Assembly: GCF_030684315.1 (NCBI RefSeq)
Contig: NC_081360.1
Coordinates: forward strand, 36,749,818 to 36,813,817
Source: Stegostoma tigrinum
Lineage: Eukaryota
DNA: 64,000 nt
Reading direction: 5' to 3'
Shown: piece by piece, positions 1 through 64,000 of the stretch
Position numbering within the stretch: position 1 is the stretch's first letter
How the letters are laid out: each line of letters begins with the position of its first letter
The notes under the pieces: generated by a model
What the model was told of the DNA's origin: nothing
Databases searched by the model: none
Seen by the model: only the letters and a program-made list of their open reading frames with translations
Position numbers and translations under genes: made by a program

Positions 1-197
1 TTAACAATTCATTCTCCAGGGAGGAAGTGGGAGATATAAAAAACTCGTAAGAATCCACTGCCAGACATTTCACTTTGCCACAACGTAAATGTTTGCCATT
101 TCTGTAGTTTCTATTGCCAACAAGGTAATCTCTGATCACATTTTAATGCTTCCTGTTTTTTTGTCGTGGCTTTGGGAACCCAACACCACTATTATCA

Positions 198-1409
198 GAG
201 ATAATGGGAACTGCAGATGCTGGAGAATCCAAGATAATAAAGTGTGAAGCTGGATGAACACAGCAGGCCCAGCAGCATCTCAGGAATACAAAAGCTGACG
301 TTTCGGGCCTAGACCCTTCATCAGAGAGGGGGATGGGGTGAGGGTTCTGGAATAAATAGAGAGAGAGGGGGAGGCGGACCGAAGATGGAGAGGAAAGAAG
401 ATGGGTGGAGAGGACAGTATAGGTGGGGAGGTGGGGAGGGGACAGGTCAGTCCAGGGAAGATGGACAGGTCAAGGAGGTGGGATGAGGTTAGTAGGTGGG
501 AGATGGAGGTGCGGCTTGGGGTGGGAGGAAGGGATGGGTGAGAGGAAGAACAGGTTAGGGAGGCAGAGACAGGCTGGGCTGGTTTTGGGATGCAGTGGGG
601 GGAGGGGACGAACTGGGCTGGTTTTGGGATGCGGTGGGGGAAGGCGAGATTTTGAAGCTGGTGAAGTCCACATTGATACCATTGGGATCCATTGTACCCA
701 GTGTGGCTTCCTCTACATTGGGGAAACCAAGCGGAGGCTAGGGGACCGCTTTGCAGAACACCTCCGTTCGGTTCGCAATAAACAACTGCACCTCCCAGTC
801 GCAAACCATTTCCACTCCCCCTCCCATTCTTTAGATGACATGTCCATCATGGGCCTCCTGCAGTGCCACAATGATGCCACCCGAAAGTTGCAGGAACAGC
901 AACTCATATTCCGCTTGGGAACCCTGCAGCCCCATGGTATCAATGTGGACTTCACCAGCTTCAAAATCTCCCCTTCCCCCACCGCATCCCAAAACCAGCC
1001 CAGTTCGTCCCCTCCCTCCACTGCACCACATAACCAGCCCAGCTCTTTCCCTCCACCCACTGCATCCCAAAACCTGTCCAGCCTGTCTCTGCCTCCCTAA
1101 CCTGTTCTTCCTCTCACCTATCCCTTCCTCCCGCCCCAAGCCGCACCTCCATCTCCTACCTACTAACCTCATCCCACCTCCTTGACCTGTCCGTCTTCCC
1201 TGGACTGACCTATTCCCTCCCCACCTCCCCACCTATACTCTCCTCTCCACCTGTCTGCTTTTCTCTCCATCTTCGGTCCGCCTCCCCCTCCGTCCCTATT
1301 TATTCCAGAACCCTCACCCCATCCCTCTCTCTGATGTAGGGTCTAGGCCCGAAACGTCAGCTTTTGTATTCCTGAGATGCTGCTTGGCCTGCTGTGTTCA
1401 TCCAGATTC
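198..1409. mobile_element. Truncated Penelope-like element forming a ~1.2 kb fold-back
   Basis: Plus-strand GIY-YIG remnant (GFLYIGETKRRLGDRFAEH) from ~686 preceded by inverted copy of the 3' end; 15-bp TSD acaccactattatca 183-197 / 1410-1424. Confidence 0.9.
297..324 (-). ncRNA. Minimal hammerhead ribozyme core in Penelope terminus
   Basis: CTGATGA-AGGGTCTAGGCCC-GAAACGTC: conserved CUGANGA and GAAA boxes, stem II GGG/CCC, GUC triplet. Confidence 0.7.
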
Positions 1410-3547
1410 ACACCACTATTATCACTCTGTTTGCTTGGAACATTACCCTTTTTTCTGAGGTCCAACATCTTCTCTCACTTACAATTTCTTATTCTCTGGG
1501 CCTTCATCTGCCATGTTAGTAGTATCTCCATCAACCTATTTAAGAATTTACATACCCCTGCTTTTCATCAAATTCCTACAGTTTCCTACCCCATCAATCC
1601 TTCCTTATCCAAATGTATATCACCAAACGTAGAACTGATTACACAAACTGTATGACTTGCAATTACTCAAACCTGAAGAAATAATCCATCTCCCTTCCTG
1701 TGGTCAAATCATCTAATGATAACAGATATTTATAAGATTTTTCACTGTCAGCTTCCTCCACAGAATACTGTCCACTTTTACCTTTACCACAATTTTTATG
1801 CTAGCCATTGAAATGAAATATATTTAAAAGACATTATTAACATTTTAGGAATTAGGTTTGACTTTTAAAAGATAAATACATATGGGTTATTACTGTGAAG
1901 GTTTTTTAAGAGGTTAGGATATCATCCTGGAACAGTGACGTAAATGTACCAGTTACAAGAAGACATATAATTGCAATCAACAGCTTAGTGTTATGGTTCA
2001 GACCAAACCACCTCAAAATATATCAAGAAGTCAACCTAGACCCTGACGTTTTCTCATTCTAAATACAAGTGCCAGGTGTTGCATACCAGGTACAATTTGA
2101 TTAGTCAAACTATCGGATTTGAAACAAAACATACTTTATTCATACACTATAGTTAAAATACAACAAAAGAAAAACATTGGAATAACCTAACTCTACTGCA
2201 AAATTTAACAGAATAATAGATTACTTAGTTACTAAATACTAACTGTTCCAATATAGTAACATCCCATAAACACACGTTTGACAAAGACATATTCAGTAAA
2301 ACAGATTATGTTACATGCAATTCTAGCAGAAGGAAGAGAACTCCCAGCATTTAGCTGTAACCGAGAGACAATAAATAGCTTATACATCCAGCTTCAAGGC
2401 TCCAGCAACTGCTACTGAGAAACTAAAACTAAAATTCCTGGTTTTGTGGGAGCATGCCCTTCCCATTCAGGCTGCTTCTATCAATCCAAATTTTAGAAAA
2501 AAAAACCGAACATCTTGTAAACTGTTTACTTTATGGGCTTTTGATAGGTAGCTTTTTACGTCTAACTTAAGACCTCTCTTTAAAACAAAAACAAGGACAA
2601 AATCCACCTCTTAAAGCCATCATTAGGAAAAATTTTTGAGTATTAATGGAATAATGGTTTCTGTATTTGGGTGAATGACAAGCAGTTCAAACACATCAAG
2701 TGGTTACTTTTGCACTTAGTTCAATTCAAGCACAAAAGGATTAGCTGAGCTGAATGACAAGTTGAGTACAAGAGTAAGTTTTTGGTCCTCTCCTACCAAG
2801 TTTTAGTTCCGTTCAGAGAAAACCAGTCACTGAAGTAGCAATGTTTTTTTCTACCCTACTTTGTGAAGTTTCTAAACCTAAAAACATTAGGACAGAAATC
2901 TTCATTATATTAGAATTGAAAACATTTAGGTCACCAGACTTGTTTATGCCATCAGGCATGGAGAAAAGTTGTAAAATTATTTCTACAGTTCAAGAAGGTC
3001 AAACTTTAATGAGTCAGTTAAGTAGAAACTCAAAGAGTTGAAATAGGAAGATAATTTCTCTGGACTTGCGTCTCCTAAAGGGATAGCTTTGGGAAGCTAG
3101 TTGAAACTTTGTTTTAATGTTTGTGTCAAAATCATTCTAACAGCAACAGCTTTCTTTGTTTTCTTACTTTTGTGTAATGAACTTGTGCTCTGTTGTTAAA
3201 GAACATAAGAAGATTCATGTCAATATATTTCCGTGACTATTGGGTGTGTTAATTAACTAAACAAAATACATATGCTATGTCAAGCTAGGTTTCATTTTAG
3301 CATTAACTAGGATGATAATCCATGAACAGTTTGAGGATCCCTTTGTATCCAAAACAAATGCTATCTGCTTTATTTTCTCAGCTGTTGAATTGCATTTGCT
3401 CTTCAAAATCACACCAGCAAATGCCGTGCTGAAGCTCCAGTGTCATATCACTCTACCTTCACTTCTTTCTTTACCCTAGCTCTTTTCAGAAGCTTAATGA
3501 TTTAAGTTTTGGAATATGTTGCCTATTCTGAGCCATAAAAATAAACA

Positions 3548-3748
3548 TCGCCGCCTCATGCTCCCATGAGGGGCTCAAACAGTTCAGCCACTTCACCAAC
3601 ACCTTCCACCCCAACCTTAAAAGAAAAGGGTCTAGGCCCGAAACATCAGCTTTCCTGTTCCTCTGATGCTGCTTGGCCTGCTGTGTTCATCTGGCTGTAC
3701 ACCTTGTTATCTCAGATTCTCCAGCATCTGCAGTTCCTACTATCTCTG
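3548..3748 (+). mobile_element. Internally deleted Penelope-like fragment
   Basis: Post-RT segment (similar to reverse complement of ~14120-14190) fused directly to the terminal hammerhead/tail sequence. Confidence 0.7.
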
Positions 3749-5720
3749 ATACTTGGTTAAAATCTGGTTTCCAACCTACATAGATTACTTAAAAATCATG
3801 ATCATATCACTAATTACATTCCTGAAGACCATGACAGCACCTTGTGTTATTTTTATTTTCTTCCTTGATCATTTTGTAGCTTTCTAAATGTTTTATCACA
3901 TCTTCCTCTTCCATCTCCTTTCCTTTGTGATGCAGCTAAGTGGCTTCGCCCTCAGGGCATTCTTTTGCCAGCTGATCTAAATTTGTCAGTTACATACATT
4001 GGATTCTTCTGTGAATGCACAGTCATTTCCAGTGAATCCTCATAGCTCTGCCATTCTGAAGTCCCCAAATGCTTGCTCTCAGCAGGTGACTCAATCATTA
4101 AAAATAGATTTGTCTTTCATTAGTTTTTATTTGGCAAAGCTTTCTGCCCATCAATGTTAGAAAGACCTATTCCATCCTATTTGGGCTCCAGTAGAAAATC
4201 CATGCCTTTGTTACTGATCCTGCCCTCCTTCCTTGATCTTCATTGAAGCTCAATCTGATAAACTATCATGTGGAGTTGAAGTTCAAATGTCTAATTCATC
4301 ACCAAGAACACCTACTATCGCCTCAGTAGTGTTACCTGTATTTGTTGTTACCTCAATCAGTGACAGCAGATGATTGGTAACATCTCCCAGTGCAGACTTC
4401 ATTCTACATATAATGATGGCTTGGAATGATATTATGATGCCCTCAATGACACTACATCAAGATCTTGAGCTCCCTTGCTAAGAGCACTGTGAATTGCAGT
4501 AGTTTATAATGGTGGCGCAACACCGTCACAGCAGAAATTAGTGCTGGGAAACAAATCTTGGTATTATGTGTAATAATATAAATAAAACTAATAATTGCGG
4601 ATGCCGGAAATCTAAATCAAAAACAGAAATTGTTGGAGAAACTCAGTAGATTTGTCAACACCTCTGGAGAGAAAGCAGAGGCAATATTTCAAGTCCAGTT
4701 AAATTTCATCAATGCTCACATCCCGATGAAATTTCTAATGAAATCCTGGTCGTTATGTTATTGATAATTCAAGTATTCCAAAGTTCTCCTCGAAAAATTA
4801 TATCCTGTGTTAACTTCAACTCATTAAGAATTCTGCTGTTTACAATTTATCCAGCATAAAGTCATCATCACCTCGTTCTTACTGACTTTCATTGCTACTT
4901 CATCCCTCATTAAATTAGGCTCATAATCTTAATTTCTATGCATATAGCCTTATTCCTTATGGGTTCTATTACTGTGCCTGTAGAATCTTATACAGACATG
5001 CATCCTGATTGCATCCTTAACTTTATGTTAGTGAACTGTGCATTGTCCTTTCAACTTGCCCAGGATAATGGCAAAGCTTCCATTCATCTTTTCTCCAAAT
5101 GTCTGAAAACTGTCCTTTAAATCTCTGAATCTTGTCAATGTTTTAAAAACACATCCTTAAGAGTTCTGGATTTTTTTTGGATACCTTTGGTTTACCGTGC
5201 AACTGTCAAGCACTGTGGAAAATATTGATATGTTACAAGATGTTTTATAAAAGGCTCAAATTTAAATTTGTAACAAGATGATCTCAGTAATCAATTTCAT
5301 ACTACTTTTTAAACATCAGTTTCACTGGTGTCAGCAGCTCATTTTGCTATAGGTTAGTTGATTGTAAAAAAAGTTTTGACTGCAAGGGTCATTATGACAA
5401 AGGTGAATTGTGTCCTCAGCTGATGACCACAGTCCACAGTCAGATTGGGATGAGTATATAGAAAATGTAATTGGGATTCTGGATATGATTTCTTCTCTGT
5501 TATTATCATTATTGTTCATCAGCTAATTTAGCAAAAATCAGCAATTAAATGTGGAACAATCTTAATACTCTACGGCTTAATAAGAAGCCATATGCTAGAT
5601 TTAAGAACTGATTCATCCACTTCATTTTAGAGTCATGATCACTTGCATTTCTAATATTTTTTCTCTGTTTGGGCAAAAGACAATTCAATTACTGAGAAAG
5701 ATGTATTACTACAAGAATAC

Positions 5721-5884
5721 CTTAATATGTTCAGGCAAATCCTCAATTCCAGGAGTTCCAATGTCAAATTCAATTCCACCATGCAAATGGAAGTACTCAC
5801 TTGTTTTGTACAAAAAATGTTTACATTTGAAGTTCGGACCTAAAAGAAGGGGTGGCAACTCACGCTCAGTTTTTAACTTGTCAT
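5721..5884 (-). CDS. ANKAR: ANKAR third coding exon (164 nt)
   Basis: Acceptor ttacag|ATGAC, donor AAG|gtattc; DDKLKTERELPP...EDLPEHIK. Confidence 0.88.
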
Positions 5885-8800
5885 CTGTAAAGAAAAAGAC
5901 AGACATATTGTAAAAGAGGGTATTGCTTTATTTAATGTTGCAGTGCCACATAGCTGTCCCGAAAAGTACAAATTCTTCATATTGTTAAATGACATTAAAG
6001 ATAACTATTTTCTTGATCATGAAAAGCACCATATCAAACAAGTGAACAGGGCACTCAGGCGAGCATGTGCCTCTGTCATTCTGTGTTACAATTCTGCAAC
6101 TTCCTTGAAGGCTTTCCCTATCTTGGAGGTACCCTGTAACAACAAAGCTAAAAAAAGCATTTTTTAATCATGAGAGATTCCATGTCACTGAAAAAGGTCT
6201 ATGTACAAAAATACACCCTGAAAATTCTGCTCACATTTTGATAGCTGGGACAAATTTCAGCACAGCAGCTAAGACAGTTTATAACATGTTAAAACAACCA
6301 TCAGTCTACAAGAGACAAGCCATGACATCCTAAAAACAAAAGTAATTTATCCTATCTCCTGATATTAACAGGTTCTTTAAAAATAAATCCAGGATCAAGA
6401 TCTGCATCATTTCTAAAACTGAATCAGTTCTTCCTTGGAACAACACCTATCTGTCTACCACATTTTTTTGAAGTATTCCTATTAGCTTTTGAGATATATG
6501 GTGACAGACAAACTAGGGGTCAAAACATTACTTGCTCTCACCCTCAGAGTGGAGGCAATGACTCTTCATCAAGAAACGCTCATCTTAGTTGACCTATTGA
6601 GTTATAATCTAATATGACCTGATTACAACACCTAGTCGTTTCTGAAATATTTCCAGGACTTTTCCCTCCTGTACTCTATCAGGAATCACATCCCACATGT
6701 TACTCAATTTTGTGAAGAAGAATTTGCTGTTACCTATTCCAAAATCGCTCTTCTCTCACTTCAACATGTCCTTTTGCTTTACTTCCCGAAGTTTAACCTA
6801 AAGTAACACTATGAACTAACTCTTTTTTAAAAATTTGAGCTTATTTGATTTATAGATTTATAAACAAACTCATATTGCATGTTTTCATTTAAATCCTATG
6901 GTTCTCCTCGACTTTTAGCCATTCAAATCCAGCCAGCCAATTATTGACTCAGGGCTTTTTAGTACTCTAGACAGATGAAACTAGTTCTGGAGCTCCAGTC
7001 TTCAGTGCTACATTAAGGTTGTTGTCAAGACCCAACCACTTAGCAGTATCCAATGTCTCATTTGTTTCTCGATCATACATGCTGTAAATTAAACGCCTGA
7101 ATACTGGCAGTTGCAAAGGTAGGGATTTCCGGAGGAGTCTGAGATGAATTATCCATCCACTTAACACTGGCTAAAGATGGTTGAAAACACTTTAACATTG
7201 CCTTTTGCACTGACATCTGCATTCTCCTGTCATTGAAGATGGCATTTTTTTTTATCTTCCGACTGGTTGTTTACTTGTTCACTGATATACATTACTGAAC
7301 TTTGATTTGATCAGTTGGTTGAGGGATTAAGTAACACCCTTATTAACATCATTGACTGCAGCACAGTCAAGTTGACAAAAAAATGTATATACTAACTACA
7401 TACAGTACAGGGAAGAGCTATGAGGTTGAGATAACAAGGTGTAGAGCTGGATGAACACAGCAGGCCAAGCAGCATCAGAGGAGCAGAAAAGTTGATGTTT
7501 CAGGCCTAGACCCTTCTTCAGAAGAAGGGTCTAGGCCTGAAATGTCAGCCTTCATCTCCTCTGATGCTGCTTGGCCTGCTGCATTCATCCAGCTCTACAC
7601 ATTGTTATCTCAGATTCTCCAGCATCTGCAGTGCCTACTGTCTCCAGAGCTATGAGGTTTATCATCAATGTCAGGGATTTGAGTTGTGAAGAAGGAATGA
7701 AGAAATTTGGTATTGCAAGCCTAAAAAATAGATAATTGAGAGATTATCCTATGGAAGTATTTCCTATTAGATAAATTTTTCTTCATATTTTAAGGGAAGA
7801 GCTCTTTTTCATAGGGAACTACCTTTAGATTGTACCAGGAATGCATCTTAATCTTGTTATTGTTCCAGCTCCATAATTATCTGTACCCCTAGCTAAGGTG
7901 TTCCAGTACAGGTACAGTGCTGGCATCTCATTGGCAATGTAGAAAATTCCAAGTCTGTACTGTCAACAAGAAGCACCAAAAACAACAATCATCTCATGAG
8001 TTCACTCTTGAGTGACAGATGTGGTTGTCAATAATGCTATCACTGGCACTCATTGGCTACAGCCAAAGTCACTCAGATCCTGATTTTATTATAGTCTTGG
8101 TTCCAACATTGACAAAAGAAGTAAATTCCAGAGGTAAGGCGAGAATGATTGTCCTTGACATCAATACAGCAAACAACTGAATATGACATTTAGGAATCTT
8201 AACAGAACTGAAGTCGATGCAAATCAGAAGGAAAATTTGCACCAGTCATAGTCATTACCTGGTACAAAGAAAGGTGGTTGTGGTTGTTAGAGATAATCCA
8301 TCATAGTCTGCGTTATCATGGTAGGCTTTCTGCAGGGTAGTGGCCTAGACGCAAACATTTTCAACTGCTTCATCAGTGCACTTCCTTCCATAATAAGATT
8401 AGAAGTAGGGATGTTTGTTTGTTTTCTTTACAGTGTATAACGCTCAACACAATTTGTCCCTCCTCATTAACTCAAGCAGTTTATGTCCATATACAGCTGG
8501 ACCTGGACAAAATTCAAATTTGGGCTGATAATTGTCGAGTAAGCACCATACAAAATCCAGCTAATGGTCTTCTTCAACAAGAGAGTACATAATTATCTTC
8601 CTTTGACACCAAATGGCATTTCCATCACTGAATCCCCCACAATCACATCTTGGGGGGTCACCATACACCAGAAACTGAACTGGGACCAAAAATATAAATG
8701 CTGTGGCTATCAAGGAAGACAAATGTGAGGAATTCTGCAATGAATGCCTCACTTCCTGTCTTACCAGGGTCTGTCGAGCATCTGGAAGACACAAATCTTG

Positions 8801-11800
8801 GCACCTCATCCACCAACTTCCACATTCACTCCTTCTACCAAAACATAGTAGCAGCAGTGTGTACCATCTAGAAGATGCACTGCAGTTACTCAACAAGGCT
8901 TCGTTAACAGTACCTTCCATATTCATTACCTCTCTCATACTTTTTTATGGTAATTGTAAGTGTTTTAAAATCCCCTCTACTTTTCAACTCTTGATGCACC
9001 ATTATTTCTGGAGTTTTATTTGCATCTTCTATAGTAAAGTGAGACATAGCATTTCTGTTCATGCATTTTCTGATGTTTCATGATGGATTCTCCAGAATCT
9101 CTCTCTCTCAAGAAGCAACACCCACTTAACTTGCTCATTTTCTTTGTAAATGCTTGTAGAAATTCATACTATCTGTTCTGATATTTCTAGCTAGTTTTCT
9201 CATGTACTCTAATGTCTTTCCCCTTATTAGTACTTTACTTCTTCTTTTCTGTTGTTAATATTCTGATCTGTCACTGCTTTTTGTGGAATTGTACACTTTT
9301 TCATCCAATTTGATACTATCTTTAACTTCCTTAGCGCAGGTAGTGGAGTTCCCTTAGAATTATTTTGAGAATACAGTCCCCTATGAATTTTGACATTAGT
9401 TGTGACTCCTATTCTTGTACGTACCTGGTCTTCCCTCAGGAGATGATGTTGTTGCATTTCTGGCTCATTAATGAGGGCAGACATTTAACAGTCAAGTGGG
9501 GCTGAGTTTGGATCTGTGCAGAGATTGACATTCCCTAAAAGTAACATTATGTTTGGACCTCGATATCTTCCCATCCACCTCCAGGTTTTAGCCAGACAGA
9601 TTCAAAATGATAGGAAATCTCTGTTTAGCTCTTTTGATAAGATCTTTAATTATTCATATTAGGTCATTAACATCCCTTTCAAAACCCAGCGGACCTATTT
9701 CTCACAGATAATGGGAACTGCAGACGCTGGAGAATCCGAGATAACAAAGTGTGGAGCTGGATGAACACAGCAGGCCAAGCAGCATCTTAGGAGCACAAAA
9801 GCTGACGTTTCGGGCCTAGACCCTTCATCAGAAAAGCATTTCTGATGAAGGGTCTAGGGCCTATTTCTCAAACTGTCAGCAACTCCCTATGGACACTGAG
9901 GTAAATGCAGCTGGCAGTGCTTCTTCACTGAAATTACCATGCTGGGAAGACTTTGATCCAAAACAATAGTGATGAAATATTAAAAGACAATTGCACCAGG
10001 AATGCTTCATGTGATAACAGATATTATACATATATAAATAATAAAACTTATTCAAATTTGAAACTTATTTTTACTTTGACTTTTCAAAGATATACTTAGG
10101 AAAAACATTAACATCTTGGGGAATTATCAATGCCTGCCAAGATGAAATATTCAATAATACAGAATTAACTTTTAGATAGAGGAGTTCGAAGAAGGAATAA
10201 TCAACCTGACATGTTAACTCTGTTTCTCCCTCAACACATATTTTGGTGACCTGGACATAAGCTCTATCTATAATTTTGTAGTAACTAGAGGTACACAACA
10301 TAGAAGGTCCCTGAAACAAATTAGAGTTTAAAAGAGTCTCTAAAATTTACTTGGCGTGTGGGAACTGAGGGAGAATCGTAGAGAACACCAGGATTCACAA
10401 AATACTTAAAGTTGCAACTGGCACTAGCATTGACAATAGCAAGTTAGGTGAAGTCAGACTAAGGAAGCAAACAACGAGGCCTAAATCATGGTTACTGTGC
10501 ATGTATGCGAATGTGCAGAGTACGATAAATAAGACTGGGGACTAACGTGTGGAGATTGCCATGTGGAATTTTGATGTTGTGACATGTTACTATACTTTGG
10601 GTAGCATCTCTTTCTTTGGTAAAGACAGATGCAAATAATTCATTTAATACCTGTACCATGACCCAAAACTATGATATTTTGTTAACAGAAATCTAGCTGA
10701 AGGAAGGGCAAGACTGGGTTTTAGGTATTCAGAAAAGACAGAAAGGGAAGGAAAGTAGGAGGGGTAGCAGCTTTGGTTAAGGAGGATATTGGAGTGCTGA
10801 AGAAAAAAAGAAAAGGATGTCTCATAGGATCCAAGCTCAAAATAAATTTGGCTAAAACAAAGGGACAAAAAGGTACAATTAAATTGTTAGGTGTGGTTTA
10901 TAAATCACAAAATTAGAAAGTAGTTATAATGGAAGACTTCAATCTCTAAACATAGCATACCAGTATCCAATCTAAGGGCAGTGAGAGGCAAATGTTTCTG
11001 GGTTGCATGCAGGAGAGCTTCGTACTGTTTTCAGTCCAGCTAAAAGGAATGCACAGCGGAACCTGATTCTTGGAAATGAATTGGGCCAAGTGGATCAGTG
11101 TCTTTTGGGAATCATTTGGGAGACAGAGTTCATTGTATCATTAGATTCAGATTAATAGAGGAGAATAACACACAACAATCCAAAGTGAAAAAAATCAATT
11201 AGCAGGAGCCTGTTTACTTTCATGGGCCAAGAACAGAGTTGGCAGCATTGCTTGATACAAAAGGTTGACAGAAAAGCAGGAACGGAACAATGGATACCAT
11301 CAAAGAAGTTAATTCAGCTATGGTCCAGGTACATTAATTATGTCTATTTCTATCTCTAATATCATACGTAAGTTTGCAAAAATTACCAAACAAGCTGCTA
11401 CTGAGAGCAATCTTTACCAGAAAATGGAGGCAGGAGCCTGCTCAGATCTGGAACTTTCTTCTTCCCCCTCAATGCAATAAGGAAAGGTATAAGAAAGGCA
11501 ATTAGTTTGAGGTAGGCAACGTTTCTGTGAATCTCTGCTTTCCTCTCCAGGTACTTCTCAACAAGTTTCTGCTGGAGAATCAGCCTCTGCTGTAACCGCT
11601 GATAGGCCACCAGATCAATTTCTTCTTCTGTAAGTCTTACTGCATTACTAAGGCTGTAAGTTGCGTCATACATGAACACATTTTGGTACTGCCTTACATA
11701 GGTAATATAAGGGTTGATTTGCAGTAAACAGTTGTTCACATAATGCATAAATAACTTCATCTCTTCACAGTTGTTGGGATCATATGTTGGATCAAGGAAT

Positions 11801-14800
11801 ACATCAGTACTATAGATGCCTCTGTAGTCGGGATCAGTTGAAATATCTATAAGGCCTGCATAGGGAATAAATCCTTTATTAGGAATATCTTCTTGCATTA
11901 ATTATTTGGAACATAAAACCTATAGAAATTACAAAACACAAAGAAGTAATTCAGCCTGTTACACATAAATAGGTGAATATTTTTACAAAAGGTAAACATT
12001 TCACCAATCTATATTGTTTAACTCATGTGTACTAAAGGTTAGAAATAGCCATTATTTTCTATTGTACTTTATATTTATTACAAGTTTGACTTTTACATGG
12101 CATTGGCAAATATATATCATACATTTCATCAAGTTTGAAACATTAGGTTAGATGCAAAATAAATGTCCCTCCACTCTGGTTCAGGTCACAAGAATGCTAC
12201 TATCACATATTTTTTAATTTCCTACACTGAGCAATCACTGCTCTACATTGAGATTTTCTACAGCAGGTTGGGGAAAGGATTTTTAGCCCCCCTTGTTACG
12301 TTCCAAAAAGGGAGACTGAAATATTAAACAACAGCGGCTGCTTTAATAAAGGTGTGTTCACTCTGTTGACAGAGAGGTTAGGCTAAGTTGTTACATCCAC
12401 AATCATGACATCAGGTGATAGGACTCATAAAGTGTCAGTTCACCATACTTATCAAATATACAACATCCCTCTCCCTCTACATCAGAGGTTCCTGCATTGA
12501 AATCATTCACAATATTTCTAAGCATATATAAAAATGTCATTGAGTAATATGTTCCAGAAGAAGTCAATTCCTGTGCAGTTGTCAACAAACTTCAGGCATC
12601 TGTTTATTTTTCTCATTGGTGTTAACTTTTGGAGTTGTAAGTGTACTAGGAAAATCATCTGTGATAATGGGAACTGCAGATGCTGGAGAATCCAAGATAA
12701 TAAAATGTGAGGCTGGATGAACACAGCAGGCCCAGCAGCATCTCAGGAATACAAAAGCTGACGTTTCGGGCCTAGACCCTTCATCAGAGAGGGGGATGGG
12801 GTGAGGGTTCTGGAATAAATAGGGAGAGGGGGGAGGCAGACTGAAGATGGAGAGTAAAGAAGATAGGTGGAGAGGAGAGTAAAGGTGGGGAGGTAGGGAG
12901 GGAATAGGTCAGTCCAGGGAAGACGGACAGGTCAAGGAGGTGGGATGAGGTTAGTAGGTGGAAGATGGAGGTGCGGCTTGGGGTGGGAGGAAGAGATGGG
13001 TGAGAGGAAGAACAGGTTAGGGAGGCAGAGACAGGTTGGACAGGTTTTGGGATGCAGTGGGTAGAGGGGAAGAGCTGGGCTGGTTGTGTGGCGCAGTGGG
13101 AGGAGGGGACGAACTGGGCTGGTTTTGGGATGCGGTGGGGGAAGGGGAGATTTTGAAGCTGGTGAAGTCCACATTGATACCATTGTGCTGAAGGGTTCCC
13201 AAGCGGAATATGAGTTGCTGTTCCTGCAACCTTCGGGTGGCATCATTGTGGCACTGCAGGAGGCCCATGATGGACATGTCATCTAAAGAATGGGAGGGGG
13301 AGTGGAAATGGTTTGCGACTGGGAGGTGCAGTTGTTTATTGTGAACCGAGCGGAAGTGTTCTGCAAAGCGGTCCCCAAGCCTCCGCTTGGTTTCCCAAAT
13401 GTAGAGGAAGCCACACCGGGTACAATGGATGCAGTATACCACATTGTCAGATGTGCAGGTGAACCTCTGCTTAATATGGAAAGTCATCTTGGGGCCTGGG
13501 ATAGGGGTGAGGGAGGAGGTGTGGGGGCAAGTGTAGCATTTCCTGCGGTTGCAGGGGAAGGTGCCGGGTATGGTGGGGTTGGAGGGCAGTGTGGAGCGAA
13601 CAAGGGAGTCACGGAGAGAGTGGTCTCTCCGGAAAGCAGACAAGGGTGGGGATGGAAAAATGTCTTGGGTGGTGGGGTCAGGTTGTAGATGGCTGAAGTG
13701 TCGGAGGATGATGCGTTGTATCCGGAGGTTGGTGGGGTGGTGTGTGAGAACGAGGGGGATCCTTTTTGGGCAGTTGTGGCGGGGGCGGGGTGTGAGGGAT
13801 GTGTTGCGGGAAATGTGGGAGACGCAATCAAGGGCGTTCTCCTCCACTGTGGGGGGAAAGTTGCGGTCCTTGAAGAACTTGGACATCTGGGATGTGCGGG
13901 AGTGGAATGTCTCATCGTGGGAGCAGATGCGGCGGAGGCGGAGGAATTGGGAATAGGGGATGGAATTTTTGCAGGAGGGTGGATGGGAGGAGGTGTATTC
14001 TAGGTAGCTGTGGGAGTCGGTGGGCTTGAAATGGACATCAGTTACAAGCTGGTTGCCTGAGATGGAGACTGAGAGGTCCAGGAAGGTGAGGGATGTGCTA
14101 CAGATGGCCCAGGTGAACTGAAGGTTGGGGCGGAAGGTGTTGGTGAAGTGGTGGAACTGTTCGAGCTCCTCTGGGGAGCAAGAGGCGGCGCTGATACAGT
14201 CATCAAGAGGTGGGGTTTGGGGCCTGTGTAGGTGCGGAAGAGGGACTGTTCCACGTAACCTACAAAGAGGCAGGCATAGCTGCGGGCCATGCGGGTGCCC
14301 ATGGCCACCCCCTTAGTCTGTAGAAAGTGGGAGGAATCGAAAGAGAAGTTGTTGAGGGTGAGGACGAGTTTGGCTAGGCGGATGAGGGTGTCGGTGGAGG
14401 GGGACTGGTCGGGCCTGCGGGACAGGAAGAAGCAGAGGGCCTTGAGGCCATCTGCATGCGGAATACAGGTGTATAGGGACTGGACGTCCATGGTGAAAAT
14501 GAGGTGTTGGGGGCCAGGAAATTGGAAATCCTGGAGGAGGTGGAGGGCGTGGGTGGTGTCACGGATGTAGGTAGGGAGTTCCTGGACCAAAGGAGAGAAA
14601 ATGGAGTCCAGATAGGTGGAGATGAGTTCGGTGGGGCAGAAACAGGCTGAGACAATGGGTCGACCAGGGCAGGCAGGTTTGTGGATTTTGGGAAGGAGAT
14701 AGAAACGGGCCGTGCCGGGTTGGGGAACAATGAGGTTGGAGGCTGTGGGTGGGAGGTCCCCTGAGGTGATGAGGTCATGAATGGTGTTGGAGATGATGGT

Positions 14801-17800
14801 TTGGTGCTCGGGTGTGGGGTCATGATCGAGGGGGCGGTAGGAGGTGGTGTCGGAGAGTTGGTGTTTGGCCTCGGCGATGTAGAGGTCAGTGCGCCATACT
14901 ACCACTGCGCCGCCCTTGTCTGCGGGTTTGATGGTGAGGTTGGGGTTGGAGCGGAGGGAGCGGAGGGCTGCCGTTCTGAAGGGGAGAGTTTGGAGTGGGT
15001 GAGAGAGGTTGAGGCGGTTAATGTCTCGATGGCAGTTTGAGATGAAGAGGTCGAGGGAAGGTAGGAGGCCTGGGGGTGGTGTCCAGGAGGAGGACTTGTG
15101 TTGGAAGCGGGAGAAGGGGTCAGTGGAGGGAGGGTTAGGTTCCCGGTTGAAGAAGTAGGCATGGAGGTGAAGGCGGCGGAAAAACTGTTCTATGTCCAAC
15201 CGTGACTGGTATTCGTTGATGTGTGGTTGTAGGGGGACAAAGGTGAGCCCTTTGCTTAGGACTGACTGTTCGTCCTCAGTTAGTGGAAGGTCTGGGGGAA
15301 TGGTGAAGATGCGGCAGGATTCAGTGTGGCAGTCTTCTCTGGGGTTGCTGGCTGTGGAGGTTGTGGGCGGAGCAATGAGGTTGTCAGCCGTGGGCGGGGT
15401 TCCGTCGGCCGTGGGCAGGGTTCCGTCAGTGTCGGCTGTGGGCAGGGTTTCGCTTTGCAGAACACCTCCGCTCAGTTCGCAATAAACAACTGCACCTCCC
15501 AGTCGCAAACTATTTCCACTACCCCTCCCGTTCTTTAGATGACATGTCCATCATGGGCCTCCTGCAGTGCCACAATGATGCCACCCGAAGGTTGCAGGAA
15601 TAGCAACTCATATTCCGCTTGGGAACCCTGCAGCCCCATGGTATCAATGTGGACTTCACCAGCTTCAAAGTCTCCCCTTCCCCCACCGCATCCCAAAACC
15701 AGCCCAGTTTGTCTCCTCCCCCCACTGCACCACACAACCAGCCCAGCTCTTCCCCTCCACCCACTGCATCCCAAAACCAGTCCAACCTGTCTCTGCCTCC
15801 CTAACCTGTTCTTCCTCTCACCCATCCCTTCCTCCCACCCCAAGCCGCAACCCCATCTCCCACCTACTAACCTCAACCCACCTCCTTGACCTGTCCGTCT
15901 TTCATGGACTGACCTATCCCCTCCCTACCTCCCCACCTATACTCTCCTCTCCACCTATCTTCTTTTCTCTCCATCTTCGGTCTGCCTCCCCCCTCTCCCT
16001 ATTTATTCCAGAACCCTCGCCCCATCCCTCTCTCTGATGAAGGGTCTAGGCCCGAAACATCAGCTTTTGTGCTCCTGAGATACTGCTGGGCCTGCTGTGT
16101 TCATCCAGCCTCACATTTTATTATCTAGGAATATCATCTGTTGTCTTTTCCCGACATGAGTGAATTTACAGAAGTTCGCACAATGTCATGGTGTTCTCCA
16201 TTGAACTGCTGTTTTTCTCACATGCTCCAGTTACTGACCTATCATTAGGTATACCTGGGTCTCTATTTGGCACAATTATTTGTGGATCTTCTATTAATCC
16301 TGGTACCTAATTCTCGCCAGTTGGAAAACATGGTGTTTGGCCTTGTTCTCCCATTAGGAAACCCGGTTCTGTTGTTTCCTGTCAACAATGGGTGGTTTTA
16401 GCAAAACAAATGCCTGGCACAACTGAAACTTTAATGCTAGCAATACTAGAAAACTTTGATTAGTTGAATAGGTTGGATTCTGTTATGCTAACAAAAATTG
16501 GCTCAGTTCTGGGTTGCTGCTGTGATTTTACCACAAATTTCTATGTCTATCACTTTTGATAGAAGTTGATCATTTATATATACTTCTTAACTTGTCTGCC
16601 CACAATAATTTAGTATGCTGAGAAATGATTGCAATTGCCGGTGTCTCAGTTACGGCTCTTACTTTTGATGGTGATTTGAGTAGTCCCTTAGCTTCAATAA
16701 CATAATAAATCTTTGAGGGAAGATTTCCTCACTCTAATCGTAATGTCCAAGTCTCTTCAGAGTAGCATCCAAATTGTGCAGATGCTGTTTCTCATTTCTC
16801 CCCATAAGTGAAATATTATCTGAGTAACACTGGACCCCTGTCAATCCACTTAAATCTGATGCCTGCCATGTTGGAATACTGCAGGTGCAGATGCGCTTCC
16901 AAATAGACGTCTCTTGTATTTGAATAGTCCTTTATGTATTACAATCATTAAATATTTCTGTGATTCAAAATCTGCATTCCTCAGAAGATAAACTTGACAA
17001 CGGTCAATTTTACTGAAAACTGGACCTTCAGCTAGTCCAACAGATAAGTCATTGCTTAAAGTCAAAGGATACTGTTCAGTACACTATACCATATTAATAA
17101 TGACCTCAAAGCCATTGCTAATGCAAATTGATCCATATTTCTTTACTGCTGATGAGAGATGTGGCCTAATCACTCACCTTTATGGTTTGGGCACTTCTGT
17201 TTGACCTGCCTCTGTAATTCTGCCTCAATCTCTGGTCTGATTGCATGTGACATTTTGCTTGATTCTCATCTTTGATTCTGAATTTGGCAGATATCTTTTC
17301 CATACTTCAGAGATCCCCATTGAAAACAATGGCACCTTTCTTTAGAATTTGTGATAGATCAGTCTCAGAACTTGACAAGAAACTTACTTCAACCCAGTTG
17401 AATTTGATTTTCTCTAACCATGTTCTTCTAACAAATTTGGAAGATGCCCTTTGATAATTTGTAAGCACAAATCTTCAGACTGACCGTGTAACTGAACATT
17501 CACATTGATACAATCCCTTAAAGGCACCACTTGGCCAATGCACAGTCTTAGGGCAATTTTTGAGGACTGCAATGCAATGTGACTCAGCCGCTTTTGATAC
17601 ACCATTTCAGGTATAAATGAAACTGCCAATCAAATGCTCATCTCTATTCTTCTCATTTTACCATTCAGTAAGGGGGTGACTGGATCTGGATTGGTGATAC
17701 CAGCAATGACCAATATGTTTAATAAGAGCTCCTCTTTCGACAGTGAGGTGGGACTTTACTCTACCTCTTTTGTGCCATGTAGATTTTCTTTCCACTCTTT

Positions 17801-20800
17801 ATATTCTGCACTTTTGCTGTACGTTGTTCATGTTTGTTTCTCATACAATCCAACGGGAGCCAGAATTTCGGTGATTTTTTTTAACAGGAGGAGACTGCAC
17901 AGCAGAAAGTACAACAAATGTTTTAGCGCTACCTTGCTTCTTCCCTTTTAAAACAAGATATTTCTGAGGCTACCTGTTTCTACTTAAGTGTATACCCATG
18001 TGCAAAACATTGCTCTTTTTGCAGGGTACTCGTTTATTCAGAGTTCCTTCAGGGTGGAGCATATGGTGAGTTTCTTCCGCAGTGTTCATCTCTTCCTTTG
18101 GTGAATTATTTTTCTTTTTAAAACAGTGTATTTTCCTCTTCATATTGATGTGTCTCGCAGATCTGCAATGAGGACCATGATTCTATTTTTGTTCTGACAA
18201 AGCACTGGATTCACCCAGTGGACCTTGAAGTATATCCCAACCTTGCCAACAGTTTTCTTCTTGAGTTACATTCCATGAAGGATCAGGAGGCTGAAATGTT
18301 AACTAACAACAACGGCTTTATTAAGGAAGTGTTCACTCTGCAGGCACCCAGGTAAGAATAAATTGTTTTCCACCCAAAATGGCTGATGATGTCATCATGT
18401 CATGTGATCTGACTTTTAAAGTGATCATCCACTATAATTACCAAATACACTGCATCCCTAAGGCAAGGAATGGAAATGGACAAGTGCAAGAGTTAGAACT
18501 GGCATTCAATGTGCAATTCCCCAGCAGCTCCATCCCTCCAACTGAACAATTTAAAGGTTTATAGGGGCTTCTTGTTAGAGGCCAACTGGGAATTTTCAAT
18601 TAGCCTTCAGGTGTGTGGAAGATAGGAAATCTGTACAGCTGCCTGGAGGCATCCATGGGTGTAATGATTGTAATGAGGTCAGCCAGGTGGACATCATAGA
18701 ATATGAGTTAAAAACTGAAAGAACTGTGGATGCTGTAACTCGGGAACAAAAAGACTGACTGCATCTGTGAGGGAAAAAAACGAATTTACATTTTGGGTTG
18801 ATTGGGGCTATTAATCTGGTCCAATTAGGGAGCCTTGGCTAACAGGTAAGTACAGGAGTGTTAGATGTCCTAATTATTCTAAGATCTAGATCAGTGTCAA
18901 GGACTCTCTGTGGAGTCATTTTAGTGATAATGAGAGAAAAGCACTCTCCTGGAGAAATTCACTCGCAACAATCATCTTTGAGTTGGGGAAGCAATTCTGG
19001 GATCATGCCATTATTTGAGAAGCTTGACCCGTTCAATCCTGCCATTGAAGACTGAAAATCCCACCTACATCTGATTTGAAACAGTTAAATTGCTTAGCAA
19101 CATCAGAAGCAATCAAAATAAGTGGCTGGTTGAATGGTTAGAGATGAAAAAACTGCAGCTGCTGGAATCCAAGGTAGACAGACAGGAGGCTGGAAGAGCA
19201 CAGCAAGCCAGGCAACATCTGGAGGAAAGCAGCAATCAACGTTTCAGGTCACCTGGTTCTAATGGAGGTCAATATCGGTGTGGCTGTCTCAGCTATTGCA
19301 GGACTAATCTTCAACAAAATTCATTCTGGGCTCCAACCCTTATGTTTTGCAAGAGCTCGGCTAGACTAAGAAGCTCTGCCAGGGAACCTTTACAGATTAA
19401 GGTACAACTTCAGTTATGGTCTTTTATGAGAAACAGTTGTTTCAGTTACCACTGATTGTAGAAAAAGGCTCTGGCTCAAGCTTGATGGGGCAAAATTGGT
19501 CGAGGTGATTAAATTTGATTCACTCAACAACTTTTGATTAGAAAATGGCTGCCTGAGTAAAGTCCTAATTAAATACCAAGACATTTTTCAGGAAGGTAGA
19601 CTAGGGTTTATCAAAGATCCAAGGCTATCTTGCATGTTAACCAGGAAGCAATTCCACAATTCTGCAAGGCCTGCCCAGGGCCATTGTCCAAGCAATAGTA
19701 GATGCAGAAATCAGAAGGCTGGAAAGCAAAGGAAACATCGAACCAGTCCAATTTGCAATATTGGCAGCACCGATCACACAGATTGTGAAACCAGAAAAAT
19801 TGGTTCACCTTTGTGAGGGTTTTAAACAAATGGTAAGCCACTTTTAGCAGCTGGATAAATATCCAATCACTACCAAAGAGGATTTATACGCAAAGCTGGC
19901 AAACGGGCTGTCCTTCACAAAACTGGATATAAGCCATGCAACACTGCAATTACAGTTAGATGAGAATTCCCAGAAGTGTGCTACAATTAATTCCTTTAAG
20001 GGTTTGTACTAGTATACGAGACTGCCATCTGGGGTGTCATCGGGCTATGCAATTTTTCAGTGGATGATGAAGGACATTTTATAATGTCTACCCCAAGTCG
20101 CCATTTATCTGCATGATGTGCTAATAACAGGGAAGACCAATAAGAAGCACTTTGAAAGCATGGACATTGTCCTTAGATGTTTCTCCCTAACAGATGTATG
20201 CCTTAGAAGGGAGAAATGTGTGTTCAAGGCATTCTAAATGACCTACTTGAACTTCAGAGTCAACCAAACTGAATAACACCCTTTGGAATATAACGTGAGG
20301 GTGTTCAAAGATGCCCTGGCTCCCACATCTGTACTGGAGCTTAGGTCTTTCCTTTATTAAGCAGCATAACAGGCACAACCCTTAAAATTTAAATATTGTA
20401 TCAGCCATGACCCCAAGTGCAGCTGAATCCTCTTCTTAAATCTTTTGTGGATGATCCTGCACAGTGGTCCAATTTATTTGTAGTTGTGGTGGAACTGCCC
20501 CATGTTGAATAATCTTGATGGCCTTCCTGGGCTGTCTAAATCCTGAAGGGTCATGGCATTCTGAGTGGCTCCAGTCATCACGGCTTCTCAATGTGTGGAT
20601 TTTATGGCAGAAAGGTTCAGGGTCTGATGTCAACAGCAGGATAGCCTGACAGACGACTCAGATATAGAATTCAGCTGCACCTTCTCCCATGGAAGATGAA
20701 CTTATTTCCATGCTGATTTAGGAAATGAGGGCTGGGAGATTGCAGATGCTCTCTTCTGCTCTCATCTTTCAGTATTCCTTAAAGCTCCTGGACAAGGTGA

Positions 20801-22699
20801 TGACATATGGGTTCATGCACACCTGTGGCATTCACTGCCAGATGTTCCCTTCCGTCATGCTACAACTAAGTGGCTGCAATGGTAGCGATGACTTCAGAAG
20901 CATGTCATCTACCTGAAGTTTCATCCTCCAACTCAGTGACTGTCACAGTCAAGATCCTCCTACTTTGTCTGCAAATCTCTGTAAATAGATACCCACTGAG
21001 GTGAGGTAGTACTTATGGGCTGGTGATGTGACAGTGCATTCTCTAAGGCTTCCTGCTACTCTTGAGAGGGTGTTTGTGCCCCCATGTCTCTCTAGCTTTT
21101 TGCCCTTTGGCTTGAGTGGACATGCAGATTAAAGGGTCATGGGCTTCCCATTGCTCTGTTCCAAGCAATTGTTAGTATGAAGCGCAATGTATCTGAATTT
21201 AATCACATGTTGCTGCACTTGTCCAATTACACTTGTGGCACCATTTCTATGGTTGGGGGTGCTTCCATGGCTACTGACTACCTCTACAAATTCTTTCTAG
21301 ACTTGCTTGATCAGTTTCCTCTTTGGAGACAGTAGGAACTGCCAATGCTGGAATCTGAGATAACAACGTGTAGAGGTGGATGGACTCAAGAGGCCAGGCA
21401 GTATCAGAGGAGCAGGAAAGCTGACGTTTCGGGTCTGGATCTTTCTTCAGACCCTTTCCTGAAGCAGGGCCCAGACCCAAAGCTCCTCTGATGCGGCCTG
21501 GCCTGTTGTGTTCATCCAGCTCTACACCTTGTTAATAAAATGTGAGGCTGGATGAACACAGCAGGCCAAGCAGCATCTCAGGAGCACTCCTGAGATGCTG
21601 CTTGGCCTGCTGTGTTCATCCAGCCTCACATTTTATTATCTTGGAATCTCCAGCATCTGCAGTTCCCATTATCTCTACACCTTGTTATCTCAGTTTCCTC
21701 TTCCTTGTTTTATCCCTTGGAAATAAAATCTCCAGCTTTGCCCTTGCAGCCTTGATAAAAGCCTACAAAGCCATGGTGTCACCTTTGTCTTCCTTCTGCC
21801 TTTGTGATACAGTTTTTCTTTAAATTCTTGGGATTCTAAGTAGGCTGTCACTATTAATAAGGGGTGGATAACATTTTACAAATTGTATCAACATTTGCAA
21901 TGCTATTACCTGATGTTGCCTTTGCATTCTCACTGTTCGGGTCCTATGTCACTTTGCTATAAATTGACTGGCAGACAGAATCTTGCATGTGCCTGAATGG
22001 TCGCAACCTGCAGCCTAGCTGCAACTATTTGTTAGTTTTAATATTGCCCACTTTTTATATTTTTATCTTCAGAGATATCAATAGCACTCTATATTTACCT
22101 ACAACACAAAACTTAGTGCTGTTTAACAAAAATCAATTTATTTAACAAGTAAAATATCTCAGAACTGTACCTGCTTTAAGGAATTCAGAAGGTATATCTG
22201 CCCCTAATTTTGAAGTTCCATCGATGTTGATTTCCAGATTAGCACGCCATATTTCTGAAAATCGTTTTCTTTTATCAGTTGGCATGTAGGCTCCATGCCA
22301 AAGTGCTTTCATAGTGTAGTCCACATTTATCAAAATTTGCCCAATTAGTGTATCATGATATGCTGGCGACAGGAGACATGTAGTACTACAATCATAGTTG
22401 CCATCTAAATAAATAGTTGGAACTTGGTTTAGAATATAAATACCTATCACCAATTCTCGCAAAATTTGTTGAACTTCTTTGTAATTCAATGGAGCATCTG
22501 GTGCCATAGGAGTTAGAATTACAGCACTGGAATAACTGAAGTCTTTCATTTGGCTTGAGAGCCCAGTAGGGTACTCTATTGGAAGGTGAAACTTATCAAT
22601 GGGCTGCAACCATGTACAGGAAGTTATGGTCAGCAATTCCTGTAGATCACTCAAGTTATATTTGCCAAGGACAGCACTTGCACTCATTTGCCCTGCCAT
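5721..22699 (-). CDS. ANKAR: Ankyrin and armadillo repeat-containing protein, 5' part (3 coding exons; gene presumably continues beyond left edge)
   Basis: Exons 22699-22171, 11855-11418, 5884-5721 join in frame via GT-AG (377 codons). Peptides ILRELVIGIYILNQVP, YHDTLIGQILINVDYTMKALWHG, DPTYDPN, YQRLQQRL, KTERELPP, YFHLHGGIEFDI match the ANKAR N-terminal region as I recall it; neighbour of ASNSD1 as in other vertebrates. Confidence 0.9.
7428..7645. mobile_element. Short fold-back element derived from Penelope terminus
   Basis: Inverted arms; 14-bp TSD agagctatgaggtt 7414-7427 / 7646-7659. Confidence 0.85.
9705..9859. mobile_element. Short Penelope-terminus element
   Basis: TSD cctatttctca 9694-9704 / 9860-9870. 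Confidence 0.85.
9804..9831 (-). ncRNA. Minimal hammerhead ribozyme core in short Penelope derivative
   Basis: Identical intact core CTGATGAAGGGTCTAGGCCCGAAACGTC. Confidence 0.65.
11418..11855 (-). CDS. ANKAR: ANKAR second coding exon (438 nt, phase 1-1)
   Basis: Acceptor tgcag|GCCTT, donor TCTG|gtaaag; GLIDISTDPDY...SRLLPPFS. Confidence 0.9.
12663..16124 (-). mobile_element. Penelope-like retroelement (RT + GIY-YIG), 5'-truncated, with inverted copy of its 3' end; disrupted
   Basis: ORFs 14042..15508 (KPADKGG, PKIHK, GRPIVS, TMDVQSLYT, KGVAMG) and 13017..13886 (VVYCIHC..LYIWETKR..RFAEH); ~15451-16124 is the reverse complement of ~12695-13370; TSD ctagga(a/t)atcatctgt-type at 12646-12662 and 16125-16141. 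Confidence 0.92.
12760..12787 (-). ncRNA. Minimal hammerhead ribozyme core in Penelope terminus
   Basis: Identical intact core; inverted partner at 16034-16061 (+) ends GAAACATC. Confidence 0.7.
18660..20360 (+). mobile_element. Decayed Gypsy-type LTR retrotransposon fragment
   Basis: TGTAAT-starting LTR-like region, gag start MPLFEKLDPFNPAIED, RT remnants (EDLYAKLA..LSFTKLDISHA) with many stops. Confidence 0.6.
21324..21689. mobile_element. Nested pair of short fold-back Penelope derivatives
   Basis: Outer TSD tcagtttcctctt 21311-21323 / 21690-21702; inner element 21535-21672 with TSD ctctacaccttgtta 21520-21534 / 21673-21687. Confidence 0.8.
22171..22699 (-). CDS. ANKAR: ANKAR first coding exon
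   Basis: ORF 22142..22699; in-frame TAA just upstream of ATG 22699; acceptor tttgtag| at 22770; donor GCAG|gtacag after 22171. Confidence 0.9.
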
Positions 22700-23444
22700 T
22701 CTAGTTGGTGCGTTTTAGTTTTCTAGAGAAATGCAGATTAGCAAGTCTTCATTTTCCACCAACTTCCTCCTACAAAGTAACAGTCCAGTTTTAGTGTATT
22801 AGTAGTAAAACATTTTATTTTCTTGTAATGTTTATAAAATATTTCCTAAACCAGTTATGTTGTTAATCATGAAAGTAAATTATATTAGGCCTTTGATATG
22901 AATAACAAAAAATAAGGAATTAAAATGATTTTAGTTGCAGGCATATCAGGACAGCTTAGTCATATGAAGTGCACATCCTAAGCCATATGGAGACTTGTAG
23001 ACATTTCCTGTCACCTTAATGGTGTGCAGGACATGAGTCTCCAGCTGCAAAGACTTGAACAATGGGTTCTAGAACTGAAACAGAGTTCAGTTGTGTGTAA
23101 GAGTACTTATGGATATGAAAAAAAATCAAATTGGAACAGAATAAGAGGCTTTTGTGTTGTAGTGGTAGTTTCACTACGTCGAGCAGGAGGCCCAGATTCA
23201 AGTCCCACCTGCTCTATAGACGAGTTATAACATCTCCGAACAGGCCGATTAAAAAATATCTAGAACTGGAACAAAGATTATTTTCACTATGGTACACTTA
23301 TGGGCAGTACTGCACACTTGGGTGGTAGAATCGAAGTCTCGGAATTCATTCTAAATAGTGTTAAAAACCCAATAACACAAGAGAATGTAAAAAGATTAAA
23401 GAAAAAGATTATTGTTGAAGAGAAAATTATTTAAACAAAGTCAA

Positions 23445-23638
23445 GGAAACAAAGTGTGGGGCTGGATGAACACAGCAGGCCAAGCAGCATCTTAGGAGCA
23501 GAAAAGCTTTTCTGATGAAGGGTCTCGGCCCGAAATGTCAGCTTTTGTGCTCCTGAGATGCTGCTTGGCCTGCTGTGTTCATCCAGCCCCACACTTTGTT
23601 ATCTTGGATTCTCCAGCATCTGTAGTTCCCATCATCTC
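23445..23638. mobile_element. Short fold-back Penelope derivative
   Basis: TSD tttaaac(a/t)aagtcaa 23430-23444 / 23639-23653; hammerhead core 23512-23539. Confidence 0.85.
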
Positions 23639-24949
23639 TTTAAACTAAGTCAATATTTTTTAATTTAAAAAAAAATAGCTTTATGTATCACGTACATACG
23701 CAAGCAGAATCTGTAAAAAAAGAATGTGGTCAGAATTTATCATTGCGCTGTTGGTGTCATGAAACACTTAAATATTAAAAGATATTAAACATTCAGGAAG
23801 GATAGACAAAAAGGAAAAGAAGCTGGGTAAGTCTAGTAGTAAGGAACAGGATCAGTACAACAGTTAAGAGAGGATCTCTGAGTGGAAGACTAAGAAGGAG
23901 AATCAGTTCAGGTGGAGGTAAGAAACAGCAAGGGTCAACAATTATTAGTAGGAATGGCTTGTAGGCCACAAAACAATCATGGTCATGTAGAACATGGTAT
24001 AAATCAGGAAATTAAAGGAGCATGCACCATGGGGAAATGCAGCAATCATGGATGATTTTAATGTACAGAAAATTGGGGAAATTTCAATGTGTTCAAGATG
24101 GTTTTCTGGAGTAATATGTTGAGGAACCAACAAGGGCAGACTATCTTAGATGAAGTATTATGAGATAAGAAAGGGCTAATTAATGAGCTTGTTGTAAAAT
24201 AAGCTTTCGGGAAAAGTGAATGTGGCATGATAGAGATTTCAATAAAGTTTGAAAAAGATGGAGGACAATTTAAAACTGGGATCTTAAATCTAAGTGAGCA
24301 ATTATCAAGGTATGAGGAGGAAGGTGGTTATGGTAGGTTGGGAAAATATGTTAAAGCATTTAATACTAGATAGACAATGGCCAGTTTTTAAAGAATTAAT
24401 GCTCATTTTTCAAATAAAAACATGCATTCCTTAGGTCAAAATTACCCAGCAAGCAAAGTGAGACAGCTGTGGCTGATCAAAGGGAAAAGCTTACAAAGTT
24501 ATGAAAAAGAAATGATTGAGCCTGAGGATTTGGAGAATTTTAGAACTTGAAAAGGAGAACCAAGAAATTTATAATGAAAGAGGAAATAGATTATGAGCAT
24601 GAACAGCAAGGACTGTGAACGATTCTACAGGTATGTAAAAATGAAAAGATGAGCAAAGACAAATATGAGTCCATTACAGGCAGAGACAGGAGAATTTATA
24701 ATGGAAAATTGACAAAAAGCAGAGAAGCGTGAACCTTATGGGGACATGAACAACAGAGGCTACGGTGAGAAATGTGGCAAAATCACACAAGAAATGCAGC
24801 AAGGTCTATCACTACATCAGAATCAATTGGCTGCATCTTTTAACCCAGTTCTGGTGTTGAGGCGTGATTGTTGCTAATATTAGGGATTATTGGTTGTTAA
24901 TGATCTATTAACTGCAATTCTTGTTTCGTTAATATGTAGCTTAAGTAGA

Positions 24950-25256
24950 TAGATAGAATTCCGACAGTGTGGAAACAGGTCCTTTGGCCCAACAGGTCCA
25001 CACCAAACCTCAGAGCATCCCACCCAGACCCAACTCCCTGTAACCCACCCTAAACACAATGAGCAATTCAACATGGCCAATCCACCTAACCTGCACATCT
25101 TCGGACTGTGGGAGGAAACTGTAGCACCCGGAGGAAACCCGTGCAGACACAGGGAGAGTGTGCAAACTCCACACAGACAGTCACCTGAGGGTGGAATGAA
25201 ACCCGGGTTCCTGGTGCTGCGATGCAGCAGTCCTACCCACTGAACCACCATGCTGC
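24950..25256 (-). mobile_element. tRNA-derived V-SINE (HE1-like)
   Basis: tRNA-like head, V-domain (tgtgtggagtttgcac..tttcctccgggtgc..tttcctcccacagtcc), CR1-like tail; further copies ~55598-55910 (+) and ~59985-60252 (-). Confidence 0.75.
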
Positions 25257-27089
25257 TGTTCTTCCTATCCTATCACCAACTGCGCAAACTAGACATTGAG
25301 AATGCTCAACCAAGAAATCAGAGTGGGACCTAACAACTACAGCTCATCACTTGCTGAAAAGGATCTTCATGTTGGCACCAAGCACCAACATTTCAATGCG
25401 TGCTTCATGGCTACCAGCCACATGCAAATTTCAATTTGTTCTATCAATCACGAATCTTCTATTTGAATATTGAAAGCATATAGATAAATAATTTTAAAAT
25501 CTTCTTTTAATCTATTTTTTTCCCTATTCTGACCTTATTTCCTGTTATATTCTCATGTTTTATGCGGTGCCTTCCTGTCACACTCTGGTCATCACACCCA
25601 TGTTGCTGCTGTTCATTACTGCTTTGCACATATTCTCTAATTTTCCAAATCTCCCCTAATATAAAACCTCCTCCCCTCCATTCCACAAACTCCATCCTAG
25701 CTTAAGGTTCTCGTTTACAGTATGAGATTTTTAATTCATCCAGACACTAGCCCTGGTACATTTCAGGTGAAAACACAGTGTGAAGAACATGCTTCTTCTT
25801 TCCCAGTGTTAATGATTTAATATCCATTTCTCCCACAGCAATCTTTGAGCTATGCTTTCAGCTCTCTTGCCTTATTTACTGTCTGCCAAATCGCCCATAG
25901 TCCAGAGATTATTATATTTAAGTTTCTGCCTTTTAATTTAGCACTTGGCTGCTTCCTTAGCAGAACGTCATTGTCACACCAGATATGTTGCAGAGAAGTG
26001 CAGGAAATGCAAATATGTATAACAACTTTAGCCACTTGTAGGTTCCCAAGCATTCCAATTTAACAAAGTTTTGCTCTTAAAAAATGAAAATTAGCTTATT
26101 GCACATCTACTGTTGTAAGTAATTTCAATAAAAGTGGTAAAGTTATTAGCTTAAAATAGATATATAAAGATTAAATGTAGATACAGATAAAAAAATTATA
26201 AAAGTGAAACAAAAAAAAAATCAGTATCTTATTATAGCAGGCCTGGCTGGCATCAAGATTTCTGTTTCTGAAGTAAAAAGAGTTGAGGACCTGGAGTCAG
26301 AATGTAGAAGCTGCAATGGTTTCTGTAGCCACTTAGTTGGAGATGGACTGAACAGAACTAGTTAAGGGGTGGGAGAATGAAAAACCTTTATTCTGTTTTC
26401 ACGGTACTACCATAACTAATACAAACCAATGATGTTTATATCATGGATTTGGAGGATGAAATCCTTGCTTTGTTCAGCAAACAGCAATAGTCAATATTCT
26501 ATATTGAGTCAGTATGACACAATAGCTTATATCTAAATATCTGGTGAAATAAAAGCATACAGCTTCAATCGCTGTACTCAAAGTTGAAAGTGGAACACAA
26601 GTTGATGTCAACATGAGCACGGCACATGTTTTGCCTTGGCTGCTACATTTTAAATTATATCTCCAGGGTTGGTACCAATGTTGCTAGAGATGCTTTTGAC
26701 TTCATGCTATTGAAACTGAATTTGCTAAGGTTTCCATTGAAGTTGGCAAAGTACTGCAGTGCTGTTAGAGTTCTAATGGGCTGAAGCATCGGTGAGACTT
26801 CTAGAGTTGAGTTTGTTAGATCATCACTGCGTTTGATGGAACATCTTTGTTGACAGGAGTGTGACTGCAGCTGGTAAAACATTTCTGGGAAGTAACAGCG
26901 ATGGAGTAGTAAAGAATTGGTGAGGTTTGAAAGCAGTTGCTGAGTTGGTAGAGAACTACTGCAATTGGGTCAGTGCTATTGAAGCAGGCATAAGATCACT
27001 GAAGTTAACGAACTGTGACTGAGGTGGGTAAAATTTTGCCGAAGATGGCGTAATGTTTTACTGAAACTGAAAACTTGATGCTGAAGATG

Positions 27090-27440
27090 CTACAGTTACC
27101 ATGAAATTGAGACTGTCGCCCAGAATAGTAAACTACATAGTTGCAGCACCTCTGTCTACGGATCGCGATGTTGTTGACTGACGCACCCGATCTCCTGTCT
27201 CCTCTCGTTTGTTCCTCACACGATCCACTGAGACAGAACGTCGTCTCCATGACAACCAACCGACTCACCGCGAACCTCTAAGACCAGACCAACCACCCGC
27301 TTCAGCTTCCGGTTTCAATTCCTCGCCTCGTCCAGTGGGCGGGGCCATTGGGCATCTGGTGGGACCTGGGTCCTGTAGGCGGGGCCTAGGCTGGCGGTGA
27401 GATCCAGTGAAAGGTGTTGGACGGTGGAAGGTAAACTGTC
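27090..27440. promoter_or_regulatory. CpG-rich putative bidirectional promoter (ANKAR <- / -> nucleotidyltransferase gene)
   Basis: Local CpG/GC enrichment; X-box GTCTCCATGACAAC 27243-27256; ETS CTTCCGG 27306-27312; GC boxes 27337-27344 and 27378-27384; ATTGG 27347-27351; minus-strand donor GTGAGT at 27268-27263 and plus-strand donor AAG|gtaaac at 27431. Confidence 0.65.
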
Positions 27441-28319
27441 TGTTTTGGGTTAAATTAAATTTAAATCGGTGATGTTGGAACCTGGAGACAGGCATAACTA
27501 AGCCCCGGGTACCGATTTCCAATTGGCGTCCTGTCGGTCTCGGTGCTAGTCCTTGGCTCCAGCCTGGCAGGGCCTCCCCCAGCCCCGTCTCCTTACTCAG
27601 CCTCCCTGCTGTTAAAGTCCCCTCCATGCATGTTATCAAGGCAGTCTGCCTTGTCCTCAAGCCTTTCTCCTGGGCAGCAATATCCGTTGCGGCCTCCTCG
27701 TGAGTTCTGCGCCGTCCCAAGTACTAGTCTACATCTGCCAATTTGATTAAGGCTTCGAAGCGATAACCAGAAATGGCCTAACGCTGTTGAAACTACCAAG
27801 GCTGCAGTTCTTAAATTTCTGCTCCAGAACCGGTGACAACCCAGGCAAACTTCTTCAGAGCCGCACACCGGTATCAGTCAAATTGCTAATGTATGACCTG
27901 CTTACAAAAAGCAACTTAAATCCAATTCGGCCAATTAGTGCCACCTCCAAACAGCTTTTTTTGTGAAAATACGTCTCTAGGCCTTTTGAAGTGCAGTCAC
28001 TTTTTAATGCGGGAAGTAAGGTAGCCAAAATGTGCACGAAAAGTTCCAACAAACTGCAATGTGCTTAATGTCTAAAAAGTCAGCGTTCCTGATACTAGTT
28101 GAGAGATTTTCTCCACAACACCTGTAGGAGTTCTTCAGGGTAGTTTTCTGGATCCAGCCATCTTCAGCTGTTTCATCATTGCCATTATCTTCATAATGAG
28201 GTCCATTTCCCCCTTTTTCCCTTTTAGCAGTTTGACCTGTTCCATGTGACTTTGAAGTAATGAGATGGAATCTTTAACATCCACCTGAAAGTGTAGCCAC
28301 CGTGTCAGTTTGGTACTCG

Positions 28320-28670
28320 ATGAGAACCGAAGGAACAGCGGATGCTGAAAACCAGAATCGAAAACAGAAATTGCAGGAAAGGCTCAGCAGGCCTGGCAGT
28401 ATCCGTGGAGAGAAATCAGAGTTAATGTTTCAGGTCCACTGCCCTTCCATTCTTGCAATCTCTCTTTTTGTTTCAGTTTTGTACTTATTTGAAAGGCAGC
28501 ACTTCTCATTGTATGGCATATATAGGATAACATTGTATATAAACATTATTTTTAATTGTATTGTTACACTATTCTATTCTGAAGAAGGGTCACCAAACTC
28601 GAAACATTAACTCTGCCTTCTCTCTATAAATGCTGCCAGACTCCTGGGTTTTACCAGCAATTTCTGATTT
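28320..28670. mobile_element. Older second family of inverted Penelope-type termini
   Basis: Inverted arms ~28325-28450 and ~28575-28670; hammerhead-like CTGAAGA...GAAACATTA 28579-28609; related copies at ~4590-4710, ~29410-29765, ~46330-46435. Confidence 0.55.
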
Positions 28671-28782
28671 TTTACTTTTCATTGTACCATGTTTGTTTCG
28701 TAATGTATTGATGTGTGAGCTTAATTTGTGTGCAATTGTTCTGGAGCAGAACTTGAACCGAGTATCTTCTGACTCAAATACC

Positions 28783-29115
28783 TAGTGGTATTATAACTGG
28801 AGTGTTAATCCAGAAACCAAGAAAACATTCAGGGTTCAAATCCCACCAAGACAGATGGTGGAATTTGAATTCAATTAAAAAAATCTGAAATTAGGAATTT
28901 AGTGATAACCATGTATTCGTTGCTGATTGTTGGACAAACCCATCTGTTTCACTAAAGGTCTTTAGGGAAGGAAACAGCCAATCTTACCTGGTCTGGGCCA
29001 CATGTGACTCCACACCCACAGCAATGTAGTTGACTTTCAACTGTCCTCTGGGCAACTGGGATGGGCAATAAATGTTACCTAAAAGCACCGCCCTCATCCC
29101 GTGAATGAATAAAGA
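28783..29115 (+). mobile_element. DeuSINE-like element
   Basis: ggttcaaatcccacc B-box, then atctgtttcactaa..tttagggaaggaaa..cttacctggtctgg core; related copies ~51720-52045 (-), ~61805-62080 (+), ~47845-47960. Confidence 0.6.
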
Positions 29116-30315
29116 AAAAAAAAATTCAAAACCAATGAAAGGTACTGACAAGAAGCATTTAATCAGCAACAATGTACTCACTGATGCTCAATTTGGCTTC
29201 TGTTAGGACTAATTTGTTCCAAGCCTAACTACAGTCTCGGCTCAAACATGGACTAAAGAACTGATGGCCAGACGTAAAGTGAGAGTGACTGCCTTTGACA
29301 TTAGGGTAGTGTTTATCTGAATAAGGTCTCAAGGAACCTAACAACATTGAAATTGTTGGGAATTGGTCCAAAACACTTCACTTATTGAAGTTATACATGA
29401 TACAAAGGAATAAAGCAAAGAATTGCAGATGTTGAAAATCTGAAACAAAAACAGAAATTGCTGGAGAAACCCAGCAGGTCTGGCAGCATCAGTGGAGAGA
29501 AAGCAGGGTTAACATTTAGAGTTGAGTGACACTTCTTCAGAACTGGTAATAGTTAGGAAGAGGTGGTCTATATACTGAAGGCAGGGTGGGGGAAGGAGTA
29601 AACGGATAGGCAGAGATGAAGCCCAGAGACAGAACGACTGTTGGATGTCAAAAGGATGGATCAGCATTACCAGAGAGAAAGCATACCACGGAAGGAGGTT
29701 GTCAAGTTCTGAAACACGGTATTGAGTCTGGAAGGCTACAAGGTCCCCAAGTGGAAAATGAGATGAGATAAGCTTTCAAGAAAGGAATTTGGTTATGGTT
29801 GGAGGGTGTCGAACCTGTCGCCCTCTGCAGAATTTCATCAGAGTAGTTTTCTGGATCCAGCCATCTTCAGCTGTTTCATCATTGCCATTATTTCCATAAT
29901 GATGTCCATTTTCCCCTTCTTTTCCCTGTTAGCAGTTTGTCCTGTTCCGTGTGACTTTTGATTAATCTTACAAACATATTTTATTTCAGCATAAAGGCTA
30001 GTCGAAATAGTGAACCCGTACCTGGGTTTGTGCAGAAGATCTGAAGATAGAAATAAAATACTTAAGCATCTTCCATACTGCTTCCTAAAGGATTTTTAAA
30101 AAAACAGTAGAACAGTGAAAAGCACCAAAATATGGAATTATTGCAACAGCGAGATAGAAAACGGCCTGGAACTAAACTGAGTATTTCATGATTTTAAATA
30201 GTGTTGGTGGGTTGTTCTACTCACTAACCAATGTTGAGCAATGCAAGCTGAAGCAACGACATCGGCTAAAGTATGGAACTGACATAAAATCAGTGTTGTA
30301 TGTTGATTGATTTAA

Positions 30316-30377
30316 CAATATGTCTGGTCTGCATATTTTAAGCAGCCAACAAGTTAGTGCACTAAGCCTTTTAGCAT
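30316..30377 (+). repeat. 62-bp motif, copy 1 (copy 2 at 35913-35974)
   Basis: 57/62 identity by eye between the two copies. Confidence 0.8.
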
Positions 30378-31776
30378 GATGCCATCTGGCACACCTTGTG
30401 CTAGAAGTATGAATGCAGTCCTTGGATAACATTTTTGATTCCAAATAGAACTCAAAGCAACCTAAAAATGGCCATTACCTTGCTTAATTTTTCACCCAAA
30501 TATTTTAAAGTTATTTTGATAATTAGTTTCAAGAAGTCACCAGGTTGCGGATTCTATCAGCAAATGCTTCAGGATGGTCTGTTGATATATTTTTTGCAGT
30601 GACTAATACTTTTTTGCTCAAGCCTCTTACGTAAATGTTCGTATGTTTTTACTGTTGATAAACTACAGTAAACGTTGTGCCATCTGACACTCTACCAACC
30701 AAAATTCTCTAGTAAACAGAATTTCTGACAGCTCAATTTTCTTTTCATAAACTGGTCACTTGCATTGTTCAGACTAAAAAAAACTAATAACAGAAATAGT
30801 GGATTGTAAATTGCAGAAGTTGTTCTTAAACTTTGCACTGAAATTAACAAAATGTTGAGTCAGTTTTGATTATTGAGCCTGAACAAAGGTATACTTAGCA
30901 ATTGACAGTCTGATGTTTTAAGTATCCAGTCTGAAAGTAGGGATGCAAGTTATGGTGTCATTCTAGTCTTCAGTTGTGGGGATTTTATTGTGCTGCCCTG
31001 TTGTCTGGAACATTTGCCTCGCATGGTGTTTCCCTTTTCCCTCAAAGATATTGGAACACCTTATATTGTGTCTGAAGTAATGTATTTCTGGTTAAACAGC
31101 ATTTTTGATTGACGGCCATCACTATCCATACCCCAAACATGCTGGGTAACAAATATTTTATATAGATTTTTAAAATTTCCCTGATGAAATCCAAGTCCCC
31201 AGTAAGGTTAAGCAATTTGTGTGATATGGAAAATATTCTCATGCCAGTCTAATTAGCAGTTTTGTATTGGAATACATTTATTTATGAAAAATCCAATTAT
31301 TGATTTTTTAACTATTTTAGAAATAACTATATAATCTTTAATTTATTCTTTAATGGGATGTGGGCATTGCTGGATAGACCAACAGTTAATGCTCATCACT
31401 AATTTCCCTCGAGAATCTGGGGGTGAGTCAGTTTCTTGAGCTGCTGTATTTTATTTGGTGTAGGTACCATCCACAGTGTTCATGACTTGTGTGTCCCTTC
31501 AGAGATACTCCAGGGCTAGCTTGTATGATGACTGAATCATGGAATGCAATGTGAATCAAGAGGTCAGTAACACATTGGAAAATTAATTTTCCAGTTAAAT
31601 AGAAGAAAACAGAAAATGGATTACAATGTGTCCAATAACAGTAACGTAAAGTAGGCTCCTGGGGTACTCCATAAATAGGAAGAATCCATATGTATTGTTT
31701 AATGTGTTGACATCATCACGTAATAGTTAAGCTTTATCTGAAACATTTCTCTAGCAGGGCAGATTGCACAGAAAAC

Positions 31777-31968
31777 ATGAAGGCTGTTATCCTGGCTGCT
31801 GGCTATGGTACCAGATTGAACCGTGACCTACAGAATGATAGCAGTGGTTGTTTCAAGCATCTCTGTGGCATTCCCAAACCCCTTCTACCAGTAGGAAATA
31901 AGGCACTTATCAGTCATTGGATGGCAGCATTGGACAAGATTGACAGCATTGATGAAGTTTATGTTATT
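31777..31968 (+). CDS. Nucleotidyltransferase coding exon 1
   Basis: ATG in aaaacATGA context, acceptor ctctagcag just upstream, donor ATT|gtatgt; GxGTRL...PKPL signature. Confidence 0.9.
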
Positions 31969-34900
31969 GTATGTTTACATCTTTTAATCTTTCTTTTTGA
32001 AAATGCACAGCTTTAATTGTGTTAAGTGCTTTCAGCTACAGTTATGAACTGGATTTGATTATCTAGGGCATAATTTCAAAGTTTGCAGATAACACAAAAC
32101 TTGAAAATGTGAAAATGAATCTAATAGATTTCAGTAAGACATACAGTACACTTGTGGAACTGAATTCAGAAGAATATAACATGTTTCAACTTATTAACAA
32201 AAATTAGAAAAGGTAATAGACTTTGGTGCTTCTGTTCTATAGTGGTATTGAAATACCGCACTAGAATTAGAGATTTTGATTGAACAACTTAAGATTTTAT
32301 TAATGATCTTTGACACGATTGAAATTGTAAATCCATGCGACATTCAAAATGATTTTGAATTTAAAGATGCATAGGATAGGTGAGGAAAAAGAAATTAACC
32401 AAATTTTCCTTGTGGTTTGTGTATACCAAATGCTAATATCAACACTGATTTATTTTGTGGTAAAGATAGACATTTTTTCTCATTCACCAGTGCATCAAAA
32501 CAGAAAGCAAATAAACAGGAAAATGTTGGTGTGGGAGGAACAGAATGAAACTTCAACTTGTGTGATTGTGGCCTATTTTATAGATTATAGAACATTACAG
32601 CACAGTACAGGCTCTTCGGCCCTCGATGCTGTGCCGACCTGTCAAACCGATCTCAAGCCCATCTAACCTACACTATTCCTTGTACGTCCATATGCTTGTC
32701 CAATGACGACTTAAATGTACCTAAAGTTGGCGAATCTACTACCATTGCAGGCAAAGCGTTCCATTCCCTTACTACTCTCTGAGTAAAGAAACTACCTCTG
32801 ACATTTCTCCTATATCTTTCACCCCTCAATTTAAAGCTATGCCCCCTCGTGCTCGCCGTCACCATCCTAAGAAAAAGGCTCTCCCCATCCACCCTATCTA
32901 ACCCTCTGATTATTTTATATGTTTCCATTAAGTCACCTCTCAACCTTCTTCTCTCTAATGAAAACAGCCTCAAGTCCCTCAGCCTTTCCTCGTAAGACCT
33001 TCCCTCCATACCAGGCAACATCCTAGTAAATCTCGTCTGCACCCTTTCCAAAGCTTCCACATCCATCTTATAATGCGGTGACCAGAACTGTACACAATAC
33101 TGCAAGTGCGGCTGCACCAGAGTTTTGTACAGCTTCACCATAACCTCTTGGTTCCGGAACTCGATCCCTCTCTTAATAAAAGCTAAAACACTGTATGCCT
33201 TCTTAACAGCCCTGTCAACCTGGGTGGCAACTTTCAAGGATCTGTGTACATGGACACCGAGATCTCTCTGCTCATCTACACTGCTAAGAATCTTACCATT
33301 AGACCTGTATTTTGCCTTCCGGTTACTCCTACCAAAGTGCATCACCTCAAACTTGTCTGCATTAAACTCCATTTGCCCCCTCTCAGCCCAGCTCTGCAGC
33401 TTATCTATGTTTCTCTGCAACCTACAGCATCCTTCATCACTATCCACAACTCCACCGACCTTAGTGTCGTCTGCAAATTTACTAACCCATCCTTCTACGC
33501 CCTCATCCAGGTCATTTATAAAAATGACCATCAGCAGTGGACCCAACACCGACCCTTGCGGTACACCACTAGTAACTGGTCTCCAGGATGAACATTTCCC
33601 ATCAACTACCACCCTCTGTCTTCTTTCAGCAAGCCAATTTCCGATCCAAACTGCTATATCTCCCACAATTCCATTCCTCCGCATTTTGTACAATAGCCTA
33701 TTGTGGGGAACCTTATTGAACGCCTTGCTGAAATCCATGTACACCACATCAACCGGTTTACACTCATCTACCTGTTTGGTCACCTTCTCAAAGAACTCAA
33801 TAAGGTTTGTGAGGCAGGACATTCCCTTCACAAAACCATGCTGACTATCCCTAATCAATTTATTCTTTCCTAGATGATTATAAATCCTATCCCTTATAAC
33901 CTTTTCCAACACTTTACCAACAACTGAGATAAGGCTCACTGGTCTATAATTACCAGGGTTGTCTCTACTCCCCTTCTTGGACAGGTGAACCACATTTGCT
34001 ATCCTCCAATCATCTGGCACTATTCCTGTAGACAATGACGAGTTAAAGATCAATGCCAAAGGCTCGGCACTCTCCTCCCTGGCTTCCCAGAGGATCCGAG
34101 GATAAATCCCATCCGGCCCAGGGGACTTATCTATCTTCACCCTCTGAAGGATTTCTAATACCTCTTCCTTGTGAACCTCAATCCCGCCTAGTCTAGTAGC
34201 CTGTACCTCAGTATTCTCCTCGACAACATTGTCGTTTTCTAGAGTGAATACTGCTGAAAAATATTCATTTAGCGCTTCCCCTATCTCATCTGACTTCACA
34301 CACAACTTACCACACTTTTGTCTTCTTTGCAAAAGAAAGTAAAATTTAAAACTGATCTTTAAAACACATAATGAGCAGACACTACAATGGTATCATTCTC
34401 TTGGTTATTGTTAGTAATTGCTAACTAATAATAATCTTTGCAGACAAATGATCTTTATTATGTGAAATTTGAAGAATGGGCAAAGGAGTTTCAACTAGTT
34501 AAAGTTCTAAATGATGGAACAAAAAACAATGAAGTAAGTGATAGAACTTCAATAGTCTCGATATATAATATATAAAGACGAACATTTTCAGTAATGTTAG
34601 ATCATTAGTAAGAATTACGTTTAACTTTCAGACAAAGTTAAATTTCAGCTGATTAAGATTTTTGTTTAATTGCATTGTAAAAGTTCAGTCCATTTGTTAG
34701 GAAATGTGAATACAGAATATAAGCAATGATTGAAGTAAGATTCTTTACTATAAAAGGTCTTGACTGCACTTCATTTTAGTTTCCAGACCTGGTCCGTACA
34801 AATATACAGGTAACACCTTGGTAGAACTTAACAAAATTGTAACAGTTTATAACTTGATTTGAAAATAACAAACTGAGATTGAATTGTAGATCATTGATTC

Positions 34901-37900
34901 TGCCTTGAAATGCACTTGTATATTCTATTATTACTTTAAGTTTTATTTTCCGATTTGTAATTCTGTCCTATGGTGTGGTTTAGTGTTATTTCTGAAATAA
35001 CTGAATGTGGTAGTTTCAAGCATATCAGCTAAAGGAGGAGCTTATTTTATTGGTATTAAATCAGTAATGGAGACGAGGGTTTCTTGCAATAGTTGCATTT
35101 AACAGCTGTAAATTTTAAATTAAGAATAATTTAAAAGGAATTTAGCTAGACCTCAACCAAAATTATTGTGCAGGGAAGCTTTTCTCAAAGTCTCACTGTG
35201 GAAATTTATTAATTTTTTTTATTAAATGCATTCAAAACTTGGAGAATAAAACAATTTATATTTTGCAGGCTTGAGTTATTTAAAATAAAGTGAAAGCTGT
35301 AATTCAATGTTCTGAACAGTTTCAAAAATTACTTCTCCCCACAGGAACGGTTGGGTGCCATAGCTTGTCTTCAACTTGCCATTACTCAGTTTAACATTAA
35401 TGATCATGTATTGATCCTAGGAGGGTAAGTAATCATGTAAATAGACAGTAAAGGCTAAACAAAATAGTGGTAATAAATGCGTAATATATACAGTATATAT
35501 GTATAGTAAGGTAAAAACAAGTTGTAAATAGAAAGGATATTCAATTTTAAAATAAATATTTCAATATGTTTCTCTATAGCTCATGCAATAATGAGCATTG
35601 ACCTGTAATATTGATTCAAATGAAAGAAAAGAACAATTCATCAGGCTGCAATTTTATATTGTTGCTTCCTTGTTTATCCTTTAAGGAACCTGTCTAGTCT
35701 TTATCCCTATATCCACTATGTGTTTAGCTAAATTGGCATCCCATAAACTGCTATTCATAATCACGTCTATCTGTCATTTTCATTTTAATTTCTTTTTATT
35801 CTTCTCATTATCTTTTGTGTCACAATCAATGGTTAGTATGTCATTTCAAGTATCTTTGCTTGGCCGTAGGATTAATTTTAGTTACCTTATTCTTCCACTA
35901 AGGTGGAGAAAGCAATATGTCTGTTCTGCATATTTTAAGCAGCCAACAAGTTAGTGCCCTAAGCCCTACAGCATATAATTCTCCTTTTTCCAAACCCACT
36001 ATTTTATTTTACTTTTCCAGATTTTGTTTCACATTTAATCATACAAATCTTCAAAGCTGCAAAGTGTTTTTCCAAGGTTTGCTAATTCTGCCACATTTGC
36101 CAGTAATCTGAATTACAGCATTGAAATGCCAAAAAGAGAGTCATACAGCATGAAAACAGACCCCTTTGGCCCAACTCATCCATGCTGACCAAATTTCCTA
36201 AACTGAACTAGCCCTATTTGCCTGCTTTGGCCCATATTCCTCTGGACCTTTCCTGTCCACGTACCTCTCCATATGTTTTTTAAAAGTTGTAATTGTACCC
36301 ACCTCTACCAATTTCTCTGGTAGTTCATTCCATATATGCACCACCCACTGCGGGAAAATATTGCCCCACAGCTGCCTTTTAATTCTTTCACTCTCTCGTC
36401 ACTGTACCCACCAGTTTTGGATTCCCCTACCGTTGGGGAAAAGGCCTTGGCTATTTTCATTATCTATGCCCCTCATGATTTTATAAACCTCTATAAGGTC
36501 ACTTCTTGGTCTCTTATATTCTAGGGAAAAAAAAGGTCCCAGCCTTTCCAGCTTCTCCTTATAACTTGAACCTTCCAGTTTCAGTAACGTCCTTTTAAAT
36601 CTTGTTGCACCCTTTCCACTTCATTAACATCCTTCCTATAGCAGGATGACCAGAATTGTGTGCAGTATCCCAAATATAGCCTTACCAATGTCTTGTACAG
36701 CTGTTACATGATGTCTCAACTCCTATACTCCATTCTCTGACAAAGGCAAGCGTGTCAAACATCACCTTCACCACCCTGCCTATCTGTGATGCTACTTCCA
36801 AGGTACTATGTACTTGCACCCCTCGGTATCTCTGTTTGACAACACTCCACAGGGCCTTACCATTAATTATAAGAACTACCCTCTTTGACTTAGCAAAATG
36901 CAATACCTCGCTTTTGTCTGAATTAAACCACGGCTGTCATTCTTCGACGACTGGACCAGTCGATCAAGATCCAATTACTCCTTAGATTCTTCTTCACCGC
37001 TTACTAAACCACCAATTTTGGTGTCATCCATAAATGTACTAACCAGGCCACCTATATTCTCGTTCAAATCATCTATATAAATGATGAACAACAGTGGAAC
37101 CAGCACTGATTCTTGTGGTGTGCTGCTGGTCATAGGCCTCCAGTGTGAACAACTCTGTCCCACCATGCTCTGTCTTCTACCCTCAAGCCAATTTTGTGTA
37201 CAATTGGCTAATTCTCCCTGGATTCTGTGATCTCACCTTACTAACCAGTCGACAATGTGGAAACTTGTAAAAAGCCTTGCTTAAGTCTTTGTAGATAATA
37301 TCTTCTGCTCTGACCTCATCAATCTTTTTGATTATGTCCTCAAAAAAACTCATTCAAGTTTGAGAGATGTGATTTCCCATGCACAAAGCCATGCTGAATA
37401 TCCCTAATCACTCCTTGCTTCTCGAAATGCAAGTAGATCCTGTCTCTTAGAATCCCCTACAACAACTTATCTGCTACTGATGACTCCTGTAGTTTATACT
37501 CTATTTCTTCCAGAGCAAGGAAAAACCTTAAAATTTCCTTTTAGGCGTGCTTGTGAATGTCAGGGATGAATTGAAATTTCCACTGGTCAGTGAATTGACA
37601 ACAAGGAGCTTGAAATTAGGATTATTTTTTAAAAAATCATTAGAGTGATTAAAAGAATTGTTCTCATGGAAAAGCATAATTCTAATGTGAATTGTTTTAT
37701 CATTGATTATTGCAGAAAAAATGTTAAAGACTAAAACATTAAGACATGTAAGGTGTGATTAGTCTGATTAGCACGCAAAACAGTACTTTACTCTGTACAT
37801 GTGACAACAATAAATCAAATCAAATCAAAAAAGTAGAAAGTGCAAGATAAGCTAGTTTCAAATTGGATGGTAAGTTTTGCAGAATGACCACTTGCATTGA

Positions 37901-40900
37901 AATATCTATAACTCTCAGGAGGATAAATCATTTATAAAGATTTCTTAAGTTGCAGTTCTATTACTTTTAACATTGAAGCCGCTTGGGATATTGTTCTGAG
38001 GCGCAGCCAAAAAATGAAACCATGCACAGGAAATATTTGGGTGATGGCAGAAACTTAGTCAAAGAGAGAGGCTTTGACGGTGGTCTTAAAGGTAGACAGG
38101 GAACTGGAACGGCAGAGATAAAGAGACCAAAGGTTTAATTGGGCTGTATTCCAAAGCATGGGGCTAAAGCTAGTGCTACTAACGATGGGGCATGCATAAA
38201 ATACCAGAGTTAGAGCGTTGGGAGTAGGGAGTTGTAGAGATGGACCAGATTTCAGATATAGGAAAGAGAGGCTGAGGGAGAATTAAATGTGGATATGTGT
38301 ATTTTTGATTGGAGAGCAAAAAGTGTCCAGGATCCAACGTGGGTCAGTAGGGATTTGGGTGATGAATTAGATTTGCTTAGTTAGGCGACAGGATGTGTAA
38401 TTTAGAATGAACTGAAATTTTATGCAAGATGGAAAATGGGAAAAGTTGTAGTAATTGAGAGTGGAGGTGATAAATATGATAAATTTAGTTTACTTTGTTG
38501 AAGTTCTAATACTGTCTTGTATGTTTTGATTACTACTTTGACAATGCTTTTTTTTTCAGTGACACTTTATTCTATGAAGACTTCAGCCTATCTGTTGTTC
38601 TTGCACGATTTGCTGAATTGCAGAGTACTAATTGCGACAGCAATTTGGTTCTGTCTTACTTTTGCAAAGATGAAGGTCAATCCATAATTTATTACAAAGT
38701 TATTTTATTTACTGAACTGATTTTTGGGTAAAATAATCTACCATAGCTTTTCCCCTCAGCAGAAACGACAAAGTTTGGCATTTTAGAAACTGATGAAAAC
38801 TTCCAAGTAACTGCATTTAAAGAGAAACCCCGCTCAACTGAAACAACATCTCGCAGAGCTGTAAGATTTTTACCTTAGCTTTGTCTTTTTTTTGACCACA
38901 CATTATATACAGTTATAAAATGTCTTCAAAAGCATCATTTATACTAAAGCATAATCTTGTTGTACTGAGGTAACTTTTTCCAATATTTGATTTATTATGG
39001 GCAGTCTATTTAACATTGTAAATACAAATTGTACTAGGAAATAGTAATCTAAATTACGAATTCAATTTGCACTTAATCTTCTGTCTTCCAGTGCCCATGC
39101 TTCTATATATATTCAAAAAACACAATACCTTTGATTGCAAAATTTCTTCAAGAGAAACAGGTAAGTATTAAGCTAAACTTCGCTAAAAATAAAACCTTGA
39201 TCAGTTCATTAGAAATTACTACAATGGGACCAGGAGTAGAAACATCAGGATGTGTCATTTAACACGTTGATATAAAATTGTATCAAGGTCCATTTAATTA
39301 CTAATGGATAATTTAAATATTTTATGCAACGTATAATTTTCTACAAGTACTTAATCCTACAAAAGAGGCAAGAGGATGATGGATTGATTATGTATGTATT
39401 TGATCAATATTTTGTATTTAAATGTCGTGCTTTAATTTGGAATTCTAAGTGTGGATGTTTTCTGATATAGAAACAGAACTTTATACAGCATTTTTCAAAA
39501 AGCATGCTTCAGGTGCTTCACAGATTATTTCAATTGTATTAATTTAGTCATTCTTGTAATGTGAGCAAGTTAAATGATGCTGTATTTATACTCTTGGAAC
39601 AAATGCCTGGCAAAGTGCTTGTAGATCTAATACATTCGACAACTGCACTTTTTTTTGTTTGTTTGTTTGTTCATTGTCACTATAATCTATCTACTTCTCT
39701 GGTTTTCTTCAGACACCCTCAGGCCATGTCTCACTGTTAAGCATTCATCTGATTTTTGTTCTTCACTTTCTGTTTTTACCCTTAATTTCTCCTTTAGTTA
39801 TTGCTAGGACCAGGCTGTCAGGTCTATGATTCCAATGACTGGGCTTAGCTATCTCTCTCGATCAGTACTTAGCAACATGTAGATTTCTAGACTTGTGCTT
39901 TTGATCACATCTGCCCATGTGTCCTTTTGTCCATCCAGGTTATTCTGAGCATTCTGCACTGTACCCACATTTCAAAACCTCGTTTACAATCGAACCTCCT
40001 ATATCAATTGAGTGCAGCATTCCATGTTAATGATTGTACATGATATGAAGATTCAAGCTAATGCTTTTGAACTGACAAGCAGTACTTAAGTCATGCTTTC
40101 TCTGTAGCTCAACTAACCTGGATTTTATTTTTTGATGTAACTTTGGTATTTTATCTTCGAGCCAAGATGCTTCAAATTGTCCAATGTCACTGTCTAAGCG
40201 CTTATAATCTTGACTTTTCCATTGTCATTTAGAGCCATAATGCTTGGTTATTGCCTCATGTATGCTAAGGTCAAGAGACTTTAAGGCTGAATTTTACTAT
40301 TTGCAACTATAATAGGGTGAGCGAGTTTCATGGTATCCTGATGCCGTTACGCAGGTCGCGGTTTCTCTGCAATCTCCTCATTTTCACTTCATTATTTATG
40401 CAAGTGAGATGTTGGGTGCATTTCTCAATCTTGTGGTGAGAGCCAGCAGTTTCTACATCTCTGGCATCGTATGTAAAGCCTAGCTGCACACTGTTTCAGA
40501 CACGGCAAGCCAGTGACATTGTGTTGCTTGATCCTGAACATTGAAAAATGTCTCAGAAGAAAAGCTAGCTTGACTGCTGTTTCAGAACACACATCTGGGA
40601 CACTGGTACCAGATTAAATAAGAAGGCCGACGAAGGACCACCATAAGAGGCCACATTACTAGACATGGCCTTCCCTGACTCACTTGCAGCATGGATCAAC
40701 GACCGTAGATGCTCAGCAGTGCCACAAGAAGTCTTGCGCAGTCTTCCACACTAAGTGTTACACCGCACTTGAAGGTCCAGCATTCAGTCTAACTGCTATT
40801 CTCCAACCCTAAGTATGAGCAATAATGTCCACTTAAGTGCTGACACTTACCTCATCACCTCAAGCAAATTATAAACCATAAAATGCACATCTCTGTGTCA

Positions 40901-43900
40901 GTGCAAAAACATCATGTATGGATACATGTGTCCCTGCTCATTGTGTCTTGGCAGAAGCATCTAAGTCACTGAGGAGCTCAAAGTGTTGAAGACCTGAGTG
41001 GTGTCTGGGTAGGACCTAGAACAGCCATGATGATCTATTGAGCCTGCAGTTTTGCCGATCCTAAGTTGCGTGGACAAATAGGTGAAGATCATGGCCATGG
41101 AGCATGGAGGGACATTGTGCAGAAGAAGCGGTTGCATGAAGTCTAGGATAGACATGTGACAATCTGCAGTTATCAGGTACCCATTTAGTTTTACCTAACA
41201 CACTTTTCCACTACCTAGCTTCTTATGAGGTGCAATGTAAATAGGGCAAGTTGGGTATTAGTAATATGAAAATGCATGGAAATAAGATAGTCAATAGTCA
41301 AAGGTGAGATTTACCTTCCAGGGGGAACTGGAGTCTGTTGTGTGCTCTGCTTCATGGAGACTTGGCTCACACCTGCCATTCAGACTGTGCCCTACAAGCT
41401 GATGGCTTCTCCGTACATCGCATAGACTACATGGGCGTCCTCGGGTAAGGAAAAGGGCAGTGCATTATGTTTCCTAATCAACACCACCTGGTGCTCGGTC
41501 CTAGAATACCCTTACAGTGAAACACCATCCCTACTGTTTGCTGTGAGAGTTCACCTCAACCATCCTGTCAGCAGTCAACACACTTCCCCATGCGAATGTG
41601 AAGAAGGCACCAGACAAAATTTATAGTGCCACAAACACTCTAGAGATGAAATTCCCTGTGGCCCTATTCATCATGACCAGCGACTTCAACAAGTTAACAT
41701 CAAGAGGGTGATGCCAAATTATCACCAACACATCTCCTGTCCCACCAGAGGATCGAACATCCTGGACCACTGCTACGCAACCATCAAAGATGCCTACCGC
41801 TTCATCCCCTGCCCACACTTGGAAAATCCAATCACAGTCTTACTCCTCCCAGCTTACAAGCAGAAGCTGAAATGGGAAGACCCTTTGCAAAAAGAAGTAC
41901 AATGCTGGTCTGAGGCAACAGAAGACCATCTCTGGGAATTTTTGGAATCAGTGAACTGGACTGTAGTCAAGTACTTAGCAGGAAACTTAGATGAGTATGC
42001 CACCACCATCACAGACTTCATAAGCAAATGTGTGAAGGACTGTGTGCCAAAGAAGTCAATACAAACATTCCCCAACTGGAAACCTTGAATGAAATAGGAA
42101 ATCAACTCACTGAAGACCAGGCGTGACGCATTCATGTCAGACAACTCTAGACCTATACCGAAAATCCAGGTATGACCTCCTCAAAACTATCAGGGATACC
42201 AAGAAGCAGTACAGGACCAAGTTAGAGACCCTAACCAACCGAGCAGACTGCTGCCGTCTTAGAAAGACCTGAACAACATTACGGGATACAAAATGAAGCA
42301 ATGGGCCTAGACAGAATCCCTGTACAAGCACTTAGATCCTGTGCAGACCAACTGGTGAAGGTATTCACTCACTGAAATCTTCAACCTCTTCCTTCTACAA
42401 GCCAAAGTCCCCACCTGCTTCAAGAAGACCACCATCAATGCAGTACCTAAGAAAGCATGTGCAACATGCCTTAATGACTACCAGTGGTTCTGACCTTCAC
42501 AATCATGCAGTGCTTTGAGAGGCTGGTCATGGCCCACATCCCCTGTAGCCTCCCAGCCTTCCTTGATCCCCTACAACTTGCCTACCAACACAACAGGTCC
42601 ACAGGGAACACCATTTCCCTAGCCCTGCACTCATCCCTCAAACATCTGGACAAGGACACCTGCATCAGACTTCTGTTCATTGACTACAGCTCTGCCTTCA
42701 ACACCATTATTCCCTGCAGACTGATTTCAAAACTCTGACCTTGCTCTCAGTTCAGCCCTCTCCAACTGGATCCTCAGCTTTCAGATCCACAGGCTGCAGT
42801 CAGTGATGATCAATAACTGCACCTCATCCACCGTGTTAGGACAGATATCCAACAATGACAAGTCAGAATACAGAAAGGAGATAGAGGGCTTGGTGATGTG
42901 GTGCAGTGAGATCCACCTCTCTCTCAATGTTGGCAAAACTAAAGAACTAATCATTCTTTTAAGAAAGAAAGAAGAACATGCTCTCATCTACATCAATGGA
43001 GCTGAAGTTGAGAGGGTGGAGAGCACCAAGTTCTTAGGAATGACAATGACTGACAATCTGTCCTGGACTTCACATGTAGATGCAATGGTCAAGAAGGCAA
43101 CAATGCATTTTCTCCCTCGGGTAGCTCAGGAAATTTGGCATGCCCATAAGAACCCTTTTACAAATGTGCCATTGAAAGCATACTGTCAGGGTGCATAATG
43201 GCCTGGAATGGCAACTGCTGTGCCCAGGAACTTAACAAACTACAGAAGGTTGTGTGCTGTCATCACCTTTCATCCACGGACTCTATTTACATGGCTCATT
43301 GCTGTGGAAATGCTACCAATATGATCAAAGACCCATTATGCACTGGTAATGCTCTCCTACAACCATTTCCATCAGCAGAAAATACAGAAGCTTGAACACA
43401 CACACTTGCAGGTTCAAGAACAGCTACCTCCTGGCTGTTATTACCTTGATGATTGGACTCTAGTGGGAATAATGTCGAGTTTGCCAGAGTGACGATAACC
43501 TACAACCTGTCCTGAACTTGCCATGTTGATGCAACAGTCAAGAAGGCACAACAATGACTCTTCATCCTCAGGTGGCTCAGGAAATAATGCTGATCTTGCT
43601 TATGTTGATCTTGCCTAGTGCATGCCTTGTGCGATGTAACCTGTTTTATTTTTCACCCTGTCATCTGTATGTCCTTGCTGCCTATGATCTGCCCGTACTG
43701 CTTGTAAACAAAGCTTTTTACTGTACTTAGGTACACATGACAATAAAGAAATCATTAAATCAAGTTCTGAAATCACCATCGAAGGTTGGACGGAAAAGTT
43801 TTTCTGAGGTCGAGAATTCTATTTTTTTCATTCCACAGTGGGGAGGGGAAAATGTCTGCCCTTTCTGTGGCCTGACATGGTTTCCAGCTGTTTTGTTATG

Positions 43901-44663
43901 GCCTGGTGTGATGTTGTCTACATACCAGAGATTCCTTATGCTGTTGCCTCCTATGATGCTGCTATATCTCTCTGGGATTGTTTTCATCATCCTCTGTCCC
44001 CCAGCATTAAACAACATGGTTGACAGAAGGCATCTCTGCCTGACTCTCACTCAAATTGGAATTGGCTTGTGTGTCTCTTGTCAACTATTTCCGAAGATTT
44101 TCCGTACAGATCTCTTACTGGCCATACAAGACAGATACTCCACAGTCTGTGTACATGCCTTCTATTAACATCATGCTGGACAATATTGAAAGCTTTTGAA
44201 CAATTGATGAATTAATTAAAACTGGGCCCCTTGTTTAATGAGATTTCCCCATGGGATTTCTGAACTTAAAACATACCATGCCACCTGCATAAATTCGAAT
44301 TTATTCAAAGATTCTGTGTATTATTTTCCTTTCACTCATTTTTCTTGGCAAACTGTGTTTATTTTGCCAGCTTATTTAACAATTACGTTAACAAAAGCAT
44401 TTTATTCTTGATAGAATTCAACATTGGAAGAGAAGGATGCACCTGGTAACTTCTTACGTTGGGTCTACTCAAGGTGAGAGATTGCTTCAAGGAACTGTTA
44501 TTTCATTTTTACTTCTGTGTTAGCTACTATGATTTTCTTTTCCTATTGCAGGAAACCAGTGTTTGTTCATCAAGTACGTGGCCGGTTTGATGTTGGAAAT
44601 CTTCCGGCTTATATTGACTGTACCACATATTTCCAGAAGCACAGAAAGGAATTATTGATTTAA
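31777..44663 (+). CDS. Sugar-1-phosphate nucleotidyltransferase-like protein (NTP_transferase / GT-A fold), 271 aa, 8 coding exons
   Basis: Exons 31777-31968, 34444-34533, 35345-35424, 38560-38675, 38763-38860, 39092-39160, 44415-44473, 44552-44663 (816 nt, all GT-AG, frame continuous). Motifs: [55 protein letters not shown]. Confidence 0.9.
32579..34315 (-). mobile_element. 5'-truncated CR1-clade LINE with uninterrupted RT frame, antisense in nucleotidyltransferase intron
   Basis: 554-aa ORF: [50 protein letters not shown]; 3' UTR ending in short tctataatcta repeat. Confidence 0.93.
34444..34533 (+). CDS. Nucleotidyltransferase coding exon 2
   Basis: tttgcag|ACAAAT...GAA|gtaagt; [30 protein letters not shown]. 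Confidence 0.85.
35345..35424 (+). CDS. Nucleotidyltransferase coding exon 3
   Basis: cccacag|GAACGG...GAGG|gtaagt; [27 protein letters not shown]. Confidence 0.85.
36140..37470 (-). mobile_element. Decayed CR1-clade LINE
   Basis: Frameshifted remnants ([35 protein letters not shown]) similar to the 32.6-34.3 kb element. Confidence 0.8.
38560..38675 (+). CDS. Nucleotidyltransferase coding exon 4
   Basis: tttcag|TGACAC...GAAG|gtcaat; DTLFYEDF...YFCKDE. Confidence 0.85.
38763..38860 (+). CDS. Nucleotidyltransferase coding exon 5 (alternative start 38760)
   Basis: CAGCAG tandem acceptor; [33 protein letters not shown]; donor GCT|gtaaga. Confidence 0.85.
39092..39160 (+). CDS. Nucleotidyltransferase coding exon 6
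   Basis: ttccag|TGCCCA...CAG|gtaagt; [23 protein letters not shown]. Confidence 0.85.
41335..43460 (+). mobile_element. Decayed Rex1/Babar-type LINE
   Basis: [64 protein letters not shown]...LSW across broken frames. Confidence 0.75.
43790..44180 (-). mobile_element. RTE-type LINE remnant
   Basis: [13 protein letters not shown]...[15 protein letters not shown] resembles RTE RT (GVRQGC..SP.LFN...NLRYADD). Confidence 0.5.
44415..44473 (+). CDS. Nucleotidyltransferase coding exon 7
   Basis: gatag|AATTCA...AAG|gtgaga; [20 protein letters not shown]. Confidence 0.85.
44552..44663 (+). CDS. Nucleotidyltransferase last coding exon
   Basis: ttgcag|GAAACC...ATTTAA; [36 protein letters not shown]; AATAAA at 44955-44960. 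Confidence 0.85.
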
Positions 44664-45243
44664 GTAACTTGCAGTTTTCCAAAGGATTTAAAAGCTCTGG
44701 AGAACGAGCCTTGTACAGCATCTGTACTTCTTCTTAATGTTTTCCAAGGAGAAACTGGTTAATGTTTTTATTTAGAAAAAGCTCTAACCATACATTTAAT
44801 TCCTAATCCTGCATACAGAATTAAGGTTTGAATTATTGCTTTTTAAAAAAGAACTTCTATTTTACTAGGATAAATCAATGAATGAAAGTACAGCTACAAT
44901 GTATGAAAGTAGGTAATATCCATGAACATTCCAGAACAATGTTACTTTATTAAAAATAAAGTAACAATTTTTAAAATAATTCAGCTAAAAGACACCCTAA
45001 AACGAGTTAAAGTCTTTATATAGCAACTGCATGAAAAAATGGTGAAGTTAAACTTTCTAATATTTGCAGTCACACATAGAGCGCATCACAGAGAAATCAG
45101 TTTGTTGGACTGATGTAAAGTTCCGGAATATGATAGCTTAAATGGTCTCATTTTGTACTATAAACTTACAAGTGTTAGAGGTCAAGCATGTTAAAGTAGC
45201 CTAAAAGAATACAGAGAAGTTAAAAAAACACTAGCTTTTTAAA

Positions 45244-45596
45244 GATAGTAGGAACTGCAGATGCTGGAGTATCTGAGATAACAAGGTGCAGAGCTGGATG
45301 AACATAGCCGGTCAAGCAGCGTCAGAGGAGCAGGAAAGCTGACATTTTGGGCCTGGACCCTCCTTTTAGAAAAACCCGGAAGGGTGTTCTGAATAAATGG
45401 GGGGTGGGGTGGGGTGGGGAAGGCAGATAGAAGACGGATAGAGGAGAATCCTCTATCCATCTCCCCCCCCTCTCTATTTATTTCAGAATCCCCTTCCCCT
45501 TCCCTGAAGGGGGGTCCAGGCCCAAAACATCAGCCTTCCTGCTCCTCTGATGCTGCTTGACCTGCTGTGTTCATCCAGCTCTACGTCTTGTTATTC
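45244..45596. mobile_element. Fold-back Penelope derivative between convergent 3' ends
   Basis: TSD ctagctttttaaa 45231-45243 / 45597-45609. Confidence 0.85.
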
Positions 45597-46744
45597 CTAG
45601 CTTTTTAAATTTTGTAATTATAAAGTTAACTGCAGTCATAACATTTACACACTCCTGTGCATCAATCTCAGTAATTTTAAGAATAAATTTACCAATTTAA
45701 GATGGTAAAGTTAAGTGAGTTGAGGAATTCTGGAGCCAAGGATTGAGTCAAATCAAAGAAGTTACATTTCTTTCTAATTTTAAGGAACCTTTGTCAGAGA
45801 TAAATCAAGTGAAAATTAAATCTTTGTTGGGAAAGAGTGTGAAAAATATTTTTATTATTTAACAGGCAAAGCTCAATAAAGGGTGGGGGGTAAGAAGTGT
45901 GATTGAGGTATAATTGTGAGGCACAGACACAGTACATGGTAAGAATCTCTTTCCCCATAGTGTGTAAGACCAGAGGGCATAAATTTAAGGTGAGGAATAA
46001 GTGGTTTAGAGATCCGAAGGATTTTTTCCCTCCTTACCCAGTGGTAGAAACATGAGAGGGTGGTGAAGGCAAATACTCCTGCAACATTTAAGAAGCATCT
46101 GCATGATCACTTAAATTGCCAGGGCATAATAAGCTATGGACCAAATAAAGATAAATGGGATTAATGTAGTTTGGTGTTTGCTGGTAAGCATAGTCATAGT
46201 AGATCAAAGGGCTTTTTTCTATGATGCATGATTCTATGCATTAAGAAACAGATTTGCATTAAGTTTGAGATCCTGAGCTAAATCATGCAGTTTGGTTGAC
46301 CACACATTTCCAAAAATTTGATTATTTCCTGTCTGGCAGCATCAAAGACAGAAAACAGTTAATATTTCAAGTCCAGTGGCCCTTCATCAGAACTGACCAG
46401 TGTTTGTTTCAGATTTCCGGAATCTGCACTTCTGTATGTTTATTTTCTGTCTGAATTAGTTGGGTTAGCCACTAAAGGAGTTACCATCTGCTGGTGCTGT
46501 GAATGGGAAGCAAATTAATTGATTATGAAATGCAATTGCAATTTCTTTAGAGAATGAGTAATTCCAAGATCTGACTTTCAGCAATATACAGTACTCATTT
46601 AATTGCATTATATACATGGTATAACAACAGGCTAACAGAACGCCCCCTGCAATTGTATTTTGATTGGTTTAAGTTTTGGCATTAATATGGCAGTTCATTA
46701 TTTTTCAGTGCCAGTTTCAGGGAAAGCAAAGTACAGCACAATGA

Positions 46745-47000
46745 CTAATCTATCGAGCTTTGTGATAGCCTGTTACATTTATCAGAAGCCTTTTCTTTGT
46801 GGTTTTCCATCTTTGCAATGCGAGATCCAAACTGCATGGCTCTCTTTGGGAGAACAGCAGATGCTGTAAGTCCAAGTTCCTTTGCAGCCATTCGTAGAAG
46901 CAATTTTTCGCCGATCCCTCGAGGCAGAGTCAAGTCTGCTTTCTCCCACACAGGAAGTGAATTCAGAAAAGAAACAACTGCTTCATCCAAAAACGGAAAT
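46745..47000 (-). CDS. ASNSD1: ASNSD1 last coding exon
   Basis: tttcag|ATTTCCG; FPFLDE...SQSSID*; candidate polyA signal on minus strand at 46444-46439. Confidence 0.93.
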
Positions 47001-50000
47001 CTGAAATGACAAAGATTTAAAATGTTTAACAATTTTATCATATGTATCTTGTATAAAATTCCTTAACCATTCATTCAATTTTTATATTACCATTTCCTCC
47101 CTAACTGGCTTTATGCTGAGCTTGAAGTGCTATGTACACTATCACTCAAGGTTAACAACAGAGGGCAATGATGGCAATCAGAGGAGATGCCAGTGATTGC
47201 CTCAGTGAAACTGTACCAGTCAGATTGTCTTTCTAGCACGGTAAGAAGCTACAGGATAAACGTATAATGATATCTACTAACTATACCACAACTCACCTTT
47301 TTAAAATGCTTGTTTTTTTTTGCTTTATGTACTGTTAAAAATGAAAACAACCTGAGTTATGTCAAATACTATTGTATTTCTCAAAAAACCAAAACTGCAG
47401 ACAAGAAAAAATTGTCAGTATACAACTGCTGGTCCAACACCATTGGTATTGTCGGAAACCAAGCAAGATACAAGCCCACGTGGCTGTGTTTTTCCAGATC
47501 GTGAAGACTGCTTAAGTGAACTGGCTAGTTACATCTCATGTTACTTCTGATTTAATTACTAAATTGTGTCTGTTTGTCTTCGTAAGATTGAGGAGTAGAA
47601 TTTTTAAAAAAAAGAGTTTAAATCAAACATTAGATTACTAGATATAACTTTGCTCTGTTAAAGTTATTATGAATAAATTGTTAATTTTGTTTCCACTATA
47701 TTGGTGCCTGTTATCAGTTATTCAAAAAAGTTGATCAGGAATTCTTTGGAGCTTTGTGTTGCAAATACAGGGATATGGAGGCTGATTTGATTTGGCTTTC
47801 TGTCATAACACCAATTATAACCATAAAATTCAAAAGATCATTAACCCCAACTGGTTCATTAATGTCTTTTACAGATGGCTTATACGTGACTTGAAACCAA
47901 TGCAATGTGGTTGACTGTCAGCTGCTGTCTGAAATATCCTAGCAAGCCACTTAATTACAATCACACTGCAAAAAAAAACTTGAAAGAACCACTTTGCATC
48001 AACCCAGGCACCAGCAACAACAAAAATCTAAATGTCTCAACAGCAGGACAAACCCAGCAGAGGTAGCAGTACAGTGGTATACATTTGGGAGGGAGCTGCC
48101 TTAGGAGTCCTCAACATTGACTCTGGACTGCAGGAAGTCTTTTAGCATCAGGTCAAAGACCACATATGTAAAGTCTGCTGCTGCTGAGTTAAAAGTACAT
48201 GGGCAATCTTCAATTTTAAACTTCAGCTTTCTCTTGAGTTTGCAACAAAATTTGCATTCAGTGGTGAATTATAATGCATTTTTGCATTACAACATGTTCA
48301 AAGTTGGCACAGACGTACCTTGCCTCTTTTCCATGGTCTCCAATGACTCGGTCATCTCGCCCAAGATTACGTGAGGAAATGCGTCCAAGTTCCATCCCCA
48401 GTTCTTTGACTAGGCCTTCAAAACCTGATGTTTTGTAGCAGACACGGTGACGAGAATAACCCGCAAGTTGTTCATCAGCTCCAATCCCAGTCAATACCAC
48501 CTTTTAAAAATAAGTCCATAAAGATTTTACTCCAGAATCTAAAATTAAAATGTACTACTGTTCCAGAAACTAATTACTTTACATAGTAAAGCAAATTCTG
48601 TTTATACCAAGCCATATTTACATAGGCCAAAATGTGCATCTTAATTTTAGATATTGAGACTTCAAATTACTAAATATTGAATTTAAACCTGTGGTTATCT
48701 TTTAGCATAGTTGAACATGCAGCTTGTTGCTGCAGTAAAATAAGATCAACTTTGAAACCCATTTAATAAACTGTTGCAAAGTGAAGTTACGTGGGTTTCA
48801 CAATTTTTGCAGCATTATCAAATGTTGTTTTGATGAAAATACAATGGACAGAGGATATAGAGAGAAGTTGTGGCAGTTGAGGGAAAAGAAAAAGTACAGC
48901 TTGTTTAAAACTCCAAGTACAAACCAGGAAAATCATCCTATTTCCAGTCATTCATGGTCTGTAAAAAAATAAACTAAGTTTCATCACAGCACCCTCAGTC
49001 TCAAACTGGAGAATGGAGACCTGGTTTCCTCAATTACTTCATTACTACAAGTTTGCCATTCCAAGGATTTGTTCGGCAAACTTTACTACAAATTTATCCT
49101 TCCTTGGATAAGGTGAACAAAACTACACAGTACTCTGGGTGAGGTTTCACATGGTTCTGTGTAAATACAACAAGGCCTCTTTACGTCTGTACTGATTTCC
49201 TTAAAATGAATTGTCAACATACTGTTTTTGCCCCTCTATTTGCTTGCTGCACGTACATGCCAGCTTACAGTGACTCGTGGACAAGCACGCTCATTCTTTT
49301 GGATATATACATTTCCCAACCTGCCACGATTTAAGAAGTCTTCAGCATTTCTAATTTTTTTTGGCCAAAGTGAATACCTTCCCACTTATTTACATTTTAT
49401 TTCAGCTGCATTTTCAAACCTGGGGGTCTGAAAACTAGTAACTGTTCCTCTTGCATCTCCATGCCAATGATGACCCAACCATATCTTATGCTTTTTCCTA
49501 TGTTCTAATCCTGATGAATGCAAAAAAAGCTTTGACATCATATTGTCTTTTAGCAATGTTTAAATTCTTTGAAGCTGCCTAAACCCCTAAGGGCAGATCA
49601 AAGACAAAATCTATTTGAAGAACAGTAGTGAAATGTTGAACAAAATCATTGGGAGCAACCATTTTCTTCTAGATCAGTCTGATTAATTGAGGGCCTCATT
49701 TCATTTTAAGATTAGTTTGTTGAAATTAACGCTAAATTCCTCAATGATGTTGAATGCAGGAAGTTTCTTTGTCGCTTTCTACATATGACTTAAAAGAGTA
49801 CACAAAACAATAAATTATGTGGTGTGTTTCTTTTTCAGGCAAGAGAATAAGTGGAGGTAGAGATTTTTGCGTTCAAAATGCGGGATGAAAATTATTCTTT
49901 TAGGGATAATATCACACCTTTGCACAGCTTATATATGGTTGGATTTCTCCATTACTTGTCCTGGTACCAATACCTCTTGCAGCAAACCACACAGCACAGC

Positions 50001-51357
50001 CAATGCTGTCATCCAGTACTGTGTCCAAAGGTCGCACCAAATGACTAATCCGCTGTTGTCTCATTTCATTCAGCTCTTCTAATGTGATATTGATTTCTAC
50101 AAAATTCCAATTTCTGGCAGGGTTTATAATTTGTAATTCTTTTAAACCTGACAGTCCACTGATCCGGTCAGGCACATTAAAACTAGTTGTCTCTTTAAGA
50201 CCACTATTGTCCTCTTGTAGAGTTTCCTCTTCAAGTGCCCTGGAAGCATTGCTTTTCTTTTGTTTCGCTGAGGTCTTCTGCTGCTTAAAGGCAACATTCA
50301 ATAGATCAATAGGTTCATCTTGTGGAATATGATGGTCAGCCAAGGCTGCGAGAACCATAGAATCAACACCGCCAGAAAACAGAATAGCAACATTTGCTTT
50401 ATTAGACACTGTGAACTGGGATGAGGGGTGAATTTGACATCTTGGTAAGAAAAGCACTCGACGTCTAACAGATTCACTCAAAACATTAATGAACTGAAGA
50501 ACTAATTTCTTCTTCTTTTCATCTGAAAGAAAACTCTCAACATTTACTGAAGATGCTTCACTATCTGCAGTGTCAACACATGTCTCACACACACTGTAAT
50601 TCATTGGAGTAATGGGTGCTATAAGGAAAAGTTTTGATCCATTCAAAAATACAGAAACAAAACTAGGTAGTTCTTCAATAAACTGAACATCTTCACCTAA
50701 ATGTAAAGTCTTGAATTCATATTCAATGGACCTATATTTCCATGGATACCATGATATTGCCAATGAATTGCCACCGGTGTTTCTCTGGAGGTCAATTTTG
50801 TAAATTCCACGTGCTGGTACTTCCTGCCAAGGAATATTTCCATACTTGGAAACAGACTGACTCAGACTCACTGATGTAAGTGTAAGATAGAGATTTCCAG
50901 CATTCTTAAACTGCCACAGTAAACTACGCCGACCAAAAAAGTCTCGACCAAACCACAAGCAGTGACTGAATGCTTGGTAGTATATAAACGTCCAAGGTCC
51001 TTGAATAGCAGAAAAGACAGACAGAGTGGATTCTTCATTCTTACATGAAGACAAATGTTGAAGAATAATCTGAGTGTCATTGCCTTCGGGTCCAATTTCA
51101 ATTCCTCCAAAAACCTCCCCATTCCAAAGGAGAAGGTTTCCCTGAGTGTCCTGCAGAGGTTGTGGCTTTAGGCACCCTCTCATATGAAGCACATGACCAG
51201 AGAAAAATATATTATAACCCAGTTCAGGCACTTCCTTGGATAACTGTTGACTGCAGTTAGGTCCTCTCCGTTGTAGGCTTTCAAGCGTATCTTTTCCCAA
51301 AGTATTAGAAATACCTTCCTGAGGGTTTAGAACTAACATACAACAAATACCACACAT
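46745..51357 (-). CDS. ASNSD1: Asparagine synthetase domain-containing protein 1, 625 aa, 3 coding exons
   Basis: Exons 51357-49918, 48500-48319, 47000-46745 (1878 nt). N-terminal MCGI (Ntn amidotransferase), [63 protein letters not shown]. Confidence 0.96.
48319..48500 (-). CDS. ASNSD1: ASNSD1 middle coding exon
   Basis: taaaag|GTGGTA...GCAAG|gtacgt; [19 protein letters not shown]...GKEAR. Confidence 0.93.
49918..51357 (-). CDS. ASNSD1: ASNSD1 first coding segment (within exon 51485-49918 shared with ASDURF)
   Basis: 481-aa ORF in track; donor AAG|gtgtga after 49918. Confidence 0.95.
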
Positions 51358-51420
51358 TTTGTGTGTGTTTCAATTTACTTAGTAATTTCAATCAAGAACA
51401 AATGTTGATCTTGCTGTTAG

Positions 51421-51485
51421 TTATTTGGTAGTTTTTTCAGCATTTTCTAATTCTTGGTATTCTTTCTTCATCTCATCAAGAGCAC
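51421..51485 (-). CDS. ASDURF: ASDURF last coding segment, 63 nt upstream of ASNSD1 ATG
   Basis: tttacag|GTGCTCTT...AAATAA. Confidence 0.9.
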
Positions 51486-54400
51486 CTGTAAAAAGTACAG
51501 TTATTGTTAGACTTTTGAAATGACGCATAATCTAACTTATGAGAAAGTAACACGTAAATAAATAATGCAATCACAGCAGTTTTCCTACAAAAAGATACAA
51601 ATTGATTTGAGTTTCCTAAAGATTTGAACAAGGCGAACATTCCAAAAGTAAAAATGCCTGTGGAAAAATAAACTGTTGTCTTATTCTATTCTTTTAACAC
51701 AGAGAAGGTTTTTTTAAATTCATTCATGGGTGGGGGGTGTTGCAGGCTAGGCCAGCATTTATTGCTTATCCCTAACTGCCCAGAAAGTAGTTAAGAGTCA
51801 ACCAGATTGCTGTGGGTCTGGAGTTACATGCAGGACAGATCAGGTAGGAATGGCAGTTTCCTTCCCTAAAGACATTAGTGAACTAGATGGGTTTTTCCTG
51901 ACAAACAACAATTCACTGTCATCTTTAGTTTCTTATTTCCAGACTCTCAGTGAATTAAAATTCCACCATCTGCCATGGCAAGATTCGAACCTGAGTCTCT
52001 GGATAACAGTTCAGTGATAATACCACTCGGCCACTGCCTCCCCTGTGAGCACATTATAGGCAAAAGATTCACGCCAAAATTAGATGGTGTAAGAATACAT
52101 AAATCCTATAATCTTGTTTTTATTGAATGAAGAGGAGAATTAGAGACTCTATCAAATATTTTAATAACTACCTTGGGTGTCCGCCATATTTACATATTTA
52201 AGTACATTATTTGGTCCTTTCAGAATTGCAATATAGGTTCTAAAACTTAAATCTGTAATGAGATCAGTTTTCTATTAACTATGTTATTACTAGTTTCAGT
52301 TTAATGAATATAGAAAATGAGAAGTAGATGATGTCAGCAGGAATAGGCTAATTGGTCCTTCAAGCTAGCCTTGTCATTTGACAAGATCATGGTTGATCTG
52401 ACTGTTACTTTAACCTACTTTCTTGGCTACAACTGACATTCTTTCCTAACTTCTGTGTTAGTTAAGAATGTATCCACCTCTATCTTTAAAATATTCAATG
52501 ATACTGCTTTCACTGCCCTGTTGAGTGATAGAACAGGTTTTTGTTTCAGTTCCTTGAAATATATATTAAATATATATAGATTTCTACATATTAAAACATG
52601 AAGGGATACAGGACAAAGCAGCAAAATAGTGTTGCAGTAGAAATCAGCCATGAACTTGTTGAATGGTGATGTGGGCTTATAAGGTTAAAAAGTTTACTCC
52701 TGCTTCTATTTCTTATGTTTTTGAACTACTCTTGTGGACCTCCTAATTATCAGTTCAAGGCAGGACTAAAACGATTGACAGCTAGTCTCTCAGAAGGGGT
52801 GGCGCAAACGAAAAGGACATATTAAAGGAGTGGGAGAAGGCGAATTAAAAGTGGAGGAGGAAAAGATGATCTAATGTTTGTGTTGCATGAATATAAATGT
52901 AACAAAGGAATATTCAACCCATTCTGCATAGTTGCAACATATGAACCACTTACTACGCTCAATGCATTTTACAAACACGCGTAAGATACATTACTTACAT
53001 TTACATTCACTTAGAGTCTGGGTTTGATCTGCCAAGAAAAATATATTGCTGTTGGGCTGTTGCTTATAAACTCTCTGAAACAGAATGAATAACAAGTATT
53101 AATAAAACTAAAACTAATCACGGAATCACTTTGTAAAAAAACAATACTGAATCTAGTTTGGAGAATGGAACATAAGTGAAAATATGTGGAACACGTTTTC
53201 AGCGGGGGATCATTTGGAAAATAGTGATCACAAGAATATTAGAGTTGAAACAGTTTTGGAAAGCACAATGAAAAATCAGATGTGAGAACATTCAGGAAGA
53301 GTTAATTTTGGTCAGTTGGAAAGGCATCTGGTTCACGTGCACTGCAATCAAAGATTAACTGGTAAAATTGTAAATAAGCAACGAAATATTGATTGGATGC
53401 AGACTGCACAGCTGCCTCAATATCTAACAGTATGGAGATTAAAATGAAACATAAGTGTAAGCTTTTGATAAATACAAAGTAACAACTTCATAACTTGTCT
53501 ATAGACAGGTGGCTGGTCTCATGTTTAAACAATACTGGAGAAGCTTCTAGCTCTCTTCCTCCTGTGTGGAGAAGTAACAGAAATATGCCTGGTGGTTGTT
53601 CTTACTCAGCATTTCCTAAAGACTGCACTCTCTCCAAATTCTTTGTTGAAGGGAAAAAAAGCACGTTCAGAAACACTGAAAAAGTGAACTCTCAACTTTG
53701 AAATGAAAGACTCATAATGGACATAATTTCAAGGTCTGCAGATGACATGAAAAATTGGTAAAATTGGTAAACAATTGGCAAATGAAATTCACAATGAAGA
53801 AATAAGAAGGGATACATTTTGCTAGGAATGATATCAGTCAAACTTAAGTGTATAATTTTAAGAGGGGTGCTTGACAGAATACCTGGCATAGGCAGTTCAG
53901 AAGACTATTAAAAAGACTGACAAAATCCTTGATTCTGTAAACAGAAGTAACAAGTACAAAAGTAAGCAAGCAAGTTTATCTAGCACTAGTTAGGTCTCAC
54001 CTGGAGGCTCGTGGCAAATTCTAAATACACACTTTGGCAAGGATATCAAACATTGGAAATGCTATTAAGAATGTTAAGAGGAAATTTCATAGAAGTGTTC
54101 AAAATCACGAAGAGTAAATAAGAACCTACTTCCAGAGGGGTAATGGTTTCTAACCAGAGGGCAAAGATTAATGGCATTAGCGAAAGAACCAGAGGCAATG
54201 TAAGGAATTGCACAGTAAAGTGTTGATCTACATGCACTTCCTGAAAGGGTAGCTGAAGCAGATTCAGTATCAATTTCCAAAATGGAATTGGATAAATACT
54301 AAAAGAATAATGGAAAAAAATGGAAGTGGGACTCACTGGATAGCTTTTACAAGGAGCTGCCACAGGCATGTTGAGCCAATTAGACCCTTCTGTTCAGGAT

Positions 54401-57400
54401 CATTCTTTGAGTTTAAAACACTGTGCAAGGCTAAGTGGCTAATGCTCTGGAGTGGGACCTCTGGATAACTTCCCCTGTCTGCAATCCATACTGAAGCCAT
54501 GTGAAGATAACCAGTCCCCCACCTCAGCAAATTCTGAAAATCAATCCTGGGTCCATGTTTTTATAACCATCACAGCATCTAATTCTGATAAACCCAAAAT
54601 CTGTTCCTCTATTATCTTGATTGCTATATTATTCCAAATATTTAACACTATGAAGAGTTTTCCTGCCACCTATTCTCAGTTTACTTATCAGTAATTTTTG
54701 TTTATTTAGGAAAAGTTTATTTATCTTACACTGTAATTTGAAGGCAATCATTATATTTATGCCAGAACTGAACTCCTGCGAATATTAACTTGGGGTTCAT
54801 TGACTTACCCGATTTTTCTTAAGGTTGGAGAGCTCATCGATGACAACAATTTGTTCTTTTATCTGTTAAAACAAAGTTACGTTTTACATTGAAAAAGACA
54901 GTAAGGAAACAAACAACTGTAACCCAGTAGACACTGCAGTTCAGCCAAAATGTCAACTTTGAACGGATTTCTCTCAAAAATTGCAAATATTTTTGTTGTC
55001 TTTATGGTGTTGTGAAATGCAACGAGCAGAGCGTTATTCATTCCTTTTAAAAATGACTATATTTGATCCTTTGAAAATTAGTAACCCTCTATTTTCTCCC
55101 CTGCACGCACAATCTCTGAAAGCCAGTTTTAATCAGCTCGGCCATCCTTTTAGGCACTGCATTCAAGCTCATACTCATTCATTGCATTTAGAGGTCCTTC
55201 CTCAAGTCACTTTTAGCTCTTTTGCCAACCACTTTAAATCAATATTTGACATACTTGCCTTTTGTCAATGGGAAATTTCTCTCTATTTACTTTGTTTATT
55301 CAGCATGATTTTGAACACCTATCAAGTCTCCACTCAATCTCTTCCTCTTTAAGGAGAACAACTGCAGAGTTGTTCACCTGTGTATTTTTCTGTGCTTTTT
55401 AAGAAATCTTCACAGCCTTCTGAAAGTGCAGCGCCAGAAGTGGACATAATGCTTTAGTTGGTGGTATTAATGCCAAGGTCATGGGTTCAATCCCCATACT
55501 GACCAAGTCGTCAAGCTTCCATCGATGATTGACATTACTTGTGTTTGCTTGAAGGATGTCTTCCTGACAATTCTGTGTGGCTGTCTCAACTTTTAGAACA
55601 GCACGGTGGCTCAGTAGTAAGCACTGCTACCTCACAGCACCAGGGACCTGTGTTTGAGTGGAGTCTTGAGCTACTGACTGTGTGGAGTAATCACATTGTC
55701 CCCATGTCTGCATGAGTTTCCTCCAGATGCTCTAGTTTCCTCCCACAGTCCAAAGATGTGCAGGTTAGGTGGATTGGCTGTACTAAATTTCCCAATATGG
55801 GTTAGCCGTGATAATTACAGGGTTACAGGGATAGGGTAGGGGATGCTCTTCAGAGGGTCAGTGTGGACTAATGGGCCAAATGGCCTGTGTCCACACTGCT
55901 GGGATTCCACAATCAATGAGGCTGAACCAATTTTCTGCAAAGGTTCATCATAACTTGCTTTTTCACACAATGCTTCTATTTAGAATGCATAGGACCCTAT
56001 AAACATTTTTTTCAAAACTACTTTTGAACCTGCTCTGCCATCTTCAATGATTTGAGCACATATAGACCTTGATGACATTTTCCTGCACATCTTTAGAAGT
56101 ACAGCCTTTATGTTACATCACCCTTCCGACCAACATTCCCTCAGCCACTCCATAGGTTTCTCACATGGCAATCAGCATTTGTTTCTGGAAGTTGCAGCCA
56201 GGAAAATTATGGGAATGCTGTTTCTTATTAAAATGCATCCCTTTGCACTTCTCAACATTAATTTGCTTTCATCATGTCTACATGTTCAACTAGCGTGTCT
56301 ACGACCTCAAATTCTCTCACTGCACTCTTTATAATTTGATATACTTCCACATTTTATGTCATGCATTCACTGTAGTAGGGTTTCAACTTCTCAGCATGCT
56401 CTGCCAAAGTAGTTTGTTGTGAATTTGTTGTTAGATTTCTTAATGTCTGTCTTATACTGATGGCTTCTAGTTATGCCCATATCCGTAAATGTAAGCAGTC
56501 TTTGTACATACAGTCTATCAAAAACGTTCTTAATTTACTGATGTCAAATGAAGTCAACATAAGCTTTTCAATTAAACTAAACATGTTACTTATTTATCCG
56601 TGATGAAAGTTTACATGCTAAAAAAAACTTCGATGTTATCAGCAGAAATTTTACCAATGAAAATCTGTTGTTCTAATATGCTGAATTGAATTCTATGATG
56701 TACAAAAGCTCAAAGGGCCAGCCTTCTTTAACAGAAGATTGCCTTTTTAAAAAGTGGACAAAAAGTTGAAGTTACCAAGCACTGACTGTTCTTCAAACAG
56801 GAAGTTATGTTCAAACTTTATTTATAAGCATAATCAAACTCTCCCTCAATTACATAAATTTTAATTATATTTTAATGTTATAGCTTGATCATAGGTTAAC
56901 GGTCAGCTAAACAGAGGTGCACTGAACAACCATTACCCAACAATTATTTCAATGCCATCTTCTTTGCCAATAAGCATCTTATGCATCACTTCAAACACCT
57001 TTATGAAGTCATTATACATCACAATCAATTCTGTTCCTTCATCAAAATTCAATAAAGTTTGATAACACAATTTGCCTGACAATTCTATGCTGGCTTTCCT
57101 TTACTAATTTATGTTTGTACAAGTGACATTAACTTTGTCCCTGATGTTCCATGTTCAGGCCTGATCCGAATCAGCCCCATTCCGCCTACTACCCTTTCAC
57201 CACATAAGACTTTCGCAGTCCATTTTAGTGTTGTTTCATACTTGTTCATTGGTCCTTTCTTATTTTCTTTTTATTTCCGTTCCAAACGTTATACATTCAG
57301 CTCATAATCTGTTTTCTACTCATTGTTATTCCTTATCTATTTTGTTATCCAGAGAATTCCAAATTTGGTTATCCTACCTTGCCCTCTCAGGAAATGTCTC

Positions 57401-58803
57401 TCCACCACACTTAAACCATCTCGTCTTTACAAATAGATTAAAATCAATTAGGTTTCCCCAATTCGCAATAAACAACTGCACCTCCCAGTCACAAACCATT
57501 TCCACTCCCCCTCCCATTCTTTAGATGACATGTCCATCATGGGCCTCCTGCAGTGCCACAATGATGCCACCCGAAGGTTGCAGGAACAGCAACTCATATT
57601 CCACTTGGGAACCCGGCAGCCCAATGGTATCAATGTGGACTTCACCAGCTTCAAAATCTCCCCTTCCCCCACCGCATCCCAAAACCAGCCCAGTTCGTCC
57701 CCTCCCCCCACTGCACCACACAACCAGCCCAGCTCTTCCCCTCCACCCACTGCATCCCAAAACCAGTCCAACTTGTCTCTGCCTCCCTAACCTGTTCTTC
57801 CTCTCACCCATCCCTTCCTCCCACCTCAAGCCGCACCTCCATCTCCTACCTACTAACCTCATCCCACCTCCTTGACCTGTCCGTCTTCCCTGGACTGAGC
57901 TATCCCCTCCCTACCTCCCCACCTATCTTCTTTTCTCTCCATCTTCAGTCTGCCTCCCCCTCTCTCCCTATTTATTCCAGAACCCTCACCCCATCCCCCT
58001 CTCTGAAGAAGGGTCTAGGCCCAAAACATCAGCTTTTGTGCTCCTGAGATGCTGCTGGGCCTGCTGTGTTCATCCAGCCTCACATTTTATTATCTTGGAT
58101 TCTCCAGCATCTGCAGTTCCCATTATCACTCATAGGTTTCCCCATTAATTTGATTCCAAATTACCAGGACAGATCTGTTCTCAATGCTTTAAAATTGATT
58201 TTGGATCACTTTTCCAAGCTGATTTAAACTCTAAGAATAGCTAACCACTCAAATGGTTGTTAAAATAAAGATTTTACGATTTCTGCATTTAAAAATAATA
58301 ATGTGCAAACTGTCAAGGCTCCTACGTTTAGCGGGTTACTTACACGGTAAAGATTCACATCAAAGGCAAGCCTGAGAAATCAGTTCAAACTATTTTCATT
58401 TTTGAAACGTTGTAAAAATTCAAATGTGAAACGGTTCAAGATGCATTCAAGAGAGAACTGGATGATTCCGAACATGCAAGGGATGGCGAAAAAGCAGGAG
58501 GTTGGCACTCGGTAATATTGGTCATCTGAAAAGCTGGTGCAGGCACGAGGGGCCGACTGGCATCCATCTGCACACGCAGATTTTGATTCTACGGCTGCCA
58601 AAGTGAAGGACATATCTTGCAACCCTGTAGCAGGGCAGGTTCACCAGGGAATTGTTACTCATGGGTATGGCTCCTGCTGCCAAAGCGACGTGGCTAGGAA
58701 CAAGTTCTTGTTAACTCTGAATTGCTAGGAATCATACCTGTTTACTTAATTCTTCTCTCCGGACTCCCTCACTATCTGCTACTTTGCTTGAGACGGCCGC
58801 CAT
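51421..58803 (-). CDS. ASDURF: ASNSD1 upstream ORF protein (prefoldin-like, PAQosome subunit), 86 aa, 4 exons
   Basis: Exons 58803-58738, 54862-54809, 53074-52999, 51485-51421 (261 nt, GT-AG): [86 protein letters not shown]. Closely resembles human ASDURF as I recall it ([34 protein letters not shown]). Confidence 0.93.
52999..53074 (-). CDS. ASDURF: ASDURF exon 3 (76 nt)
   Basis: tttcag|AGAGTT...AAAT|gtaagt. Confidence 0.9.
54809..54862 (-). CDS. ASDURF: ASDURF exon 2 (54 nt)
   Basis: ttaacag|ATAAAA...CGG|gtaagt. Confidence 0.9.
55460..55505 (+). pseudogene. Degenerate 3' half of a tRNA-Ile(AAT)-like sequence
   Basis: gtggtattaatgccaaggtcatgggttcaatccccatactgacca resembles the 3' half of vertebrate tRNA-Ile(AAT) with CpG decay; 5' half missing. 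Confidence 0.45.
55598..55910 (+). mobile_element. V-SINE (HE1-like)
   Basis: cagcacggtggctcagt head plus V-domain. Confidence 0.7.
57461..58132 (+). mobile_element. Penelope-like element 3' fragment in ASDURF intron 1
   Basis: Same sequence as the right arm of the 12.6-16.1 kb element; 12-bp TSD taggtttcccca 57449-57460 / 58133-58144. Confidence 0.9.
58738..58803 (-). CDS. ASDURF: ASDURF coding exon 1
   Basis: gtgATGG Kozak context; donor CAG|gtatga. Confidence 0.85.
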
Positions 58804-58945
58804 CACCTCGTCTTCACCGTCCAACACTGACTCCACTCCCCTCGGGTTGTTTCCATGTGCGGCTGCCGGAAGTACACCCCGTGACAACACGCATGCGCGA
58901 CGGTGGCAGACTACGCTCTCTAGCGCTTCCGGCGCCGAGCAGTTT
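58804..58945 (-). promoter_or_regulatory. CpG-rich housekeeping promoter / 5' leader of ASDURF-ASNSD1
   Basis: ETS/GABP CCGGAAGT 58866-58873 and CTTCCGG 58926-58932; NRF1-like CGCATGCGC 58890-58898; CpG enrichment. Confidence 0.7.
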
Positions 58946-59060
58946 TGGAGGTCACATTGCATCAACATTCACAACAGCGGTCAACTGGAAAGAGGGTTTG
59001 GAGAAGTTGGAGACTGAACTTCTCAATGGTGTAGCACGACAATCAATGTCACTCACTATG

Positions 59061-59219
59061 ATAATGGGAACTGCAGATGCTGGAGAATCCAAGATAACAA
59101 AGTGTGAAGCTGGATGAACACAGCAGGCCAAGCAGCATCTCAGGAGCACAAAAAGTTTTTGTGCTTCTGAGATGCTGCTTGGCCTGCTGTGTTCATCCAG
59201 CTCCACACTTTGTTATCAC
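59061..59219. mobile_element. Short fold-back Penelope derivative next to ASNSD1 promoter
   Basis: TSD tgtcactcactatg 59047-59060 / 59220-59233. Confidence 0.85.
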
Positions 59220-59984
59220 TGTCACTCACTATGTTGCGTCTGGCGACCAAAACTAAAGGAAATTGAAAAACATATCCTCAAACCACTGGTAACACCTATG
59301 TTGCATGGAGCAAGAATAGCATTTCAAACTTTAAACAACAAAGTCAAAATAAGTCTAAAGTTGTAGAAAATAAAGTAGATTTAATTTCTCAGTTGGTTTA
59401 AAATAGCAGAAATAACAAAAACAAAGAGTCCAGAAAATTAAGGAACATTCTAGAATTGTTTACAAAAATGTTAGAACCAAACCCACTCAAAATTTTGTCT
59501 GTGATCCTGCAATGCACAGGTTAATCTAATTGGCCATCATTTGGCAAGCAACAGGATCAAAAAATTGTAGCAGTTATTACAAATTTCAAAGCTCAACGGA
59601 AAATATTTGAAATTAAACATCACAGTTAAACTTATTCCAGCCAACAGTTGTATCAACCCATGTATAAATAATTAATTAGAAAATGGTTGTACACAAAACA
59701 AAATAAAAAATTATTCAGTTCGTAAAAAGTCTGTCACAAAAACATTAAAAAAAACATATCAACTAAATCATTGTAAACCATAATATTTCTCTGCCTGAAA
59801 CAAGTAACATCCATAACTTTTGTGTTCAAATCTGAAAAATTCTTATGTGAGTAGCAAATAGTCAATTCCAAAATGTCTTATGTTATCTTCTCTAAGTTGG
59901 TAACTCCCTTAACTTTTATGCAAGAAGGTGATGTATTAAAAAATAACGAGCAATATAAGTTAATATTGCAATTCGTAAAATCCC

Positions 59985-60252
59985 TACAACATGCAGGCTG
60001 GTCATTCAGCCCATACTGACCCTCTAAAGAGCATCATGCCCAGAACCATGCCATCCCTGTTACCCTGTGTCCCCCATGGCCTATCTACCTACACTTCTTT
60101 GGACTGTGGGAGGTAATTGGAGCACAGGAAGGAAACCCACACAGATACAGGAAGAATGTGTCAACTCCACACAGACAGTCACCCAAGGTTGGAATTGAAC
60201 CCAGATCCCTGGCTCTGTGAGCTAGCAGTGCTAACCACTGAGTCACCATGCT
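59985..60252 (-). mobile_element. V-SINE (HE1-like)
   Basis: Similar to 24950-25256. Confidence 0.7.
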
Positions 60253-63200
60253 CCCCAGTACAATTCAGTACTACGGAAGTGCTATGTTGTCACTGCTGTC
60301 TTGTAGATAAAAACCTGTCCTCCTGTACTCAAGTGGATATTCAACATCCCATTACACTACTCTTTCAAAACTTAACTGTCAATTGAAAACATGTGGAATC
60401 TTGGCAAAATTGCTACTCCATTTCCCCAACGTAATATGCACCAAATTTCAAAGGAACTCATTTGACATCAAGTACTTTGAATTGCCTTTGAGAAATGCTA
60501 AATCAAAGTTTTTTTTCCCTACATTATTAAGGAATTGACTAAAGCAAGAATACAGGTGGAAAAGGCCAACTGGATAGGCAAATAGTAATTAGGAGATACG
60601 GAACTTAGGCTATTAAAGCCTAAAGATGACAGAAAGAAGCAAAGCCTATTGGAAGTAAACTTTTCCACAATTTTGAGATTAGAGGAGAGAGCTTTGAAAT
60701 GGATGTCTGAATGATACATCTTGAATTCAGGAGTGATATTGCAAGAAAAGGAGAAGACTAATAGAGTGTATATTGAACTAAGAATGCCAGCGCATAAATA
60801 TTTCTTATAATATAGTAAAAGCTATGATTTCAGAAATGTTAGGAACAATATTCATGTCATTAAGATACTATAACTACTCAAACATGCCACATAAAAATTG
60901 TGAGATTCAGCTACTGTCATTTACCAGATATCAAGGTTTATAAATGCAGATCTGATTTTTTGTTAACAGTAGAGCTTCACAACATTATATCTATTAAGCT
61001 GTTGATTTTTGAGAGTGGCATAACTTAAAATGGGTAATTCTCAACAACAAAGCAATTACAGAGTTATAGAAATATACAGCATGGAAACGGACCCTTCAGT
61101 CCAATGTGTCCATGCCAACCAGATATCCTAAATAAATCTAGTCCCATTTGTCAGCATTTGACCTATATCACTTGAATGCTTTCCTATTCATATACCCTCC
61201 AGTTGCCTTTTAAATGGTTGTAATTGTACCAGCTCCCACTGCTTCCTTGAGCAACTCATTCCATACACACACTATTCCTTAAGTCCCTCTTAAATCTTTC
61301 CCCTCTCACCTTAAACCCACACCCTCTAGTTTTGGACTCCCTTGCCCTGGGGAAAACACTACATCTATTTGCCCTATCCGTACCCCTCATGATTTTATAA
61401 ATCTCTATTAGGTCACCCTTCGGCCTCTGATGCTCCAGGGAAAATAACCACAGCCTATTTAGTCGCTCCTATTCAGTTTGTTGGGGAGTGTAGAGTGGAC
61501 AAGGGAGTTGCAGAGAGAACGGTCCCTGCGGAAAGCAGATAGAGGTGGGAAGAGGAATATCTCTTTGGTGGTGGCGTCTGATTACAGGTGGCAAAAGGTG
61601 GCAGAGGAGGAGGCGTTGGATTCAGAGGTTAATGGGATGATATGTGAAGATCGGGGCACTCTATCTTTTTTGTTGGGGGTAGGGAGTTTGAGGGCAGAAG
61701 GGCAGGAAGTACAGGAGATGTGGTTGAGGACATTATTAATCATGGGAGAGGGGAAGTTATAGTCCTTCCAATATAAATTCAGTTACTTTCTGGCTAATGG
61801 AGAGACAATGGTGTAGTGGTATTATCACTAGACTAGTAATCCAGAGACCAAGATAATGTTCCAGGAACCCAAGCTTGAATCATGCCAATTGAATTTAATA
61901 AAAAACAATTTGGAATTAAAAGTCTAATGATGACCAGAAAACACCAAGTGTTGGAAAAACACATCTAGTTCATTACTATCCTTCAGGGAAGGCAACTGCT
62001 ATTGTTACCTGGTTGAACCAACATTTGAGTCCAGATCCATGACTCTTGACTGCCTGTGAAATGGCCCAGCAAGCTACTCAGTTGTAACAACAGTTAGAAA
62101 GTCTTAAAAAGAATAAAACCAGATGGACCATTTGACTACAACCCACACACAACAACAAAAACAGCTCTCTTGACCCTGGAAAGTGCTCCTTACTAACATT
62201 TAGGGGCTGGGGCCAAAACTGTGAGAGCTGTCTCACAGGCTATTCAAGCAAAAGCCTGTTTTAGTCATACTCAGGGAATCATACCTTACTCACAAGGTGC
62301 CAGACAGAACCATCACCATCTCTGAAATTGTTTTTTTCTTTCTGGTAAGACAGACCTAGCAGAGGTGGAAGCACAATGGTACACAGTTGGAGAGAGTTGC
62401 CCTGGAACTCCTCAACAATAATGCTGGATCTCATGAAGTCCTGTGGCATCAGGTCAAGCATGGATTAGAAATCTGCTAAATACCATGTACTGTCCACCAT
62501 TGGCAAAAGAAACAGTGCTTTTCCATTTTGAATACAGTTTGAAGAAAGCCCAGAACGTAATTTGGGTGGGGTATTTCAATGTCCAAAGAGTACAGATCCA
62601 ATCTACTCAACGTCTCCTCATAAAACAGGCCACCCATGCCTAGTATCAGCCTTGTGAACTTTCTCTGCCCTGTCTGCAATGCCGGTATATCTTTCCTTAG
62701 ATAAGGGCTTCAAATTGTTCATGGTATTCCAGTTGTGGTCTGACTAGTGCTTTGAATAATTTTAGTAAAACCTCCCTATTCTTATAGCTCATACCCTTTG
62801 AAATAAGTGTCAACATACCATTTGCCTTATCTGTTACCCACTGAACTTGTATGCTAGCTTTTTGTCATTCATGAATGAGGACTCCCAAACCCATCTATCC
62901 TGTAGCTTTCAGCTGTCTTTTTCTAATTAAACAATATTGAGCTCTATCTACAAAATACAGTTCAGAAATTCAACAAGGCTCCTTAGACAGTGCCTTCCAT
63001 GATGCATCTAGAAGGATAGAGGTAGCAGATAAATGAGAACACCATTGCCTACAAGTTCCCCTGCAAGCCGCTCACAATCCTGACCTGGAAATACATTGTT
63101 GTTCCTTCTCTGTTTCTGGGTCAAAATTCTGGAATTGCCTCCTTAATGGCATTGTGAGTGTACTTAAGCACAAGGACTATAGGGGTTCAAAAAGGCAGCT

Positions 63201-64000
63201 CACCGCTGTCTTCTGAAAAGCAACTATGAACAGTCAACGAATATTGGCACAGCTGGCATTGCCCATATCTCATGGTTAATTTTTTTAAAATAAGAGTCCC
63301 TCATGTTCCTGAAATACCACACCTGCAGAATGTCAGGCAATACTGAAACAGAGAGAAATATAACGTAAAGAATGGGCTATTGTCTCTCCTTCTAAGCTGA
63401 AAACCACATCTTGTAGACCTATTCTGTTTTGACCTTCTAAGAATGTAAAAAAATAAATGGATTCAAAACTAACTGCAACACTAATGTGTGTGTGTCAGTG
63501 GCCTGATATCATTGTGAAGGCTACAGATCTGAGAAGAGACATTTAAACATGTTTGCCTTGCAAGCAAAGAAAGAAGCAAGATTTTCTCTCACTCTGTACA
63601 AGCTCTACACCTTTTTATCGTGTTCATCCAGCTCTATCCCTTGCTATTCCTACGATCTGCTTGGCCTGCTGTGTTCATCCAGCTCTACACCTTGTTATCT
63701 TGGATTCTCCAGCATCTGCAGTTCCTATTATCTCTGATTTCTCTCACTCTGAATGCTTCCAGTCAGCCACTGTCAACAAGAGTTTCAATCAACCTACAAA
63801 GCCATGAATTTCAAAATCAACTAGATTGTCAATGTTACTGGTAACCTTCACAGCAATGGCTGCAACATTCAATTATCCATTCTTATCAAACAATTCAGAG
63901 ACTGATTTTCATTTTTTAAAAAATCTCATTTGCTTTTCAAGGCTAACCTCTCTTTTCCAATCTGTGTGTATGTGTGTTGCATTACTACTTCTATTCAAGT

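Follow-up and report, generated by a model that had tools for sequence, protein, structure and literature searches.

The layout of inverted pseudo-LTR (pLTR), tail and TSD has already been described for Penelope-like elements (PLEs), in the available parts of PMC3846280 and PMC8557442 and also of PMC6155905, and the PLE tail has been explained by two internal start sites of the RT (PMC11167929). Adineta Pen2a and the general Penelope scheme, as far as the available text of PMC3846280 and PMC8557442 goes, share with the insertions of Stegostoma tigrinum described here an inverted, 5'-truncated head-to-head copy, a tail of 30-40 nt at one end, a TSD and palindromes at the junction. Unlike in Adineta Pen2a, the insert here is often made up of two pLTR ends only (56-237 bp) and occurs about once per 20 kb. 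The mode of the TSD length is 13-16 bp here versus 8-10 bp in the available descriptions of the known inverted-pLTR Penelope/Poseidon insertions, and in contrast to those insertions the breakpoints can be counted to the base. The Poseidon element PAc of Anolis resembles our element in its two RT starts bounding the tail, the extension of both strands, a hammerhead about 90-125 nt upstream and an ATG in the hammerhead core; in the PAc study the 5' ends of the cDNAs and their joining were not followed, and no reads were seen at the cut (PMC11167929). Unlike these data, the genomic ends analysed here appear to point to a capped start before the core, together with a minor class of cut RNA.

In L1 twin priming the second primer lies at a variable internal site, the two arms do not overlap and the insert has a poly(A) end, and in LTR retroelements a primer placed about 100-130 nt away from the capped 5' end yields strong-stop DNA, a short cDNA that runs off the template and needs a template change to go further. 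Like L1 insertions, in the available part of PMC4859970, the fold-backs would have cDNA primed by both nicks, and they show microhomology joins with small indels and an inversion inside the TSD; unlike in L1 the second site is fixed (d29-37, on the scale given below), nearly the whole length of the arms overlaps and poly(A) is absent, and the inserts are not of the L1 type. The likeness to strong-stop DNA would lie in the short run-off cDNA and the template change needed to continue, whereas here the primer would be target DNA, two cDNAs would be made, and no tRNA primer, RNase H or integrase would take part.

A minimal type I hammerhead in the pLTR is shared with the animal non-LTR retrozymes and the minimal hammerheads of PLEs, according to the available text of bioRxiv 10.64898/2026.07.22.740005 and PMC4209133; in Schistosoma, hammerhead pairs on opposite strands lie 100-700 bp apart (PMC4209133, same part), and the retrozyme preprint treats direct tandems only, in its available part. 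Retrozymes are direct tandem units with a hammerhead each, whereas the fold-backs are inverted. Direct mini-arrays with differing internal deletions were also observed (L087, with a unit of ~440 nt, L185 and L196); they show the direct-tandem trait and stand closer to the retrozyme layout than the fold-backs do, and their sequence would fit an origin by more-than-unit copying, while circles are not proven. The pattern of fold-back ends reported below was not found in print: the text supplements of PMC11167929 gave no match, and its Figure S2 and the preprint supplements may bear on it.

The parent element and its insertions in the window

The window, i.e. the whole 64,000-nucleotide stretch that was analysed (NC_081360.1:36749818-36813817, in a genome of 3.2 Gb), was examined by self-comparison and repeat finding. 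Positions in the element are given on two scales. The d scale is counted backwards from the element tip, d1 being the C of ATTATC (window position 12663, where the element sense is minus); the h scale has its zero, h0, at the C that opens the hammerhead core CUGAUGA (d125, window position 12787), and with the predicted hammerhead cut after GUC the downstream RNA begins at h28. The following features were located:

200..1423, 1.2-kb fold-back with a tip arm of 523 nt (element sense minus) and an inner-start arm d34-768; TSD 183-197/1410-1424, 15 bp from the flanks (the script gave 9 bp)
7427..7645, fold-back of an older subfamily, inner-start and tip arm each ending where the hammerhead core begins; TSD 7414-7427/7646-7659, 14 bp
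9705..9859, minus strand, tip arm reaching 5 nt before CUGAUGA, plus a 19-nt snap-back; TSD 9691-9704/9857-9870, 14 bp with 1 mismatch, exact core 11 bp
12663..16130, minus strand, 3.5-kb copy with a tip arm of 2,788 nt carrying a broken RT and GIY-YIG ORF; TSD 12646-12662/16125-16141, 17 bp with 1 mismatch
12663..12698, minus strand, tail, delimited by the cDNA start sites of the tip arm (d1-3) and the inner arm (d29-37), each ending TTATC
12760..12787, minus strand, minimal hammerhead CUGAUGA-A-GGGUC(UA)GGCCC-GAAAC-GUC, predicted cut between 12760 and 12759 (h28)
12789..12792, minus strand, putative capped RNA 5' end, h-2 to h-5, mainly h-4 = 12791, from the pile-up and extra G of other copies
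15451-16130, inverted inner-start arm of the 3.5-kb copy, d29-708
21324..21689, older fold-back with a younger one in its inner arm; TSD 21311-21323/21690-21702, 13 bp
21535..21673, young fold-back inside the preceding one, with 52 nt of its arms 100% complementary and the junction near h35-38; TSD 21520-21534/21673-21687, 15 bp, drawn from the host element's own sequence
23445..23638, fold-back whose inner arm ends at h28 (predicted cut), with a G ahead of the tip arm, which begins at h-5; TSD 23430-23444/23639-23653, 15 bp with 1 mismatch
45244..45596, 352-bp fold-back, both arms beyond the boundary (h-76/h-63); TSD 45231-45243/45597-45609, 13 bp
57462..58132, plus strand, single-arm truncated copy of 683 nt; TSD 12 bp
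59061..59219, 158-bp fold-back, junction h31/h28 (predicted ribozyme cut); TSD 59042-59060/59215-59233, 19 bp with 1 mismatch, exact core 14 bp

The seven short insertions and the 1.2- and 3.5-kb copies that an earlier note on this DNA had listed were all found where it had placed them, and its statement that each fold-back has its own TSD held at every listed element.

The parent element has a single ORF with RT motifs followed by a C-terminal GIY-YIG. In the 3.5-kb window copy the order is KPADKG, LPKIHK, RPIVS, FTMDV, GVAMG and then VYCIHCTRC..YIWET..H..H, strings which we take to be RT and GIY-YIG endonuclease motifs; the interiors of the long copies that were read (12663-16130 and L180) encode this RT/GIY-YIG ORF. 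The first match to the ORF in Atlas was a GIY-YIG nuclease (0.97), with HTH_animal, whereas a Pfam search of ORF pieces gave nothing relevant, a PDB search of the ORF gave no match, and an Rfam search with the element's motif gave no hammerhead match or other relevant match. The traits of EN+ PLEs are present, namely a tail of 30-40 nt at one end, an inverted truncated copy at the 5' end and a TSD, and a placement in the Penelope/Poseidon clade is suggested, resting on the domain order and on a hammerhead/tail geometry resembling that of PAc.

The minimal hammerhead motif sits 98-125 nt from the tip, inside the pLTR, and consists of CUGAUGA, an extra A, a G-C-closed stem II, GAAA, a palindromic ACGU and GUC, a make-up described for PLE hammerheads in the available part of PMC4209133. 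Stem II is preserved in most loop variants; the motif is thus a predicted ribozyme, and its self-cleavage is hinted at by the peak of arm ends at h28 considered below. The partial tandems are pLTRs, since pLTR-5'UTR-ORF junctions were found in L180, L183, L184, L187, L195 and others. Past the tip the autonomous copy L180 continues with 42 nt and then the long ORF, so that, as in Anolis, the tip lies within the RNA and not at its end; the ATG inside the hammerhead core opens a frame of 13 codons only.

Start sites of the arms and the proposed origin of the fold-backs

An unbiased sample of 147 stretches of 10 kb (1.47 Mb) was drawn, 10 next to the window and the other 137 spread over 13 large contigs at round positions, and was aligned against 36 long element copies (4 of the 40 template copies were left out), which gave 383 arms. 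Arms below 35 bits, arms starting past d45 and, where stated, arms at locus edges were left out of the counts; start sites were counted on 292 arms with at least 85% identity and not at edges, and ends on 279 arms. Pairing yielded 87 non-edge fold-backs and 168 single-arm inserts, the latter including some real fold-backs (e.g. L043, L062, L067).

The starts of the arms were bimodal, 124 of the 292 lying at d1-3 and 121 at d29-37, and the two sites are 30-36 nt apart. One tip arm and one inner arm (starting ~33 nt inside) were combined in 85 of 89 fold-backs (P 8e-21 versus free choice), which bears out the earlier description of one arm with the tip and one ending near ttatc, but not at 9705..9859. 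There an extra G precedes the end of the tip arm, and the second arm is the 19-nt snap-back from the hammerhead region, joined to the target. The lengths of the two arms were coupled as well: among the 85 pairs both arms were short in 70, both long in 13 and mixed in 2 (Fisher P 1e-13), and in the long pairs the arms were correlated (rho 0.88), with ends at most 10 nt apart in 4 of 13. This coupling suggests that the stop belongs to the template or the complex and not to each cDNA. Arm-to-arm identity gave no sign of a single shared RNA molecule, the best match being the partner arm in only 16 of 58 cases. The Anolis Poseidon protein nicks both target strands, extends them and uses two internal start sites, one at either boundary of the tail (PMC11167929), and the pairing of one tip with one inner arm fits this two-strand, two-site priming in vitro.

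We consider it probable that the fold-backs are one-off products of twin cDNA synthesis, in which both nicked strands prime at two fixed sites of one RNA, each cDNA is extended until the 5' end of this RNA is reached, and repair then links the two. The target would be nicked on both strands with a stagger of 13-16 nt, and the nicked ends would prime the RT at the two internal sites, the tip cDNA displacing the inner one or using a second RNA in the same complex. On a linear capped RNA the run-off cDNAs would be ~95 and ~128 nt long, i.e. strong-stop products, and on ribozyme-cut RNA 63 and 97 nt, giving the smaller of two end peaks; both cDNAs would then be trimmed and joined by host repair. 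An RNA continuous across the pLTR, by tandem read-through or as a circle, would lead to the long fold-backs, the 0.35-4-kb series and the partial tandems; a circular RNA template has been proposed for PLEs in the available part of PMC4209133. The fold-backs would be dead ends, since they lack the sequence beyond the tip, the counterpart of which was required in the Anolis assay (PMC11167929). A fuller account is put forward only tentatively: capped RNA starting in the hammerhead's first stem would give the pair of strong-stop cDNAs, the ribozyme would cut in vivo, and long inserts would need ligated circular or tandem RNA.

Positions of the arm ends

Among the 279 arms, 71 ended in h-8..-1, 10 in the next 51 nt and 72 past h-60, tip and inner arms behaving alike. 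We had first assumed that the ribozyme cut is where most arms stop, but the largest group of ends turned out to lie ~30 nt further 5'. A splice acceptor at this boundary was ruled out, no AG being present. The boundary just 5' of the hammerhead sets the upper limit of the short fold-backs (56-237 bp), and the size series is not smooth, contrary to the continuous one that had been proposed.

In exact genome-wide counts the base before CTCT-CTGATGAAGGGTCTAGGCC was G in 7,848, T in 2,568 and A in 1,314 cases, next to 77,439 read-through copies. As many such G's may derive from the partner arm, G:A was counted only where the next base outward was a T, by hand among the first 100 listed matches of each class. 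It was 90:10 at h-4 (n=1,369) and also at h-2 (n=581), and 55:45 at h-5 (n=319), one base further out than h-4, the genomic background being 62:38 and 60:40. In the middle subfamily, where 9705..9859 is counted among the matches at h-5, it was 85:15 at h-5 (n=140) and 29:27 at h-6; the excess is thus exact to the position and moves by one base with the subfamily. It was weaker in the oldest subfamily (72:28 on a background of 56:44, and 61:39 on 51:49). Small internal controls starting with CT gave 28:10 at h+12 (n=38) and 6:3 near h75 (n=9), and because these are also somewhat G-rich, part of the excess may be GCT microhomology. Of 25 extra-G loci that were inspected, 4 were explained by the partner arm or the TSD and 4 were not judgeable, while in the rest the G followed short untemplated linkers. 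Three loci from a search outside the random sample (L202, L203, L205) have ORF positions +336, +216 and +382 joined to h-2..-5 with a G at each, as expected if the RT changes template at this point. An untemplated 5' G is accepted as a cap signature for L1/SVA and the Penelope pLTR contains a TSS (available parts of PMC4859970 and PMC8557442, respectively); together with the pile-up and the extra G, this leads us to infer a capped RNA start in the pLTR at h-4/-2 (range h-2 to h-5).

A second, smaller peak lies at the predicted cut. Perfect palindromic junctions numbered 1,057 at h-4 and 727 at the AGCT starting at h28, versus controls of 39 at ACGT, five bases upstream and lowered by CpG decay, and 24 at GGCC. 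Non-palindromic ends, normalised for base frequency, numbered 756, 3,665, 1,623 and 1,042 at h27, h28, h29 and h30, where one-base deletions contaminate some classes and the h27 count is accounted for by chance extension from h28. The peak at h28 with its upstream cliff matches the predicted cut better than it does the hairpin base at h29-30. In a hand count, 60 of the first 100 matches at h28 had GG or AG directly before AGC, explicable by microhomology with the partner arm, and without these the peak is ~2-3-fold over h29/h30; h28-31 accounts for no more than 12 of the 279 arm ends of the random sample. In the Anolis RNA-seq data of Frangieh et al. no read was seen to end at the cut, and cleavage was unneeded in vitro (PMC11167929). 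On the strength of these genomic ends we lean towards the view that the hammerhead cuts in vivo and that cut RNA may serve as a minor class of template, a role consistent with uncut RNA as the main substrate.

It might be argued that, given the same twin-cDNA origin, the pile-ups are merely pauses of the RT, at a C-run and at the hairpin base near h29, and that the G comes from microhomology or terminal addition. The main stop does lie directly before a C5 run, the minimum-energy fold has a hairpin h0-5/h24-29 whose base at h29-30 could stall the RT (although shuffled sequences folded about as well as the predicted 5' region, z 0.8), the CT-start controls have G in 34 of 47, and the oldest subfamily shows the G excess weakly. 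However, independent pauses predict many mixed pairs of short and long arms, of which only 2 of 85 were found, later C-runs caused no pile-up (10 ends in 51 nt), the G excess keeps to an exact position that shifts one base by subfamily, and the second peak is at h28 and not at h30. We regard pausing as an unlikely source of the pile-ups.

Junctions, numbers and meaning of the fold-backs

The junction coordinates differed in all 70 short tip-plus-inner fold-backs of the sample, and the junction strings were likewise unrepeated; 25 had overlap, 3 were blunt, 26 had 1-5 inserted bases and 16 had more. Several inserts copy sequence beside the end, which would suggest repair in the style of end joining. 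The centres are thus variable, as the earlier note had said, but they cluster at the two hot spots h-4 and h28. A seemingly polar junction, AAAAGTTTTT, seen in 13 of the 30 best matches to 59061, was a selection effect of the query: among the first 100 unbiased matches it occurred in 0 and AAAAGCTTTT in 97.

Self-priming, in which a single cDNA folds back and is copied and the endonuclease resolves the hairpin, leaving the tail on one side, was proposed by Arkhipova et al. 2013 and argued in the available part of PMC3846280. It too predicts equal arm ends, palindromic centres are common, and short snap-backs exist (9705-9859, L068), the sequence of which indicates that self-priming also occurs, the snap-back apparently replacing the second cDNA in some inserts such as 9705-9859. 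As the general origin it seems quite improbable, since in 26 of the 70 short fold-backs the tail-less inner arm extends past the 5' limit of the tip arm by more than 10 nt, which one snap-back cDNA could not produce unless a later deletion or a second cDNA were involved, inserted bases are present at 42 of the 70 junctions, and both strands are extended in vitro (PMC11167929).

A TSD score of at least 9 was obtained for 68 of the 87 fold-backs in the 1.47-Mb sample versus 1 of 300 mismatched flank pairs, and for about 30-31 of the 168 single-arm inserts. Single arms exceed fold-backs, and while some of them are missed fold-backs many are left unaccounted for, which counts against the twin-cDNA model. 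Short and long arms were both present in all four subfamily classes scored, short arms being relatively commoner in the older ones, and both arms belonged to the same class in 27 of 30 loci where both could be typed. The 74 fold-backs shorter than 260 bp in 1.47 Mb extrapolate to ~160,000 in the genome.

The fold-backs resemble MITEs, as had been remarked, yet they are neither MITEs nor a clonal family: the TSD is not of fixed length (9-20 bp, mode 13-16 bp in the sample), and in place of symmetric TIRs with a uniform size and centre there is a tail at one end in 85 of 89. That they propagate themselves as a non-autonomous family, MITE-like or as a retrozyme-like hairpin RNA, with mobility supplied by either the Penelope protein or a DNA transposase, would suit the extrapolated copy number, the two junction types recurring hundreds of times and the age trend of the short arms, but is very improbable given 70 distinct junctions in 70, the variable TSD, the asymmetric ends, the AGCT junction on several subfamily backgrounds with arms of one locus sharing the variant, and the loss of the beyond-tip sequence whose counterpart the Anolis assay needs. 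Of the two origins which the earlier note had offered, the one from the Penelope integration pathway, as a readout of its mechanism, is supported, and the one from a self-propagating hairpin or ribozyme RNA is not, with all 70 junctions distinct and all four subfamily classes represented. Its suggestion that breakpoints shared among many loci would support a family is misleading here, as two junctions do recur (727 and 1,057 loci), yet the 727-type occurs on several subfamily backgrounds and is accordingly a hot spot, not a family.

The fold-backs are a variant of a known architecture and no new mobile family, but they are an unusually sharp mechanistic record. The integration of PLEs, the origin of the tail, the inverted end and the pseudo-LTR, and the role of the minimal hammerhead are questions stated in PMC11167929 and in the available parts of PMC8557442 and PMC4209133. 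Aborted products let steps of integration be read from DNA, namely the rule of one start of each kind, the shared stop, the cap signature and the end peak at the cut site, and each of these features predicts, to the nucleotide, what CAGE, degradome data and the in vitro assay already in use should show. Among retrotransposons the Penelope RT is the nearest relative of telomerase, therefore its priming logic is of wider interest. Genome annotation would mistake fold-back hairpins of this kind for MITEs or list them as unknown repeats, and the counting of ends is applicable to any Penelope-rich genome. If the fuller, tentative account given above is true, the ~160,000 fold-backs of S. tigrinum would be a base-resolution fossil record of the capped end, the ribozyme cut and the two-site priming complex.

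Surroundings of the hammerhead and the reading frame

Some 25 nt before the hammerhead begins, on its upstream side (window 12813 region, minus strand), all subfamilies share a polypyrimidine tract ending in TTTATTCCAG/TTTATTTCAG, which resembles a 3' splice site. In Drosophila Penelope there is an intron whose end is the hammerhead (PMC4209133). The ATG of the hammerhead core, located 7 nt past the inferred cap, opens a frame of 13 codons (MKGLGPKRQLLYS; window 12745-12784, minus strand, and copies), and the predicted cut at h28, counted from the core CUGAUGA, would remove this ATG from the RNA. In Anolis (Poseidon, PMC11167929) the corresponding ATG is the start of the main ORF, whereas here the frame has only 13 codons. 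The N-terminal part of the Penelope ORF carries a 27-nt tandem repeat (TPPTADG-like; amino acids 240-290 at locus L180, also at L187) of varying copy number.

Other repeats and exons in the window

Another, older repeat family was recognized by the same hammerhead layout (CTGAAGAAGGGTCACTGGACCC..AAAC), with a different terminus; its copies likewise seem to start just 5' of the core.

28579, 29420-29546, 46390: second hammerhead family (also loci L035, L038)
32668-34392 (minus), 41627-43198: reverse transcriptase fragments, which we take to be of CR1/L2-like LINEs
49912-51369 (minus), 46745-47062: host coding exons, apparently similar to those of an asparagine-synthetase-domain protein
31711-32016: apparent similarity to a nucleotidyltransferase exon

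Nested, complex and tandem insertions

A young fold-back (21535-21673; TSD CTCTACACCTTGTTA), i.e. a head-to-head pair of Penelope terminal arms, sits within an older one (21324-21689) exactly at the inner start site of the latter, which suggests that the element prefers its own terminus as target. Two inserts are complex: at 63620-63732 short, repeated inner-start fragments precede the tip arm, and at 3546-3744 a 119-nt tip arm is joined to a 73-nt internal ORF fragment; no TSD was found at either of them.

Elsewhere in the genome, mini-elements stand in direct tandem at L087 (6755-8434, contig G000:C13), L185, L196 and L206. Their units, about 420-540 nt each, consist of the pseudo-LTR end, the tip and 170-200 nt of 5' sequence, followed by a deletion that differs between the four loci; the L087 tandem additionally includes an arm in inverted orientation, and it has a TSD. 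This layout matches that of non-LTR retrozymes, and the direct tandems may record rolling-circle copying.

What the first reader, a model, noticed from the sequence alone, without database searches (positions are those of the whole stretch)
51357..58803. Hidden four-exon microprotein (ASDURF) makes ASNSD1 a bicistronic mRNA in this lineage
Seen: four small exons (66+54+76+65 nt) with canonical splice sites join into an intact 86-aa ORF that the ORF track does not show. Its stop lies in the same exon as the ASNSD1 ATG, 63 nt upstream, with no ATG in between. The uORF start has a strong Kozak context, so ASNSD1 must rely on reinitiation or leaky scanning. Known: human ASDURF is a prefoldin-like PAQosome subunit encoded in the ASNSD1 leader. 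Inference: the two-protein transcript, including intron layout, predates the shark/bony-fish split, and pipelines likely annotate these exons as 5' UTR.
Basis: partly seen in the sequence, partly recalled or inferred. Interest (0 to 1): 0.8.

Follow-up and report, generated by a model that had tools for sequence, protein, structure and literature searches.

The report
Shark two-protein mRNA: ASDURF plus ASNSD1
In this carpet shark a small four-exon gene for a predicted chaperone subunit (ASDURF) is spliced onto the front of the ASNSD1 messenger RNA, which likely makes both proteins; this is the same layout already described in humans and already listed for a skate, so it is real but ordinary.

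Summary
Confirmed, but known. The four exons are there with GT-AG ends and give an 86-codon frame that stops 63 nt before an intact 625-aa ASNSD1. Exon 3 passes the Pfam ASNSD1-SEP cut-off, and the family is found only at this locus in the genome. Single spliced contigs from two studies join exons 2-3-4 and the later ASNSD1 exons without a mismatch; the exon 1-2 joint is inferred. Exon 2 and 3 sizes (54, 76 nt) and intron phases match human. A bamboo-shark ortholog folds as a beta-prefoldin.

Novelty is low: a 2026 paper's dataset already lists the layout in a skate mRNA, and NCBI names ASDURF in a chimaera and two mobulid rays. Small additions: a hagfish gene model links the two genes, whereas a sea urchin has them on different chromosomes, which would date the pairing to the vertebrate stem. 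Earlier scan notes on other DNA report ASDURF-like frames ahead of other genes (untested here).

The parts
58738..58803 (-). ASDURF coding exon 1 (22 codons, strong start context)
54809..54862 (-). ASDURF exon 2 (54 nt, same size as human)
   Evidence: spliced joint seen in X9 and X10
52999..53074 (-). ASDURF exon 3 (76 nt, same size as human; predicted beta-hairpin)
   Evidence: PF21975 32.8 bits; joints seen; model of ortholog
51421..51485 (-). ASDURF last 65 coding nt and stop, at the start of the large shared exon 4
   Evidence: joint seen in X9, X10 and the relative X4
51358..51420 (-). 63-nt spacer, 71% A/T, no ATG, three further in-frame stops
49918..51357 (-). ASNSD1 coding part of exon 4 (1440 nt), starting Met-Cys-Gly
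48319..48500 (-). ASNSD1 exon 5 (182 nt, same size as human)
46745..47000 (-). ASNSD1 last coding exon to the stop (625 aa in all)
58803..58856 (-). 17-codon upstream frame whose TGA overlaps the ASDURF ATG; in the transcript only if the 5' end lies above 58856
   Evidence: the longest contig would reach 58866 if it continues through exon 1 (inferred)
58866..58932 (-). TATA-less, CpG-rich promoter-like stretch with ETS-type (58932, 58872) and NRF1-type (58898) motifs
   Evidence: motif names recalled; similar motifs precede primate ASDURF records (by eye)

Best explanation
This is the shark ortholog of the vertebrate ASDURF-ASNSD1 unit: one spliced transcript carries both intact frames, and it likely yields mostly the 86-aa beta-prefoldin ASDURF and, from a minority of ribosomes, ASNSD1. 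Shown here: the exons, both frames, their joining from exon 2 onward in one contig, family membership, single copy. Inferred: translation in shark, and assembly of ASDURF into the URI/UXT prefoldin-like module of the PAQosome as in human. Inferred route to ASNSD1: most scanning ribosomes start at the strong ASDURF AUG; those that slip past it either scan through the weak internal AUGs or translate one of the tiny internal frames (1, 2, 3, 8, 16 or 30 codons), all of which end at least 59 nt before the ASNSD1 AUG, and then reinitiate across the A/U-rich spacer. ASNSD1 likely needs its own start because it begins Met-Cys, the free N-terminal cysteine typical of class II amidotransferases (recalled). 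Identity and layout: about 0.95; the stated confidence is for the whole account including this route.
For: Contigs X9 record 23 (2037 nt) and X10 record 12 (2000 nt), two studies, 0 other letters on the listed pieces, run exon 2>3>4>5>6; depth in the three bins at the exon edges equals exactly what that one contig predicts (238.2, 55.1, 72.9 in X10; 13.3, 3.1, 4.1 in X9). Four stops in frame between the two proteins exclude read-through. Four of six internal AUGs lack both -3 purine and +4 G; two have -3 purine only; none of their frames overlaps the ASNSD1 start. ASDURF exons 2-4 are more conserved than ASNSD1 in 9 of 10 comparisons. Human: 154 of 155 long reads cover both frames, ribosome score 537 versus 63 (PMC13303939 supplement); removing the ASDURF AUG raises downstream reporter output 2.27-fold (PMC8894207). 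Ortholog model pLDDT 86.5, helix-hairpin-helix; 13 of the top 13 Foldseek rows are prefoldins, best TM 0.84-0.87.
Against: No ribosome profiling or proteomics for any shark was available. The runs are contigs of unrecorded library type and drop rare forms; exon 1 was outside the stretch laid. The skate spacer has two ATGs, one in strong context and out of frame across the ASNSD1 start (by eye), and the human spacer is only 21 nt, so spacer design is not conserved. A strong ASDURF context argues for little leakage. No Foldseek match reached E 0.001, and VIA Z 10.2 and 9.9 are tied with an unrelated helical hairpin at 9.4. In Callorhinchus ASDURF exons 2-4 (70%) are not better conserved than ASNSD1 (72%).
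Confidence: 0.6

Rival explanations
1. Same transcript and proteins, but ASNSD1 is made mainly by ribosomes that finish all 86 codons of ASDURF and reinitiate 63 nt further on.
For: Strong ASDURF context and six intervening AUGs make leakage costly; the shark spacer is AUG-free and A/U-rich; the human uORF costs only about twofold in a reporter.
Against: Reinitiation is known to fall off steeply with upstream frame length (recalled); spacer length varies from 21 nt in human to 58-63 nt in skate and shark.
Confidence: 0.25
2. ASNSD1 comes mainly from minor transcripts that lack an intact ASDURF frame (other first exons, exon skipping or an internal start), so the long mRNA is in practice an ASDURF message.
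For: Records with another first exon or skipped exons exist for skate, turtle, seahorse and primates; contigs drop rare variants.
Against: No second contig covers the exon edges in X9 or X10; 154 of 155 human long reads hold both frames; a human reporter with the intact leader still makes the downstream protein.
Confidence: 0.12
3. The upstream frame is an untranslated or neutral remnant in sharks.
For: No direct shark translation data.
Against: Intact frame over four exons; 75 of 86 residues identical to the bamboo-shark ortholog, 58 of 64 in exons 2-4 against 90% for ASNSD1; the only copy of the family found in the genome.
Confidence: 0.03

Closest known systems
Human ASDURF-ASNSD1 bicistronic mRNA (Cloutier et al. 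2020, seen only as a cited reference; PMC13303939 text and supplements)
   Same: Gene order, four-exon upstream frame, 54- and 76-nt middle exons, phases 0-0-1, stop and ASNSD1 start in one exon, 182-nt next exon.
   Different: 86 versus 96 aa (shorter exon 1), 63 versus 21 nt spacer, a 17-codon upstream frame overlapping the start instead of a 2-codon one well upstream.
Thorny skate (Amblyraja radiata) asnsd1 mRNA XM_033023777/8 in Dataset EV6 of PMC13303939
   Same: Cartilaginous fish, ASDURF frame directly ahead of ASNSD1 in one predicted mRNA, annotated only as asnsd1.
   Different: Spacer of about 58 nt with two ATGs; one variant lacks the ASDURF first exon (by eye).
STREMI/SLC35A4, MIURF/MIEF1, PYURF/PIGY bicistrons
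   Same: Conserved microprotein ahead of an unrelated main protein; 'bipartite origin, bicistronic transcription'.
   Different: SLC35A4 is intronless and proposed to be retroposed; ASNSD1 here keeps two coding introns, though its first 480 codons are one exon.
Beta-type prefoldin subunits (PFDN2, archaeal prefoldin beta)
   Same: Helix - single beta-hairpin - helix; top structural and sequence matches.
   Different: 13-20% identity; ASDURF belongs to the URI/UXT prefoldin-like complex in human, not the canonical hexamer.

Membership tests
ASDURF (PF21975 ASNSD1-SEP) | Sequence match above the curated cut-off | tested here: met
   Exon 3 alone 32.8 bits versus cut-off 27; ortholog P0121 99.6 bits
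ASDURF (PF21975 ASNSD1-SEP) | Beta-prefoldin fold with one hairpin between two helices | tested here: met
   Tested on the 87%-identical ortholog P0121, not on the window's spliced protein: H3-34 E41-45 E52-56 H57-85, pLDDT 86.5; prefoldin beta chains rank first, TM 0.84, best E 1.2e-3
ASDURF (PF21975 ASNSD1-SEP) | Subunit of the URI/UXT/PDRG1 prefoldin-like module of the PAQosome | not tested
   Shown in human cells (passages of PMC11009110 and PMC10187264); no shark partner sequence was folded with it
Vertebrate ASDURF-ASNSD1 bicistron | Both intact frames on one spliced transcript | tested here: met
   One contig joins exons 2-6 in 2 of 2 own-type runs; exon 1 joint inferred
Vertebrate ASDURF-ASNSD1 bicistron | Conserved exon sizes and phases | tested here: met
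   54, 76, 182 nt and phases 0-0-1 as in human
Vertebrate ASDURF-ASNSD1 bicistron | Two-frame form is the predominant transcript | tested here: inconclusive
   No other contig at the exon edges, but contigs drop rare forms and give no levels
Vertebrate ASDURF-ASNSD1 bicistron | Both frames translated from that transcript | not testable with these tools
   Needs ribosome profiling or mass spectrometry in shark; human data
ATF4-type relay leader (short first uORF lets ribosomes bypass the second) | Short first uORF inside the transcript and conserved in position | tested here: inconclusive
   17-codon frame overlapping the ASDURF start; short first frames in human and three cypriniform fishes, none in the shown mouse, chicken, cow or dog leaders, and the skate has GTG at the like place (by eye)

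The most novel reading that the evidence does not exclude
The pairing formed once in the vertebrate stem, before hagfish and jawed vertebrates split, from two genes unlinked in echinoderms, and in sharks a 17-codon frame whose stop sits on the ASDURF start codon works as a relay that carries ribosomes past ASDURF to ASNSD1, giving a tunable ratio of the two proteins. The hagfish dating alone is about 0.65 likely; the relay about 0.2.
Probability: 0.15. Interest if true: 0.5.

Novelty: new member of a known kind. Interest (0 to 1): 0.2.

Why it matters
It fills an annotation gap in shark genomes and confirms that a two-protein mRNA has kept its exon layout since jawed vertebrates arose (about 450 million years, recalled), but that much follows from data already in print. 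The open and more interesting question is why a chaperone subunit stays welded to an unrelated enzyme-like gene; the hagfish model narrows the date of the fusion, and the varying spacers and leaders across vertebrates offer natural variants for testing how the second protein is reached.

Tried and rejected
A conserved ASDURF-ASNSD1 fusion protein as a third product: 8 fused database models (hagfish, Narcine, chimpanzee, Esox, Turdus, Columba, Lates, Perca) enter ASNSD1 at different places, from about residue 30 to past 375, and no such joint was among those listed for the shark runs (46 joints not shown); read as cryptic acceptors or gene-model errors. Stop read-through: rejected, four in-frame stops. 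A second or processed ASDURF copy: none among 5 candidates scored (lower bound). PDB search with exon 3 alone: 0 hits; with a 40-sequence profile 5 of 5 hits were beta-prefoldins but at E 0.25-0.83. No RNA holder is on record as RNA in the run listing; the contigs are spliced. dN/dS could not be computed: the difference table was cut and the tool that fetches DNA around database proteins was closed, so whale-shark, chimaera and hagfish loci were not read. Literature searches with no hit: dicistronic + asparagine synthetase domain, bicistronic + prefoldin + CDC123; among the 10 listed of 2,573 papers for ASNSD1/hagfish/lamprey/shark none mentions ASNSD1. No complex prediction was sent.

Full report
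Observation. On the minus strand, exons 58803-58738, 54862-54809, 53074-52999 and 51485-51421 join into 86 codons and a TAA; the introns (3875, 1734, 1513 nt) are GT-AG. The stop lies in the same exon as the ASNSD1 ATG at 51357, 63 nt upstream, with no ATG between. ASNSD1 continues through 48500-48319 and 47000-46745 as an intact 625-aa protein, 603 of 624 aligned residues identical to the whale-shark record; the animal is therefore a carpet shark.

Identity. Exon 3 alone passes the cut-off of Pfam PF21975 (ASNSD1 upstream ORF protein) at 32.8 bits, exon 4 matches the next model positions below cut-off. A search of the 3.2-Gb genome with the family gave 2 matches among 5 candidates, exons 3 and 2 of this locus, so this is the only copy found. 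The spliced protein is 75 of 86 identical to Chiloscyllium punctatum chiPu_0010847 (P0121) over all four exons. Exons 2-4 are more conserved than ASNSD1 in 9 of 10 species comparisons, for example 77% versus 60% against duck; the exception is Callorhinchus, 70% versus 72% (the Mobula pair uses two species, the hagfish value only exons 2-3). P0121 folded with a 40-sequence alignment gives helix 3-34, strands 41-45 and 52-56, helix 57-85 at pLDDT 86.5. The first 13 Foldseek rows are prefoldins, beta subunits first (TM 0.84, rmsd 1.1, best E 1.2e-3, none under 0.001); the wide VIA search also ranks two archaeal prefoldin chains first (Z 10.2, 9.9) but within 1 of an unrelated hairpin.

One transcript. 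Four runs of assembled contigs were laid on 45500-55600. In both runs that match the window (X9, X10; two studies; library type not on record) a single contig of 2037 or 2000 nt runs exon 2 > exon 3 > exon 4 > exon 5 > exon 6 with no other letter on the listed pieces. A relative's run (X4) shows the exon 3-4 joint too; the other relative (X1) does not cover the upstream exons. Exon 1 was outside the stretch, so its joint is inferred: the contigs match 59 letters at exon 2, which is 54 plus the 5 letters that exon 1 shares with the intron end, and they carry 129 and 92 further letters, room for exon 1 plus 63 or 26 nt of leader. Depth in the bins at the exon edges equals what that one contig predicts, so no second form is assembled there; contigs drop rare forms, so this is weak.

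How the second protein is reached. The ASDURF start has G at -3 and +4. Six more AUGs follow before ASNSD1, opening frames of 30, 1, 3, 2, 16 and 8 codons; four lack both favourable positions, two have only a purine at -3, and all stop at least 59 nt before the ASNSD1 AUG, which has A at -3. Four in-frame stops rule out read-through. I therefore favour leakage past the first AUG followed by scanning or reinitiation after a tiny frame (inferred; 0.6 for the whole account), ahead of reinitiation after all of ASDURF (0.25) and of minor ASDURF-less transcripts (0.12). Human data fit a major upstream and minor downstream product: ribosome scores 537 and 63, and 154 of 155 long reads with both frames (PMC13303939, supplement file 5 row); deleting the uORF start raises downstream luciferase 2.27-fold (PMC8894207, passages). 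Against a tuned spacer: it is 21 nt in human and holds two ATGs in skate (by eye). An AUG at 58856 opens 17 codons ending in a TGA that overlaps the ASDURF ATG. It would be in the mRNA if the longest contig reflects the 5' end; short first frames also occur in human and three cypriniform leaders but not in the mouse, chicken, cow or dog records shown, and skate has GTG at the like place (by eye). I keep it as a lead only.

What is known. Human ASDURF is a 96-aa subunit of the prefoldin-like module of the PAQosome (Cloutier 2020, seen only as a reference; passages of PMC11009110, PMC10187264, PMC8567396), essential in some cell lines independently of ASNSD1 (passages of bioRxiv 10.1101/2025.07.07.663426), detected in mouse (passages of PMC11781309), annotated by GENCODE (passage of 10.1101/2021.06.10.447896) and present in Arabidopsis (passages of PMC10893143). 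Human exons are 90 coding, 54, 76 and 71 nt, then 182 nt for the next ASNSD1 exon: sizes and phases match the shark. PMC13303939 (passages, section 13, parts 1 and 20-22 of 137 of Dataset EV6 plus searched rows; figures not seen, three ASDURF rows not seen) names ASDURF-ASNSD1 among 14 human bicistrons and lists the thorny-skate asnsd1 mRNA with ASDURF in its leader. NCBI names ASDURF in Callorhinchus milii and two Mobula species. The annotation gap is still real: ASDURF records were seen for 3 of the 11 chondrichthyan genera with ASNSD1 records (120 of 310 hits listed, so distant ones may be hidden).

A small addition. A UniRef hagfish (Myxine) model, ASNSD1-like isoform X2 (P0148), begins with ASDURF exons 1-3 (PF21975 48.8 bits) and continues into residue 439 onward of isoform X1. 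That places ASDURF exons in the ASNSD1 transcription unit of a jawless vertebrate, if the automatic model is right; I could not read the locus. The paper's dataset has no hagfish and only an ASNSD1 row for lamprey, whose leader is short. In the same dataset a sea urchin has ASDURF on chromosome 13 and ASNSD1 on chromosome 11, and amphioxus and fly ASNSD1 leaders show no ASDURF. This brackets the pairing to the vertebrate stem (about 0.65). Fused models in seven other species enter ASNSD1 at differing places and do not point to a conserved fusion protein. Earlier AI notes of this scan report ASDURF-like frames ahead of CDC123 in a probable diatom, ahead of YCED1 in a moss, and standing alone elsewhere; I did not test them and found no paper for the first. 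Cloutier 2020 and Fig. 7D of PMC13303939, which I could not see, may already cover the taxon range.

Verdict. Real, well supported, orthologous to a described human system: new member of a known kind, interest 0.2.

Noticed in passing
window 22142-22714 and 11398-11901 (-): Long open frames that look like exons of ANKAR, the gene that follows ASNSD1 on the same strand in human (name and synteny recalled; Pfam gave no hit over cut-off).
   Followed up: partly
window 32668-34392 (-) and 13017-15550 (-): Retrotransposon remnants: a 574-codon reverse-transcriptase frame of CR1-LINE look, and a Penelope-like element with further fragments at 280-1232, 15535-16037 and 57521-58047 (family names recalled).
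   Followed up: no
window 58852-58872 (-): The AUG of the 17-codon upstream frame sits in a CACATG box just after an ETS-type motif; the skate record has CACGTG at the like place (by eye). It may be an E-box; human ASDURF levels track MYC.
   Followed up: partly
window 46603, 46444, 45856, 45482 (-): Four poly(A) signals after the ASNSD1 stop; the deep X10 contig ends at 46665 while X9 runs to 45561, a hint of alternative 3' ends.
   Followed up: no
window 52997-54737 and 46973-47614: Partly spliced contigs: X4 keeps most of intron 2 while exons 3-4 are joined; all four runs have a contig running from the last exon into the last intron.
   Followed up: no
P0148, P0275-P0281: Eight database models fuse ASDURF to differing internal points of ASNSD1; the bicistron appears to mislead gene predictors.
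   Followed up: yes
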